A DNA stretch of 53,953 nucleotides. Origin: a virus (Duplodnaviria; Caudoviricetes). Under the pieces are notes generated by a model. The model saw only the letters and a program-made list of their open reading frames with translations, was not told where the DNA came from and did no database searches. The stretch is from positions 1 to 53,953 of the IMG/VR virus record IMGVR_UViG_3300027741_002957; one strand, 5' to 3'. This document shows, in pieces, positions 1 to 53,953 of this stretch (positions are counted from its first letter, which is position 1; each line of letters starts with the position of its first letter). The position numbers and the translations under genes are program-made.

Positions 1-185
1 AACTAATAGACACAGCTCTAGAACAGGGATGGTCGGTGAGTTTTCCTGACTGGGCACAGGGCATCAAGGATGCTGCAGATTCTAGCAAACGATATGGTAG
101 GTTATATACTATAGCCAGTGTTATACAGGCTAGAACCAAAAGCACGTTGGAAATCAGCATGAAACGACAGATGATGAGGAGTTAA
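1..185 (+). CDS. DNA primase, C-terminal fragment (partial, runs off window start)
   Basis: Frame 3 reads ...LIDTALEQGWSVSFPDWAQGIKDAADSSKRYGRLYTI...MMRS* (TAA 183-185). It resembles the end of a phage primase Toprim domain and lies directly upstream of the helicase. Confidence 0.65.
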   Translation, partial: LIDTALEQGWSVSFPDWAQGIKDAADSSKRYGRLYTIASVIQARTKSTLEISMKRQMMRS

Positions 186-186
186 C

Positions 187-819
187 GTGGCCAAAACACC
201 TACAGAAACCAAAGAATACACTGAGGAAAAACAAAAACTACTCATTGACGTCCTTTTGAGCAGCGAAGAAATCTTTGCTCGCTGCCAAAATATCCTCAAT
301 GCCAAGTACTTCGTCAACAAATATCGCCCTGCCATGCGATTTATCATGCAGCATGCTGAAAAATATCGCATCTTACCAAAATTTGAACAGGTCAATGCTG
401 AAACTGGGCTAACATTTAACAAGATAGAAAACATAGCCCCACAGCATCAGGATGCTTTTCTAGACGAGATTGAAGAGTTCTGTAAAAACCGTGCACTGGC
501 TGATGCGGTGTTGAATGCTGTCGATCTCATAGAAAAAGGCAACTACGGCGAAGTTGAAAAATTAGTTAGAGAAGCCATACTGATTAGTCTGCAAAGTGAT
601 ATAGGCACTAACTATTTCGAAGATCCTAGATTAAGGCTGATGAAGATCAAAGACAACAACGGTCAGATCAGCACTGGCTGGCGAGACATTGACGACAAAC
701 TCTATGGTGGAGTAAATCGTGGTGAGATAACCATTTGGTGTGGCGGTAGTGGATGTGTAGTGGCAGATACCAAGATTCAGATCATTAAATTGTTAGATTT
801 GTCAGAGTCAGCAAGGTGA
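187..819 (+). CDS. gp41/DnaB-like replicative helicase, N-terminal piece, ending in a 21-aa split-intein N-fragment
   Basis: ISTGWRDIDDKLYGGVNRGEITIWCGGSG is the first half of Walker A. It is followed by CVVADTKIQII... (intein block A) and a stop. Confidence 0.9.
   Translation: MAKTPTETKEYTEEKQKLLIDVLLSSEEIFARCQNILNAKYFVNKYRPAMRFIMQHAEKYRILPKFEQVNAETGLTFNKIENIAPQHQDAFLDEIEEFCKNRALADAVLNAVDLIEKGNYGEVEKLVREAILISLQSDIGTNYFEDPRLRLMKIKDNNGQISTGWRDIDDKLYGGVNRGEITIWCGGSGCVVADTKIQIIKLLDLSESAR
754..819 (+). mobile_element. Atypical split intein N-fragment (IntN, 21 aa) in helicase
   Basis: Cys1 is TGT at 754. CVVADTKIQIIKLLDLSESAR* contains only block A. Confidence 0.85.
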
Positions 820-850
820 AGCAGATCTCAAGAAGAAAGGTTCAATATAG

Positions 851-1324
851 ATGATTTACAACGTAAAAAAATATGAATATGTCAATCAGTATTATACTGC
901 TGCTCAGATTGAATCATATTGCGCTGGTGACAACTCTAAATTAGATAAACTTTGGCATTCTGCACAACCAGTGGAAATCACAATAAAGGATTTTATTGAC
1001 CAATGGGAATACGGCAAATATTTGATTAACAGTCCCGACGGATACATACCCGTTGTTGATACTATTATTAAGCAGAAAATAAAGATGTATGAGATAACAA
1101 CAGAATTGGGCAAGTCGTTGACCTGCAGTTATGATCATTATCTACAGGGCCCGTCAGCGGAGTGGATATACGCTCAGAATCTCAGCATTGGAGACAAGAT
1201 ACTAACCAAAGACGGTATAGAACGCATAACCTGTGTGCAAGAATTACCCGGAGACACGACATATGACATTGAAGTAGGACACGAAAATCATAGGTACTAC
1301 ACCAATGGGCTATCTAGCCACAAT
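851..1324 (+). mobile_element. Split intein C-fragment (IntC, 158 aa) in helicase
   Basis: Block B LTCSYDH, block F TYDIEV, block G SSHN, then Ser+1. Confidence 0.88.
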
Positions 1325-2560
1325 AGTGGCAAATCGCTGTTCTTGCAGAACATTAGCCTCAACCTGGTCAAACAGGGTATGAATGTAATCTACATCACAT
1401 TGGAGTTGAGTGAGGAACTTTGTAGCATGCGCATGGACAGTATGTTGAGCGAAGTTCAAACCAAAGAAATCTTTCGCAAGATAGATGAGGTAGAAATACG
1501 TGTAAAACAAGCAGGCAAGCGCAGTGGTTTGCTGCATGTCAAACAGTTACCCCAAGGCAGTACCTGCAATGATATCAAGGCCTATCTCAAGACCTATGAG
1601 ATTGAAACACAACGTAAACCAGATGTTCTAGTTGTAGACTATCTCGATCTATTGTTTCCCAACAACAAGAAAATTGACCCCAGCAACCTATTTGTCAAGG
1701 ACAAGTTTGTCACAGAAGAACTGCGCGGACTAATGGTAGAACGTCAAATGATTGGCATGACCGCCGCCCAGTTGAATCGCTGCCTTTCTACAGATACTGA
1801 GGTAGTTTCAAATGGAGTTAAAACAAAAATCTTAGAAGTTAACGTTGGCGATTGGCTAGATTCATCTGAAGGTCCAGTGCAAATTTTAGAAAAATTGCCT
1901 GTAATTAAACAACCAGTGTTCAAAATCACAACAAAAAGTGGTAAAACTGTGACATGTAGTGCAAAACATAAATTTCCCACCAAATCTGGATTAAAAAGTT
2001 TAGAATCTGGGCTAAAGATTGGCGATTCTTTGTCTGTAGTGATAAACATGTATCAACTTTTTAAAATAGATGACGAAATTACATCAATTGAATATATTGG
2101 AGTTGAAGATACAGTAGATATAAATGTATCTGGAAATAAATTATTTTATGCCAACGAAATTTTAACACACAATTCCTCAGTTCAAGAACAAGAACACGAT
2201 CACAGTCATATTTCGGGTGGTATTTCCAAGATCCAAACGGCGGATAATGTGATTTCTATCTTTGCCAGCGCTGCTATGAAAGAACGTGGTCAGTATCAGG
2301 TGCAGTTTCTCAAGACGCGCTCGTCTAGTGGTGTTGGTAGCAAGGTCAATCTTGGATTTGATCCAAATACCTTGCAGATATTCAACAGTGATGATGACAG
2401 TGCAGCAGTTGTAACCAGCAGTGCCACTGCAGATGTTTTTGCAGATCTCAGAAGGAAGAATTCATCCGCTGCTAAGAAGGCTGATGGCGACCAAAAGTCT
2501 ACAGATTCAACAAAAAGCATCAAAGATCTCAGCGCATTAACAGCACTGGTACGTCGTTAA
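851..2560 (+). CDS. gp41/DnaB-like helicase, C-terminal piece: IntC, extein, cis mini-intein, extein
   Basis: After ...GLSSHN the sequence SGKSLFLQN completes Walker A. Also YITLELSE, VVDYLDLL (Walker B), AAQLNR, and KIQTADNVI...KTRSS. Confidence 0.92.
   Translation: MIYNVKKYEYVNQYYTAAQIESYCAGDNSKLDKLWHSAQPVEITIKDFIDQWEYGKYLINSPDGYIPVVDTIIKQKIKMYEITTELGKSLTCSYDHYLQGPSAEWIYAQNLSIGDKILTKDGIERITCVQELPGDTTYDIEVGHENHRYYTNGLSSHNSGKSLFLQNISLNLVKQGMNVIYITLELSEELCSMRMDSMLSEVQTKEIFRKIDEVEIRVKQAGKRSGLLHVKQLPQGSTCNDIKAYLKTYEIETQRKPDVLVVDYLDLLFPNNKKIDPSNLFVKDKFVTEELRGLMVERQMIGMTAAQLNRCLSTDTEVVSNGVKTKILEVNVGDWLDSSEGPVQILEKLPVIKQPVFKITTKSGKTVTCSAKHKFPTKSGLKSLESGLKIGDSLSVVINMYQLFKIDDEITSIEYIGVEDTVDINVSGNKLFYANEILTHNSSVQEQEHDHSHISGGISKIQTADNVISIFASAAMKERGQYQVQFLKTRSSSGVGSKVNLGFDPNTLQIFNSDDDSAAVVTSSATADVFADLRRKNSSAAKKADGDQKSTDSTKSIKDLSALTALVRR
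1781..2173 (+). mobile_element. Contiguous mini-intein (131 aa, no endonuclease) at the QLNR|SS site of helicase
   Basis: CLSTDTEV...TCSAKH...TVDINVSGNKLFYANEILTHN|S. The DNA is more AT-rich than the flanking exteins. Confidence 0.93.
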
Positions 2561-3318
2561 TGCGCTGACTTGTACTGTAGCACATCTCCAACCAGCAGCA
2601 TCAGAGCCACTACTATGTGTGAAAATTCTCTGCTGCTGATGGCCTGCTCATCGCCCTCAACATGGTTTACCATGCTGGCAATACTTTTCAATGCTGATGC
2701 TTCTTGACCATTTTTGGCGGCTGTAAGTGCAGACACTACACCTGTCATAACATGTGAAATGCCGCCATTTTTTGTTCGATTATTCATACCCTTGATGATA
2801 TGGTAGACCAGTTTGGTTGCCTGAAGTTTAGACACTGGACTGGTATTACCGGCATCCTTGATTACTGTTGTTAGATCTTTAATGCTGGCAATTTTGGTTT
2901 TGGTATCATTAGCCTCGGTAATTTCTTCAGTTGATTCAGCTGCAGATACGGCCTTGATATTATTCAACAGGGATCCTTTATCGCCCGATGCCAACATATG
3001 ATCAAATGCCGTAGCCAGCGCCAGAGTTTGTTTACTGTCTAGTTGCGGTTTATCGCTTTGTAGTGCCGCTATAGCACTTTTGAAACTACCCTGAAGATCC
3101 TGCGGAATGTCAAGCCTTTGTATCAGTTCACCAACATTGAGATTACCTGCTATCTTCTGAAGTCCGGCTGGTTTAGTCAAAAGGTCATCAATAGATTGGC
3201 TGCTTTTGGAGGCTGACAAATCATCGGCTTCATCGACTGCAGACATATATTCAGATAGTGTATCTACCAGACGCCTAAAGTCTTCGGCAATATATTGTGA
3301 CATGATTTGACTCTCCAA
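2557..3318 (-). CDS. Hypothetical late protein (possible head-internal protein)
   Basis: 253-aa ORF with TATAAATA on the minus strand at 3329-3336. It has x-x-E motifs (TLSE, AVDE, EITE). Confidence 0.6.
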   Translation of the reverse strand: MESQIMSQYIAEDFRRLVDTLSEYMSAVDEADDLSASKSSQSIDDLLTKPAGLQKIAGNLNVGELIQRLDIPQDLQGSFKSAIAALQSDKPQLDSKQTLALATAFDHMLASGDKGSLLNNIKAVSAAESTEEITEANDTKTKIASIKDLTTVIKDAGNTSPVSKLQATKLVYHIIKGMNNRTKNGGISHVMTGVVSALTAAKNGQEASALKSIASMVNHVEGDEQAISSREFSHIVVALMLLVGDVLQYKSAH

Positions 3319-3328
3319 GGTATCAGTC

Positions 3329-3359
3329 TATTTATATATTTGGCTAGCAGGTATAAATA
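3329..3359. promoter_or_regulatory. Divergent pair of T4-type late promoters
   Basis: TATAAATA on + at 3352-3359 and on - at 3329-3336, between divergent ORFs. Confidence 0.75.
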
Positions 3360-3384
3360 TCGCTAGATCAAACAGGAATATATC

Positions 3385-3630
3385 GTGGATCATATTAAGA
3401 ATTTCATAGATGAACTCGACGCGATTGTTCCAGCAAAGAGCAAACATACCGTCATCGAAAGCAGAGCCACTCATCTCATTGCTAGTGCAGTTAATCTTGT
3501 GCGCTTAATCAGAGAAAGTTATCCGACTGAGCAGGCCGAAGATTTGGTCAAACGTTTGCATCGCAGCATCCTTAGTGAGGATGACAAAAAATTCACCCGC
3601 AAAATCAAAGAATTGAGGAAAGACAGATGA
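3385..3630 (+). CDS. Hypothetical phage protein
   Basis: 81 aa, RBS AGGA, downstream of a late promoter, ATGA overlap with the next ORF. Confidence 0.7.
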   Translation: MDHIKNFIDELDAIVPAKSKHTVIESRATHLIASAVNLVRLIRESYPTEQAEDLVKRLHRSILSEDDKKFTRKIKELRKDR

Positions 3631-4325
3631 ACTCGGAGATGAGACATTATCTTGACATCGTAGAAGATAAAAATTCAATAATACACGAAGGAATACTGGA
3701 CAGTATCAAGAAATGGGTATCAGGCCTTGGAGGCCCGGTAAAACAACGCGGCCAAGAATTGATCAACGATCTTGCAGCACAATTGAAAAGCAAATATGGT
3801 GCTGCTGTCCCAAAACAGACACAGCAGGCCAATCGTGATTGGATGTGGGGCAAACTTACTTATAAAAATCTCTATGACTTTTTAAAGAAAAACCAATTTG
3901 AGGATGCTGATATTGATACAGCATTGCGTAATTCTATAGTCAGCAACAACCTCAAACAGTTGTTTCGTACTCTACCAGCAGATGTTGAAAAACCAACACT
4001 GCCGCTGAAAGGCGCAACCATACGGAACAATACTAATTTTATCTCTGCGGCTGTTGACAGCCAGACTAAACAGTACCTATCAAAGGCCATAGCGCTGGCT
4101 GTTATAGATGGTCTTTCATATATTGATCAAGATAAAAAAAGCCAAGAGAAGCCAACAGCACCTTCGACACAACCGCCCGATACCACTGCAGAGCCAACTG
4201 CATCAAAACCTTCTGCTGGTACTGCACCAGCAACCTCTCCGGCCACTGCTGAAGATCCAGTGAAAATTAAAGCAGCAGTTGACAAACTGAAAACCTATCT
4301 AGCCAGTAAAGGAGCCGCAGCGTGA
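3627..4325 (+). CDS. Hypothetical late protein with Pro/Thr/Ala linker
   Basis: 232 aa, N-terminal MRHYLDIVE...IIHE|G motif, coupled overlaps on both sides. Confidence 0.7.
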   Translation: MNSEMRHYLDIVEDKNSIIHEGILDSIKKWVSGLGGPVKQRGQELINDLAAQLKSKYGAAVPKQTQQANRDWMWGKLTYKNLYDFLKKNQFEDADIDTALRNSIVSNNLKQLFRTLPADVEKPTLPLKGATIRNNTNFISAAVDSQTKQYLSKAIALAVIDGLSYIDQDKKSQEKPTAPSTQPPDTTAEPTASKPSAGTAPATSPATAEDPVKIKAAVDKLKTYLASKGAAA

Positions 4326-6277
4326 TGAAACAGCATCAATGGGCTTATCAGCAATATGGTTGGACTGACTTGACACCTGCCAACCGTCTAGTTTTTGAAA
4401 ATATAGAACTGAATGTCATGCCTCTGCGCAGGAATCTTAAGATCCTAATGGAAGCAGAACTATCACAAAATCAAATTGAACAAATGTTCAAATATGCAGA
4501 GGACATCAGCAGGCAAAAAGGCTATAAGACTGGGTTTGGAAAGGCTGCAAGCCTACCAAAAGAAGCCATGTCAAAGGTCAATGGAGTCTTGGGAAAGTTT
4601 GGCACAGAATTACAAAATAGTGCACCAGTCAAGGCGTTTGATCAAAAATTTGATGAACTCAAAGACAAGATAAAGACCAAATTAGGATCATCCAAAAAAG
4701 GACAGGACTTTGTAATATTCATCGAGCAATTAGGCTCTGCAGCCAAAGCCAACCCAGTTTGGCAATCTGCCATAATAGGCCTTTTGGTAGCAGGATCCAG
4801 TCTGTTGTTGGGACCAGCAAGTATCCCTGTTGTGGGCTTTCTCTTAAAAGGCGCAGCCGAACTAATAAAGGGTGAAAAACTCAGTACTGCTATTGGCAAA
4901 GGTGTAAAAACTGCAGCATTTGGTTATCTGGCAGGGCATGTTATAGGATCAATTGTCAGTTGGGCACAGGGATTGCATGTGGTAGCCAATACTATTGCAC
5001 CTGATGTAGTCAAGGTTACTATAGATGCCAGCCAAAATCTACATGGAATAGCCAGCAAATTCCACTTGTCCGATGTTGTTATGACCGTAGCTGATAAGGC
5101 TAAATTAGATAAATTGATATTGGATTTTGGTGATCCGTCGCATATTGGCAGCGCATACAAAAACCTATTGAATTTTTCAAAACATCTAGCCAGCCCTGAA
5201 TATGTTTCCCAACTTGCACAGCAGGCTGGTACAGCAGCAGTAAATCAAGCATCACAGGCAGCCTTTGCTAACAGTGTACAAAACATAGGTGCTGTAATTC
5301 AAGCTGCCGCCGGCGGCGCAGCCAGCGCAGCAGGAGCAAAAGATCTAAAAGAAACTCGACAATTACCTCGTGCAGTAATGGAAGGTATGTGGGCCGACCT
5401 AACACTGAAGTTTGGCGCTGGTAAATTGAATAAAACATGGATCAAAGCCGGACGTCCCACGGACAGTGTTGATATTGCCGAAATGTTGGCCAACATGGGT
5501 ATGGACAACGACGATATTGGAGAACTTATGACCAAATCTGGACTGTCGCCTGATGACGTTTCTGCTACCTTGAAAGGGTTAGCCACATTAGGTGACGACG
5601 AAGGTCTTGAGGCTCCATTTGTCAGTGGTATTGAGGATCTCGATAATGAAGCTAAAAAGATACTCAAGACACAGGGTGAAAAAGCCTTTGACGACTTTTG
5701 GAAGGCAAAACTTCCAGAACTGGAGAAAAAGGTATCCCCTGCTACACCCCCTGCTACACCCCCTGCTACACCCCCTGCTACACCCCCTGCTACACCCCCT
5801 GACCCTGCCGCTGCCGCTGCCGCCTTCGCCACCGATCTGCGTAATGGCATTGCCGCTGCCATACCCCCTGCCAAAAAAACACGGACTGGTGGTAAACAAC
5901 CTGGACAAGTCAGCCAGACACAGAATGCTAAACAAAAGCGTGCCGCTAGAGCAGCTGCCAAAGCCAAACTTAGTGAAAGTATTGACAGGAAACTTGCAGC
6001 AATCAATGAAATACTTAGTATCATCAGAGAAAACAAACTCAGCAATCGCAGCAGGAAAATCAAAATAAAAGCACTGCTGGAATATGCATCAGGTGGCAGC
6101 ACGTCTGCAGGCAATATAGGCAGCATACCTGGTACAGGCGGCCCAATGATGCCTGTAATAAGACGCATGCCAGCCGGACAAAGTTTTTTTGGGCCAGCAG
6201 GCACGTTACCAGCAGAGCAAAACCAAAAAAGACGCAAGACCAAGGGGAAACGTAGTTCAAAATCAAATGTGACATAA
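4322..6277 (+). CDS. Large hypothetical late protein with hydrophobic hairpin and PATP repeat (possible ejection/internal protein)
   Basis: 651 aa with hydrophobic segment WQSAIIGLLVAGSSLLLGPASIPVVGFLL, multiple x-x-E motifs and a basic C-terminus. Confidence 0.7.
   Translation: MMKQHQWAYQQYGWTDLTPANRLVFENIELNVMPLRRNLKILMEAELSQNQIEQMFKYAEDISRQKGYKTGFGKAASLPKEAMSKVNGVLGKFGTELQNSAPVKAFDQKFDELKDKIKTKLGSSKKGQDFVIFIEQLGSAAKANPVWQSAIIGLLVAGSSLLLGPASIPVVGFLLKGAAELIKGEKLSTAIGKGVKTAAFGYLAGHVIGSIVSWAQGLHVVANTIAPDVVKVTIDASQNLHGIASKFHLSDVVMTVADKAKLDKLILDFGDPSHIGSAYKNLLNFSKHLASPEYVSQLAQQAGTAAVNQASQAAFANSVQNIGAVIQAAAGGAASAAGAKDLKETRQLPRAVMEGMWADLTLKFGAGKLNKTWIKAGRPTDSVDIAEMLANMGMDNDDIGELMTKSGLSPDDVSATLKGLATLGDDEGLEAPFVSGIEDLDNEAKKILKTQGEKAFDDFWKAKLPELEKKVSPATPPATPPATPPATPPATPPDPAAAAAAFATDLRNGIAAAIPPAKKTRTGGKQPGQVSQTQNAKQKRAARAAAKAKLSESIDRKLAAINEILSIIRENKLSNRSRKIKIKALLEYASGGSTSAGNIGSIPGTGGPMMPVIRRMPAGQSFFGPAGTLPAEQNQKRRKTKGKRSSKSNVT
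5736..5801 (+). repeat. 12-bp tandem repeat (CCCCTGCTACAC) x5.5 encoding (PATP)n
   Basis: Directly visible at 5736-5801. Confidence 0.95.
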
Positions 6278-6280
6278 ATA
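6273..6280 (+). promoter_or_regulatory. Late promoter CATAAATA
   Basis: Upstream of the strong RBS AAGGAG of ORF 6322. The same NATAAATA motif occurs at 7168, 9260, 19106, 24410, 26652, 33318, 36302, 38876 and 48577 (+), and at 15738, 46475, 48492 and 53847 (-). Confidence 0.65.
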
Positions 6281-6321
6281 TGTTTGCAAAACAAGATTTG
6301 CACTTTTAAGGAGAACAAATT

Positions 6322-7104
6322 ATGGCCTATAATTCAGGCACCAACAACCGTGTAAACGGTGGTGCTCTTGGTGGGAACTTCCTCACAGGTAGCATGGATT
6401 TTTTCACCGTTGCTACCCTGGTACCAGTGTTCCAGACCAACGTTGATACCCCCATCAACCTGCTCTACACCCAACAGGGCTACAGCACTTGGCAGACTGT
6501 TACAGTTGTTGACGGTACTGGCACGGCTCAGACCTACAGCACAGCATCAGCTTACCAGGATGCTTATACCAAGCAGTACAACTTGAACCTGCTGCAACAA
6601 TTGTTTGCACAAAATGTCAACCCAGTTGCCATCAGTGTTAACTATGCAACATCTTCAAATCCAAGTGCCATTAACCTAACTGCTACACAGTTGAACAGTG
6701 TCACTAACTACAGCTACAGCAACGACTTCGGCTCAGACTATGATGGGTCCATGACTGTTTATTACGTGAAGTTCATCACTGAGCGTACACAGTATTGGTA
6801 TGTAAACGGATCAACCCTCAACAGCCCCAACTGGGATACCAATTCAACTGGTTATCAGTTCCTTGATGCGCTGGATAATGCAACAACAGCTGGTGTGACT
6901 GTGTTTGATCTACAATCACCAGTGCTGAACGGTTCAACCACAGCAGGTACTGTTACATCACTTAGTAACCAGACTGTCAACGTCAACACCAACTACTTTG
7001 AAGTTGCCCCAGGTGCAACACTCAACACAGTTGCTTATGTTGCTACACTTGCCAATGCTGGTTCACCTAACGTACCAAACCAGAACGCTCTTCCAACTCC
7101 ATAA
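6322..7104 (+). CDS. Virion structural protein (probably abundant)
   Basis: 260 aa, rich in N/T/S/Y and nearly free of charged residues. It has its own late promoter, strong RBS and terminator. Confidence 0.65.
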   Translation: MAYNSGTNNRVNGGALGGNFLTGSMDFFTVATLVPVFQTNVDTPINLLYTQQGYSTWQTVTVVDGTGTAQTYSTASAYQDAYTKQYNLNLLQQLFAQNVNPVAISVNYATSSNPSAINLTATQLNSVTNYSYSNDFGSDYDGSMTVYYVKFITERTQYWYVNGSTLNSPNWDTNSTGYQFLDALDNATTAGVTVFDLQSPVLNGSTTAGTVTSLSNQTVNVNTNYFEVAPGATLNTVAYVATLANAGSPNVPNQNALPTP

Positions 7105-7125
7105 TTGCTGTTGGACAAGTGAATA

Positions 7126-7159
7126 ATCATGAAAGGCGCAGCGATGCGCCTTTCATGAT
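7126..7159 (+). terminator. Stem-loop terminator
   Basis: ATCATGAAAGGCGCA-GCGA-TGCGCCTTTCATGAT: perfect 15-bp stem with a GNRA loop. Confidence 0.8.
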
Positions 7160-7182
7160 GATCAACGCATAAATATTCTGCA

Positions 7183-7341
7183 ATGTTATTAGATCACATG
7201 TTCAGACCATCAGGTCCACTACAAATTGTCATTGTCCGCAAGGATGGTCGACTCTTTCACGACACACGTCCCCTTCCCCAGACCACCGACAATGATCTGT
7301 CGGATAAACCGTTGTTTCCGATCAGCAAAGACAGGTCATGA
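7183..7341 (+). CDS. Small hypothetical protein (52 aa, below track cutoff)
   Basis: MLLDHMFRPSGPLQIVIVRKDG...KDRS*. ATG is 7 nt after CATAAATA, and there is an ATGA overlap with ORF 7338. Confidence 0.5.
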   Translation: MLLDHMFRPSGPLQIVIVRKDGRLFHDTRPLPQTTDNDLSDKPLFPISKDRS

Positions 7342-8036
7342 AAACTTCACACGACTACCTTAGATCTTTATCAGAATTTTCAAAGGAGGACAATATGAAA
7401 CCCATGCACATTGTAGCAGAGCAGACCAATGAAGAATTAGTATTGTGGAATACCGAGGATGACCGTTGGAGCCGTCGTGCTAAACATCCCCTACGTGTGA
7501 ATGAAGTTCCTCGTGAAAGTACGATAATCTGGGAACAGGGTGATATGGCGTTGTACAAGTCACATCCAGTTGAAGTGACCGTGCCAAGTGGACCAAATGG
7601 TACCATAGGCATTATCTACGAAGGGCAAACCAAGATGGTACTAAAATCACGTCTTACCAAGATCGACGAGTCTGTATTTGGCAATATGCAGGCGATATTG
7701 CCCATTAACCGCATGATGCAGTTGGCCGGTATCAGCACCCCGCAGATCATGACGCCAACTGATCAGATTGCTGATGGAGACTCAGCTGTACAATTGACAG
7801 AAGACACGGGGACATTGTTTGATCAACTGTACAAAACCAATTTTGCTGGGCAATACAGGAACAATCCCACCGCAGCACAGGTAGCAACTATTGGTCAGAT
7901 TATGATAGGACTCCAAGGGCAGATGCAGGAAATACAAGACAAATTGCCTCCAGATCTTGCAACAAAATTACAGGCCGCAGTTGGCATCGGTGCAGCATTG
8001 ATCAATGCAGCAAAGGCCATGACACAAGACAAGTGA
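7338..8036 (+). CDS. Hypothetical late protein
   Basis: 232 aa. Contains RMMQLAGI and x-x-E motifs (KIDE, QLTE). Confidence 0.7.
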   Translation: MKTSHDYLRSLSEFSKEDNMKPMHIVAEQTNEELVLWNTEDDRWSRRAKHPLRVNEVPRESTIIWEQGDMALYKSHPVEVTVPSGPNGTIGIIYEGQTKMVLKSRLTKIDESVFGNMQAILPINRMMQLAGISTPQIMTPTDQIADGDSAVQLTEDTGTLFDQLYKTNFAGQYRNNPTAAQVATIGQIMIGLQGQMQEIQDKLPPDLATKLQAAVGIGAALINAAKAMTQDK

Positions 8037-8048
8037 TCGGGGACACAC

Positions 8049-8279
8049 ATGAAATTCATTGAGGTCAGCGGCGGGTGGCTTCAACCAGTCAGCAACGATG
8101 AAAATATCATAGTCGAGCGTGTCAGAGGACATGATGGACCTCTGCCAAAGGCTGTGCTGGATGAACATGAACAAGAACTGGCAAGGAATTTAGTTTACAG
8201 AGGAATATTGACCAGGTTTGTTTATGAAGGTAATTTATGTTTTGCTGTAAATGATCTAGAGGACCTATGGGAGAACTAG
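8049..8279 (+). CDS. Small hypothetical protein (winged-helix-like)
   Basis: 76 aa, LDEHEQELARNLVYRGILTR, RBS GGGGA. Confidence 0.6.
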   Translation: MKFIEVSGGWLQPVSNDENIIVERVRGHDGPLPKAVLDEHEQELARNLVYRGILTRFVYEGNLCFAVNDLEDLWEN

Positions 8280-8280
8280 A

Positions 8281-8937
8281 ATGGCAACGGTAACACTAGA
8301 AGAACGTGAAGCTATGTTGCGACTACGCAACATAATGGAAGGTGATATATCAATACCTGCAACTGATTTTAAATCAACCGCACCATCTGGTGTGGAACTA
8401 GCCGGACCCGGTCAGATCACGTCATCAGATGTAAATGCTATGGCAGATGTTCTAAAACGTCTCAACAATCTCAGCAACCATGTTGTGAACGACATGATCA
8501 CAGAAAGTGCTAATAATTCTCAGATACAAGAAGCCATGGCAACATCCCGTACAGCAACTGGGATCAAAGTTGGAAGGTATCAAATTGATATCAAGGAAGA
8601 TCACACAAGACTAGCCGGTAAACAATTCTACAGCATCTACAATGGTTTGACCAAAGACACCATTGCAAATGACATCAGCCTTTATGAAACAGCCTTAGCT
8701 GCTGTACGTTTGCTGAATTCGGGAAAATTTGTTAATAGCCCAGAGATTCGCCAACTTTTTGAGCAGGATGATGTATATACCAGCCACAGGGTCGATGCTC
8801 TAACCTACAAGCGAAAATTAAACAATATAAAAGATCCAACCAAGAGAGATCTGTATGAAAGTCGCCTACAGGGGTGCATGGATCGCTGTATGAATGCCAA
8901 AAAATTAATTAAAAAACTGGCAAAAAATGGCAATTGA
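8281..8937 (+). CDS. Hypothetical phage protein
   Basis: 218 aa in an operon, RBS GGAG. Confidence 0.7.
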   Translation: MATVTLEEREAMLRLRNIMEGDISIPATDFKSTAPSGVELAGPGQITSSDVNAMADVLKRLNNLSNHVVNDMITESANNSQIQEAMATSRTATGIKVGRYQIDIKEDHTRLAGKQFYSIYNGLTKDTIANDISLYETALAAVRLLNSGKFVNSPEIRQLFEQDDVYTSHRVDALTYKRKLNNIKDPTKRDLYESRLQGCMDRCMNAKKLIKKLAKNGN

Positions 8938-9241
8938 AATTAAACCTTCGGCCCAACAAAGAATAGGCGAAATCTGTGCCAAGGACCGCCTGGTAAGGTT
9001 GAGCATTACCAGTGGGGGTTGTCAGGGTTTCAACAAGGTCTGGGACCTTGTTGACTCAATCAACAACGACGATGAAATCTTTGAAATTGGTCAAGGCCGA
9101 CTGGCCATAGATGCGGCTAGTCTTGAAATACTCGGTGATGCTGTGATAGACTTCAAGACTGCATTTGACGGTTCATACTTTACTGTGGAAATACCCAGTG
9201 CAACCAGTACCTGCGGTTGTGGTACTTCATTTTCAATCTAA
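8927..9241 (+). CDS. iscA: A-type Fe-S carrier (IscA/ErpA/HesB family)
   Basis: RLSITSGGCQGF and C-terminal TCGCGTSF motifs. Confidence 0.9.
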   Translation: MAIEIKPSAQQRIGEICAKDRLVRLSITSGGCQGFNKVWDLVDSINNDDEIFEIGQGRLAIDAASLEILGDAVIDFKTAFDGSYFTVEIPSATSTCGCGTSFSI

Positions 9242-9308
9242 CTGATATCCCGGGGTTCACATAAATAGTCGAACAGCATAGGCCTGCATGGTCGGGAGAT
9301 CTTACCAA

Positions 9309-12300
9309 ATGTATTTGAATCAATTCCAAACTACCGATAGCACAAGGCTGCAGCAGATATTATCAACACTTGACCATGTACATGGGGTAAAAATCAACAT
9401 TGACCTGGCAAATCATCATGCAGTCGCTACCCTTAAAGAAACACAATTGTCATATCAAATTCTGCGTGATAGCATAGTCAACGGCAGCGGCTTCAACAGT
9501 TATCAACAGAACCCGGAATATATCAAAAGCTTGTTGATACTAGAAGCAGTGAAAATCATGTTGACTGAAATTGCTCCAAAGCGTCGCCGCAGCAAAAAAA
9601 TGAACGAATCAACTATGGACAGAAACATGAAAGCCAAACCAACTATCAGCACTCAACTCAGTGATATTGCGTTATCGGTTCCCCAGACCAGTGATGAAGC
9701 AACAGCATTCAGCAACACTCTAAGCAGCATAGCCGATAAAATGGCAGCAAAAGGCACGGCATTTGCCGGCACCGACAGTGCGTTAGACTCGGACGAAAAA
9801 GCCGTCATGGGATGGATTAAATCACTGCCTCGTCCAATACATGTTAATAACATGATTTCCCAAGGTGTAAAACGGTGGGGGCCAATATTGTTGAAAAAAC
9901 GCATGGACACTGTGGCTAGTCTACCCAAGATTGATATGTCAGAAGACCGCAGGCTATCCCCGCAACAGTTAAACAAAATTTCAGCACTGGGACGTGCAAT
10001 GATTGACTACAGCACCAAGACACACAGCAAAGACGAGCGTGAATTGGCAATACTTAATAGTATTTCGCGTGTTGGTGACAAACTGGCCAGCATGGGCACT
10101 GATTTTGGACCAAAAGGTTTGACGGATACGGAGAAGAAAATTGTCAAACTGGCCCAGATGAGGATGAAAACTCATGGAGATCTTACACAGGATCTTGATG
10201 AAGAATTGGAAATAATGACTGCTGAAACGACACGACGTGCCAACCCTGGTATGGACAACATTCATGAAAGCGACACGGTAATAGGACAAGTGTCGAATCG
10301 ACCAAAACTACCAGGCGACGCAACCTTCAGCCAAGCACATCACTATGAATATCAAGCCAGTATGGCACGCAGCGAACTCTATCGCAATGCCAAATATGCC
10401 ATGAGTATGATGAAACAGGTTGACCCCAATGGAGAAGTCCCTCCCTGGATTGCTGCATGCTTGACCAAATCTGCCAACATGCTTGACAAGATCTTTCACT
10501 ATCTCGATTATTACAAGACCTTTGAACCAGATCAATTGCCAGAAGGCATGGACAGTGACATGGAATTGGGCGAGACCAGTGGCAGCATTGCTCGTGAAAA
10601 TCTCATGCTGATTATAGAATACAGCACAAATCTTTTCAATATGATCAAACCAGGTGACAAGTTGGAAGGTTGGGTTGCTATGAAGTTGACTACTGCCAGC
10701 GAATGCATCAGCAGCAGCAAGCACTATATGGATTATGTGCAATTTGAGCAGCATGCAATGGATGATCATTTTGAAGAAGGGCGCAAGGCCAAACGTAGAA
10801 CAATGGCAGAATCACGGCTGTACGAGGAGGAGGACCCAGACAATGAAACACTGGCTCGTGCACAGTTAATTCTCAATGCAAAATCATTAAGCAGCAAAGT
10901 GCAGGATATGGCTGAAGATGTGGCTAAAATGTCTGTAAATGATCTAATGCCGCTGGTTGACAGCATGCGTGCACAGTTTGGACCAGAAGCAGCAACTGGA
11001 TTCAATACCACTGTAAAGACTGCCTTAGATGGATTATTAGAAAACACAACCTCAACCAAAGAAGCCATTGACACAGCAGTAACTACATTACAAGGAGGGG
11101 GAGTACCAGCACAACCAACTGATATAGAACAGGCCACTCCAGAACCTGCTGCAGAAGAACCTGTTGCAGAAGAACCTCCTGCAGAAGAACCTGCTGCTGC
11201 AGACCAAGTAGGCCAAGAGGCATTGGGTCGTGCCAAAAAGCCAATGTCTGAAGGCATGATAAAAAATCTAAAGCGTGCTGCGAGCGGATGGCCATCACTG
11301 GGGGTACCCAAAATTGGTGGAACTGGTGGCAAACCAAAAGATGTTGTGGCCAGGGTAAAGCAGATGAGCGATGATCAACTACAGTCCCTAGCAGATCGCA
11401 ATGATGTAGCAGCTGGTTCGCCAGCTGACCTACAAATCAAAGCCGCGAGGCAAGAACTCCGTCGCCGAAAAACCACACAAAATGAAGCATGGGGGACAGA
11501 AATGCACACAGCCAAAAAAGATATTGGCAAGTGGGACGACTGGACCATTGCTGAATTGAAAGCACGCAAAAAGCAATTGATGCACAAACCAGAACGCAAT
11601 GAAAAAGAGCAGAAGGAAGTTAGACAACTGAATTTTGCTATTCGTGCCAAGCAAAAGGATCATTGGGGTGATGTCAATGAAAATGCCATGACCTGCAATG
11701 AGTGCGGCATGGGCACCTATATGGAAGATGATCATGGCAAGATGTGCTGCAACGAATGTGGTGCCGTTATGATTGCAGAGACTTGGCCGGGCTATAAGAA
11801 AAAAATGGCCGATCAAAAGAAGATCATGAGTCGCACAGACAAGGAATGGAACCGTATAACCAAGATCAACAGTGAACCTCCGGTGGTAGAAGCCATGTTT
11901 GGTAAGAAAATCACCGTTACTCAAGAACCAGGACCATTAGGTGGGCCAGCGGTACCTCCAAACAAGGCCAAGGACAAAGCTGCAACAACCGTACAACAGG
12001 TTGACATTCGTGGCAATCCAATTGAGCCTAGCAAAATTTCCAAAAAATCAACAAAACCAGAAGTTACTCAGATTGATCCAAAAGACATGGCCAAAATGCT
12101 GAAGGAAAAAGCCCCACCGGGTGAGAAGGCTGAGCAATTTATACGTGATCAAAAAGATGTTTTTAAAAAACGCTATGGTAAAAACTGGGAAAGTGTATTG
12201 TATGCCACTGCATGGAAAGAGTTTGGGCCAAAGCACGAAGGGTATATCTCAGCAGTAAAGGCATTAGCCGAAGCAAAGGGATCACTAGCAGGCCTCAAAA

Positions 12301-12719
12301 AGCAAATGAACACACACAGGGTAAATTTTAAAAAGCATCTTGCAGAAGGCACAGCTTCCGACCCACTGCAGGTTGGATATGGACTGGAAGGTGAAGATAT
12401 TCTTCAGCAGATGAAGCAACAACAACGTAGAATCTCTGAACTAACTAGTGTTGTTCGTCATATTATGCAAGAAGGTGTGATCGGTATGCTGCAAAACATC
12501 AAATCGCTGAACAAGGCCAAGGAACTACAATCCATAAAAAATCGCACTCCATATGGTGTTGTCTACGAAACTCAAAATGGTAGCAAAAGCAAAAAGATGT
12601 TTGAAACAGCAGATACAAGAGCCTATTGGCTGGATCTACATGCACTAGAGATTAAAAATCCACGCATGATTGATCCTGAAACCTTTGATCGTGCGATAGA
12701 CAAAAAGACAAAGGCTTAA
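9309..12719 (+). CDS. Very large modular late protein (putative capsid-internal polyprotein)
   Basis: Track ORF is 9288-12719; likely start is ATG 9309 after GGGAG, with a late promoter at 9260. It has many short modules separated by x-x-E motifs, internal repeats (VPPWIAACLTKS / LEGWVAMKLTTA) and a CNEC..CNEC Zn ribbon. Confidence 0.75.
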   Translation: MYLNQFQTTDSTRLQQILSTLDHVHGVKINIDLANHHAVATLKETQLSYQILRDSIVNGSGFNSYQQNPEYIKSLLILEAVKIMLTEIAPKRRRSKKMNESTMDRNMKAKPTISTQLSDIALSVPQTSDEATAFSNTLSSIADKMAAKGTAFAGTDSALDSDEKAVMGWIKSLPRPIHVNNMISQGVKRWGPILLKKRMDTVASLPKIDMSEDRRLSPQQLNKISALGRAMIDYSTKTHSKDERELAILNSISRVGDKLASMGTDFGPKGLTDTEKKIVKLAQMRMKTHGDLTQDLDEELEIMTAETTRRANPGMDNIHESDTVIGQVSNRPKLPGDATFSQAHHYEYQASMARSELYRNAKYAMSMMKQVDPNGEVPPWIAACLTKSANMLDKIFHYLDYYKTFEPDQLPEGMDSDMELGETSGSIARENLMLIIEYSTNLFNMIKPGDKLEGWVAMKLTTASECISSSKHYMDYVQFEQHAMDDHFEEGRKAKRRTMAESRLYEEEDPDNETLARAQLILNAKSLSSKVQDMAEDVAKMSVNDLMPLVDSMRAQFGPEAATGFNTTVKTALDGLLENTTSTKEAIDTAVTTLQGGGVPAQPTDIEQATPEPAAEEPVAEEPPAEEPAAADQVGQEALGRAKKPMSEGMIKNLKRAASGWPSLGVPKIGGTGGKPKDVVARVKQMSDDQLQSLADRNDVAAGSPADLQIKAARQELRRRKTTQNEAWGTEMHTAKKDIGKWDDWTIAELKARKKQLMHKPERNEKEQKEVRQLNFAIRAKQKDHWGDVNENAMTCNECGMGTYMEDDHGKMCCNECGAVMIAETWPGYKKKMADQKKIMSRTDKEWNRITKINSEPPVVEAMFGKKITVTQEPGPLGGPAVPPNKAKDKAATTVQQVDIRGNPIEPSKISKKSTKPEVTQIDPKDMAKMLKEKAPPGEKAEQFIRDQKDVFKKRYGKNWESVLYATAWKEFGPKHEGYISAVKALAEAKGSLAGLKKQMNTHRVNFKKHLAEGTASDPLQVGYGLEGEDILQQMKQQQRRISELTSVVRHIMQEGVIGMLQNIKSLNKAKELQSIKNRTPYGVVYETQNGSKSKKMFETADTRAYWLDLHALEIKNPRMIDPETFDRAIDKKTKA
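11141..11197 (+). repeat. 15-bp imperfect tandem repeat encoding (EPxAE)n
   Basis: AGAACCTGCTGCAGA / AGAACCTGTTGCAGA / AGAACCTCCTGCAGA / AGAACCTGCTGC. Confidence 0.9.
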
Positions 12720-12722
12720 CAA

Positions 12723-13088
12723 GTGTTGATCAAAGAGTTGCTGAAGGAAAGCAAGGTAGTAGACAACATAAACAATGATCTCATGGATTTCATTGTAACC
12801 TATAGACGTAAAAACCGGCCATGGGCTCCCATGGCCGGGAAAAATGGTGCAGTGGAATACATGCTTAAATTGGGCTATGATGTTGATGCTGATGATCTGA
12901 TGAAGTTACTATCGCAACCTATGTTTTCAGATGTGGTAGCACAGACTGGTCCTCAAAACATCAAGATCAAAACGGAAATACCAGATCCTCTCAACGACAA
13001 GACTGCCGAAAAAGAACAAAAACAAATAGCCAACACTGCAGATAAGGTTGCAGATGCTGCAGTCAAATCTGGCGAGTTAGCATTATAA
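12723..13088 (+). CDS. Hypothetical protein
   Basis: 121 aa, N-terminal MLIKELLKE motif. Confidence 0.65.
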   Translation: MLIKELLKESKVVDNINNDLMDFIVTYRRKNRPWAPMAGKNGAVEYMLKLGYDVDADDLMKLLSQPMFSDVVAQTGPQNIKIKTEIPDPLNDKTAEKEQKQIANTADKVADAAVKSGELAL

Positions 13089-13103
13089 AGGAGATACAGT
13101 GTC

Positions 13104-13787
13104 ATGTCTTGCTCGTTGAACAATGCCAACTATTGGACCAGTTTTTACTATAACTATGCCTATAACCCCAACCCACCACCGTCCGGAGTTTTCAGCAACG
13201 CAGTAGATGCTCGCCACAGCCTACCAGCAGAAGAAGCAGTCAATGGCGAAGTCTACAATCTCCAGCAGGCAGTGTTTGCAGCCATTAGCCAGGGCGTTTA
13301 TCAAACGCAGGTATCTAACAATACATTGATGACTTACAGCACACCATTTACTCCATTGACATGGACGGTATCTGACAATTTCCTAATAATACCAAACCAT
13401 CCATTTAATACTGGCAACATTGTTACAGTCAGCAGCACAGAAGACCTGCCTACACCACTACAGCAGGCCACTTATTATTATGTTATCTTCGTTGATGTTA
13501 ATACCATAATGCTGGCAACAAATTTTGCCAATGCAACCGCACAGCGCCCGATTCCCATTGTAATATCATCCTCCGGCTCGGGGGTTTTCAGTATCTATGC
13601 CTATTATCCCAGCCAAGACTACTATGGCGCGTGGGCAGGCGAAATGATGAGTAATCCTCTGCTGTCCCCGTCATACAACAACCAAATGAATGCTGTAATC
13701 AATTATTTTTCTACTTTAGGTTATATTGTCAACCGCATAGTTAACACCAATACTGGTAATACCTTTACCTGGGTCCTGCAGTGGTAG
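13104..13787 (+). CDS. Virion structural protein (tail/baseplate-type beta domain)
   Basis: NHPFNTGNIVTVSS..LPTPL...TYYYVI.VD.NTIMLAT is a repeat-type motif seen in phage structural proteins. RBS AAGGAG. Confidence 0.6.
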   Translation: MSCSLNNANYWTSFYYNYAYNPNPPPSGVFSNAVDARHSLPAEEAVNGEVYNLQQAVFAAISQGVYQTQVSNNTLMTYSTPFTPLTWTVSDNFLIIPNHPFNTGNIVTVSSTEDLPTPLQQATYYYVIFVDVNTIMLATNFANATAQRPIPIVISSSGSGVFSIYAYYPSQDYYGAWAGEMMSNPLLSPSYNNQMNAVINYFSTLGYIVNRIVNTNTGNTFTWVLQW

Positions 13788-13793
13788 TCTGTT

Positions 13794-14027
13794 ATGCGTA
13801 GCAGTTATGGTCCGGAAAAACTACTACTGGCTAGTAAAAAGCCGCAGATAATTGACTTAATTGCCAAATCCATACTCATGACAGAAGATGATATTCGCGC
13901 TTTGCAGGAGAAACCAGACGTGATCAAAGGTCTGTTGAACATTAGGCGTCAACATTATCAAATGGATGCTCAACTCAGGGCCGAAGCTATTGCAGATGCA
14001 ATGATGGCCGCACAAAAACAAATATAG
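13794..14027 (+). CDS. Small hypothetical protein
   Basis: 77-aa ORF filling the gap within the operon. Confidence 0.5.
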   Translation: MRSSYGPEKLLLASKKPQIIDLIAKSILMTEDDIRALQEKPDVIKGLLNIRRQHYQMDAQLRAEAIADAMMAAQKQI

Positions 14028-14059
14028 TTCAATCCTAGTCAACCTGCTAAAATAACAAC

Positions 14060-14743
14060 ATGGCAATAACAAATCGGTACCCCTATCAAAAACTCACAAG
14101 AGAAGACGGTGGAGCAGATGGTCGAAAATATGTTGATCCCACAGGTGAAAAACTCCCATCTGTAACAACCATACTGGATCGCACGAAACCAGAAGAAAGC
14201 CGGCGTGCTCTAGCAGCATGGCGACGCAGCGTAGGCGACAAAAAAGCTACTGAAATCACCAATGAAGCAGCCTTTCGAGGTACTATGATGCACAGTTTTC
14301 TCGAAAGGTTCATGCTTGGTGAGGACCCAAAACCTGGCAGTAATTTCTACCATCAACAGAGTTTCAAGATGGCCCAAGCCATTATGCGCGAATACCTCAT
14401 GCCTTTCATGGATGAAACCTGGGGTCTAGAAGCCTCACTGTATTACCCGGGTATCTATGCAGGAACCACTGATATGGCAGGTGTATATCGTGGTAAACCC
14501 AGCATTGTAGATTTTAAACAATCAAATAAATTCAAAACAGATGATCGCGTGGTTGATTATAAACTACAACTTGCTGCCTATGCTCTAGCACATGATGTTT
14601 TGTATGGTACTGATATAAAACAAGGCGTAATCTTGATGTGTACCAAAGATTTGGTAGTGCAAAACTGGGTATTGAATGGATCAGAATTCGAAGAGTATAA
14701 AAATCTATGGTGGAAAAGAGTAGCCGATTACTATGAGGTATGA
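14060..14743 (+). CDS. PD-(D/E)XK exonuclease (MGME1/phage exonuclease type)
   Basis: LPSVTTIL, RGTMMH, E..LY...YAGTTD, IVDFKQS, QLAAYA. Confidence 0.88.
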   Translation: MAITNRYPYQKLTREDGGADGRKYVDPTGEKLPSVTTILDRTKPEESRRALAAWRRSVGDKKATEITNEAAFRGTMMHSFLERFMLGEDPKPGSNFYHQQSFKMAQAIMREYLMPFMDETWGLEASLYYPGIYAGTTDMAGVYRGKPSIVDFKQSNKFKTDDRVVDYKLQLAAYALAHDVLYGTDIKQGVILMCTKDLVVQNWVLNGSEFEEYKNLWWKRVADYYEV

Positions 14744-14745
14744 CA

Positions 14746-14904
14746 TCATTGATTGACGTTGTCTAACCAGTCAACATAGTCATCTACCAATTGGCACACA
14801 TCTTCAACGGATATTTTGTTACTCGCAACAGTTTCAGCCCACTCCAAAGTCAGAAGTGGTATTTGTTCACGGGTTAGCCAACGCAGTTTGACTTGTTGAT
14901 CCAT
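14746..14904 (-). CDS. Small hypothetical protein (52 aa)
   Basis: MDQQVKLRWL...NVNQ*, preceded by TTGACC-16-TATAAC ending 7 nt before the ATG. Confidence 0.4.
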   Translation of the reverse strand: MDQQVKLRWLTREQIPLLTLEWAETVASNKISVEDVCQLVDDYVDWLDNVNQ

Positions 14905-14965
14905 GTCTACTGTTATAAGGTGTATATTTGGTTGGTCAATCTTTGAATTATATGTTTTTTGATTG

Positions 14966-15544
14966 TCAATATTCTTCGTTGATTTTTATTACTCTCTTAC
15001 CAAGTTTTTCTATCATGTTATCTATGTTCAGGTTTGGTAAGAATCGCATGGTTATGCTGCGGCGAGGGGTATTTTGGCTAATGACTCTGACCCTGTGGGG
15101 TTGTTGAATACTTAATAGTGCAGGGCGCTGTCCCTGCCACGAGCCAATTAATTGCGGTGTAGATTCTGTGTAATTCCACACTGTTACCGGAAAGACGTTC
15201 TGCTTGAAAATTAAATTTGGTTTTGCTCCTGCGCGACTGAACCATTCAACTGCGCTGTTGCCCTCTATCAACCAATTTATAGCCACATGTCTGGGGTTGT
15301 TGGTATAATGGCCGTCGGTGTGTATATGATAAATTTCATCATTTGGTACTGGGTTCCAGGTCCACAACAGGAGAACATCTACAGTTAAACCTAGATCTCG
15401 TATGATAGTCTGCATTTCATCAGTTATGGCATCTGCATCGATCCGTTTGACTTGGTTAACCTGTGGAGTTGGCCAGACTACATTTGGACGCAATGGATTC
15501 ATTGGCAAATCAAGCGATGCAAACAATATTTTAGAATCCATCAT
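14966..15544 (-). CDS. Cupin/2OG-Fe(II) oxygenase-like protein
   Basis: HIHTD...AINW...PH.V...RRSITMRF gives an HxD...H metal triad. Paralogous pattern to 52588-53145. Confidence 0.55.
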   Translation of the reverse strand: MMDSKILFASLDLPMNPLRPNVVWPTPQVNQVKRIDADAITDEMQTIIRDLGLTVDVLLLWTWNPVPNDEIYHIHTDGHYTNNPRHVAINWLIEGNSAVEWFSRAGAKPNLIFKQNVFPVTVWNYTESTPQLIGSWQGQRPALLSIQQPHRVRVISQNTPRRSITMRFLPNLNIDNMIEKLGKRVIKINEEY

Positions 15545-15717
15545 CTAATTTCTCCATTGGTCCTGGCTATTGGGGGACAACCATTGTCGTCAACTGTCCA
15601 GTGCAGTTTTGCAGCTTGACGTTTGATTTCTCCAGGGTGTATATCTGGTGTGGTGTTTATACCAGGTTCAATTTTGCCAACACCTGCTGCCTCGCCGATT
15701 AACTCAAATAACCGCAT
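15541..15717 (-). CDS. Small late protein (58 aa, below track cutoff)
   Basis: MRLFELIGEAAGVGKIEPGINTTPDIHPGEIKRQAAKLHWTVDDNGCPPIARTNGEIR*. GATAAATA at 15738-15745 (-), RBS GGGGG, ATGA overlap with the next gene. Confidence 0.7.
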   Translation of the reverse strand: MRLFELIGEAAGVGKIEPGINTTPDIHPGEIKRQAAKLHWTVDDNGCPPIARTNGEIR

Positions 15718-15888
15718 TTAATTTCCCCCAGCCTGGTTATTTATCAGCACTAATTGTGACCAACACAAAAGATTTGGTCAACTACCGCGCAGCAAGCTGT
15801 CGCGGCTTTCCGCTCGACGCAGCTAACGCTGCTGGTAAATACCACAAAGTTTGACGTAAATATTTCACATAGCGGAGTTGACATTATT

Positions 15889-17451
15889 ATGGCCATCCAG
15901 ACAATTTCAAGAATTCAAAATCGCAGGGGATTATATGCCGATCTGCCAGCGTCACTGGCAGAGGGAGAGTTTGGATGGTGTTTGGATACTCGCCAACTGT
16001 TTATCGGCAACAGCGACGGTTACGGAGGCAACACTGAAGTTCTCACCGAGTATAGCCAAAATACAGATATTATTTCCACTGTCTACAACAACAATGGCCT
16101 GCAACTAGCCGCTGCTAAACCAAGAACACTGGGTAGCAAGTTGAATGACATAGTCAGTGTAAAAGATTTTGGTGCGGTTGGCAATGGGTTAGTTAATGAC
16201 GCACCTGCTATAAATGCTGCTATCACCAGTCTGCTTAAAAACTATCCCAATAGTGGCACTACTGTACCCTGTATACATTTACCTGCTGGAAAATATCTTA
16301 TCAACAGCACCATATTGCTGTACCCTTATTTGAATTTACTTGGTGACAGTGACGGGGCCACAACAATACTCTGCAATGACCAACAACTGATGTTTATGAT
16401 GCAGACTGCAGATAGCCTAGGACAAACAGGGGCCAACATTGGTTTGAATAATGCTGCACTGCCGTCTCGCATCCGCCTGCAAGATCTTGTAATCAACACC
16501 AATGGGTTTCACATGAATGCTGTGCAGTTGGTGCGTTATAATCACATACGGTTTGAACGTGTGACTTTTCAAGGCGGATGGACACAAGGACAGGGTCTGT
16601 TGCAGGACTCGGCTGTTACACTAAAAAGTTTTGGCACTGCTATCAACACCTATGATGCACAGTTTATTGACTGTCAATTTAAAGGCTTTACTGTTGGCAT
16701 CACAGCCGATGATCCTGTGACCTATACCGCTGTGGCTAGAAGTGTATTCCGCAACAATTATAGAGGTATGGCATTTGGTGTGACGCCTGTCAGTGGTGGG
16801 CCAAGTTATACCAGTGTGTCACAGAGTTATTTCTATGCTTTGGAAAACTACAACATCATGGTTGGTGATGACAGTACCAATCCCGGAGTTCTCAGCACAA
16901 GCAACTCCTTTAACAGTGATGGTCGTAATCTTGGAGGATATCACATATATTGGGGAAATAACAGCACTTTAAACTCCAGTATCGGAGATGTGTTTGATAT
17001 TTTACCTTCTATCAATAACAATGGTGTAAACAACATCATACTAGATGCACAGATACCACCATTGGGCACAGCACCCAGCAGAACGACCATTATGATCACT
17101 ACCGGTTCAATAGCTCCGGGCAGCAATGTAACTGTCAATGCTACTGGATTCAAAGGCTATAATCTCTACAGTATACAGACCAATCAACCTGCCTGGGTTA
17201 CCATTTACAGCAGCGCAGCAAGTCTAGTTGCCGATGCTGGGCGACCCATACACACAGATCCAACATCTGGAAGCGGTGTAATCGCCGAAGCCATTAACAA
17301 TATAGGTACTATCAAATTATTTACACCAGCAGCAATTGGGTTCAGCAGCGAATCACCGCCAACTGACATAATACCCATAAAAGTGACCAATACTGCAGCC
17401 GGCGCAGCAGTCATCACCGTGACATTGACCCTACTACAAACAGAATCCTAA
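15889..17451 (+). CDS. Tail fibre/tailspike with pectate-lyase-like beta-helix
   Basis: N-terminal IQNRRG..LP..LAEGEFGW..DTRQLFIG attachment motif, VSVKDFGAVGNG..ND, LPAGKYLI. Confidence 0.8.
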   Translation: MAIQTISRIQNRRGLYADLPASLAEGEFGWCLDTRQLFIGNSDGYGGNTEVLTEYSQNTDIISTVYNNNGLQLAAAKPRTLGSKLNDIVSVKDFGAVGNGLVNDAPAINAAITSLLKNYPNSGTTVPCIHLPAGKYLINSTILLYPYLNLLGDSDGATTILCNDQQLMFMMQTADSLGQTGANIGLNNAALPSRIRLQDLVINTNGFHMNAVQLVRYNHIRFERVTFQGGWTQGQGLLQDSAVTLKSFGTAINTYDAQFIDCQFKGFTVGITADDPVTYTAVARSVFRNNYRGMAFGVTPVSGGPSYTSVSQSYFYALENYNIMVGDDSTNPGVLSTSNSFNSDGRNLGGYHIYWGNNSTLNSSIGDVFDILPSINNNGVNNIILDAQIPPLGTAPSRTTIMITTGSIAPGSNVTVNATGFKGYNLYSIQTNQPAWVTIYSSAASLVADAGRPIHTDPTSGSGVIAEAINNIGTIKLFTPAAIGFSSESPPTDIIPIKVTNTAAGAAVITVTLTLLQTES

Positions 17452-17533
17452 ACGGACAATCATAATCGACGATAGATAGAATCCATCTCTCGGATCAATT
17501 GTATCCATGTCAGTCAATCCAAAGGAGGTCTAA

Positions 17534-18049
17534 ATGACCAATAGCGATAATTTTGGTAATTCAACAGCTCTACTCAATTCGTGGAAACAACTTCGTCTTT
17601 CAATGACACACGACCAAACTGACCAAGAACATCTTGATAAAGTAGTTGAATTTTGGAGCCATGCACCAATATCTCTACATGTATTAGACTGGGATCAACC
17701 ACATCTGTGGCCAAATGCCTGGAATCTCATGTATCAAAATAAATTTGATGAAAATGCAGTTGCCCTGGGCATGTTCTATTCACTTATATACTCTAGCGAT
17801 CGCCGCTGGAATTCTCAAAGGATTGAGATATGTCTTATCAACAGCACACCTAAAAACTACCAGGGACTAATTTTGGAAGTCGACGACCGATGGCTCCTGA
17901 ATGTAGAATACAATAGACTGATCGACAGTACCAAAAACAGCAGGGATTATATAGTGCAGCAGACATATGACTACGAAAACAATCGCTACACTGCACGTTA
18001 TAGTCAAGATCAAAGTCAGACAAAAACAAATGATAACCAAATATTTTGA
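17534..18049 (+). CDS. Hypothetical protein upstream of nrdA
   Basis: 171 aa, strong RBS AAGGAGGT. Confidence 0.7.
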   Translation: MTNSDNFGNSTALLNSWKQLRLSMTHDQTDQEHLDKVVEFWSHAPISLHVLDWDQPHLWPNAWNLMYQNKFDENAVALGMFYSLIYSSDRRWNSQRIEICLINSTPKNYQGLILEVDDRWLLNVEYNRLIDSTKNSRDYIVQQTYDYENNRYTARYSQDQSQTKTNDNQIF

Positions 18050-18118
18050 AGTTTAAATAGAACGCTCTTACATTACACAGCGACTTCAAAACATCAACAG
18101 ACATAAAGAGGACTGCGC

Positions 18119-19087
18119 ATGACAACTCAAAAACAGGGTGATATTTTCGTCACCAAGAGAGACGGACACCAAGAACTATTGAACATCGAAAAATGGCAAC
18201 AGCAAATCGCTAAGATTTGTAAAAATGTAGCAGATGTCAGCCAGTCTATGATCGAAATCAAAGCACAGTTACATTTTTATAACAATATCACCACTACCGA
18301 AATCGATAGTATCACACTGCGGGCCATAGTTGATTTGATCGACATTGAGATCAACCCGGTGATTGGCCATACAAATTATCAATATGTTGCTGGTAAACAA
18401 CGCCTGTCAATGCTGCGCAAGGATGTTTATGGTTCCTATGAGGTACCGGATCTCTTGTCAATCGTCAAACGCAATGTAGAGGTAGGTCTCTATACTCCAG
18501 AACTGCTGGAATGGTACTCAGACGATGATTGGCACAAGATGAACGAGATGCTGGATCATGAAAAGGACGAGCAATACAGTTTTGCTGCTATTGAACAGAT
18601 GATTGAAAAATATCTTGTTCGCAACAGGGCAACCAATAAGATCTATGAAACTCCGCAGATTCGCTACATTGTAGCCGCTGCTACTGTTTTCCATAGAGAA
18701 GAACCAAATACGGCGAGAATGCGCTATATCAAAGAATACTACAATGCTGCATCAGATGGTTTGTTTACTCTTGCTACACCTGTGTTGGCTGGCCTTGGCA
18801 CTCCAACTAAACAGTTTTCTAGTTGTGTGCTAATCCGCAGTGACGACAATTTGGATAGTATCTTTGCTTCTGGCGAGATGATGGCCAAGTATGCCAGTAA
18901 ACGTGCTGGGATCGGATTGGAAATAGGTCGACTGCGCCCATTGGGCTCCTCAATTCGCGGTGGCGAAATCATGCATACTGGTATGATACCTTTCTTGAAA
19001 AAATGGTTTGGTGATCTGCGCAGTTGCTGTGTTACCCCAGATACCTGGGTAGAGGTTTTAGATGAGGATAATTCTATAGATAAATGA
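18119..19087 (+). CDS. nrdA: Class Ia ribonucleotide reductase alpha, piece 1 (ATP cone to ...DLRSC) plus 19-aa IntN
   Basis: VTKRDG ATP cone, ETPQ, ATPVLAG, QFSSCVL (C225 equivalent), RAGIG. Confidence 0.93.
   Translation: MTTQKQGDIFVTKRDGHQELLNIEKWQQQIAKICKNVADVSQSMIEIKAQLHFYNNITTTEIDSITLRAIVDLIDIEINPVIGHTNYQYVAGKQRLSMLRKDVYGSYEVPDLLSIVKRNVEVGLYTPELLEWYSDDDWHKMNEMLDHEKDEQYSFAAIEQMIEKYLVRNRATNKIYETPQIRYIVAAATVFHREEPNTARMRYIKEYYNAASDGLFTLATPVLAGLGTPTKQFSSCVLIRSDDNLDSIFASGEMMAKYASKRAGIGLEIGRLRPLGSSIRGGEIMHTGMIPFLKKWFGDLRSCCVTPDTWVEVLDEDNSIDK
19028..19087 (+). mobile_element. Atypical split intein IntN (19 aa) in NrdA
   Basis: CVTPDTWVEVLDEDNSIDK*. Splicing would restore RSC|SQGG (E. coli KSCSQGG). 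Confidence 0.88.
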
Positions 19088-19115
19088 CAGTTTTTCGTAT
19101 ACCAGCATAAATAAT

Positions 19116-20225
19116 ATGGAGGTATACGAAATGCTAAATTATCTACAAGAATCATATAATGGATCACAAACTAATATGCTAATGAACTCTGCTTATTATT
19201 GCTATACAATTAAAGACACGGAAACAGGAAAGTTTTACTCTGGTTCTCGCGGAGTTGAAGGTAGTGGTATGCACGATTTGTTAATAAAGTATTTTACCAG
19301 TTCAACAGTGATTGATTTTAAGGAAAAACTAAAAAAATTCCCAGATTTGTTTGAATATAGAGTTGAATACTTTAAAACTAGAAGCGATGCATTCGCAGCA
19401 GAAAAAATATTCCATCAAAAGCATCAAGTTGGTAAGAATCCTGATTTTTTAAATTCTCTTACAGCAGGGGGATCAAACTGTGGGGCGGGTTCTGTGTTAT
19501 GCAAAGACAACTGTGGCAATACTTATCGAGTAACGGTAGAAGAATTCGCTACAGGAAAACATCAGCACGTTACGAAAGGTATGATGAATATACGCACAGT
19601 AACAGGTATTAAAAAAATATATACCACAGACTTTGATCCTAATACTCAATTGACTGAATTTAACGATTACGTTCTGGCATTAGACACAACTACTGGAAAA
19701 ACTTTCAGAATCCCAAAGACTACTTTTAGGTCTAACCCTAATTTTGTCGGCATTACTAAAGGGAAAGTAGCGGCATATGATACTGTTAATAAATGTAAAA
19801 AATTGGTGTCACAGAATGAATTCAACAACTCAAATGGCAGATATGTTGGTAATACATTTGGGTTAGTTCCGGTTATAGACAGAGACACCGGAGAAAAGAA
19901 ACTAGTAGCAAAAGAAAAATATGATAAAAATGTATATAAACATCATAATACCGGAAATATTGTAGTATATTCCATTGCTGAAAGAAAAGTTGTCACAATA
20001 AGCAAGGAAGAATATGAGACAAATTCTACCAACTACGCCAATTTAAGTACTAAGGTTTTCTATAAAGTAGATGGTAAGTTTTTTAAATCAAAAGATCTAA
20101 TGAATGAATACTACAAAACAACTAGAGGTAAAACGGTATTAAAAGTCAGTCAATTTGAGATGTCCGATAGGTTTACTGATATCAAAACTTTAACAAGAGA
20201 AGAACACGAAAATGGTAAAAACTAA
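19116..20225 (+). mobile_element. Free-standing GIY-YIG homing endonuclease between the split-intein halves
   Basis: YYCYTIKDTETGKFYSGSR, conserved E (AAEK) and N (FLN), repeated C-terminal DNA-binding modules. AT-rich, with its own CATAAATA at 19106. Confidence 0.8.
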
Positions 20226-20616
20226 AAAGATTCAAATTAAAGATCTAACCGCAGGTATGAAAATTAAAACTAAAAATGAGAACGGCGAAATAGTGTTTAA
20301 AACAGTAACTAATAAATGGGATACTACTGTAAATCAACACGACCAAGTTCGATTAGAATTTGAAAATGGTGTGACATTGAATTGCTCAGTGAATCACCCT
20401 ATTATGGTGCTACATGAGTCGGGATCGTTCTTGCAAAAGAAGCCAACGGATCTTACAAATGAAGATCGCGTTCTTACTGAAAATGGATTTACTCGCTTGC
20501 TGGTTGCAGATTTTGAACAGCAAAACGACACCAGATACATTGATATTACAGTAGACGACACCCATACATTTTTTGCTTCGAATAGCAGCCATGGTCCTAT
20601 GGTCTTGACTCACAAC
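20212..20616 (+). mobile_element. Split intein IntC in NrdA
   Basis: LNCSVNH (block B), YIDITV (block F), LTHN followed by Ser+1. Confidence 0.9.
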
Positions 20617-21192
20617 AGCCAAGGAGGGATCCGGAACGCAAGTGCTACTGTATTTTATCCAATTTGGCATCTTCAGTTTGATGATCTTATTGTTCTTAAG
20701 AATAACCAAGGCACAGAAGAAACTAGGGTACGACATATGGACTACGGAGTGGTACTTTCTGCCTTCTTCTGGAGGAGATTTAAAAACAAAGAAAATATAA
20801 CATTCTTTGATCCAAATGAAGTACCTGACTTGTACGAAGCATTTTATAAAGATATCGCCGCTTTTGAAAAACTGTATGTAAAATATGAAAAGCGTAAAGA
20901 CTTACGTACTAAAACAATGGCAGCTGAAGATGTATTCAAAGGCGGCATATTAAAAGAGCGCACAGATACTGGACGCATTTATCTTGTGTTTATCGACAAC
21001 GTACAGAATCAAGGTCCATTTGATCCCAACTTCCACACCATTTATCAAAGTAATCTTTGTTTGGAGATTTTGTTGCCAACTGTTGCAATGGGTACTACAA
21101 AGAAGAAGTTTATTAAGGTTAAAAAAGAAGTAGCAAGTGACTTTTTACTAAACAAACCAGAGCAATTTGTTAAACTGAAGAAACTGAAATAG
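20212..21192 (+). CDS. nrdA: NrdA piece 2: IntC (135 aa), catalytic middle (to QSNLCLE), Lys-rich tail
   Basis: LTHN|SQGGIRNASATV, ERTDTGRIY, and YQSNLCLEILLPT (N437/C439/E441 equivalents). Confidence 0.93.
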   Translation: MVKTKKIQIKDLTAGMKIKTKNENGEIVFKTVTNKWDTTVNQHDQVRLEFENGVTLNCSVNHPIMVLHESGSFLQKKPTDLTNEDRVLTENGFTRLLVADFEQQNDTRYIDITVDDTHTFFASNSSHGPMVLTHNSQGGIRNASATVFYPIWHLQFDDLIVLKNNQGTEETRVRHMDYGVVLSAFFWRRFKNKENITFFDPNEVPDLYEAFYKDIAAFEKLYVKYEKRKDLRTKTMAAEDVFKGGILKERTDTGRIYLVFIDNVQNQGPFDPNFHTIYQSNLCLEILLPTVAMGTTKKKFIKVKKEVASDFLLNKPEQFVKLKKLK

Positions 21193-21237
21193 TTAGTGGA
21201 TTGGTGGAAATATTTTAACACATTTTGGAGTTGAAGA

Positions 21238-22254
21238 ATGATTGAATTATATGAAGAAATAGAATATCTACCCGAAGAACTGGATGATGAATATGAATAT
21301 TATGAGGTGGATGAAGATGCCGCGAGGATTAGTTTGTGTACGCTTGGTAGTATCAACTGGGGAGCCTTCCGTAATCCTGAAGACATGCGTCGTGCTTGCC
21401 GTATTCTACAGCGTAGCCTATGCAATATCTTAGATTATCAAGACTTCCTATCAATCCAGAGTAAATTATCTAACGATGAAATCAGCCCACTAGGTATTGG
21501 TATAACCAATTTAGCCTACTGGCATGCCAAGCGTAACCTAAAGTATGGAGAAAAGGACGCACTCCAGGATGTCAAGACATGGATGGAACATCAAGCGTTT
21601 TACCTGACAGAGGCTACTGTTGAATTAGCCCGAGAGCGCGGTGCATGCATCGATAGTGAAAAAACACGATATGGGCAAGGAATATTTCCTTGGGAATTAA
21701 GAGCCAAGGCTGTTAATGACTTAGCAGACTTTACACCAGAACTTGATTGGGAAACACTCCGTACTAATATGAGACAGTATGGAGTCCGCAATGCAACAGT
21801 AATGGCCATTGCTCCAGTTGAAAGCAGTAGTGTTGTTATAAACAGCACTAATGGAATTGAATTACCTATGAGCTTGATCAGCACAAAGGAAAGCAAAGCA
21901 GGATCACTCACACAAGTTGTACCAGAGTACACTAAACTTAAAAACAAGTATCAACTAATGTGGGATCAAAAGGACTGCGACGGATATCTCAAAACCGCTG
22001 CGGTTTTGGCAGCTTATGTTGATCAAAGCATTAGTACCAATACTTTTTATAATCCTGCTCATTTCGCAGATCGTAAAGTGCCGGCGACATTGGTTGCTAA
22101 GAACTTGATGCAAGCGCATTTGTGGGGCCTCAAGACCATATACTACTCACTAGTGAATAAACAAGGATCAAAAGCCGACGCTGGAGAAGCACCTGCTATG
22201 CTAGAACCAATTGACTTTGATGATGAGTCTGGATGTGAGTCGTGTAAATTATAG
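21238..22254 (+). CDS. nrdA: NrdA piece 3: acidic head plus C-terminal catalytic region
   Basis: ISLCTLGSIN (C462 equivalent), LGIGI, AIAPVESSS, NGIE, DQSIS, KTIYY, C-terminal CESCKL. Own RBS GGAG. Confidence 0.93.
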   Translation: MIELYEEIEYLPEELDDEYEYYEVDEDAARISLCTLGSINWGAFRNPEDMRRACRILQRSLCNILDYQDFLSIQSKLSNDEISPLGIGITNLAYWHAKRNLKYGEKDALQDVKTWMEHQAFYLTEATVELARERGACIDSEKTRYGQGIFPWELRAKAVNDLADFTPELDWETLRTNMRQYGVRNATVMAIAPVESSSVVINSTNGIELPMSLISTKESKAGSLTQVVPEYTKLKNKYQLMWDQKDCDGYLKTAAVLAAYVDQSISTNTFYNPAHFADRKVPATLVAKNLMQAHLWGLKTIYYSLVNKQGSKADAGEAPAMLEPIDFDDESGCESCKL

Positions 22255-22344
22255 CCTGTGAGGAAATAGTTCCCTGCATGAATATGGTAAAATATTTTAG
22301 AAATGGTTGGGTTCCGACACAAGACACAGAATGGAAGAATATAA

Positions 22345-23445
22345 ATGTCAAAAGCACAATATGATTTATCTACCAAAACTGACTATCTCACACGCAAGAT
22401 GTTCTTGGATCCTGCTGGTCCGGTAACTGTCCAGCGCTTTGAGGAATTTCGTTATCCGCGTGTTGCCAAATATGAACAGGAGCAGCGTGGATTTTTCTGG
22501 GTGCCAGAAGAGATCAATCTTACCAAGGATGCTAATGATTTCAAGAATGCCAGTGATGCGGTCAAACATATATTCACCAGCAATCTATTGCGACAAACAG
22601 CACTGGATAGCCTACAGGGCCGTGCCCCGGTACAGGTATTCAGCCCAGTGGTAAGCCTACCGGAAATGGAATCTCTAGTGTCAATCTGGAGTGCGTTTGA
22701 AACCAATATTCACAGCAAATCCTACAGTCACATCATACAAAACATCTATAATGTTCCCAAAGACGTATTCAACACCATCCACGACGTCAGTGAGATTATC
22801 AGCATGGCCGCCGACATCGGTGAATACTACAATGCTCTGCACATTATCAACTGCCGCAAGGAACTTGGACAGGAGATCCACGAGCAAGAGCACATCGATG
22901 CCATTTGGCTAGCACTCAATGCCAGTTATGCACTGGAAGCGTTTCGCTTCATGGTCAGTTTTGCCACCAGCCTAGCCATGGTTGAGAACAAGATCTTTAT
23001 TGGCAACGGCAACATCATCAGCCTTATCCTACAGGATGAGATGCTGCACAAGGACTGGACTGCATTCATCATCAATCAAGTTGTCAAAGAAGATGCGCGT
23101 TTCGCCCAGGCCAAAATTCGCTGCCAAACTGAAGTGTACGCTATGTATGCCAGCGTAGTAGCCGAGGAAAAAGCCTGGGCCGACTATCTGTTCAGCAAAG
23201 GCCCTGTGATCGGACTCAATGCTAATATTTTGAAAGATTTTGTTGATTTCACCAGTGCAGCAGCATTGAAGGACATAGGCATAAAATACCAAGGCACAGC
23301 GCCACGCAGCACTCCGATACCTTGGTTCAACAAGCACAGTAATCCCAGCAAGAAGCAATCAGCACTGCAGGAAACTGAATCAACCAACTATGTTATTGGT
23401 GTGCTCAGTACAGACATCAGTTACAACGAATTGCCCATCCTGTGA
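22345..23445 (+). CDS. nrdB: Ribonucleotide reductase beta subunit
   Basis: FFWVPEE, DSLQGR, ETNIHSKSY, EAFRF, DEMLH di-iron and tyrosyl motifs. Confidence 0.95.
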   Translation: MSKAQYDLSTKTDYLTRKMFLDPAGPVTVQRFEEFRYPRVAKYEQEQRGFFWVPEEINLTKDANDFKNASDAVKHIFTSNLLRQTALDSLQGRAPVQVFSPVVSLPEMESLVSIWSAFETNIHSKSYSHIIQNIYNVPKDVFNTIHDVSEIISMAADIGEYYNALHIINCRKELGQEIHEQEHIDAIWLALNASYALEAFRFMVSFATSLAMVENKIFIGNGNIISLILQDEMLHKDWTAFIINQVVKEDARFAQAKIRCQTEVYAMYASVVAEEKAWADYLFSKGPVIGLNANILKDFVDFTSAAALKDIGIKYQGTAPRSTPIPWFNKHSNPSKKQSALQETESTNYVIGVLSTDISYNELPIL

Positions 23446-24134
23446 AAATTGCAGTTATCACGCCGTATTGGCATGAAACTTCCGATGTGCTGACACGCTG
23501 CAGGCTCAGCGTGTCAGCACAGACACATGCAGATTATAGACACATCATGGTGGCAGATGGCAACCCCCATCCCATAGTGAGCAAATGGCCCGATGTTGAC
23601 CACATGGTATTACCTTGCTGCCATGCTGATGCCGGTGCTACTCCCAGAGCATTGGCTGCTATATCAGCATTCAGCCAAGGCTATGATGCTGTGGCATTTT
23701 TAGATGCTGACAACACCTATGAACCAAATCACCTAGAATTGATGGTAAAAACTATTGGTTCTCAAGCAGTTGCAACAGCTACACGAACAATATGTACCAG
23801 ACTCGGGACTGCTCTTTATATCGACACAATAGAAAGCACTGGCGAAGATTTTTGCGATACCAACTGTCTTTTTCTGACAGCGCCAAGCATGCATTGTCTT
23901 GTAAACTGGATCACCGAACCATCACTGCGGTTATGGAGCGATAGGAAATTTTGGCACAGTATATTGCAGGCCAATCTGTCACGAGTACATTGTAAAATAC
24001 CCAGTGTAAACTATCATTCAAGATGGGCTTGGCACTATCAACATGCTGGACTGATTCCACCTGCAGACAGTGTTTGGATTGCTCAACAGAATGGGAATTT
24101 GCATACATATACACATGCTGAGACAACAAGATAG
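23442..24134 (+). CDS. Glycosyltransferase family 2
   Basis: IAVITPY, SVSAQT, VADG, AFLDAD (DxD). Confidence 0.8.
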   Translation: MKIAVITPYWHETSDVLTRCRLSVSAQTHADYRHIMVADGNPHPIVSKWPDVDHMVLPCCHADAGATPRALAAISAFSQGYDAVAFLDADNTYEPNHLELMVKTIGSQAVATATRTICTRLGTALYIDTIESTGEDFCDTNCLFLTAPSMHCLVNWITEPSLRLWSDRKFWHSILQANLSRVHCKIPSVNYHSRWAWHYQHAGLIPPADSVWIAQQNGNLHTYTHAETTR

Positions 24135-24143
24135 GACGGTGAC

Positions 24144-24407
24144 ATGACTGCAGTAATCTACACCAAACATGACTGCCCGTATTGTGTACGAGCCAAAGAT
24201 CTATTAATCAGTCAAGGAATCGACTATGTTGAATACATAGTCAGCCCGGGATTTGGCGAAACTCCCGCAAATCCAAACCAATTCTACGTAACCAAAGCTG
24301 ATCTTTTGGCAAAACTACCAAATGCCAAAACAGTGCCGCAGATCTGGCTTGATGACCAACATATAGGCGGCTATAGCGAGTTGGCCCAGCATTTTAACCA
24401 AACCTAA
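24144..24407 (+). CDS. Glutaredoxin
   Basis: CPYC, TVPQI, IGGY. Confidence 0.95.
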   Translation: MTAVIYTKHDCPYCVRAKDLLISQGIDYVEYIVSPGFGETPANPNQFYVTKADLLAKLPNAKTVPQIWLDDQHIGGYSELAQHFNQT

Positions 24408-24447
24408 AAAATAAATACGCACATATTTCCCTACCTGGAGAACTGAT

Positions 24448-25329
24448 GTGCCTTTAAATCCCCCGTCATACAGCGGCCAAGATGTATGGTATAGTCCTAA
24501 TGTTTATATAAACCAAGTACAGGCAGCCTTGTGGCAGCCGGCGGTGCCGATGCCATCGGCACTGCATTCTATACCTGTATTGCCAAATCCTTCCTACAGC
24601 CTGACTGCTGAACAGATATCATTGGCCACTTCTTCTACATTTACTCAGTGGACCATACGTGATGCAGATGGTAATATTACATTTGTTCCAGCAGATACTC
24701 CTGGTGCCAGTCCAGAAGGCACGGCCCCTTCCCCGGGCGCTGCTGCTGGGCAAATATCGGGCCCAACTACTACTGCTATTGATCCTGTGGCTGTAGGCCA
24801 AGGAGGCTATTCTACATTTATTGCCAATATGACCAAAGCCTATCAGGAAGGATTAAGTGGAGCATGGCGTGGCGGTGCCAGCAACTCAAATATACAAAAA
24901 ATGCTAGCAGCCACCGGCATCAGTTCTGGCAGTGTGTTTCCGCCCGGGCATAGTTTTTGGTGTGCAGCATTCATGGGATGGATGCTGAAAATCAGTGGTT
25001 TAAAATATGTAGTTGGACCCGGTGATACCTGCTCTGCATCTGCTCCAAGTTATGTTAATTATGGACAGTCTATTGACATCAAGAATCCAAAACTATGGCG
25101 GCAGGGGGATGTAGCAGTGGTAGGCAGCCATGGTAACACCAGTTCTGGGTCACATGTGACCTTTTTGTGGTCATATCCAGGTGGAGGTTGGTGGAAATGC
25201 CTTGGGGGCAATCAAGGCAACACACCGGGTGATTTAATTCTGGGCGGATTCCAACTGGACTCGTTTAGATATATAGGCCGTGCTTGGCCTGATCCAAACA
25301 CTCCGCTGCCCACAAGTCCATCAAAATAA
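24448..25329 (+). CDS. TIGR02594-like/CHAP-type virion-associated protein (putative peptidoglycan hydrolase)
   Basis: WCAAFMGW.L, GDVAV, SHVTF, LGGNQ. Late promoter at 24410. Confidence 0.7.
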   Translation: MPLNPPSYSGQDVWYSPNVYINQVQAALWQPAVPMPSALHSIPVLPNPSYSLTAEQISLATSSTFTQWTIRDADGNITFVPADTPGASPEGTAPSPGAAAGQISGPTTTAIDPVAVGQGGYSTFIANMTKAYQEGLSGAWRGGASNSNIQKMLAATGISSGSVFPPGHSFWCAAFMGWMLKISGLKYVVGPGDTCSASAPSYVNYGQSIDIKNPKLWRQGDVAVVGSHGNTSSGSHVTFLWSYPGGGWWKCLGGNQGNTPGDLILGGFQLDSFRYIGRAWPDPNTPLPTSPSK

Positions 25330-25382
25330 TATTGCTGTGCCAAGAGACTTTTGATTATCCTGTATACAGCAGGAGAACAAAC

Positions 25383-25718
25383 ATGTTATTAGATAAACCA
25401 CTAGATGCCAACGATATCGTAAGTGTTAAACTTGGCAACGGCGACGAGATCATCGCAAAGGTTCTAGCTGTTGACGCCGAAAAGATCACAGTGTCTAAAC
25501 CACTACTGATGATTCTAAGCCAAGATCCAAGATCAGGTGCACCAGGTGTACAAATGGCGCCATTTTGGATGATGGGTGCAGATCCCGCAGGAAAATTCAC
25601 AATCTCAAAGACACATGTTGTTTGCTTAGTCAAAGCCAACATAGACGCTGCAAAGAGTTATTTGGCACAGACCACAGGATTGACCATCCCCAGCGCCGGC
25701 AGCGGACTCATTACATGA
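25383..25718 (+). CDS. Sm-like fold phage protein
   Basis: DIVSVKLGNGDEIIAKV...KPL...APF...Y...TTGLT. Start moved to ATG 25383 after AGGAG. Confidence 0.7.
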   Translation: MLLDKPLDANDIVSVKLGNGDEIIAKVLAVDAEKITVSKPLLMILSQDPRSGAPGVQMAPFWMMGADPAGKFTISKTHVVCLVKANIDAAKSYLAQTTGLTIPSAGSGLIT

Positions 25719-26656
25719 ATTATAAACCTTTCCAATATAGCGGCACCACAAACTTCCTACGTTGCGAAAGGTACTATGATCAACCCATAGCTGTGTTGGG
25801 ATTACCAGTTGACAGTGGTACCTCATATCGCAGCGGTACTAGACATGGGCCTGCTGGCATACGTGCAGCCAGTGCCATGTTGACTGACGGACATCTTGCT
25901 GGTTATGATGTTGATCTCTATCCATGGTTGGGCGATTATGGAGATCTACCATTGCCAACTGGCAACACGCAAGCGGTATTGGCTATGATCCAAGCACGCA
26001 TGACGGACTTGACCAGGACCAACACACATGTGGTGGCCCTGGGTGGAGACCACCTTATAACCCTGCCAATTCTACGCAGCCTTAAAGAAAAGCATGGCAA
26101 GATTGCTGTTGTGCATTTCGATGCACACTGTGATACATGGAATGATCACTTCGGTGAAACCCATGGGCATGGTACATGGCTACGCCATGCCATTGATGAG
26201 GATCTAGTGCAGGCTGATCACACCATCAGCATTGGCATCCGTAGCCCCGCTGATGAAGACTCTCGGCATTATCTGGTCTCAAAAGGTGGTATCACACTGT
26301 CGGCTTACGAAGCAACAGTGGTCCAACCACGAGACATGGCCGGACTGATTGCCCGCAGGGTTGGCAATATGCCTGCCTATCTCAGCCTTGATATCGACTG
26401 CCTTGATCCGTCGCAGGCTCCTGGTACAGGCACTCCAGAGATAGGTGGCCTGTCTAGTATTTGGCTTCGTGAAGTCATGGATAATATGCAGGGCATTTCA
26501 TGGATAGGCATGGATTGTGTAGAAGTATCACCAGCCTACGATCATGCTGAGATTACATCATTGGCTGCAGCGACATTTTGTCTGCAGTATATATCCAAAA
26601 TTGCCATGGCCATGGACACACAACTTAGATTGAAAAGACTTTCAAAACCCGCATAA
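25715..26656 (+). CDS. speB: Agmatinase (ureohydrolase family)
   Basis: GP.GIR.AS, LGGDH, DAHCD, HG, SLDIDCLDP..APGTGTPE.GG, VEVSPAYD. True start is probably ATG 25715 (ATGA overlap). Confidence 0.9.
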   Translation: MNYKPFQYSGTTNFLRCERYYDQPIAVLGLPVDSGTSYRSGTRHGPAGIRAASAMLTDGHLAGYDVDLYPWLGDYGDLPLPTGNTQAVLAMIQARMTDLTRTNTHVVALGGDHLITLPILRSLKEKHGKIAVVHFDAHCDTWNDHFGETHGHGTWLRHAIDEDLVQADHTISIGIRSPADEDSRHYLVSKGGITLSAYEATVVQPRDMAGLIARRVGNMPAYLSLDIDCLDPSQAPGTGTPEIGGLSSIWLREVMDNMQGISWIGMDCVEVSPAYDHAEITSLAAATFCLQYISKIAMAMDTQLRLKRLSKPA

Positions 26657-26684
26657 ATAGGCCAGTTGATAAAAGGACGGCATC

Positions 26685-27740
26685 ATGGCAAGGGTTTTGT
26701 TCATACTGAAAAGACGAGACGACTATAATCACAAGGCCCATGCACATGTTGGTCTCAGTACAGGTCTTTATAACAGTGTGAAATTTGTCAATGACATGCT
26801 GAACAGCGCTGGTATAGAAAGTAAACTGTTCGTAGCCATTGACAATAACTGTATTGATCGCGAGGTGCGTAATTATCAACCAACACATGTAATAATAGAA
26901 GCGCTATGGGTAGTGCCAACAAAATTTCATATACTAACGCAACTACATCCAACGGTCAACTGGATAATAAGACTGCATAGCGAAATGCCATTTATTGCTG
27001 CTGAAGGCATTGCAATGGATTGGATAGCAGACTATGTGCGTTTTGCCAAGGTCAACATGGCCGTCAATGCACCCCGCATGTTAGACGAAACTCGTTTTTA
27101 TCTTAAACACATATATGGTTGGTCAGATGAGCATACCAACCAGCGTGTGACATATTTGCCAAACTTTTATCCTCAAGACTACACAAAACCAAAATCAAAA
27201 TCATCCAACAGCTATATAGATATCTCCTGCTTTGGAGCCATTCGCCCGCTGAAAAACCACCTTCTTCAGGCATTATGTGCTGTACAATTTGCCGATTCAA
27301 TTGGTAAGAAATTGCGCTTCCATGTGAATGCTGGTCGAATTGAAATGAAAGGCGAACCCATGTTGAATAATCTCAAAGGCATGTTTCAGCATCTTGCAGA
27401 TTCTGGACATCAATTGATCAGTCATACCTGGGTTCCGCGAGAAGAATTTCTTGAAATTTGTGCCAAAATGGACATGGGCATGCAGGTCAGTCTGTCAGAA
27501 ACATTTAACATAGTAGCAGCAGATCACCTAAGCCAAGGAGTGCCAGTTGTGGGCAGCAGGGAGATACCATGGGCCAGCAGCCTATTCACTGCGGACCCGG
27601 TAGAAAGCCGAGATATTGTGAAAAAACTGTCTCGCACATGGGATTGTCCTTGGATTAATGTAAAATTAAATCAATTTGAATTGACTAACTACACCGATAA
27701 AACACGTGATATTTGGGTTAAATATTTCAATATAAACTGA
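26685..27740 (+). CDS. Glycosyltransferase (GT-B fold)
   Basis: FGAIRPLKN and SETFNIVAAD...GVPVVGS resemble the GT4 E-x7-E region. Late promoter at 26652. Confidence 0.7.
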   Translation: MARVLFILKRRDDYNHKAHAHVGLSTGLYNSVKFVNDMLNSAGIESKLFVAIDNNCIDREVRNYQPTHVIIEALWVVPTKFHILTQLHPTVNWIIRLHSEMPFIAAEGIAMDWIADYVRFAKVNMAVNAPRMLDETRFYLKHIYGWSDEHTNQRVTYLPNFYPQDYTKPKSKSSNSYIDISCFGAIRPLKNHLLQALCAVQFADSIGKKLRFHVNAGRIEMKGEPMLNNLKGMFQHLADSGHQLISHTWVPREEFLEICAKMDMGMQVSLSETFNIVAADHLSQGVPVVGSREIPWASSLFTADPVESRDIVKKLSRTWDCPWINVKLNQFELTNYTDKTRDIWVKYFNIN

Positions 27741-27755
27741 AAAGATGGAGGCATT

Positions 27756-27968
27756 ATGTCTGAAGAATTTTACAAGGTGCGTATGCATGACTGGGAAAAA
27801 GGCATGCTGAAATTTGTGGATACATTTTTTTCGTCATTTGATGAAGCATTGACCTATGCGTCAGAGTTGTATTGTGATAATTTTAAAATTTTTGATTCTA
27901 ACAACAATCTCAGACACAGCAGCCATGGCAAGAAACAACAGCATCAAGATTGGCCTAAATATGCTTGA
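27756..27968 (+). CDS. Small hypothetical protein
   Basis: 70 aa, RBS GGAGG. Confidence 0.6.
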   Translation: MSEEFYKVRMHDWEKGMLKFVDTFFSSFDEALTYASELYCDNFKIFDSNNNLRHSSHGKKQQHQDWPKYA

Positions 27969-27994
27969 CATAGGGACTTTATGATTTTTATAAT
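27965..27994 (+). promoter_or_regulatory. Consensus sigma70 promoter for tmRNA
   Basis: TTGACA-18 nt-TATAAT. Confidence 0.85.
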
Positions 27995-28000
27995 AGAACT

Positions 28001-28330
28001 GATGCTGTTTGACGGAAGGTGAATGAATTGTACAGTACCGGAGGGGCAGTACCTCCGCATCTCCACCAGTAAGCACATTGGTACCCATAGGTGTTAGAAA
28101 TATGGGGTAATTGCATTAACACTCGTCCGGTGTGCTTGCTCGTGGGGATGAAACAGGATCGCCTGGCAATATGAAGACCAACTTTAGGTATTGGGTAAGA
28201 CACGACTCACAATCAGTTCAAAAAACAAAAATGACAATGACAACATTGCATTTGGAGACATGCTGCTAGCAGCATGAGCTCTTGGGCTTACAGGACGCCT
28301 AGAAACAGAAGAAGGCCCGCAAGGGCCTTC
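28001..28330 (+). ncRNA. ssrA: Circularly permuted (two-piece) tmRNA
   Basis: The acceptor piece ends in T-arm CGGAGG-GGCAGTA-CCTCCG plus CATCTCC-A-CCA (28068). The intervening segment is 28069-28143. The coding piece starts GGGGATG (28144), giving a 7-bp acceptor stem with G3.U70. The tag ORF 28233-28277 reads DNDNIAFGDMLLAA*. Confidence 0.92.
28311..28330 (+). terminator. Hairpin at the tmRNA 3' end
   Basis: GAAGGCCC-GCAA-GGGCCTTC. Confidence 0.75.
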
Positions 28331-28487
28331 ACCTATGATCACATGAACATTTGAGACAAAAAGATGATCATTGTGGAAAAAATTTTCATGTATAAACAGA
28401 CCTGAGATGCAGCAAGAAGATTTTGGGTTTTTCCCCCAACAACATCACTTCAATATTGCGTCCGGACAGGGTTTCCATTTATATTTG

Positions 28488-28532
28488 GTGTGATTTGATA
28501 ATGCTATCAAATCACACACACACAGACACACA
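28488..28532 (+). repeat. 13-bp hairpin followed by a CA-dinucleotide tract in a 5' leader
   Basis: GTGTGATTTGATA-ATGC-TATCAAATCACAC, then CACACACAGACACAC abutting RBS AGGAG. Confidence 0.8.
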
Positions 28533-28543
28533 GGAGAACAAAA

Positions 28544-28795
28544 ATGGAAGCTTTTGAAATTCGCTTAGAATTGGTAAGGATGGCTAAGGACCTTTTGATG
28601 GAAGAATGGCATGCAAACAGAAATGCTGCAGACTGCCAATTTACCCTTGATCGCGAGTTGGCCCTAAAAAATCAGAACGGAGAACCTGTTAACTATCCCA
28701 GCATAGCACCAGTTCCTTCAGTTGAAGAAATTACCAAAGTTGCTGTAAAACTCAATGCATTTGTCAGCCGTAGAGATGGCATTACAATGGACTAA
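28544..28795 (+). CDS. Small conserved T4-like phage protein (FEIRLEL.. family)
   Basis: MEAFEIRLELVRMAKDLL...PSVEEI...A..LNAFVS. Confidence 0.75.
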   Translation: MEAFEIRLELVRMAKDLLMEEWHANRNAADCQFTLDRELALKNQNGEPVNYPSIAPVPSVEEITKVAVKLNAFVSRRDGITMD

Positions 28796-28896
28796 AATGC
28801 GTTTTAACAAGTTATAAATCAATTAAAAAAATATCCAGGATCAACATGTCAATGTTAGAATCTCTGGAGTATTAGTCTAGAATAAAATTATGCTAC

Positions 28897-28927
28897 AACG
28901 GGGGGATGTTACCATCCCCCCGTTTTT
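28897..28927 (+). terminator. Rho-independent terminator
   Basis: AACGGGGGGATG-TTAC-CATCCCCCCGTT followed by TTT. Confidence 0.8.
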
Positions 28928-28934
28928 CATGAGG

Positions 28935-28962
28935 TTGACAAACATGCAGATTTGCATATGCT
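28935..28962 (+). promoter_or_regulatory. Sigma70-like promoter for the topoisomerase operon
   Basis: TTGACA-16-TATGCT. Confidence 0.55.
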
Positions 28963-28992
28963 AGTCATGTCGATACACAGTTGGGAATCATA

Positions 28993-30807
28993 ATGGCTAA
29001 AAAATCAAGCGAAGAAATTGTTAAATTAACCGACTACGACCATCATCGCTTGCGGACGGAAATGTATCTAGGCAGCCGCAATATTCACAGTCAAACAGTC
29101 ATAAATTGGAATGGTAGTCAGCTGATTGCAGAAGAAGTTGCTTGGACGCCGGCCGCATATTCTGCCTTTCGAGAGATATTTGACAATGCTCTGGATGAAG
29201 TTGTCGGTCATGGACATGGATCTCGCATTGATATCACCTACGATCCCAGTACTTTGACATTTGGTGTGTCAGATGATGGCCGTGGTATTCCAATTGACTG
29301 GGATGAAAATGAAAAAATGCACAAGGCTACCTTGGCACTGACGCAGGCTCGTGTTGGCAGGAATTTTGGCACACGTGAAGAAGTGCGTGGTACCAACGGT
29401 GTTGGTTCTTCTGTAGTTGTCAGTTGTTCGCGTTCATTCACCATCGACATCAAACGAGATGGCAAACGATTCCAACAGGAATTTAAAGAATGTACAGAAC
29501 TCATGCCAGATCTCAACATTGGTGAGCCGCGTATCTTCAACAGTACTATGAAATCGGGAACTGAAATCAATTTCACTCTCAGTTCGGTGGTTTTTCCCAA
29601 GGCCAAGATACCGTTGTCGTTTGTCAAGGCCAGGGTATTTGAAGTAGCTGCCAATCATCCTAAAATACGCTTTAGTTTCAATGGTGACAGAGTCGTAGTG
29701 GCCAAAAGCCTCGACAAGACTATGTTTGCCAACAATAATCCCGTGATCATCAGCATACAGGAAGAAAAGTTTCACAGCAATTACTACTTGATTCCGGGAT
29801 TTGGCTCCGAAGGCGAATTTGTGCACAGTACAGTTAACGATATACCTGCATTCAATGGCGGCCAACACATTGATGTGTTTAAAAGGTTGTTTTTCAGTGG
29901 CATGCTAAAAGCCATGGAACGTGAAAGCAAGCGTCGAGGACTGACTCCAAACCGCAGTGATATATCAGAAGGTCTATTGATTTACAACACCACTGTGATG
30001 CATGCTCCAAACTTTGACAGTCAAAGCAAAACACGCTTGATCAATGACGAGGTAGATCGTTGGATCAAAGCCAGTTTAGAAGATGAAAACACATTCAAAA
30101 ACATCCTACGTACTCATAAGGAGTGGTTGGATGAGATCTATGCTCGCTGTGCAGCACGTACTCAAAAACGCGATGATGCAGATATTGCCAAGGCCAATCG
30201 CAAACTGCTGCGCAACAAGGTCCCAAAACTTCTAGATGCCAACGGCAAGGATAGAAGCAAATGTATACTGTTGATATGCGAGGGTGATTGTCTAGCAGAA
30301 GATACAGCTATCGCAATATTTGAAGATGGAAGATTTTGTAGCAAAAAAATTAAAGACATCCAAATAGGTGATTTAGTTTTAACGCATAAAGGCAGAATTA
30401 AACCGGTATGTAATAAACAGGCAAAAATAACAGACGGAATTGCTATTACAACATCATCTGGAAAAACATTAAAAATAAGTCTTGAGCATAAAATACCTGT
30501 TTATAACACACAACTTAACCAATATGAAATTGTAAAAGGCAAAGATTTAGACAAGTCTAAACATAAACTGTTTTCCTCTATAATTGATATGGAGTCTACA
30601 TTTTTTGAAATCGTCGCTGTAAATGATTATGATGATGGAAAATTTAATAAATCAATTTCTTTTACAAATGGTATAATTAATCAAACCTGTATAACGTCCG
30701 AAAATCATTTATTCTCTGTTTTAAATAAATGCACTGCGACCATTGAAAAGGTAGCTGCTAAAAATCTAGACATTGATATCCATTTACTAATGGCACATAA
30801 TTTGTAG
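28993..30807 (+). CDS. Type IIA topoisomerase large (GyrB/ParE-like) subunit, N-terminal piece plus 172-aa IntN
   Basis: GHKL motifs EIFDNALDE, DDGRGIP, GTNGVG; FDSQSKTRL; KLLDAN...LLICEGD, then CLAEDT. Likely start is ATG 28993. Confidence 0.92.
   Translation: MAKKSSEEIVKLTDYDHHRLRTEMYLGSRNIHSQTVINWNGSQLIAEEVAWTPAAYSAFREIFDNALDEVVGHGHGSRIDITYDPSTLTFGVSDDGRGIPIDWDENEKMHKATLALTQARVGRNFGTREEVRGTNGVGSSVVVSCSRSFTIDIKRDGKRFQQEFKECTELMPDLNIGEPRIFNSTMKSGTEINFTLSSVVFPKAKIPLSFVKARVFEVAANHPKIRFSFNGDRVVVAKSLDKTMFANNNPVIISIQEEKFHSNYYLIPGFGSEGEFVHSTVNDIPAFNGGQHIDVFKRLFFSGMLKAMERESKRRGLTPNRSDISEGLLIYNTTVMHAPNFDSQSKTRLINDEVDRWIKASLEDENTFKNILRTHKEWLDEIYARCAARTQKRDDADIAKANRKLLRNKVPKLLDANGKDRSKCILLICEGDCLAEDTAIAIFEDGRFCSKKIKDIQIGDLVLTHKGRIKPVCNKQAKITDGIAITTSSGKTLKISLEHKIPVYNTQLNQYEIVKGKDLDKSKHKLFSSIIDMESTFFEIVAVNDYDDGKFNKSISFTNGIINQTCITSENHLFSVLNKCTATIEKVAAKNLDIDIHLLMAHNL
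30289..30807 (+). mobile_element. Split intein IntN with internally duplicated Hint segment
   Basis: Block A CLAEDT, then two block-B-like segments (KISLEHK and ITSENHL). AT-rich. Confidence 0.85.
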
Positions 30808-30816
30808 CTGAAAAAA

Positions 30817-30856
30817 ACAATTATTTGGATCTATTATGATAGATCCAAATAATTGT
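30817..30856. repeat. Perfect 18-bp inverted repeat between the intein halves
   Basis: ACAATTATTTGGATCTAT-TATG-ATAGATCCAAATAATTGT. Confidence 0.9.
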
Positions 30857-30892
30857 AAAAATACAATATCTAATAGTAGGTAAGGTACAACA

Positions 30893-31666
30893 ATGAATAT
30901 AAATGAAAGTTTGTTTTTAATGGAAGATATAATAGATATCTCTCCTATAGGGAAAACAAACATGTATGATATACAAGTTATGGATGACGAAACATTTGTA
31001 TTATCAAACGGACTGCTAAGTCATAATAGCGCAAAAAGCATGGTGGCCGCCGTTCGCCATCCCGAAATCCATGGTGCTCTGCCACTGCGTGGCAAAATCC
31101 TCAATGTCAGAGGAGAGTTGCCAAAGACCATTATTGAAAACCAAATCATCAGCGATATCATGACTTCACTGGGCGTTGGTCTAGGCCAACCTGCCAATCG
31201 GCGAGACATGCGGTATGGCAGTGTCTATCTAGCAGCAGATCAAGATCCCGACGGAGCCAATATTACTGCACTGTTGGTCAATTTTTTCTATCTACATTGG
31301 CCAGAATTGTTTGACCCAAAACTCCCTCCGGTATTTTATGTGTTCCAGACACCGTTCATCATACAGGAAAAGGGTAAGAAAAGAACCTACTGGTATGCCG
31401 ATGACTATCATCTCTACAATGCAGATGATTGGAAAGGGGCTCCAAAACCAACTCGTGCCAAGGGTTTGGGCAGTCTAGAAGAAATTGATTGGATACACAG
31501 TCTTTCTAATCCACGATTAATCCCCCTGACAGACGACGGAGCACTGTCAGAAGCCCTTGATTTGATTTTCAATGCAAGTCGCGCAGATGATCGCAAAGCC
31601 TGGGTAGCACTGAGTGGTGAGACTGCTGACACAACAATGTCCGGAAATCAGGCAGGACAAAACTAG
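30893..31666 (+). CDS. Topoisomerase large subunit C-terminal piece: IntC (45 aa, 30893-31027) plus Toprim
   Basis: MYDIQV..DETFVLSNGLLSHN|SAKS restores EGDSA. Also PLRGKILNV, DQDPDG, KGLGS. Confidence 0.92.
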   Translation: MNINESLFLMEDIIDISPIGKTNMYDIQVMDDETFVLSNGLLSHNSAKSMVAAVRHPEIHGALPLRGKILNVRGELPKTIIENQIISDIMTSLGVGLGQPANRRDMRYGSVYLAADQDPDGANITALLVNFFYLHWPELFDPKLPPVFYVFQTPFIIQEKGKKRTYWYADDYHLYNADDWKGAPKPTRAKGLGSLEEIDWIHSLSNPRLIPLTDDGALSEALDLIFNASRADDRKAWVALSGETADTTMSGNQAGQN

Positions 31667-31945
31667 ATGATCAACAACGATGTGATAAATTTCACTAGAG
31701 ATTATCAATATGAAATAGGTCGCATGCTGTTTTCACATGATCAAGAAAACCTGGAACATAGTTATGATCTACTGTTTAGTCTACACTGCCAGTCAGCAAT
31801 AGAATGGTGCAATGTGAATTATCCAGATCAAATTATCTATACCAGGCACTTTGAGCCCGGGAAGAACTTGGACCACAGCGTTTTGGCATGGTATGCTGTG
31901 TTCCCGGATCAATCCTCGCTGCTGCACTTTATACTTAGCCGCTAA
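31667..31945 (+). CDS. Small hypothetical protein
   Basis: 92 aa. The EWC...W...F.D....L.F.L pattern is shared with 51564-51800. Confidence 0.6.
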   Translation: MINNDVINFTRDYQYEIGRMLFSHDQENLEHSYDLLFSLHCQSAIEWCNVNYPDQIIYTRHFEPGKNLDHSVLAWYAVFPDQSSLLHFILSR

Positions 31946-31963
31946 CCTAGGATCGACACAGTT

Positions 31964-33322
31964 ATGACCAACATTGGTACCACAGGATTCATCAAGACTA
32001 CCAGCAGAGACTATTCAATTTATGTGTGTCAAAGCCGAGGAATACCAAGTGTAAGTGATGGTCTCAAAGACAGCCAGCGCAAAGCACTGTTTGTCATGAA
32101 AACACAAAATGAAAAACTGAAAACCATCTCATTAGCTGGTAGATTGATTTCAGAAAACATCTATCTACACTCTGATGCTTCTGCCTGTGATACCATTTCA
32201 ATGATGGCTGCGCCATACTGCAACAATGTACCATTGTTCAGTGGTATTGGCGCATTTGGAACCAGGGTTGGTCCCAGCGACTGGGGTGCCCCGCGCTATA
32301 CCTATGTAAAGAAAAATTCACACACAGAGGCTTTGATCTACACCGACTACGACATAATACCCCTCAAGGAAAACTATGACGGATCTGTGCTGGAACCAAA
32401 ACATTTCCTACCATTGATCCCATTGGTGCTGTTGAATGGTGTAAGTGGTATTGCGGTTGGTTGGAGCACAATGATACTGCCGCGCAAATTCTCTGACATC
32501 ATTAACGCTACACTGGCAGCTATTGACAAGAAAGACAAATTGCCAGCAATGATGCCAATTTATGAATACCTCGACTGTTTGGTTCGCGGTCTGGGCGACA
32601 ACGGGTATGAGTTTACGGGCAAGGTAAAGGTTGATGGCAGCACCGTTACGGTAATGGAACTACCTCCAGATCTTTCATTAGAAAAGTTTAAATCTAGATT
32701 GAACAAGATGGAAGATGATGAGCAGATACAAACCTATATTGATCGCAGTACCAAAGACATACGTATTGATGTGCGATTCAAACGCGGTACTATAGACGGT
32801 TGGACTGAAGAAAAAGCTATTGAATTTCTCAAGTTAAAAAGCAGAACCACCGAACGACTGGTAGTGCTGGACTGGGATGGCAACAACATCAAGCAGTATG
32901 ACAACAGTGAACTGCTGATGAGGGATTTTGTAGAATGGCGTCTGGGTTTTTATGCTGTGAGATATCAAAAACTCATCAAGGATGCCACATATCAACTGCA
33001 TTGGAATCAAGCACTCAAGGAGTGCTATGAACATGGTTTACCAGCATTTCTTGCCAAGGCCAAAAACAAAGGCGATATCCTAAAGAAGATACAAGAACTG
33101 ACAGTGAACATTCCAATTGATGCAGGGCAGCAGGATCGCATTGCCAGTTTGCCCAGTTATAGATGGGCAAGAGATGCGTATGATGAGACTCTGGCACGCA
33201 TCAATGAATTAACGTCAACTATAGACAATTACAAAAATATTCTCAACGACGAAAATCAAATGCGTGCAATTTACAAGCAGGAAGTAATGGCTTTGAAAAA
33301 ATTACCCAGCATTGACAGATAA
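31964..33322 (+). CDS. Type IIA topoisomerase medium (GyrA/ParC, gp52-like) subunit
   Basis: RGIPSVSDGLKDSQRK, YLH.D, APRYT (catalytic Tyr), LLNGVSGIAVGWST. Confidence 0.93.
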   Translation: MTNIGTTGFIKTTSRDYSIYVCQSRGIPSVSDGLKDSQRKALFVMKTQNEKLKTISLAGRLISENIYLHSDASACDTISMMAAPYCNNVPLFSGIGAFGTRVGPSDWGAPRYTYVKKNSHTEALIYTDYDIIPLKENYDGSVLEPKHFLPLIPLVLLNGVSGIAVGWSTMILPRKFSDIINATLAAIDKKDKLPAMMPIYEYLDCLVRGLGDNGYEFTGKVKVDGSTVTVMELPPDLSLEKFKSRLNKMEDDEQIQTYIDRSTKDIRIDVRFKRGTIDGWTEEKAIEFLKLKSRTTERLVVLDWDGNNIKQYDNSELLMRDFVEWRLGFYAVRYQKLIKDATYQLHWNQALKECYEHGLPAFLAKAKNKGDILKKIQELTVNIPIDAGQQDRIASLPSYRWARDAYDETLARINELTSTIDNYKNILNDENQMRAIYKQEVMALKKLPSIDR

Positions 33323-33330
33323 ATAACAAA

Positions 33331-33786
33331 ATGAAACTGCAAGATCTACACAACAGGCACCGAGCTGGCGCAGGCATTTTGATATACTGCTTGAAGACTG
33401 ACAAGTTCTTGATGATCCAACGCAGTGAATACGTGAATGAACCTCTGAAATGGGGCCTACCGGGGGGCAATGTAGATGGCAACGAAACCCCTGAATCGGC
33501 AGCACGCAGGGAAACTTTGGAAGAAATTGGTATGACCATTGGCGATGCACCGATGGTGCTGATTTATACCAACACTGTGCATGCTCCTCGTTTTACCTTT
33601 TATACTTTTGCCTGCACAGTGGCAAATGAATTTGAACCAAAACTCAATTATGAATCGTCTGACTACTGCTGGTGTAATCTAGACAGTCTACCAGAGACAC
33701 TGCATTGGGGAATGAAGCAGATGCTGAATCATGACAATGCTGCCAAACTGCTGCAGGCCTTTGTTCAAGAGCAGAAAAAACACTAA
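33331..33786 (+). CDS. Nudix hydrolase
   Basis: Nudix box GGNVDGNETPESAARRETLEEIG. Confidence 0.92.
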   Translation: MKLQDLHNRHRAGAGILIYCLKTDKFLMIQRSEYVNEPLKWGLPGGNVDGNETPESAARRETLEEIGMTIGDAPMVLIYTNTVHAPRFTFYTFACTVANEFEPKLNYESSDYCWCNLDSLPETLHWGMKQMLNHDNAAKLLQAFVQEQKKH

Positions 33787-33887
33787 TCCCAATTGTGAAC
33801 GCTACCATGGTAGCGATATGCAACCCGTCTAAAACCATTGACATAACAGTAGATGGTGTTAGTGTATGCGGACCTAGAGGATATTTT

Positions 33888-34874
33888 ATGGACCTGTTGT
33901 GCAAGGACAAAGTGTTAAAATTATTTGCCAACAGCAGGCAGTGCCTGCTGGGCATCAGCGGTGGCATAGACAGCATGTGTATGTTGACATGGTTTGCCAA
34001 AAATCGTTCAGAATTTCCGTTTGAAGTCAAAGCCATACATGTGAATCATGGGATCAATGCGCTCAGTGACACATGGGCACACTTTGTTGAGGATCGCTGT
34101 AGGGATTTGTCGATTGATCTTATCACAGTAAAAGTCAGCCTCGATGGTCTTGGTAATAATCTTGAATACGCCGCACGCAAGGCTAGATACCAAGCCTTTT
34201 GCGAATCACGTGCCGACAGCATTGTTCTAGCACATCATGCTAATGATCAATGCGAAAGTTTTTTCTTGAAACTTTTCCGAGGCAGCGGCATACGCGGTTT
34301 GAAAAGCATGTTACCTGCTGTGCCCTGCTGGTATGACGAATCTGTGACGGTGCTTAGACCAATGTTGGAAGTCACTCGGCCGCAGATCGAACTATGGGCC
34401 GAAGAACACAATATCACTGCTGTGCAAGACCCCAGCAATCGAGACAACAGTTACGACAGAAACTACATAAGAAACAAGATCTGGCCGGTCATTACTGATC
34501 GTTTTGGTGTAGCAGATGTCAACGTCCTGCGCAGTGTAGCTCATATCGAAGAGGCTTGGCAATTAACTAGAATTTTAGCTGATCAGGATCTGTCACGTGT
34601 CACTGCCAAACCAAATGTGCTGGATTGGTATCGAGTGAGAGACCTAGGCTATCTCCGCATTAAAAACATGGTGTTGAGGATTTTAGAACTAGAGGGAGTA
34701 TATACGTTTAGTGCAGGGCAGGTTGAACAGTTTGCCAATGGTCTGGTCACTGCAAATCTAGACAATCGCAACCAACTACTGACCAAAAATCTACGTATTC
34801 GCAAGATAGGCAAGAGAATCTTTGTCGAACGTTTGACGCCGACGGCTGCAGACAATAAACTAGTGCATGCATGA
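33888..34874 (+). CDS. tilS: tRNA(Ile)-lysidine synthetase
   Basis: SGGIDS, HVNHG, E..AR.ARY, AHHANDQ.E, RGSG, RPML, DPSN...YDRN.IR. Likely start is ATG 33888 after AGAGGA, with TTGACA at 33838. Confidence 0.9.
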   Translation: MDLLCKDKVLKLFANSRQCLLGISGGIDSMCMLTWFAKNRSEFPFEVKAIHVNHGINALSDTWAHFVEDRCRDLSIDLITVKVSLDGLGNNLEYAARKARYQAFCESRADSIVLAHHANDQCESFFLKLFRGSGIRGLKSMLPAVPCWYDESVTVLRPMLEVTRPQIELWAEEHNITAVQDPSNRDNSYDRNYIRNKIWPVITDRFGVADVNVLRSVAHIEEAWQLTRILADQDLSRVTAKPNVLDWYRVRDLGYLRIKNMVLRILELEGVYTFSAGQVEQFANGLVTANLDNRNQLLTKNLRIRKIGKRIFVERLTPTAADNKLVHA

Positions 34875-35586
34875 CAAATCCGCAATAATTGTAATACCGA
34901 CTACAGGAGCCAAAACCCTAGCCGATGCTGTGGCCAGTGCAACCACTCAAACACATACCAATACCACCTGTTTGGTCATCATCGATGGGCCAGAATTTGA
35001 ATCAGCAGCACTGAGCATACTACGGCAGTTTCCTTCTGTAAAACACATGACCCTGCCATGGAACACAGGCAGAAATGGCTGGTATGGACACAGAATATAT
35101 TTTCTCTCAGCGCCGTTGATAGAACAAGATTATTGGCTGGCGTTGGATCAAGACAATTGGTTTGAGCCCGATCATGTAACTAAAATGATCTCTGCCTGCG
35201 AAGCCAACAATTGGCGTTGGTGTCACAGCCTTCGCAAAATACACGATGCTCAGGGTAGGTGGATCTGCGATGATGATTGCGAAAGCCTTGGGCGTTGGCC
35301 GATCTATCTCAGCGACCAGCATCATTTAGTTGATACGTCTACCTATTGTATACGCAAAGATGTTATGATAGGCATGGCCCCTGCCTGGTATAGCGGTTGG
35401 GGTGGAGATCGACGCTTTTATTCTGCTATAGCTCAGCATGTACAGGATTTTGGTTGCACAGGCTATACCACAGCATGCTACAGATTGGATGGCAATCCAC
35501 AATCCGTGACCGCAGATTTTTTCATCAAGGGCAACAGTATCATGAATCAGCGTTATCCCAATGGACTACCTTGGCGAGCAAAATGA
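34867..35586 (+). CDS. Glycosyltransferase family 2
   Basis: VIPTTG, IIDG, LDQDNW (DxD), VDTS, GGDR. Confidence 0.78.
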   Translation: MHDKSAIIVIPTTGAKTLADAVASATTQTHTNTTCLVIIDGPEFESAALSILRQFPSVKHMTLPWNTGRNGWYGHRIYFLSAPLIEQDYWLALDQDNWFEPDHVTKMISACEANNWRWCHSLRKIHDAQGRWICDDDCESLGRWPIYLSDQHHLVDTSTYCIRKDVMIGMAPAWYSGWGGDRRFYSAIAQHVQDFGCTGYTTACYRLDGNPQSVTADFFIKGNSIMNQRYPNGLPWRAK

Positions 35587-35628
35587 TTATCTGTAACTGA
35601 GCCCATTAATTTTAAGGAAACCACCCGC

Positions 35629-36276
35629 ATGAAGATAATATTTTGCCTACCTGGCAAGACATTTTCCAACAATTATTTCAACTCATGGAATGCCACGGTA
35701 TCAGTGCTGAGACAAAACAACATAGAATTTGGCTATTCAATGATCTATGATCCTGTAGTTTACTACACTCGCAATCGTATACTTGGTGGGAACAACAACA
35801 GCGGTAGGCATCAAAAACCATGGGGAGGTCAGATAACCTATGACAAAATGATTTGGATAGACAGTGATATGGTCTGGTCTCCTGATGACGTTATGAAGTT
35901 GATTCAGTATGACCTTCCCATAGTTGCTGGAACATATCTCATGTCAAGTGGAGATGCGTTCCCTGTAGTAGAGAACCTAGACTACACACACCTTGTCAAT
36001 TCCGGCACATTTCAATTTATGAGCAAGCATGCTATGGCCAGCAGGACCATGCCATTTGTTGTGAGTTATACCGGATTTGGATTCATTGCTATCAAGGCTG
36101 GCATTCTTGAAACCATGGAGTATCCTTGGTTCCAACCGCGATGGTTTAGCCAGGGTAACTTTCATGATTTCTGTGCAGAAGATGTGGGATTTTGCTGGGC
36201 AGCGCAAGAACTTGGACACAAGATCTGGGTTGATCCTACCATACGTCTTGGTCACGAAAAACTGCTGATCATTTAG
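35629..36276 (+). CDS. GT-A fold glycosyltransferase-like protein
   Basis: WIDSD, GFGF, PWF, EDVGFC, GHEK. Confidence 0.78.
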   Translation: MKIIFCLPGKTFSNNYFNSWNATVSVLRQNNIEFGYSMIYDPVVYYTRNRILGGNNNSGRHQKPWGGQITYDKMIWIDSDMVWSPDDVMKLIQYDLPIVAGTYLMSSGDAFPVVENLDYTHLVNSGTFQFMSKHAMASRTMPFVVSYTGFGFIAIKAGILETMEYPWFQPRWFSQGNFHDFCAEDVGFCWAAQELGHKIWVDPTIRLGHEKLLII

Positions 36277-36314
36277 ACCCCACGACTCCTACTCTATCAG
36301 TGATAAATACACGC

Positions 36315-36752
36315 ATGGACATGCGATCTATTATCACACTCATGGAAAAAGCCTACAAAAAAGGCGACAAGATAGGACGCTGGGCATTCATATATCTAGA
36401 ACCAGAAGACAATTCAGGCGAAAATTATTCGCAATTTGCTCAGTGTGGTACTTGTGTTTTGTTCATGCCTGGAAAAAAACGCTGTGGGCTGTATGGACCA
36501 GACGACAAAGTTGTTGCCAATGCCAGTTGCGGTCTTTATATAAATGGTATGCCGCACGATGACCAACCGTTCTTGGCAGCAGCAACTCCAGAAAATTCAG
36601 GCTATGTTTTAGGGCAGGTACGCTGCGAAAACTGCAGTTGGTACAAGAAAGGTGCTTGTGAACTTTTTGAAAAACTTGATCAGCAACTGCCAGATACCTT
36701 TGAACTGGGATCGGCTGTAGATGCCAAGGGTTGCTGCAACGCCTGGAGTTGA
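36315..36752 (+). CDS. Tandem HiPIP-like Cys-rich Fe-S protein
   Basis: Two C-x2-C..F/Y...C...V...xC..Y/W units. ATG 36315 is 5 nt after GATAAATA. Confidence 0.6.
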   Translation: MDMRSIITLMEKAYKKGDKIGRWAFIYLEPEDNSGENYSQFAQCGTCVLFMPGKKRCGLYGPDDKVVANASCGLYINGMPHDDQPFLAAATPENSGYVLGQVRCENCSWYKKGACELFEKLDQQLPDTFELGSAVDAKGCCNAWS

Positions 36753-36787
36753 AGCAGCAGTGGTCATCCCCCCTGCTGCTGTTTCAC

Positions 36788-36982
36788 TCATTTCTTCACA
36801 TGGGCCATTGAAACAAACAAGTTGACCAGTTCCTTGGCAGGAGACAGGTCAATCAGTTTCTTGTTAAGTGATACCCATTCAGTAGCCAGCGAGGTTTGTA
36901 GGTCGATGCTCTTGCGAGCAGCAGCCGTAGCATAATTAAATACTGCTTCGTTAGCATCTTTGAACGCAGTGTTGTTGATCAT
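36788..36982 (-). CDS. Small helical protein, possibly phasin-like
   Basis: 64 aa, amphipathic and Ala-rich, RBS AGGAG, in an operon behind a PhaR-box-like site. Confidence 0.45.
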   Translation of the reverse strand: MINNTAFKDANEAVFNYATAAARKSIDLQTSLATEWVSLNKKLIDLSPAKELVNLFVSMAHVKK

Positions 36983-37146
36983 TTGAATTCTCCTAGTTTG
37001 GGGTAATGATTGTGATTATGGATCATGCGCAGTCGCAGTTCCAACTCACGTATATCTGCACTAGAAGCCAGCCAACGTTCCTGTTCTGTCATAGTAAAAT
37101 TTTGCCACCATGTGTGCAGGCGTTGCTTAAGATGTTTGAATAACAT
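36979..37146 (-). CDS. DUF3563-like small protein
   Basis: EQERWLASSADIRELELRLR. Likely start is ATG 37146 after AAGGAG. Confidence 0.65.
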   Translation of the reverse strand: MLFKHLKQRLHTWWQNFTMTEQERWLASSADIRELELRLRMIHNHNHYPKLGEFK

Positions 37147-37187
37147 AACTGATCTCCTTGTGCAGTTCACATATTTAGCAAGTTTTA

Positions 37188-37199
37188 TGCTGCACTGCA
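37188..37199 (-). promoter_or_regulatory. Putative PhaR (AniA) binding site
   Basis: TGCAGTGCAGCA on the minus strand fits the alphaproteobacterial PhaR consensus as I recall it (TGCRNYGCASMA). Confidence 0.5.
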
Positions 37200-37230
37200 A
37201 CATGTCACAGAGTATGGCTGCCTTGCGTCA

Positions 37231-37668
37231 TTAACGTCTACGCAAAGCATAGATATGAACAGTGTATGCACCGGCGGTTCCTGTAGTGTCTAATATAGGC
37301 TCGACCTTGCGCACAAATGAATAATTTGCAATCCATTCTGGCAGTTCATCGGCAATCTTACCGCTTTTACCGCATATAATCACCACGCTCCTAGAGCCGT
37401 TGATGTTGTGTTCCTCGAGGAATTGTCCGGTGGCATTGAATGCCTGTTGTATTGTCAGGCCATGCAGATCAAGACTTGATCTCAGTGTTTGGTCATGTCC
37501 TTTTTTTGGACGAAAACTTTCCTGCGGCTTTTTTTGGAGGTTTTCAATATAAGCATTCCACACTCGCTGATCCTCTGGTTTTACTTGGTCCTGCGAGTTC
37601 CAGTGTGTAACTGATCTGCCTGACAGAGAACGAGATTTGAGTTGTTTTGCCGCTGACATGGTTTTCAT
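37231..37668 (-). CDS. Smr (small MutS-related) domain protein
   Basis: LDLHGLT..QA, VVIICGKSG, LPEW, GAYTV. Start uncertain because it overlaps the upstream ORF. Confidence 0.85.
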   Translation of the reverse strand: MKTMSAAKQLKSRSLSGRSVTHWNSQDQVKPEDQRVWNAYIENLQKKPQESFRPKKGHDQTLRSSLDLHGLTIQQAFNATGQFLEEHNINGSRSVVIICGKSGKIADELPEWIANYSFVRKVEPILDTTGTAGAYTVHIYALRRR

Positions 37669-37825
37669 CCTTGATTATGCTTACATGAAGCCCTATCCCA
37701 GCGGCATCAGCCAGCAACGCATTGAGGAGGTCCACTGTTTGGACCAATTGACTGGTCAATGATGTGCAGTGTCGCAGGGTAACCAAAAGGTCTTCTGGTT
37801 TAGAGGAGTTTGTCGTAGTTTCCAT
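37544..37825 (-). CDS. Hypothetical protein
   Basis: 93-aa ORF overlapping the Smr ORF by about 120 nt. Confidence 0.5.
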   Translation of the reverse strand: METTTNSSKPEDLLVTLRHCTSLTSQLVQTVDLLNALLADAAGIGLHVSIIKDENHVSGKTTQISFSVRQISYTLELAGPSKTRGSASVECLY

Positions 37826-38120
37826 ATGGTTATTATGTGGATCTATCTTGAAAACGTCTAGAAAAGCTCAGTTGTTGTGACCATGATCAAAACTGTGCTA
37901 TATAACATTGAGAGAACAAAGGCCAACCTAGGAACACTGCCCGGTTAGAATAACCAATGGTTTAACTACCATAGGTAAAACCTAAATATCATGCTGGGCC
38001 GATCTTAAGATCACAGCGTTATGATAGATATTGTTTTTGTCTATCAATGGTTTAGAACCACAACATTGACTTCAATGTGTCTGAATCATATAAACAACAA
38101 ATAAGGAGAGTGAAAACGTA

Positions 38121-38849
38121 ATGCGTATAAGCCACCTATTTCTGTACCTGAACCTATGTCTGGGAGCAACTTACATGTATTGTGCCCCAGCCATCGCAGT
38201 GATTACAGTATATCCAACTTCTAGGCATGACGAGGAGCCTCCAGATCTGGACTCAAAACCAATAATCATGGATATACCGTCTCAAAACACTACACCGGTG
38301 GCAATCGCAGTGCCCCCAACTGTATCCACCGACATCAAGGTCAAGACTGTTCAGCCAAAAACTATTCACAAAGCCACAGCCGATTTTAAATCAGTAACGA
38401 ACCTTAGACAACATCTTCCTCTTAACATACCCGAGGCCAATGACCTCAACGATCATGACAGACGAGAAATTGAGTGTATTGCATGGAATCTCTATTTTGA
38501 AGTAAGAGGTGGTAAAATGGATGAACAGATTGCCATAGCCTTTGTGCCTATCAATCGTATAGGCCTTCCAGATTTCGGTGATGATATCTGTACAAATGTT
38601 TTTCAATATACCATTCGCAATGGGGTTGTAAAACATCAGTTCAGTTGGGTAGGCAGAATTCTTGGTCCAAAATGGAAGCGTGAAGATGATTCTTGGGAAA
38701 AAATGCAGAAGATAGCCCTGAGTGTTTACCAACGTAGAATCCGTGATGTTGGACAAGGGGCTACCTATTTTCAAAGTGTACGATTGTCATCTAGTTGGGC
38801 CCATCATGCTAGAAAATTCAGATTGGGCGGTACTCTTTTCTGGAGTTAA
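38121..38849 (+). CDS. Cell wall hydrolase (SleB/Hydrolase_2 family) with N-terminal signal/anchor
   Basis: ECIAWNLYFEVRG, V.INR, IC.NVFQ, QFSW, GATYF. Confidence 0.85.
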   Translation: MRISHLFLYLNLCLGATYMYCAPAIAVITVYPTSRHDEEPPDLDSKPIIMDIPSQNTTPVAIAVPPTVSTDIKVKTVQPKTIHKATADFKSVTNLRQHLPLNIPEANDLNDHDRREIECIAWNLYFEVRGGKMDEQIAIAFVPINRIGLPDFGDDICTNVFQYTIRNGVVKHQFSWVGRILGPKWKREDDSWEKMQKIALSVYQRRIRDVGQGATYFQSVRLSSSWAHHARKFRLGGTLFWS

Positions 38850-38912
38850 CCACAACACCAGGTTTGCAGTATTTTGATAAATACTCCACATACTGCATGC
38901 AAGGAATCATAA

Positions 38913-40058
38913 ATGGCTACGTATTCATACAACACTACCTATTTTGAGATCACATACAACAACAACACGCCAACCAATTATTCGGCGTTGACCGGTTGCC
39001 AAGCAGGAGGTCTTGATAGTGAAACGGCTTGGCAGATACAAAACTGCATCAGAGCCACTGGTAGCACAATAGTAAGCGGTACACCTTTGGCCAACGGGTC
39101 AACTATAATTGTCAATGGGTATACTGTGACATTCAGTTCTACAGATACGCTGGCAGATGTCATTGTCAAACTCAATCTCATGACAAAATTTACAGGAATA
39201 GCAGCTGATCAAAGTGTTGCTGGTGGATATCTCACAGTCTTCAATGCTCCCGGATATGAAGGGACACCATTCTATCTCATGGAAGGCAACGGTACCGCGC
39301 TTGCCACTTTGGGGTTCACCAGCCCTAGCCAATTCATCTATGCACCCAGCGTGATTGCATCTAGCACCTACAGCAACGTGAGCAGCAATTCTAATGTCAA
39401 CATCAACAACACTACTATAACATTCACGGCAGGCAACCTTGCCGCGGCTGCTGCACGTATCAATTCATATACAACCTGCACGGGCGTGGCGGCGTCTGCT
39501 GCTGGACCGTACCTGCAGTTGTCATCGGCCGGTTGGACTCAACCGATAGTCATTAACGGCGGCAACGCATTAACAGCACTTGGCTTTTCAGCAGGTGTTT
39601 ATCCTGGTCCAATCAGCAACATTACACTCAGCGAAGACAAGGAACGAGCCAATATGCGTTGGTTTCAAGCTGTGAGCCAATTGGAAAGCACAGCAACACC
39701 AAACTATTTTGGCAGCATTACACGCACCGGCAACATCGGCAATGCAGCGCTCAACACCATTACCTGGACAGTAGGCTACGGTTGTTATTCTGCACTACAG
39801 ACCACTGCCACTGCATGCGAACCAGATTATGGTACCACCTACACAGGTACGGCTGCCATACAACGCTGGGTTGCACGAGCCATGGTCAACACATGGACCA
39901 GCAATCGCAAAGTGTTTGCCCCTTGTTCCTGTAAGGTACTGGGTTTTGCCTACTATCGTAATCCTGCAAGAATTTTGCCTATTACAGCGCAGGGTGTTGA
40001 CACCAATGTAATAGTAGTTTCTAATAATATTGTCGTTACGCAGATTCCAGGCGTTTAA
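38913..40058 (+). CDS. Virion structural protein (repeated flagellin-hook-like beta domains)
   Basis: Two repeats of IxINxxTxTF...L....IN....GxxA...ALxxLGF. Late promoter at 38876. Confidence 0.6.
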   Translation: MATYSYNTTYFEITYNNNTPTNYSALTGCQAGGLDSETAWQIQNCIRATGSTIVSGTPLANGSTIIVNGYTVTFSSTDTLADVIVKLNLMTKFTGIAADQSVAGGYLTVFNAPGYEGTPFYLMEGNGTALATLGFTSPSQFIYAPSVIASSTYSNVSSNSNVNINNTTITFTAGNLAAAAARINSYTTCTGVAASAAGPYLQLSSAGWTQPIVINGGNALTALGFSAGVYPGPISNITLSEDKERANMRWFQAVSQLESTATPNYFGSITRTGNIGNAALNTITWTVGYGCYSALQTTATACEPDYGTTYTGTAAIQRWVARAMVNTWTSNRKVFAPCSCKVLGFAYYRNPARILPITAQGVDTNVIVVSNNIVVTQIPGV

Positions 40059-40075
40059 CCTAGGATACTAAAACT

Positions 40076-40489
40076 TTGAAACCCAGTGCACACCTACACC
40101 TTCTTATTACGGCTGAGATACAGAACCCGCCGGGCCCAGAAGATTGCGAAAAAATCAATGAGTTCATGCGAGGCATGGTTAAACATGTCCGTATGAACAT
40201 CATGCTTGAACCAAACACAGCATATTGCAGTGATCTCGGTAATGAAGGTATAACCAGCGTAGTAATACTAACAACCAGTCATTGTTCCATGCACATATGG
40301 AACCTGCCAGCCCCAGCACCAAGCATCATGCAATTTGATCTATATAGTTGCGCTGCATTTAGTGTCGATGAGGTATTGGCATACATTGCTGCACATTTCA
40401 AACTTGTCAGTGTAAAATACAAATTTTTAGATAGAGAAAACGGTTTTATCGAGTTAGATCACGGCACCACCTTGTTTAACAAACACTGA
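40076..40489 (+). CDS. speD: Pyruvoyl-dependent decarboxylase, SpeD/AdoMetDC-like
   Basis: GITSVVILTTSHCSMHIW (self-cleavage T|SH in place of E|SH) and QFDLYSC. Confidence 0.8.
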   Translation: MKPSAHLHLLITAEIQNPPGPEDCEKINEFMRGMVKHVRMNIMLEPNTAYCSDLGNEGITSVVILTTSHCSMHIWNLPAPAPSIMQFDLYSCAAFSVDEVLAYIAAHFKLVSVKYKFLDRENGFIELDHGTTLFNKH

Positions 40490-40501
40490 GGAAAACCATC
40501 G

Positions 40502-41725
40502 ATGAAATTGATCAACCTACTGCTGTTGCTGTGTGCCCTGGGTCTCAGCAGCACTGCAGCCTATTACAGTATTGCAGGATTGGCCAGCATATTCAGCAGT
40601 GCATTCTGGCCAGTGGTCGTTATGGCCACTATTCTCGAAGTGAGCAAACTGGTACTGGCTAGTTTTCTCTATCAAAAATGGACTATACTGCCTCGGGGAC
40701 TGCGTATATATCTAACTGCCAGTGTTATGGTGCTGATGCTGATCACCAGCCTTGGCATCTTTGGTTTTCTCAGCAAGGCACATGTTGATCAAGGACTTAC
40801 CACCTCAGAATTAGTGCTGCGCATTGACCAACTCCATCAGCGTCGCATCGAACTTGATAAAACAATCTCACGTTATCAAACTCAGTTAACCCAACTAGAT
40901 ACCAGCATCAATATCAAACTTCAAAACAATAGGTCAATTGATGCTGACGTGCTGCGGAAACAACAGGCTCCAGAGCGTACAGACATCAAGACCCAACTAG
41001 ATTCAGCCTCAGCACAGATAGTAAAGATAACCAACGAAGAAACTGATTTAAAAAGTCAATTACAAATAGTAGAAAGCAAGGTTGGTCCAATCAAATACAT
41101 CGCAGAATTTTTTGCAAATGGCAAAGAAGTTGATCTCGACAAGGCAGTACGCTATATGATCATCATAATCGTTATGGTATTTGATCCACTAGCTGTACTG
41201 ATGCTGATCGGTGCCAATATCAGTTTCAAAAGTGATCAACAAATCATTACTGCACTACCAGCAGCGCCTCTAGTGGAACCTGAAATACCTGCAACAGCAC
41301 CAACTGTAGACTTAGATCAGCTACATGCGGTTATTGCAGAAAGTATGGACGCGTGGCTGAACAAAGCTCTATCTCATCCAGAACTAAAGTCACCTGACCA
41401 AACTGAGACTGTGTCTAGTTCGTTAGTTGTACAAGAAAATACACCACCTATTCCACAAATATCCAACCAACTCCCTACTACAGAAGAACGCAAAGAACCA
41501 ACGCTATCAACGGAATTCAAGATAGATACAGAATCAAAAGTAGAACCAATTACAACTGTACAAGAAAATGACTACAAACGAAAATCGATGACCGGCATCA
41601 TACCTAATAAAATATCTGCTTCAACAATACCACCACCTTTAGAACAAGGTCACGAACGTCCTGAACACCAAAGCAAAGACTTTCTACCAACACACATACC
41701 TCAGGATAGGCGCAGATGGCCATAA
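40502..41725 (+). CDS. Membrane protein with coiled coil
   Basis: N-terminal TM helices (AAYYSIAGL..IF, LEVSKLV, TSLGIFGFLSKAH), coiled coil, VGPIKYIA, VFDPLAV. Confidence 0.75.
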   Translation: MKLINLLLLLCALGLSSTAAYYSIAGLASIFSSAFWPVVVMATILEVSKLVLASFLYQKWTILPRGLRIYLTASVMVLMLITSLGIFGFLSKAHVDQGLTTSELVLRIDQLHQRRIELDKTISRYQTQLTQLDTSINIKLQNNRSIDADVLRKQQAPERTDIKTQLDSASAQIVKITNEETDLKSQLQIVESKVGPIKYIAEFFANGKEVDLDKAVRYMIIIIVMVFDPLAVLMLIGANISFKSDQQIITALPAAPLVEPEIPATAPTVDLDQLHAVIAESMDAWLNKALSHPELKSPDQTETVSSSLVVQENTPPIPQISNQLPTTEERKEPTLSTEFKIDTESKVEPITTVQENDYKRKSMTGIIPNKISASTIPPPLEQGHERPEHQSKDFLPTHIPQDRRRWP

Positions 41726-42957
41726 CAATTTATCATCATTGTAGTTTTTGCGAAAAAACACAACAGCAGATTAAAAAATTAATTGCAGGTCCAGACGTTT
41801 ATATTTGCAATGAATGTGTTAACCTATGTTATGACCTTATCAAGGAAGAACCTGCTAAAATCATACCACAAGACGAACTAACTCCACAACAGGTCACAAG
41901 TTATCTTGATGAATATATAGTTGGACAGGAAAAAGCCAAAAAGACACTGTCAGTGGCCGTATACAACCATATCAAACGCATCAATAATCCTGTGATCGAC
42001 GGTGTTGAAATAGAAAAAAGCAATATGTTGTTTATTGGTGGTTCAGGCACTGGCAAAACATATTTGATACAGACTGTGGCCAAAATTGTCAATGTACCAT
42101 TGGCCATCGTTGACGCTACCAGCTTAACCGAAAGCGGCTACGTTGGTTTGGATGTAGAAGATGCCATTTCTAAACTCTATCAAGCAGCTGATCAAGACAT
42201 TGAAAAAACCAAGTGCGGCATTGTCTACATAGATGAAATTGACAAAAAAGGGCGCAAGTCAGAAAACACCTCGGTAACACGAGACGTCAGTGGCGAAGGC
42301 GTTCAACAGGCACTGCTGAAAATGATTGAAGGTTGCGATGTAAAAATAATGCCCAATGGCGGTAGGAAGAATCCCAACGGAGACTTCATCACAATTAATA
42401 CCAAAAATATACTATTCATCGTAGGTGGAGCCTTTGAAGGTCTTGACAAAATAATCGAAAAGCGACAAACTCAAAATACAACAGGTGTAGGTTTTGGCTC
42501 AAAAATCAAAGATTCTACCAACACCAAGGGCAATTACGATTTAATCAAAACTGTGCGTGGCGATGACATGGTAAAATTTGGGATGATCCCAGAACTAATT
42601 GGTCGACTGCCAATTATTGTCACATTTGAAGATCTTGACGAATCTGCATTGATTAGGATATTGACTGAACCAAAAAATGCTATCATAAAACAGTTTCAAA
42701 AAATGTTTGCTCTTGACAGCATCAATCTTATCTTTGCACCAGACAGTTTGCAGGCAATATCTTCAATGGCAATTGAGATGAAAACCGGAGCCAGGGGACT
42801 GCGTAGCATAGTTGAAAACCTGTTGCTTGACCTGCATTTTTCCCTCCCGCAGATGTCTAAGAATGGAGTTAAAAAAATTATAATATCTAAGGAAACAGTA
42901 GAAAACATGAAAGAACCAGTGCTGGTTTATGATCAAAACAAGGATTCAATACTTTGA
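41716..42957 (+). CDS. clpX: ATP-dependent Clp protease ATPase subunit ClpX
   Basis: Zn domain CSFC...ICNECV, GSGTGKT, GYVG.DVE, IDEIDK, RDVSGEGVQQALLK, VGF loop, GARGLR. Confidence 0.95.
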   Translation: MAITIYHHCSFCEKTQQQIKKLIAGPDVYICNECVNLCYDLIKEEPAKIIPQDELTPQQVTSYLDEYIVGQEKAKKTLSVAVYNHIKRINNPVIDGVEIEKSNMLFIGGSGTGKTYLIQTVAKIVNVPLAIVDATSLTESGYVGLDVEDAISKLYQAADQDIEKTKCGIVYIDEIDKKGRKSENTSVTRDVSGEGVQQALLKMIEGCDVKIMPNGGRKNPNGDFITINTKNILFIVGGAFEGLDKIIEKRQTQNTTGVGFGSKIKDSTNTKGNYDLIKTVRGDDMVKFGMIPELIGRLPIIVTFEDLDESALIRILTEPKNAIIKQFQKMFALDSINLIFAPDSLQAISSMAIEMKTGARGLRSIVENLLLDLHFSLPQMSKNGVKKIIISKETVENMKEPVLVYDQNKDSIL

Positions 42958-43529
42958 GTGGGCATTGGCATAATGATCAACGTCGCAGTCAACGACGTGC
43001 AGAAGATCCAATCAAGGCCAGTATAGTGGCCAACGAGCGCATCAAACATCCTGAAGTAAGATTAGTAGACGAGCAGGGTCAACAGATAGGTATTGTCCCT
43101 ATCAAACAAGCCATGTGGCAGGCACGCAATCTAGGTCTCGACCTAATTGAAATCACCGCAGATGCTGTGCCACCTGTGGTTAGGATAGTAGATCTCAACA
43201 AATGGATCTACAATCTTCGCCAAGAAAAAAAGAAGAAAGAGCGAAAAGCTAGAGAGAATGCTGTGGTCATTAAGGAAATACAACTGCGGCCAGTAACAGA
43301 CAAGCATGACATTGAAACAAAACAGGGGCATGCTCGCGAATTCCTAGCTGACAACAACAAGGTCAAGGTGGTGATCAAATTCCGTGGCCGTGAGTTGAGT
43401 TTCAAAGAAAAGGGATTTGAGATCATGGATACCTTTATCAAAGGTCTCGATGCTTGCAAGTTGGAAAAGACGCCAGAAATGAACGGCCGTACCATAATGG
43501 CCATACTAGCACCAAATGGCAAAAATTGA
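42954..43529 (+). CDS. infC: Translation initiation factor IF-3
   Basis: NERI...EVRLVD, LDLIEI....PPV.RI.D, KEIQLRP....HD, KVKV.IKFRGRE. Confidence 0.93.
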   Translation: MSGHWHNDQRRSQRRAEDPIKASIVANERIKHPEVRLVDEQGQQIGIVPIKQAMWQARNLGLDLIEITADAVPPVVRIVDLNKWIYNLRQEKKKKERKARENAVVIKEIQLRPVTDKHDIETKQGHAREFLADNNKVKVVIKFRGRELSFKEKGFEIMDTFIKGLDACKLEKTPEMNGRTIMAILAPNGKN

Positions 43530-43580
43530 CGGTTTTTCAAATACCTGCTAAAATATATTGTCACTTACAAGGATATAGAA

Positions 43581-43883
43581 ATGGATAATGACGATTTCGT
43601 GCTGCGTAAAAAGGGCATGACAGTTAAGGTTTTCAACAACAATATAGATGGTGCAATCGTACAACTCAAACGTCGTATGAACAGCGAAGGTGTAAACAAA
43701 GAACTTCGCAAGCGGAAACATTACACATCTCCAAGTGTTGTACGCAGACAGAAACTGGCAGAAGCCAAGGTTCGGTGGAAGAAGAAGTATAGCCAAATTA
43801 TGGAAATAGAAATGCCTTCAAAGAAAAAGACCAAACGCGATTACAAACCTGTTAACAGAGCTGTGATTGCATCACCAACCTAA
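43581..43883 (+). CDS. rpsU: Ribosomal protein bS21
   Basis: VKVFNNNIDGAI..LKR....EG..KELRKRKHY.SPS..RR, with a basic C-terminal extension. Confidence 0.85.
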   Translation: MDNDDFVLRKKGMTVKVFNNNIDGAIVQLKRRMNSEGVNKELRKRKHYTSPSVVRRQKLAEAKVRWKKKYSQIMEIEMPSKKKTKRDYKPVNRAVIASPT

Positions 43884-44668
43884 TGCTAGATACTGGCAAG
43901 ATATCAAATGCAGCAAAAGCAGTTGATTGGAAACCTGCCGACCTAAAGATTTACCATAGATTCAAACAACAATTTCACAATTGGATAGCATCATCTAAAC
44001 AACCAGTCAAGGGTTTGCCAGACACTTTTTACATAGTGACTGGCATCACCGATGCATTTAACCAAACCTACGGTCTGTTCAAAAACATAGGTGTATTTCC
44101 TGGAGAATATGGTTATCATAGATTGGCTATTGGCAATCGATGTACTACAGATCTTGCAATGGCAGATGTAATCATCATAAGCCACCCATTTAGTGCTGAT
44201 GGCATGTCAGCACATGACAAACTGGCCAAAGCTGATTTATATGGCAAACCAATATTTGTCGACTGTGCATTTTTTGGGTCCTGCCGGAATATCAATTTTG
44301 ATTTCTCCAAATATAAAAACATACAAAGCGTGTGTTTTTCACTTTCAAAAACATTTGGTACTGGTCATCACAGGGTTGGATTATTATATACGGCTGCAGC
44401 ATATCCTGCAGCGGTTTATGAACAATGGCATTACCCTGTTGTTTCGTCGGCGCAGCATCATTATGGTCTACTTGATACCATGTCTCCAGATGATCTAGCC
44501 GTGAAATATGGCCGTGTACAACTTGAAATCTGCGAGGAACTTGGCATAGTTCCCTCTGATACAGTGATATTTGGATTAGATTATTCAGATAAATTTGCTC
44601 AATTCGACAGAGGCGGGGTCAATAGGTTGTGCATAAGTGATCTGATACGAGATAGATATCACGGTTGA
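43883..44668 (+). CDS. PLP-dependent aminotransferase-like protein
   Basis: G.TDAF, GEY.YH, ISHPFS, VDCAFFG, FSLSKTFG...RVG. Confidence 0.7.
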   Translation: MLDTGKISNAAKAVDWKPADLKIYHRFKQQFHNWIASSKQPVKGLPDTFYIVTGITDAFNQTYGLFKNIGVFPGEYGYHRLAIGNRCTTDLAMADVIIISHPFSADGMSAHDKLAKADLYGKPIFVDCAFFGSCRNINFDFSKYKNIQSVCFSLSKTFGTGHHRVGLLYTAAAYPAAVYEQWHYPVVSSAQHHYGLLDTMSPDDLAVKYGRVQLEICEELGIVPSDTVIFGLDYSDKFAQFDRGGVNRLCISDLIRDRYHG

Positions 44669-44749
44669 CATTTCAGAAAAGAAAATGTAAATAGTATTTG
44701 TCAGCAACTGCTGACAAGGAGATGCCTTAAAGGGTCTCTTATGCTACAA

Positions 44750-44778
44750 ACTTCGCTCACAGAGGAGGTAAAATCATG
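44750..44778 (+). promoter_or_regulatory. ROSE-like RNA thermometer hairpin over the hsp20 SD
   Basis: ACUUC(G)CUC-ACA-GAGGAGGU: UCGCU pairs with the SD leaving a bulged G. Two upstream hairpins lie at about 44700-44740. Confidence 0.7.
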
Positions 44779-45267
44779 CGAAGCCTAACACTCACACAAC
44801 AAATCGATGACCTTTTTCGCGACTTCAACCGGTTTGCAGTTGGATATGAACCAACCTTCCGCATGTTGGATCAAGCACGCACTACTCAAACCAACGGTTA
44901 TCCACCATACGATCTCGAAAGCACCGGTGAAAACAACTACCGTCTCAGCATGGCTGTAGCGGGTTTTACAGCAGACGATCTCGAAATCACTCTGCAAAAT
45001 GGTCTACTAACCATTGACGGCAAAATCAAACAAGATGAAACTCGCACATACCTGCATAAGGGCATTGCTGGTCGCAGTTTCCGCCGCCAATTCTCGCTGC
45101 ACCCCTATGTCGAAATCATAGGCAGCAGTCTTAGCGATGGAATTCTTACTGTGGAATTTGTTCATGAGATACCAGAAAGCATGAAACCACGTAAGATTAC
45201 AATCAATGGTCCAACTGCTGAAATAAAAGTTTTGAATCCGTCGTCTGGGGTTACTGCTACGGCTTGA
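44776..45267 (+). CDS. Small heat-shock protein Hsp20 (IbpA-like)
   Basis: YPPYD, AVAGF, YLHKGIA.RSF.R.F, DGIL, IPE..KPRKI.I. Confidence 0.95.
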   Translation: MRSLTLTQQIDDLFRDFNRFAVGYEPTFRMLDQARTTQTNGYPPYDLESTGENNYRLSMAVAGFTADDLEITLQNGLLTIDGKIKQDETRTYLHKGIAGRSFRRQFSLHPYVEIIGSSLSDGILTVEFVHEIPESMKPRKITINGPTAEIKVLNPSSGVTATA

Positions 45268-45292
45268 CAGGCTAAAACAATCCGCGTAGTAT
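45264..45292 (+). promoter_or_regulatory. Sigma70 promoter for clpS
   Basis: TTGACA-17-TAGTAT. Confidence 0.7.
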
Positions 45293-45312
45293 ATCATTAA
45301 GGGAGAAGGCGT

Positions 45313-45621
45313 ATGGTAACTGCTGATGTGATAGAAGAGGTGATGACTGCACATAAGGTTGCCATACGTCCTCCTAAAATGTTCAATGTGATACTGCACA
45401 ACGATCCGCATACCACTATTGAATTTGTGGTTTTGATCTTGATGAGTATTTTCTACAAGAGTTTTGAAAATGCCACAGCGTTAACTATGGACATTCATGA
45501 GAAGGGTAAAGGTATCGCTGGTACCTATACATTTGAAATTGCAAGCCAAAAACAAACAGACACATTGAATGCAGCTAGAGCTAACGGATTTCCTCTAAAA
45601 TGTGACCTAGTTGAAGCCTAA
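45313..45621 (+). CDS. clpS: Clp protease adaptor ClpS
   Basis: P.MFNVILHNDPHTT.EFVV.IL, IHEKGKGIAG.Y.FEIA..K, GFPL. Confidence 0.93.
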   Translation: MVTADVIEEVMTAHKVAIRPPKMFNVILHNDPHTTIEFVVLILMSIFYKSFENATALTMDIHEKGKGIAGTYTFEIASQKQTDTLNAARANGFPLKCDLVEA

Positions 45622-46469
45622 GGTTGACCCATTTGATGCAGTGCACGTTGGCTGATTATCTCAAAAAAGCATCGTTCGTTGGCCCCATTTAATTTATCAT
45701 AGTCAAAATTGATGCCTGACCAAATGGGACGATAATACAGTGTCAGCTGACTCGGTACCAAAGCCAACTGACCGGTAGTTTTCATATAGCCATTGCGACT
45801 ATCTCTACGGCAGGGATTAAGTTGCGGATTGCTGTCTTTATGGTCTAGTATAGAGTTCATACACTCGTCAAGTGTAGTGGCACGATGCAGACCCAATTCA
45901 GCTTTGATCTTACGCACCTCAGAACTCACACGCTTGCGACTGTGGCTGGGATCATTAGGAACGCGCTGATAACCAGCCCAGGGCAGTAAAATACCATGGT
46001 TGGTACGCACGCAGGTATGAGGTTTGATGATTTCCTCAATTTTATAAACAAAGTCGCCATTTCTATGACTGCTTTCCAACATGAAGCAGCGATTTTGATC
46101 AAAAACAAAAGTATGGCCTGTAAGCTGCTTTTCCACAAGGCTTTCTAGTGCCGATATACAGTCGCGTTCCAGCATTGCGGTCCTGATCTTTTTGCCGTCT
46201 GGACTGAGATAATTTTGTCTAGTTCCTTCATGAGTGGTACCAGTTTGACCTTTTTCATCCGATATTGTAGCCATACTGGCTGAGATTATACTGATCCCAT
46301 GCTCGTTAAGTCCTTCGGTATAGCCTGTGTTTTCATCCCAGATATAGATGCGTTCAATTCCGCCCATACGACTCTTGCGAATATTAATGGTTGGATAGTA
46401 GCCGCGATCTCGATTTTTGATACCAACCCAACCAAGATCAGGAAGATATTTCGCCATTATAATACACAT
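45618..46469 (-). CDS. Ntn-hydrolase-fold protein (N-terminal Cys nucleophile)
   Basis: MCIIMAK...GIKNRDR, EGLNEHGI, VRTNHG. ATG 46469 is 5 nt after GATAAATA, which puts Cys at position 2. Confidence 0.7.
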   Translation of the reverse strand: MCIIMAKYLPDLGWVGIKNRDRGYYPTINIRKSRMGGIERIYIWDENTGYTEGLNEHGISIISASMATISDEKGQTGTTHEGTRQNYLSPDGKKIRTAMLERDCISALESLVEKQLTGHTFVFDQNRCFMLESSHRNGDFVYKIEEIIKPHTCVRTNHGILLPWAGYQRVPNDPSHSRKRVSSEVRKIKAELGLHRATTLDECMNSILDHKDSNPQLNPCRRDSRNGYMKTTGQLALVPSQLTLYYRPIWSGINFDYDKLNGANERCFFEIISQRALHQMGQP

Positions 46470-46493
46470 AAACATATTTATCACGGCAACGAC

Positions 46494-46715
46494 GTGAACC
46501 AAGGTGTGTTCGATCAACCTCTGGTATTACATATTGCAGCGGAAAGCCAGGGTGCTTTGGCCTGTTGTGGTGGTTCACTGCAAGAACATGTGAAACTGTC
46601 AATGACATCAACCAGTGAACGATGGATCAGTTTTGATCCCCATAGTGACCAAGATATGATCGCTGTACTGACTTGGATTGAAAATGGTAGGATAATAATC
46701 AAACAAAAATCATAA
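46494..46715 (+). CDS. Small hypothetical protein
   Basis: Non-overlapping 3' part of track ORF 46299-46715, starting at GTG 46494. Confidence 0.35.
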   Translation: MNQGVFDQPLVLHIAAESQGALACCGGSLQEHVKLSMTSTSERWISFDPHSDQDMIAVLTWIENGRIIIKQKS

Positions 46716-46771
46716 AATAGTTTGATTAAAATTGCTCACAGGTCAGCTGGAAAAATGACTTGGCGACATGG

Positions 46772-47047
46772 TTATTTTTTGTTTTGGTCACTGTCATTTT
46801 TAAGCAAATCTTTTTCACGCAGAGTCAAAACTGTATTGATCTTTTCACTTAAACGAATGAGATCATTATTCAGCAGAGTAACACGATCCATTAATGCGGT
46901 CAAAACCACATTGGTGTTTTTCAGCACAGGCTTTACTTCTTTTGAACACCATTGCCAAACATATTGAATGACAAAAGCTAACCCCACTGCCATGACTATA
47001 GGAAGTCCATATTTGTCAGTCATTTGAAATATGTAAGTTTCTTCCAT
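46772..47047 (-). CDS. Single-TM plus coiled-coil protein (holin-like), paralog 1
   Basis: KYGLPIVMAVGLAFVI...L.DRV..LNNDLIRL..KI..VL. Confidence 0.65.
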   Translation of the reverse strand: MEETYIFQMTDKYGLPIVMAVGLAFVIQYVWQWCSKEVKPVLKNTNVVLTALMDRVTLLNNDLIRLSEKINTVLTLREKDLLKNDSDQNKK

Positions 47048-47066
47048 TTTTAGATCCCTTCAGGTC

Positions 47067-47354
47067 TCATTTCTTATCATCTCGACCATCAGCACGACCT
47101 ATGCGCTCAACAGCCAGCGGTAGATCCAATGCCATTGATACCAAAGTATCTATCTTGATGATGTCGTTATCCATGTCTTTGATTCTTTCTTCTAACCTGA
47201 CAATATGAGCAGACATTTGTCTAATGTTGTCTCGCACCCCAGCCAACATCATCTTTATGGACAGGTAAACTACACCTCCGCCAACTATGGCCGCTGCCAC
47301 AGAAAAACCAACGCCTTCTATTATGTAGAATACAAGTTCAATCATCAGAGTCAC
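47067..47354 (-). CDS. Single-TM plus coiled-coil protein (holin-like), paralog 2
   Basis: GFSVAAAIVGG.VVY...LEERIK.MDNDIIKID.LV..AL. Confidence 0.65.
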   Translation of the reverse strand: MTLMIELVFYIIEGVGFSVAAAIVGGGVVYLSIKMMLAGVRDNIRQMSAHIVRLEERIKDMDNDIIKIDTLVSMALDLPLAVERIGRADGRDDKK

Positions 47355-47497
47355 CCAGTGAGATTTTGTAGGCTTTACTGTATTTAACGTGCCATTGTAT
47401 GTTGTTCAAGCAGTTGTTAACCCCTGTGCAAGCACAATGATGAATCATGATATTTTGGATGCAGATAACTTCTTTGATTCTTTGACTTCTAGCAAAT

Positions 47498-47824
47498 ATG
47501 CTTTATATTAGAATGAGAACAAAGGGGATGAAAATGGATTTACCTAAGCCAACCTTTCCTTATATTGGGCGCTTGTATCAAGCAGTGGTGTCTGAAGGTT
47601 TGAGTGCTGGGAGTTTGAATCGTGAAAATACAGATACTGTATTGCGCAAACTCTGCAAGACAACGTGGTTGGAAGAAAATCGCGACATCTACAAGATTTG
47701 GATGTTGGGAGGTGATACTTGGGGAGACCTAATCAAAGACGTAAAAAAATACAGTGCTGTAGTAAACCAATACAAGCGCGATGCCAAAAAAACAGAGAAA
47801 AACATAAAAAAGTCACATGAATAA
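47498..47824 (+). CDS. Hypothetical protein
   Basis: TTGACT-16-TATATT at 47482-47509 suggests the real start is downstream (about 47528-47534). Confidence 0.55.
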   Translation: MLYIRMRTKGMKMDLPKPTFPYIGRLYQAVVSEGLSAGSLNRENTDTVLRKLCKTTWLEENRDIYKIWMLGGDTWGDLIKDVKKYSAVVNQYKRDAKKTEKNIKKSHE

Positions 47825-47889
47825 CAGCATCCTTGTTTAGAGCTCATTGATGATTACCTTGAATCATCAATGAGCTATGTGATACAGAA

Positions 47890-48486
47890 TCACTGTCGCA
47901 GATACGACGGAGGAAAATAAGGTACAATGGTATTCTGTAGAGTTGGTTCCCACCAATGTATCTGACGTATTGTATGTTGTATGCCCTGCGGCTGATGCAC
48001 ACGCACAATATGCCTGGTTCCAGTTTCAATATACCAGAGTTGACAGGTTTTTTGATTGTAACTCCAACGCATTACTTCTACTGTGATATGGCTATCCAAA
48101 AGCCAGTAATCTAATCTGTGGCGAGGGTTAAATTCCGCCCATAATTCCCAACCAAAACTTAAAGTTGGTGGCACACCGTTGTTTTGAAAGACAGAACGAT
48201 TGGTCAAGGCCAATTGATGTGCCATCCACCATGAAACGGCATCTGCTCCATACCATAGTTTCTGCACAAAATGCCTAGCCAACCATAGAATTCCGATGAT
48301 ACTGCCCCATATGGTAAAAATAGCCACCAACGTTACTGCATGCCATAGCCGAAACAGCAGCGATTTTGAGCTAGACCAAATCGCCGCTGCTGCTGTTTTT
48401 ACAGAGTTGGCGATATATGTTGGAATAACACCGGCAAAAGCCTGCATCAATAGATAAGTTAGTTTGGTAATCGGATTTCTTGTCAT
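47890..48486 (-). CDS. Hypothetical membrane protein
   Basis: Trp-rich hydrophobic segment. ATG 48486 is 5 nt after GATAAATA (-). Confidence 0.55.
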   Translation of the reverse strand: MTRNPITKLTYLLMQAFAGVIPTYIANSVKTAAAAIWSSSKSLLFRLWHAVTLVAIFTIWGSIIGILWLARHFVQKLWYGADAVSWWMAHQLALTNRSVFQNNGVPPTLSFGWELWAEFNPRHRLDYWLLDSHITVEVMRWSYNQKTCQLWYIETGTRHIVRVHQPQGIQHTIRQIHWWEPTLQNTIVPYFPPSYLRQ

Positions 48487-48616
48487 GCCGATATTTATCG
48501 GCAAAACACTGTTAATTGTGGAAAAAAACTCATTATGGACAAACCTGTGTTAGTCACCTGGCTTTCCGCGGCGGGAGATAAATATGCAACGACATTATCA
48601 AATACGAGGAAATTAC

Positions 48617-49723
48617 ATGAGTGATCATATACTAGATGAGATCAAACGTTACAAGAACTTGCTTGAAAGTTCTGTTAATATGGATCCAACCAATGCCTTG
48701 AGCGACAGGGAACTCGTTCGTTTCCAACAAATGCCTGCGGCCAAACAAAAGATAGCCAGTCCTCAACAGCAGGCAATGCTAGATCGTGAAATGAACAGCC
48801 GTCTTAACATGGATGAAAAACTCAGCAGCAACGATCGCAGAAGAATGTTGACACGAGTTATGAAAAGGTTGGAAAAGTTATCTGGTTTGAAGCAGGATGG
48901 TCAAGACTTAACGGAAAAAATGGCCAACTTCATCATAAATTGTATTACACGAGGAATGTCATTTGAAGACGCCTTGCATTTGAGCAACAAGCGAATAGCA
49001 GAGACCAACAGACACGCTGCTGATGACAAGGGCCCTGTTGCAGCTCATCAGAACTCAACAAAAACCTGCGACGTTTGCCAGGGCACTGGACAGGACGACT
49101 ATCACAAGGATCATCCCTGCGGGGCCTGTGGCGGTACTGGCAAGGAAAGTTACATGCATGAGGAAATGACCAAAGAAGGCAATGCATTTCTAAATGCTCG
49201 GCGCAATGCTGCAATGAAAGGTCTTGATTCTTTCGAGTTTGATGGCAAAACACATACAATTACCGGAGATGAAGACCTAGGAGAAGGTGCCTATACTAAT
49301 CAGTTTGAAGATCCAAAGCCCGCTGCTGATCACAATGATCGCAACTGGAAAGACTGGGGTACCACCAAGCAAGACTATACAGATGCTGAGACCAAGACCT
49401 GGGATAGTTACATGCAGAATGAAGATCAAAACTCAACAAAAACCTGCGACGTTTGCCAGGGCACTGGACAGGACGACTATCACAAGGATCATCCCTGCGG
49501 GGCCTGTGGCGGTACTGGCAAGGAAAGTGACATGCAGAATGAAGATCAAAACTCAACAAAAAAGTGTGACGTTTGCCAGGGCACTGGACAGGACGACTAT
49601 CACAAGGATCATCCCTGCGGGGCCTGTGGCGGTACTGGCAAGGAAAGTGACACAGCAGCAGTTGATCTTCATGAAACAAAAGTGTTTGTTAATCGCCTCC
49701 GTAAATTGTCAGGCTTAAAATGA
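48617..49723 (+). CDS. Modular late protein with three DnaJ-type CxxCxGxG zinc-finger modules
   Basis: 3 x TCDVCQGTGQDDYHKDHPCGACGGTG, with RLEKLSGLK and RLRKLSGLK motifs. Start ATG 48617 after GAGG, late promoter at 48577. Confidence 0.75.
   Translation: MSDHILDEIKRYKNLLESSVNMDPTNALSDRELVRFQQMPAAKQKIASPQQQAMLDREMNSRLNMDEKLSSNDRRRMLTRVMKRLEKLSGLKQDGQDLTEKMANFIINCITRGMSFEDALHLSNKRIAETNRHAADDKGPVAAHQNSTKTCDVCQGTGQDDYHKDHPCGACGGTGKESYMHEEMTKEGNAFLNARRNAAMKGLDSFEFDGKTHTITGDEDLGEGAYTNQFEDPKPAADHNDRNWKDWGTTKQDYTDAETKTWDSYMQNEDQNSTKTCDVCQGTGQDDYHKDHPCGACGGTGKESDMQNEDQNSTKKCDVCQGTGQDDYHKDHPCGACGGTGKESDTAAVDLHETKVFVNRLRKLSGLK
49052..49652 (+). repeat. Three near-identical copies of a 105-120-bp unit (49052-49158; tandem 120-bp copies 49410-49652)
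   Basis: Direct DNA-level identity is visible in the sequence. Confidence 0.93.
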
Positions 49724-51567
49724 CCAATGCGGAACGCATGAGGCAACTTATAGATGAACTAGAGTTGGAGATGGCAGGTAACAAACTGCCATCTGCTCCT
49801 GCGGTACTGCAAAATGGAAAAAAAGTTCTTACAGAAGACCAAACCACCACTATTGAAGAAAACCTCCGAGATTGGTTCAACCAGAAGTGGGTACGGTTTG
49901 GACCAGACGGCAAGATCCGCGGCGCATGTGCTCGAGGCAGTGACAAAGAAGGCAAGCCCAAGTGCCTGCCGCAGGCCAAAGCTCATGCATTGGGCAAGAA
50001 GAAGCGTGCCACCGCTGCGCGCCGCAAACGCAGAGAAGATCCACATGCAGATCGTCGAGGTGCTGCAAAGAATGTGCATACAAACGAGTCTATTGCAGAA
50101 GATTCGGCGCTGAGTGCAGCTATACGACGTGTACAACACCTGCTGAATGACCGTTTTGGTGCCAATTTGGACGTAGATGGTATATTTGGGCCTCTTACCC
50201 TGCAGTCAATCAACATGTTTATGCCTGGGGCTGATTTTGGCCCAGCGCCCCATCCAGACCGTACCACTGCGGTCCAAGGCCTGCAGACTAAACCCGTAAG
50301 AGCAGATACTTGCCCGTTCTGCGGCGGAGAAATGTATGATGTCGACACAATGTTGGAAAACAAAGATGCCTGTTATTACAAGGTAAAACGTCGTTACAAA
50401 GTATGGCCCAGTGCCTACGCCAGTGGAGCGCTGGTGCAATGCCGGAAGCGGGGTGCCAAAAATTGGGGCAAGAGCCAGACAAATGAAAATTCATCAGGAC
50501 GGTTCGACGCTATTCCATCTGCTGTTACTAAAGATGGGCAATTGACCAACGCCCACTTCAAACAGAACTCCAGAGACCATGCCAATGTGCGGATGGACCG
50601 TCAACAAGTCGACGAAAATATGGACCATTCCAAAGATACTCAAGCCGTAGCTGAATTGGCTGCAGCACTGCTGGCACGTAAACGTAGTCTTAAGCGTTTG
50701 AAAAACAACACAGAAAAACTCTATTCTGAGATAGATCAACTGATGACCACGGTAGCCAAGACCCACGGTATCAGCGGGCAAAAACTTCACGACATGTGGA
50801 TAGCCAAATACCATGAGGTGCCAGATACTTGGATACAGTTGGCAGAAATTGATCATGTAGACGAAGCATGGAGCAAAAAATACAAAAAAAGTATAAATTG
50901 CAGCAATCCCAAAGGATTTAGCCAAAAAGCCCATTGTGCTGCAAGACGCAAAAGACAACGTCATCAGCCTACCAAAAGCAAAAGTGTCAGCGAAAACCAC
51001 AACCCAGTTGACAATGAAAATTTAATCTCAGTCAACAATGCCAAAATCCTGATGCCGCAGATACTCTCAAAGGTCCAAAAGATTTATGATGATTGGGACG
51101 AATCTGATCGAGACACCTATGCTGGTGGGGGAATCTGCCACCTACTGTCAGATGCCATTTGTAACATACTCAATGATAATGATATAGACTCTACTCCAGT
51201 TAGTTGCACAATGGAACAACATGTTTATGTTGTGGCTAAATTCCAAGAAGGTATCTATGAGGTCGATATACCATATCATGTTTATGAAATAGGTGGCGGT
51301 TATTCTTGGAGCAAGATACCAGATGTAAAGTTTGAGCCCAGTGATGTGAGATTCCAAAAGTTATCAGGAGATCCAAACCAGTGGGAAAATTATATAGAAG
51401 AAAACTTTGCTGATGGTCGAGGTCCTGGTAGACCAGGTGACAGTGCTAGACATGGCATTCCACGGCACGCTACACTTGCACAATTGGATGTAATTGGCCA
51501 AGGCAAGGGCCGCAAGGCTCAACTGGCCAGATGGCAGGCAAACATGCGCAGAGGTAGGAAAAAATGA
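49720..51567 (+). CDS. Modular late protein (putative polyprotein of short basic/Cys modules)
   Basis: Modules NLRDWF...KPKCLP, a PG-binding-like VQ.LLN...LDVDGIFGP.T, KDACYYKVK...WPSAYASG, WSKKYKKSINCSNPKGFSQKAHC and NFADG..., each following an x-x-E motif. Confidence 0.75.
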   Translation: MTNAERMRQLIDELELEMAGNKLPSAPAVLQNGKKVLTEDQTTTIEENLRDWFNQKWVRFGPDGKIRGACARGSDKEGKPKCLPQAKAHALGKKKRATAARRKRREDPHADRRGAAKNVHTNESIAEDSALSAAIRRVQHLLNDRFGANLDVDGIFGPLTLQSINMFMPGADFGPAPHPDRTTAVQGLQTKPVRADTCPFCGGEMYDVDTMLENKDACYYKVKRRYKVWPSAYASGALVQCRKRGAKNWGKSQTNENSSGRFDAIPSAVTKDGQLTNAHFKQNSRDHANVRMDRQQVDENMDHSKDTQAVAELAAALLARKRSLKRLKNNTEKLYSEIDQLMTTVAKTHGISGQKLHDMWIAKYHEVPDTWIQLAEIDHVDEAWSKKYKKSINCSNPKGFSQKAHCAARRKRQRHQPTKSKSVSENHNPVDNENLISVNNAKILMPQILSKVQKIYDDWDESDRDTYAGGGICHLLSDAICNILNDNDIDSTPVSCTMEQHVYVVAKFQEGIYEVDIPYHVYEIGGGYSWSKIPDVKFEPSDVRFQKLSGDPNQWENYIEENFADGRGPGRPGDSARHGIPRHATLAQLDVIGQGKGRKAQLARWQANMRRGRKK

Positions 51568-51800
51568 CCATAAGAATACAACCGGGGACAAAATTCCCAC
51601 ACACCGTGGCTGTTGGGTCTGAGGAGTCTATCGGTCCAGGTCATACCTACAGCACATTAGCAGATTGGTGCAGTAATCTCATGGGAGACATGGACAAAAA
51701 CTGGACCATATGCTGGGATGACATTAGTGGCATGACATGGACATTCCGTAACAGGTTAGATGCCAGCCTGTTTAATTTCACCTGGTGTTCAGATAGATAG
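51564..51800 (+). CDS. Small hypothetical protein
   Basis: DWC...W...WTFRN..DA.LF..TW pattern, ATGA overlap. Confidence 0.65.
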   Translation: MTIRIQPGTKFPHTVAVGSEESIGPGHTYSTLADWCSNLMGDMDKNWTICWDDISGMTWTFRNRLDASLFNFTWCSDR

Positions 51801-51836
51801 TCAACAGAGGTATAACCTGCAGATGCTTTTTGGGAG

Positions 51837-52088
51837 ATGATACGAATGAAAAGACTACTTAATCACCACGAGCATAAAATAATCACAGATAATGCCAAGG
51901 CTGCATGGACTCGTTGGTACACAACTGGTGTCAAAGGCGACATGATGTTGCCTCAGGATACACTGGAGTTTTGGATGATAGTTGAGACTGAGAAATATCT
52001 ACAATCAATTCGCCAAGATCATCAAGGCCTTGATGATCTTGGCGACAATTTAAAATTTAGGTGCAATGACAGCGAAACTGGTGCCTAA
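51837..52088 (+). CDS. Small hypothetical protein
   Basis: 83-aa ORF, RBS GGGAG. Confidence 0.5.
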   Translation: MIRMKRLLNHHEHKIITDNAKAAWTRWYTTGVKGDMMLPQDTLEFWMIVETEKYLQSIRQDHQGLDDLGDNLKFRCNDSETGA

Positions 52089-52093
52089 CATTG

Positions 52094-52255
52094 TCAGTTC
52101 ATATGGGCCAAAAACACCCATGCTGACAGCCCAACAACCAAAATCAACATGTTGGTAAAAGATTTTAAACCCCATTTCAACGTTATCCATATAAGCCAGA
52201 TAAAAACTCCCAGCAAGAAAAAATTCTGAACGGTTCTTTTGGTATTGTTGTCCAT
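52094..52255 (-). CDS. Small two-TM membrane protein (53 aa, not in track)
   Basis: MDNNTKRTVQNFFLLGVFIWLIWITLKWGLKSFTNMLILVVGLSAWVFLAHMN*, RBS GGAG. Confidence 0.5.
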   Translation of the reverse strand: MDNNTKRTVQNFFLLGVFIWLIWITLKWGLKSFTNMLILVVGLSAWVFLAHMN

Positions 52256-52333
52256 ATCTGTCTCCATTGTGAGAGTGGTGTTGGTTACCAGTTGATAATA
52301 ACATACATCCGCTAGATTTCAACCAAAATCATG

Positions 52334-52459
52334 TCAATGACGATGTGAATATGGAGAATGCTGATAATAAGAGTGATGGTATGAATAATTTCCATGCGGG
52401 ACTATCATGCAGCCCTGCAGAACAAGAATCACCACAAACATTAACACGAATTTGAACAT
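52334..52459 (-). CDS. Small His/Tyr-rich lipoprotein (41 aa)
   Basis: MFKFVLMFVVILVLQG|C lipobox, RBS GGAG. Confidence 0.6.
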   Translation of the reverse strand: MFKFVLMFVVILVLQGCMIVPHGNYSYHHSYYQHSPYSHRH

Positions 52460-52587
52460 GTTTGATCTCCATTTGTATGGTAATTTGATGTTAACATGTT
52501 TGGTCAAAAACTGCAACCTGTTTGATCCAATCTGTTGATTATTCACACAGATCTTATGGACCAGCAGCAGGGCAGTGTAACCCTGTT

Positions 52588-53145
52588 TCAAACATAACCA
52601 GTTTCTTGTAACATATCATAAACTGCATTATATGAGTGCTTCCGCGTCTGCAGGACCAATGCCCTTCGTGCAACTGGTACATCACTGCTACTTTCTACAC
52701 TGTGTGGTTTAGTAACGTCTAACAACCAACTTTCGCCATCTGCAGCTGTAAATTCAGCTGCCGACTCTAAACAGGCTTCGTCAAAGATCGCACCATTTGT
52801 TTGATTGGCTATCTTGCTTGTTACAGGTTCTTGATCCTTTTTGAGTTGCCAAAATCGCGTGACACATCCGCTGGTTTCGACATAGCAATTAATGGTAGCC
52901 AGTATACCGCTATCGGTATGAGGTGGAATACGTGAGCGATTTATACTCATACACAGCACAGCAAAATCACTCCGATACCTCAAGGGGATGACGTTGTATA
53001 ATCCGTCAAAATCGCCTTTGGCAATATGATACTGGATACCTCGGAAAGTTCCGGTGTCGTCCGGGCGACCATATCTAGTCCAAAGAGTCTGCGTCTCAAA
53101 GTTGGAAATTGGAATGTTTTTTGATAATTTTGTGAACATGTCCAT
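52588..53145 (-). CDS. Cupin/2OG-Fe(II) oxygenase-like protein
   Basis: IPPHTD, INCY, WLLDVTKPHSV, RRAL. Confidence 0.6.
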   Translation of the reverse strand: MDMFTKLSKNIPISNFETQTLWTRYGRPDDTGTFRGIQYHIAKGDFDGLYNVIPLRYRSDFAVLCMSINRSRIPPHTDSGILATINCYVETSGCVTRFWQLKKDQEPVTSKIANQTNGAIFDEACLESAAEFTAADGESWLLDVTKPHSVESSSDVPVARRALVLQTRKHSYNAVYDMLQETGYV

Positions 53146-53223
53146 TTATACCATCAAACCATATCTTTGGTCAATTTCTGTAGGATTGTGTTGACTTAGG
53201 AAAAAGATGCATTAATATAGCAG

Positions 53224-53427
53224 TTGTTAGAGCTAACCACACACGGAGATCATATCTTGTTCTACATCTTGGTTGACACTGAATCAGAATCTGCCTGCAT
53301 GACTTTTGACAGCCTTGCTAAAGCACAAGAGGCTTGTTCATATCGCAAGAGGACAGTTGGTGGGAAGTGGAAAGTAATCCGCACGGATTCAACCAACCAA
53401 ATGGTCAAGGAGTCTATGCAGAACTAG
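53224..53427 (+). CDS. Small hypothetical protein
   Basis: Downstream of TTGACT-16-TAATAT (53191-53218). Start uncertain. Confidence 0.4.
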   Translation: MLELTTHGDHILFYILVDTESESACMTFDSLAKAQEACSYRKRTVGGKWKVIRTDSTNQMVKESMQN

Positions 53428-53466
53428 ATCATGTGAACAAAAAAATATAAAAACACTAACAAAAAA

Positions 53467-53513
53467 TAAACAATAATTGGGTCATCTGTTTTGGTTGACC
53501 CAATTATTGTTTA
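53467..53513. terminator. 18-bp inverted repeat between convergent genes (bidirectional terminator candidate)
   Basis: TAAACAATAATTGGGTCA-11 nt-TGACCCAATTATTGTTTA. Confidence 0.7.
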
Positions 53514-53517
53514 ATTA

Positions 53518-53808
53518 TCAACTACCGGGGTTGGTCTGAGCCAGCTCAGGATTTTTCAATGCCAGTTCGGTAATCAGTCCACGTCCGCGTGAGGTGCTGA
53601 GTGTGTACGACACTGCTTGTCCTACCACTAGTGTTTCTGCCAAACCAGCACTGCGTACGGTGTTGATATGAACAAACAGATTACGCTGCATGCCAGTGTC
53701 CGGTGTAACTAGACCAAAGCCCTTGCTGGCATCGAACCATTTTACGGTTCCTGTACCTGTGGTGATCACAGGTGTATCATTCATTGTTGGACGATTTGCA
53801 CCACTCAT
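53518..53808 (-). CDS. Cold-shock domain protein
   Basis: GTVKWFDASKGFGLV (RNP1), LFVH (RNP2), GQAVSY. RBS GGAGG. Confidence 0.9.
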   Translation of the reverse strand: MSGANRPTMNDTPVITTGTGTVKWFDASKGFGLVTPDTGMQRNLFVHINTVRSAGLAETLVVGQAVSYTLSTSRGRGLITELALKNPELAQTNPGS

Positions 53809-53953
53809 TGTGTTTTGCCTCCTATTAAATTGGCAGTTGTATAGGTTATTTATTTCTATGGGCTAACCTAAAGGCAAACAGACTTTGGCTGGGAAGATTA
53901 AATTATGCTTTCACGCATTCATCAACATATGAGCCGCATAGTAATCCATGGGA

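Follow-up and report, generated by a model that had tools for sequence, protein, structure and literature searches.

The DNA analyzed here (hereafter the window) is an entire IMG/VR virus record, IMGVR_UViG_3300027741_002957, of 53,953 nt, which originates from freshwater metagenomes, belongs to an uncultured giant phage and is estimated to cover 13% of the genome. A preliminary description had named seven genes in it, and all of these (tmRNA, Smr, ClpX, IF3, bS21, Hsp20 and ClpS) were confirmed together with their positions. The tmRNA gene (27961..28319, plus strand) is of the circularly permuted, two-piece alphaproteobacterial type, matching the Rfam models alpha_tmRNA (RF01849; 27961-28319, plus strand; 79.2 bits, gathering score 50) and tmRNA_permuted (RF04321; 28001-28277; 74.8 bits, gathering score 47); ARAGORN did not call a tmRNA in the window. 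Directly 5′ of the gene is a sigma-70 consensus promoter, TTGACA-18-TATAAT (27965..27994, plus strand), the sole 12/12 match among 53 promoter-like sites in 27500-46700, and the tmRNA_permuted match begins (28001) 7 nt from its end (27994). The 3′ acceptor strand, CATCTCC followed by ACCA (28058-28068), and the 5′ strand, GGGGATG (28144-28150), form an acceptor stem of seven pairs that include G3·U. Covariance-model alignment and translation reveal a tag reading frame, (A)DNDNIAFGDMLLAA-stop (28233..28277, plus strand), that starts from a GAC resume codon, where relatives have GCN, and that ends, as first described, in LAA, the ClpX degron. The gene ends in a G+C-rich hairpin (28311..28330; an 8-pair stem, 6 of them G-C) that may serve as a plus-strand terminator, although the hairpin search assigned it to the minus strand. 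Judged from its consensus promoter, the G3·U and CCA of its acceptor stem and its LAA tag, the tmRNA looks functional.

A 7-bp acceptor stem beside ACCA is present in 20 of 23 phage tmRNAs, G3·U is kept in 19 of these 20, and many of the changes are compensatory. Among 24 phage copies read for a tag, 19 tags end in LAA, two in MAA and one in AVA, and in two copies no tag was found. A tmRNA scoring above the Rfam cut-off occurs in 19 of 48 clpX-bearing whole records, and in all 19 its coordinates place it on the same strand as clpX and 7-23 kb upstream; the distance in the window is 13.4 kb.

The second component is a small, SmrB-like Smr protein encoded on the minus strand (37231..37668; Pfam Smr, E=5.5e-10), for which the public gene call starts at M4 and yields 142 aa. 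Its N-terminal helix bears E32DQRVW37, and a linker leads from there to an SMR domain that contains LDLH and G100-K-S-G103; the intact DLH motif (within LDLHG) and the GKSG in place of GxG (within CGKSGK) are as the preliminary description had reported. The AF2 model comprises a helix at residues 31-46 and then an SMR domain with pLDDT above 90, and its Foldseek matches are the SMR domains of MutS2, YdaL and the SmrB-disome structure. In the family alignment, LDLH is invariant, as is the W of a [DE][DE]xxxW helix whose D is 90% conserved. This helix is found in 14 of 14 distinct long forms (12 viral-locus sets, one of which includes the window, plus Phosso and Atu_ph07), and it agrees both with E. 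coli SEEDQALF and with the "--xxxa" N-terminal helix by which Saito et al. (preprint 10.1101/2021.08.16.456513) define the SmrB clade. Directly downstream of Smr lies a small DUF3563 protein gene (36979..37203, minus strand; Pfam DUF3563, 28.8 bits). Among 80 related viral loci, 12 have a homologue of this gene beside Smr.

An alternative reading of this protein is that it nicks DNA, in repair, recombination or attack on host DNA, instead of acting as a ribosome-collision RNase. Many homologues carry the automatically assigned JGI name 'DNA-nicking Smr family endonuclease'. By sequence, the protein is matched best by the C-terminus of MutS2 and by SmrA rather than by SmrB. The SMR domain is equidistant from MutS2, SmrA and SmrB, no NCBIfam SmrB match was obtained at E<=0.001, a PDB profile search found MutS2, N4BP2 and YdaL and did not find SmrB, and hhalign with E. 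coli SmrB aligned the SMR domain alone, at 72% probability. In the Smr of the window, serine replaces the second glycine of GxG, which is a further point against the interpretation favored below. Five more distant phage homologues are missing the N-terminal extension. MutS2 itself, however, is a collided-ribosome factor according to the titles of PDB entries 8qpp and 8r55 and to PMC10897456, and the conserved helix of the long forms corresponds to the SmrB-clade ribosome-hook motif. We regard a DNA-nicking role as unlikely.

The remaining protein genes lie on the plus strand. ClpX (41716..42957) matches the NCBIfam equivalog NF003745 with 559.7 bits (cut-off 359) and contains a C4 zinc finger, GGSGTGKT, a GYVG pore loop and IVYIDEIDK. 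In the alignment with the solved ClpX 9ndj, its RKN stands opposite RKH and its VGF opposite IGF; VGF is a version of the ClpP-docking loop, and RKN in place of RKH is a point against the interpretation that we favor below. The start of clpX is overlapped by 10 nt by the end of an ORF for a membrane/coiled-coil protein of no assigned family (40502..41725), which has no Pfam, NCBIfam or PHROG match and whose nearest Atlas clusters are viral hypotheticals; a homologue directly precedes clpX in 75 of 80 loci. IF3 (42954..43529; TIGR00168, 158.5 bits, cut-off 60) comprises both IF3 domains and has no ATG start, the candidates being TTG at 42954 and GTG at 43026. It is followed by bS21 with a basic C-terminal extension (43581..43883; TIGR00030, 49.6 bits, cut-off 28.95), by a 261-aa ORF (43883..44668) that has no Pfam, NCBIfam or PHROG match and no homologue in the 80 related loci, and by an IbpA-like Hsp20 (44776..45267; Pfam HSP20, 62.9 bits; 111 bits against the IbpA model, under the cut-off of 212). 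ClpS (45313..45621; Pfam ClpS, 95.1 bits) has as its best solved match Caulobacter ClpS 3dnj (E=3.7e-17); IF3, bS21, Hsp20 and ClpS each exceed their Pfam cut-offs. Across 65 distinct phage ClpS sequences, Asn30, Asp31, Thr34 and His62, which we take to be pocket residues, are invariant or nearly so, and the window has Pro at a position where 61 of the 65 have Asp or Asn, another point against that interpretation. Contigs from one lake metatranscriptome match the tmRNA coding piece and hsp20-clpS at 99% identity or more, in an RNA library that may contain DNA and with contigs that show neither strand nor transcript ends.

Thus, the proposed succession of clpX, infC and rpsU followed by hsp20 and clpS holds for the window, with one ORF intervening before hsp20. 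Of the 80 related viral loci, 74-76 have the order membrane ORF-clpX-(infC)-(rpsU)-hsp20-clpS around clpX, and Hsp20 (76 loci), the membrane ORF (75), ClpS (74), IF3 (62), bS21 (26) and Smr (22) lie within 10 kb of it; in the 48 whole records, ClpS is present in 47 and Smr in 21. Because it recurs in related viral contigs, the arrangement reflects inherited synteny and not chance. Phage gene order can persist by descent without functional coupling.

On balance, we favor, with some reservation, the view that the window belongs to a freshwater member of a widespread giant-phage clade that includes Atu_ph07, Phosso and AP-J-162 (Rhizobiaceae), and that it forms part of a conserved translation-and-proteostasis neighborhood whose genes supplement host systems without constituting a dedicated pathway. 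Gene identities, motifs, synteny and distribution are what the sequences show, whereas each activity and each partner named below is inferred. The tmRNA would have a strong sigma-70 promoter of its own to drive its transcription. Since it retains the G3·U pair, host AlaRS would charge it, and since no SmpB is phage-encoded, it would depend on that of the host; where ribosomes have stalled at the 3′ end of an mRNA, it would then place an LAA-ending tag on their peptides. The SmrB-type N-terminal helix probably attaches the small Smr to ribosomes, and the protein probably cleaves mRNA where these collide, which would supply substrates to phage or host tmRNA. ClpX would feed unfolded LAA-tagged and other substrates into ClpP. 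The preliminary proposal that the phage redirects host ClpP is plausible, because the closest complete relative of the window carries no canonical ClpP; ClpX in this subclade would probably use the host enzyme, whereas Atu_ph07 and Phosso encode a canonical ClpP of their own. Hsp20 and ClpS would handle aggregates and, via host or phage ClpA, N-degron substrates; no more than 14 of the 48 records have ClpA-like genes, the closest complete relative has none, and more distant relatives encode their own ClpA. IF3 and bS21 may bias initiation toward phage mRNAs.

The preliminary description had gone further, to a nearly complete quality-control route in the phage. As a rival reading, this makes Smr, tmRNA, ClpX and ClpS one co-adapted pipeline that cuts the mRNA, rescues the ribosome, tags the peptide and destroys it, selected mainly for freeing ribosomes that host mRNA- or tRNA-cleaving defenses have stalled. 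All parts do lie within one 17.6-kb region and retain key motifs, the tmRNA keeps its position upstream of clpX, and the ClpX degron closes nearly all phage tags. In the neighborhood of clpX, Smr and bS21 tend to occur together (odds ratio 28, p=2e-8, uncorrected for phylogeny), and Saito et al. (10.1101/2021.08.16.456513) describe a contact between the SMR domain and bS21 as well as bacterial smr-rpsU operons. The parts do not, however, form one unit. Smr is on the opposite strand, and about 20 unrelated genes separate the components, among them topoisomerase II, NUDIX, TilS, glycosyltransferase, cell-wall hydrolase and AdoMet decarboxylase genes and several ORFs without assignment. Nor are tmRNA and Smr associated, being distributed independently over the 48 records (both in 12, tmRNA only in 10, Smr only in 9, neither in 17; odds ratio 2.27, p=0.24) and over the 22 records of at least 100 kb (odds ratio 0.24, p=0.20); the complete genomes G005 and Atu_ph07 carry Smr without tmRNA, and G014 the reverse. 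SmpB is absent from the window, as had been noted, and a search of the 48 records returned neither SmpB nor SspB in any. ClpS does not belong to the ssrA-ClpX route, being the ClpA adaptor of the N-degron route (Dougan 2002, as cited in Attai 2018), and IF3, bS21 and Hsp20, listed alongside, have no trans-translation role. No defense-related evidence was found either. A single pipeline appears improbable.

Equally improbable, in our estimation, is the proposal in the Atu_ph07 (Attai 2018) and AP-J-162 papers that the role of the Clp and chaperone genes lies in virion assembly, replication control or general aggregate clearance in a long infection, which would make the tmRNA an unrelated translation accessory and leave a tag-and-destroy link without importance: it accords with clpX lying beside topoisomerase II genes in the window, Atu_ph07 and Phosso (a proximity remarked on in both papers), with hsp20 and clpS being side by side wherever both occur, with a DnaJ-type zinc-finger protein at 48584-49723, with ClpA, ClpB, ClpP and DnaJ in Atu_ph07 (Attai 2018) and with the lack of a tmRNA in ten records whose sequence upstream of clpX spans 25 kb or more, but it explains neither why the tmRNA sits in a fixed place with respect to clpX nor why the phage tags retain the LAA/MAA degron, although host-derived tmRNAs would end so anyway.

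Compared with the E. coli SmrB-tmRNA/SmpB-ClpXP route, the phage set shares an Smr in which the N-terminal helix is joined by a linker to a DxH-bearing SMR domain (Saito et al.), an LAA tag, and pore loops and a ClpP-docking loop in ClpX. It differs in its shorter Smr linker (about 25 aa, where E. coli SmrB has about 80), in the G-K-S reading of GxG, in SmpB and SspB not being phage-encoded and in genes that are not co-inherited. The phage tmRNA has in common with the alphaproteobacterial two-piece tmRNAs (RF01849, RF04321) the permuted order, in which the 3′ acceptor strand with CCA precedes an intervening segment and this precedes the 5′ strand and tag frame, as well as the G3·U pair and a tag that contains NDN and ends in LAA; unlike them, it is phage-borne, resumes at GAC (Asp) and not GCN, has an intervening segment that varies from 3 to 410 nt among phage copies, and in the window escapes ARAGORN. 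The phage ClpS belongs to the fold family of the ClpS-ClpAP N-degron pathway, but its gene is linked to clpX and hsp20 rather than to clpA.

What the window carries is an inherited gene set, annotated before in cultured giant phages and discussed in published papers, and not a single pathway found here for the first time. The same genes are present in Agrobacterium phage Atu_ph07 and in two phages of Sinorhizobium, Phosso and AP-J-162, whose ClpX proteins are 50-53% identical to that of the window, with no similarity to the window at the DNA level. Like the window, they have topoisomerase II, clpX and infC as neighbors, an Smr homologue 8-9 kb from clpX, and ClpS without SmpB. Phosso and AP-J-162 also carry a tmRNA, whereas none is detectable in Atu_ph07; in Phosso it lies 31 kb from clpX on the other strand, and ClpS is 16 kb from clpX, in contrast to the window, where hsp20-clpS come after rpsU. 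In Pseudomonas phage PA5oct, a cultured giant phage of a gammaproteobacterial host, EST35_0255-0260 were already annotated as ClpX, bS21, two hypotheticals, a heat-shock protein and ClpS; this block lacks infC, and its ClpS is 39.6% identical to that of the window, yet it maintains the same order, clpX-rpsU-...-hsp-clpS, on one strand.

Searches against Rfam, Pfam and NCBIfam recovered in the window every part from which the preliminary description had assembled a route from ribosome rescue to proteolysis, namely Smr, tmRNA, ClpX, ClpS, IF3, bS21 and Hsp20. ClpX (41716-42957, +) scores 559.7 bits against an NCBIfam equivalog cut-off of 359, and is followed by IF3 (42954-43529, +; NCBIfam 158.5 bits, cut-off 60), which has no ATG start and for which TTG at 42954 and GTG at 43026 are the candidates, and by bS21 (43581-43883, +; NCBIfam 49.6 bits, cut-off 28.95), the latter two being recognized by Pfam as well. 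Farther along the same strand, Hsp20 (44776-45267, +) passes its Pfam cut-off and falls below the stricter NCBIfam equivalog cut-off, as does ClpS (45313-45621, +), with 95.1 bits against 23 in Pfam and 80.7 bits against 112 for the equivalog. Smr (37231-37668, -) scores 39.7 bits in Pfam, where the cut-off is 25.7.

The window spans one entire IMG/VR virus record (53,953 bases, classed as linear) and has a G+C content of 38-47%; because CheckV estimates it at ~13% of a genome, the whole phage genome would be roughly 400 kb. Several metagenome runs from freshwater contain nearly identical DNA. The other genes include topoisomerase II, glutaredoxin and a tail-fibre-like protein, along with two intein-bearing genes: a DnaB-like helicase (851-2560, +) with intein and homing-endonuclease Hint matches, and a ribonucleotide reductase large subunit (18119-22254, +) split over four ORFs with intein/Hint matches. 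An agmatinase/arginase-family gene (25565-26656, +) and an AdoMet decarboxylase gene (40076-40489, +) suggest phage-encoded polyamine synthesis, and a glutathionylspermidine synthase family gene occurs in the corresponding neighbourhood of Sinorhizobium phage Phosso. A TilS-like lysidine synthetase is also encoded (33795-34874, +; N-terminal domain 167 bits versus 93.6).

A ClpX scan of IMG/VR yielded 145 confirmed relatives, and tblastn with the window proteins was used to count neighbours within 10 kb of clpX in the best 80 of these 145 loci. Hsp20 is found at 76 of the 80, ClpS at 74, IF3 at 62, a cell-wall hydrolase at 34, bS21 at 26 and Smr at 22, and a homologue of the upstream membrane ORF lies directly 5′ of clpX at 75. 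Order and strand are constant in the related loci, reading membrane ORF-clpX-(infC)-(rpsU)-hsp20-clpS. The membrane ORF of the window (40502-41725, +) encodes a 407-aa membrane/coiled-coil protein that has a low-complexity tail and no family match, and its 3′ end overlaps the start of clpX by 10 nt. A 261-aa ORF in the gap between rpsU and hsp20 (43883-44668, +), likewise without a family match, has homologues at 0/80 of these best loci and looks like a lineage-specific insertion into an otherwise fixed block. At one related locus, L072 (whole record G010), ClpX is matched over residues 112-406 only, the membrane ORF is 2.9 kb away rather than ~1.2-1.8 kb, and a second, partial tmRNA-like match (42.5 bits) accompanies the full tmRNA; an insertion in clpX and a duplication of the tmRNA may have occurred there.

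Whole-record searches covered 48 records, taken from 50 of the 80 loci, which were chosen as the nearest relatives plus the longest contigs. ClpS is encoded in 47, the sole exception being a fragment that ends just past clpX. A tmRNA passes the Rfam cut-off in 19 records and reaches E<=0.001 in 22; Smr is found in 21, including 11 of the 11 closest. ClpP-family genes occur in 21 records (above 200 bits in 13) and ClpA-like genes, at 797-902 bits and so below the cut-off of 993, in 14. SmpB had been described as missing from the window, and this holds both there and in all 48 records; SspB is likewise found in 0/48, and ArfA (PF03889) has no match in the window. Measured by hand from the coordinates, each of the 19 tmRNAs that pass the cut-off precedes clpX by 7-23 kb and shares its strand, the distance in the window being 13.4 kb, and a tmRNA is missing from ten records whose sequence continues for 25 kb or more ahead of clpX.

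Among cultured phages, Phosso and Agrobacterium phage Atu_ph07 encode ClpX proteins 50-53% identical to that of the window, and in both the clpX-infC pair adjoins topoisomerase II genes, with an Smr homologue 8-9 kb off. Comparison of window positions 37000-46000 with 50,697 phage records by megablast gave zero matches. Phosso encodes bS21, ClpS, a canonical ClpP and a ClpP-like paralogue, and carries a permuted tmRNA (PV764938.1, 349553-350242, -; 108-113 bits) with the tag ANDNVSTKVALAA. The Phosso tmRNA has ~410 nt between its CCA and 5′ strand and sits in a gap without an annotated feature. ClpP and ClpS are present in Atu_ph07 and a tmRNA was not detected there; a search for SmpB found none in either phage. 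The record of Pseudomonas phage PA5oct is already annotated with the order ClpX-bS21-two hypotheticals-heat-shock protein-ClpS.

All of the parts are present, and the proposal of a ribosome-rescue pipeline is supported in part; it does not stand as a single unit. Only the clpX...hsp20-clpS core is near-universal, Smr is on the opposite strand with unrelated genes between, and ~20 unrelated genes separate the tmRNA from clpX in the window, an arrangement that argues against a single operon or dedicated pathway. Distribution argues the same way, as tmRNA and Smr, whose co-occurrence the pipeline would predict, are distributed independently in the 48 records (both in 12, tmRNA only in 10, Smr only in 9, neither in 17; odds ratio 2.27, p=0.24). 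For the 22 records of at least 100 kb, the odds ratio is 0.24 (p=0.20), and five complete genomes (three from IMG/VR, Phosso and Atu_ph07) comprise two with both, two with Smr only and one with tmRNA only. Smr does associate with bS21 in the clpX neighbourhood (odds ratio 28, p=2e-8), a pattern confined to one subclade and calculated without phylogenetic correction. Contact of the SMR domain with bS21, and smr-rpsU operons in bacteria, are reported by Saito et al. (preprint 10.1101/2021.08.16.456513).

The ClpX of the window retains the C4 zinc finger, the Walker A and B motifs, the GYVG pore loop and the sensor-2 arginine. In alignment with the solved ClpX structure 9ndj, its VGF corresponds to IGF, the motif of the ClpP-docking loop, and its RKN to the RKH loop. 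The solved structure nearest to the window ClpS is that of Caulobacter ClpS (3dnj, E=3.7e-17), and the 65 distinct phage ClpS sequences compared all share N30, T34 and G70, with D31 and H62 retained in 64 of the 65. Residue 32, which alignments with solved ClpS identify as the second Asp of the bacterial NDD motif, is Asp in 44 and Asn in 17 of the 65; the Pro of the window is an outlier.

ClpS stands outside the ssrA-ClpX route, and when ClpAP acts on ssrA-tagged proteins it is in fact inhibited by ClpS. ClpS is a modulator of ClpAP (Dougan 2002, as cited in Attai et al. 2018, PMC6102473) and belongs to the ClpA route, although the window itself encodes no ClpA. Alternatively, ClpS might work with the phage ClpX rather than with ClpA, so that N-degron substrates and those held by small heat-shock proteins would pass to phage ClpX and host ClpP, with the tmRNA and an SmrB-like nuclease feeding in LAA-tagged peptides. 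What suggests this arrangement is that clpX, hsp20 and clpS are tightly linked in this phage subclade, yet its one complete genome, G005 (the closest complete genome among the 48; 452.8 kb; ClpX 72% identical), lacks a canonical ClpP and ClpA. Both Smr and ClpS are present in G005, a whole-record search found neither tmRNA nor ClpA, and its sole ClpP-family gene is the orthologue of the second, ClpP-like paralogue of Phosso (59% identity, versus 31% to the canonical ClpP). If true, partnership of ClpS with ClpX would amount to a phage-controlled proteolysis hub, an outcome that we regard as very improbable, and the assignment of ClpS to ClpA is the one adopted here.

The tmRNA of the window is matched at full length by the Rfam model alpha_tmRNA (RF01849; 27961-28319, +; 79.2 bits against a gathering score of 50) and by the permuted-tmRNA family (RF04321; 28001-28277, +; 74.8 bits against 47), whereas ARAGORN reported no tRNA and no tmRNA across the window. 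A leftover attachment-site fragment is ruled out, because both matches run end to end. The gene order is permuted, with the 3′ acceptor strand, CATCTCC plus ACCA (28058-28068), upstream of the 5′ strand, GGGGATG (28144-28150). These strands form a tRNA-Ala-like acceptor stem of seven pairs with an encoded CCA, and the pairs include G3·U, which specifies alanine identity. Translation of the tag frame (28233-28277) gives DNDNIAFGDMLLAA-stop, a short peptide ending in a hydrophobic residue and Ala-Ala before the stop; with both gathering scores passed, the tmRNA with an LAA-type tag that had been recognized in the sequence is confirmed. The resume codon (28233-28235) is GAC (Asp), where the Rfam consensus and the relatives have GCN (Ala). 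A sigma-70 consensus, TTGACA-18-TATAAT at 27965-27994, is the only perfect one in 27500-46700 and stops 7 nt short of the permuted-model match at 28001, and a G+C-rich hairpin occupies 28311-28330. Sigma-70-like sites of 10/12 precede rpsU and clpS, at a frequency on par with the shuffled background (53 observed versus 44.5 expected).

Strict searching recovered an acceptor stem of the permuted type in 20 of 23 phage tmRNAs, with G3·U in 19 of the 20 and many compensatory changes among these stems (n=20), and the intervening segment is between 3 and 410 nt long. The tags (n=24) end in LAA in 19 cases, MAA in two and AVA in one, the last from a sub-cut-off match, and a tag frame was looked for and not found in two of the 24. 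Judged by these features, the phage tmRNAs look like functional genes and not attachment-site remnants. The window tmRNA has zero blastn matches in the 50,697 phage records. Metagenome contigs break repeatedly within it (28017-28277), one joint skips 28036-28155, and one RNA-library contig has a differing acceptor stem with only ~4 nt from CCA to 5′ strand; these observations suggest strain-level variants of the tRNA-like part. Just past the tmRNA, an 83-aa ORF without a family match (28544-28795, +) bears the deepest RNA-library contig (depth 10.5) and has homologues near clpX in 9/80 of the best 80 of 145 loci.

The SMR domain of the window protein is divergent in sequence. Its best PDB match is the Smr domain of Thermus MutS2 (E=0.3), and at E<=0.001 NCBIfam returns only weak matches to the MutS2 C-terminus (29 bits) and SmrA (19 bits), with no match to the curated SmrB equivalog model. 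A tblastn search of the 50,697 phage records found matches in Phosso and Atu_ph07 only, and a related-locus search with the Smr protein as query gave zero loci; relatives were collected via the clpX loci instead. As had been noted from the sequence, DLH is intact and GKSG replaces GxG: L66-D67-L68-H69 does not vary among the 11 sequences of the alignment or across the 20 distinct family sequences, and Ser occupies the position of SmrB G134, the second Gly, with GKGG, GKSG, GRRG and GRGG among relatives. The AlphaFold2 model (mean pLDDT 80) has a disordered segment (1-30) and a helix (31-46) joined by a linker to a confidently predicted SMR domain, and its Foldseek matches include the SMR domains of MutS2, YdaL and N4BP2 and the SmrB-bound disome chain 7qgr_v (E=9e-4).

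Saito et al. (preprint 10.1101/2021.08.16.456513) define the proteobacterial SmrB clade by its N-terminal helix, which carries the motif "--xxxa" (E10DQALF15) and hooks onto uS2. Comparison by eye of E. coli SmrB (SEEDQALFRQL) with the window protein (KPEDQRVWNAY) identifies E32DQRVW37, within the predicted helix, as the counterpart. The pattern [DE]xxxW is kept in 14 of 14 distinct long forms (12 viral locus sets including the window, Phosso and Atu_ph07), with W invariant and D33 90% conserved in the 11-sequence alignment. An SmrB-like role is favoured because LDLH is invariant and a hook of the "--xxxa" type is kept; it is counted against because hhalign with E. coli SmrB gives 72% probability confined to the SMR domain, Ser stands in the GxG, and five more distant phage homologues are missing the N-terminal extension. 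Searching PDB with a profile of the Smr alignment failed to recover SmrB. On motif grounds the window protein appears SmrB-like, combining an SMR domain with the hook motif, and if it behaves like SmrB it is predicted to cleave mRNA in a collision-dependent manner.

One lake metatranscriptome was consulted as contigs only, in which DNA carry-over is possible and strand and transcript ends are not readable. Contigs at >=99% identity cover 28156-28296, the tmRNA coding piece, as well as 28520-28871, two small minus-strand ORFs adjoining Smr, and 38908-39342, and one 810-nt contig at the same identity runs from hsp20 into clpS. RNA run X12 has no contig over the Smr coding body, clpX, infC or rpsU, gaps that say nothing on expression, and the small pieces in run X14 carry no weight on expression or absence.

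We infer that the phage genes would supplement host systems. The tmRNA, which has a strong promoter of its own, would be aminoacylated by host AlaRS and, we assume, delivered with host SmpB, freeing ribosomes stuck at mRNA 3′ ends and appending a tag ending in LAA. Smr, if SmrB-like, would cut mRNA at collided ribosomes and so supply substrates for any tmRNA present. Substrates with and without the tag would be unfolded by ClpX and passed into ClpP, which in this subclade is probably the host enzyme; Hsp20 and ClpS may direct aggregates and N-degron substrates through ClpA, and IF3 and bS21 may give phage mRNAs an advantage at initiation. A large clade of giant phages, widespread in the environment, has a permuted tmRNA in a fixed place ahead of its conserved clpX-hsp20-clpS block, with tags that retain the ClpX degron, and many members also encode a compact Smr bearing the SmrB ribosome-hook motif. 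Phosso, Sinorhizobium phage AP-J-162 and Atu_ph07 offer material in which to ask if ribosome rescue and protein turnover are enhanced by phages in the course of infection.

Much of this gene content has been described in giant phages. ClpX, ClpA, ClpB, ClpP, ClpS and DnaJ are listed for Atu_ph07, with proposed roles in replication control, assembly and aggregate clearance (Attai et al. 2018, PMC6102473), and AP-J-162 has one tmRNA, clpX beside IF-3 and topoisomerase, Hsp20, DnaJ and S21 (PMC11242549). Action of giant-phage ClpS with host ClpAP, of ClpX and ClpA as chaperones, and of IF3 in ribosome rescue or phage translation has been discussed (Iyer et al. 2021, PMC7824862), and huge phages carry tmRNAs, SmpB, IF3 and S21 (Al-Shayeb et al. 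2020, PMC7162821). Main-text passages of PMC6102473, PMC11242549 and PMC7824862 leave Smr unmentioned; among titles and abstract openings on SmrB, phage, tmRNA and collided ribosomes, none concerns a phage Smr, and a literature search with the phrase 'phage-encoded tmRNA' returned no paper. The window is an uncultured instance of an already known giant-phage gene neighbourhood and represents no new kind of system. To that neighbourhood it makes modest additions: a closest complete relative without canonical ClpP and ClpA, the independence of tmRNA and Smr, near-universal LAA/MAA tags, a fixed tmRNA site upstream of clpX, and a conserved SmrB-type hook in the phage Smr family.
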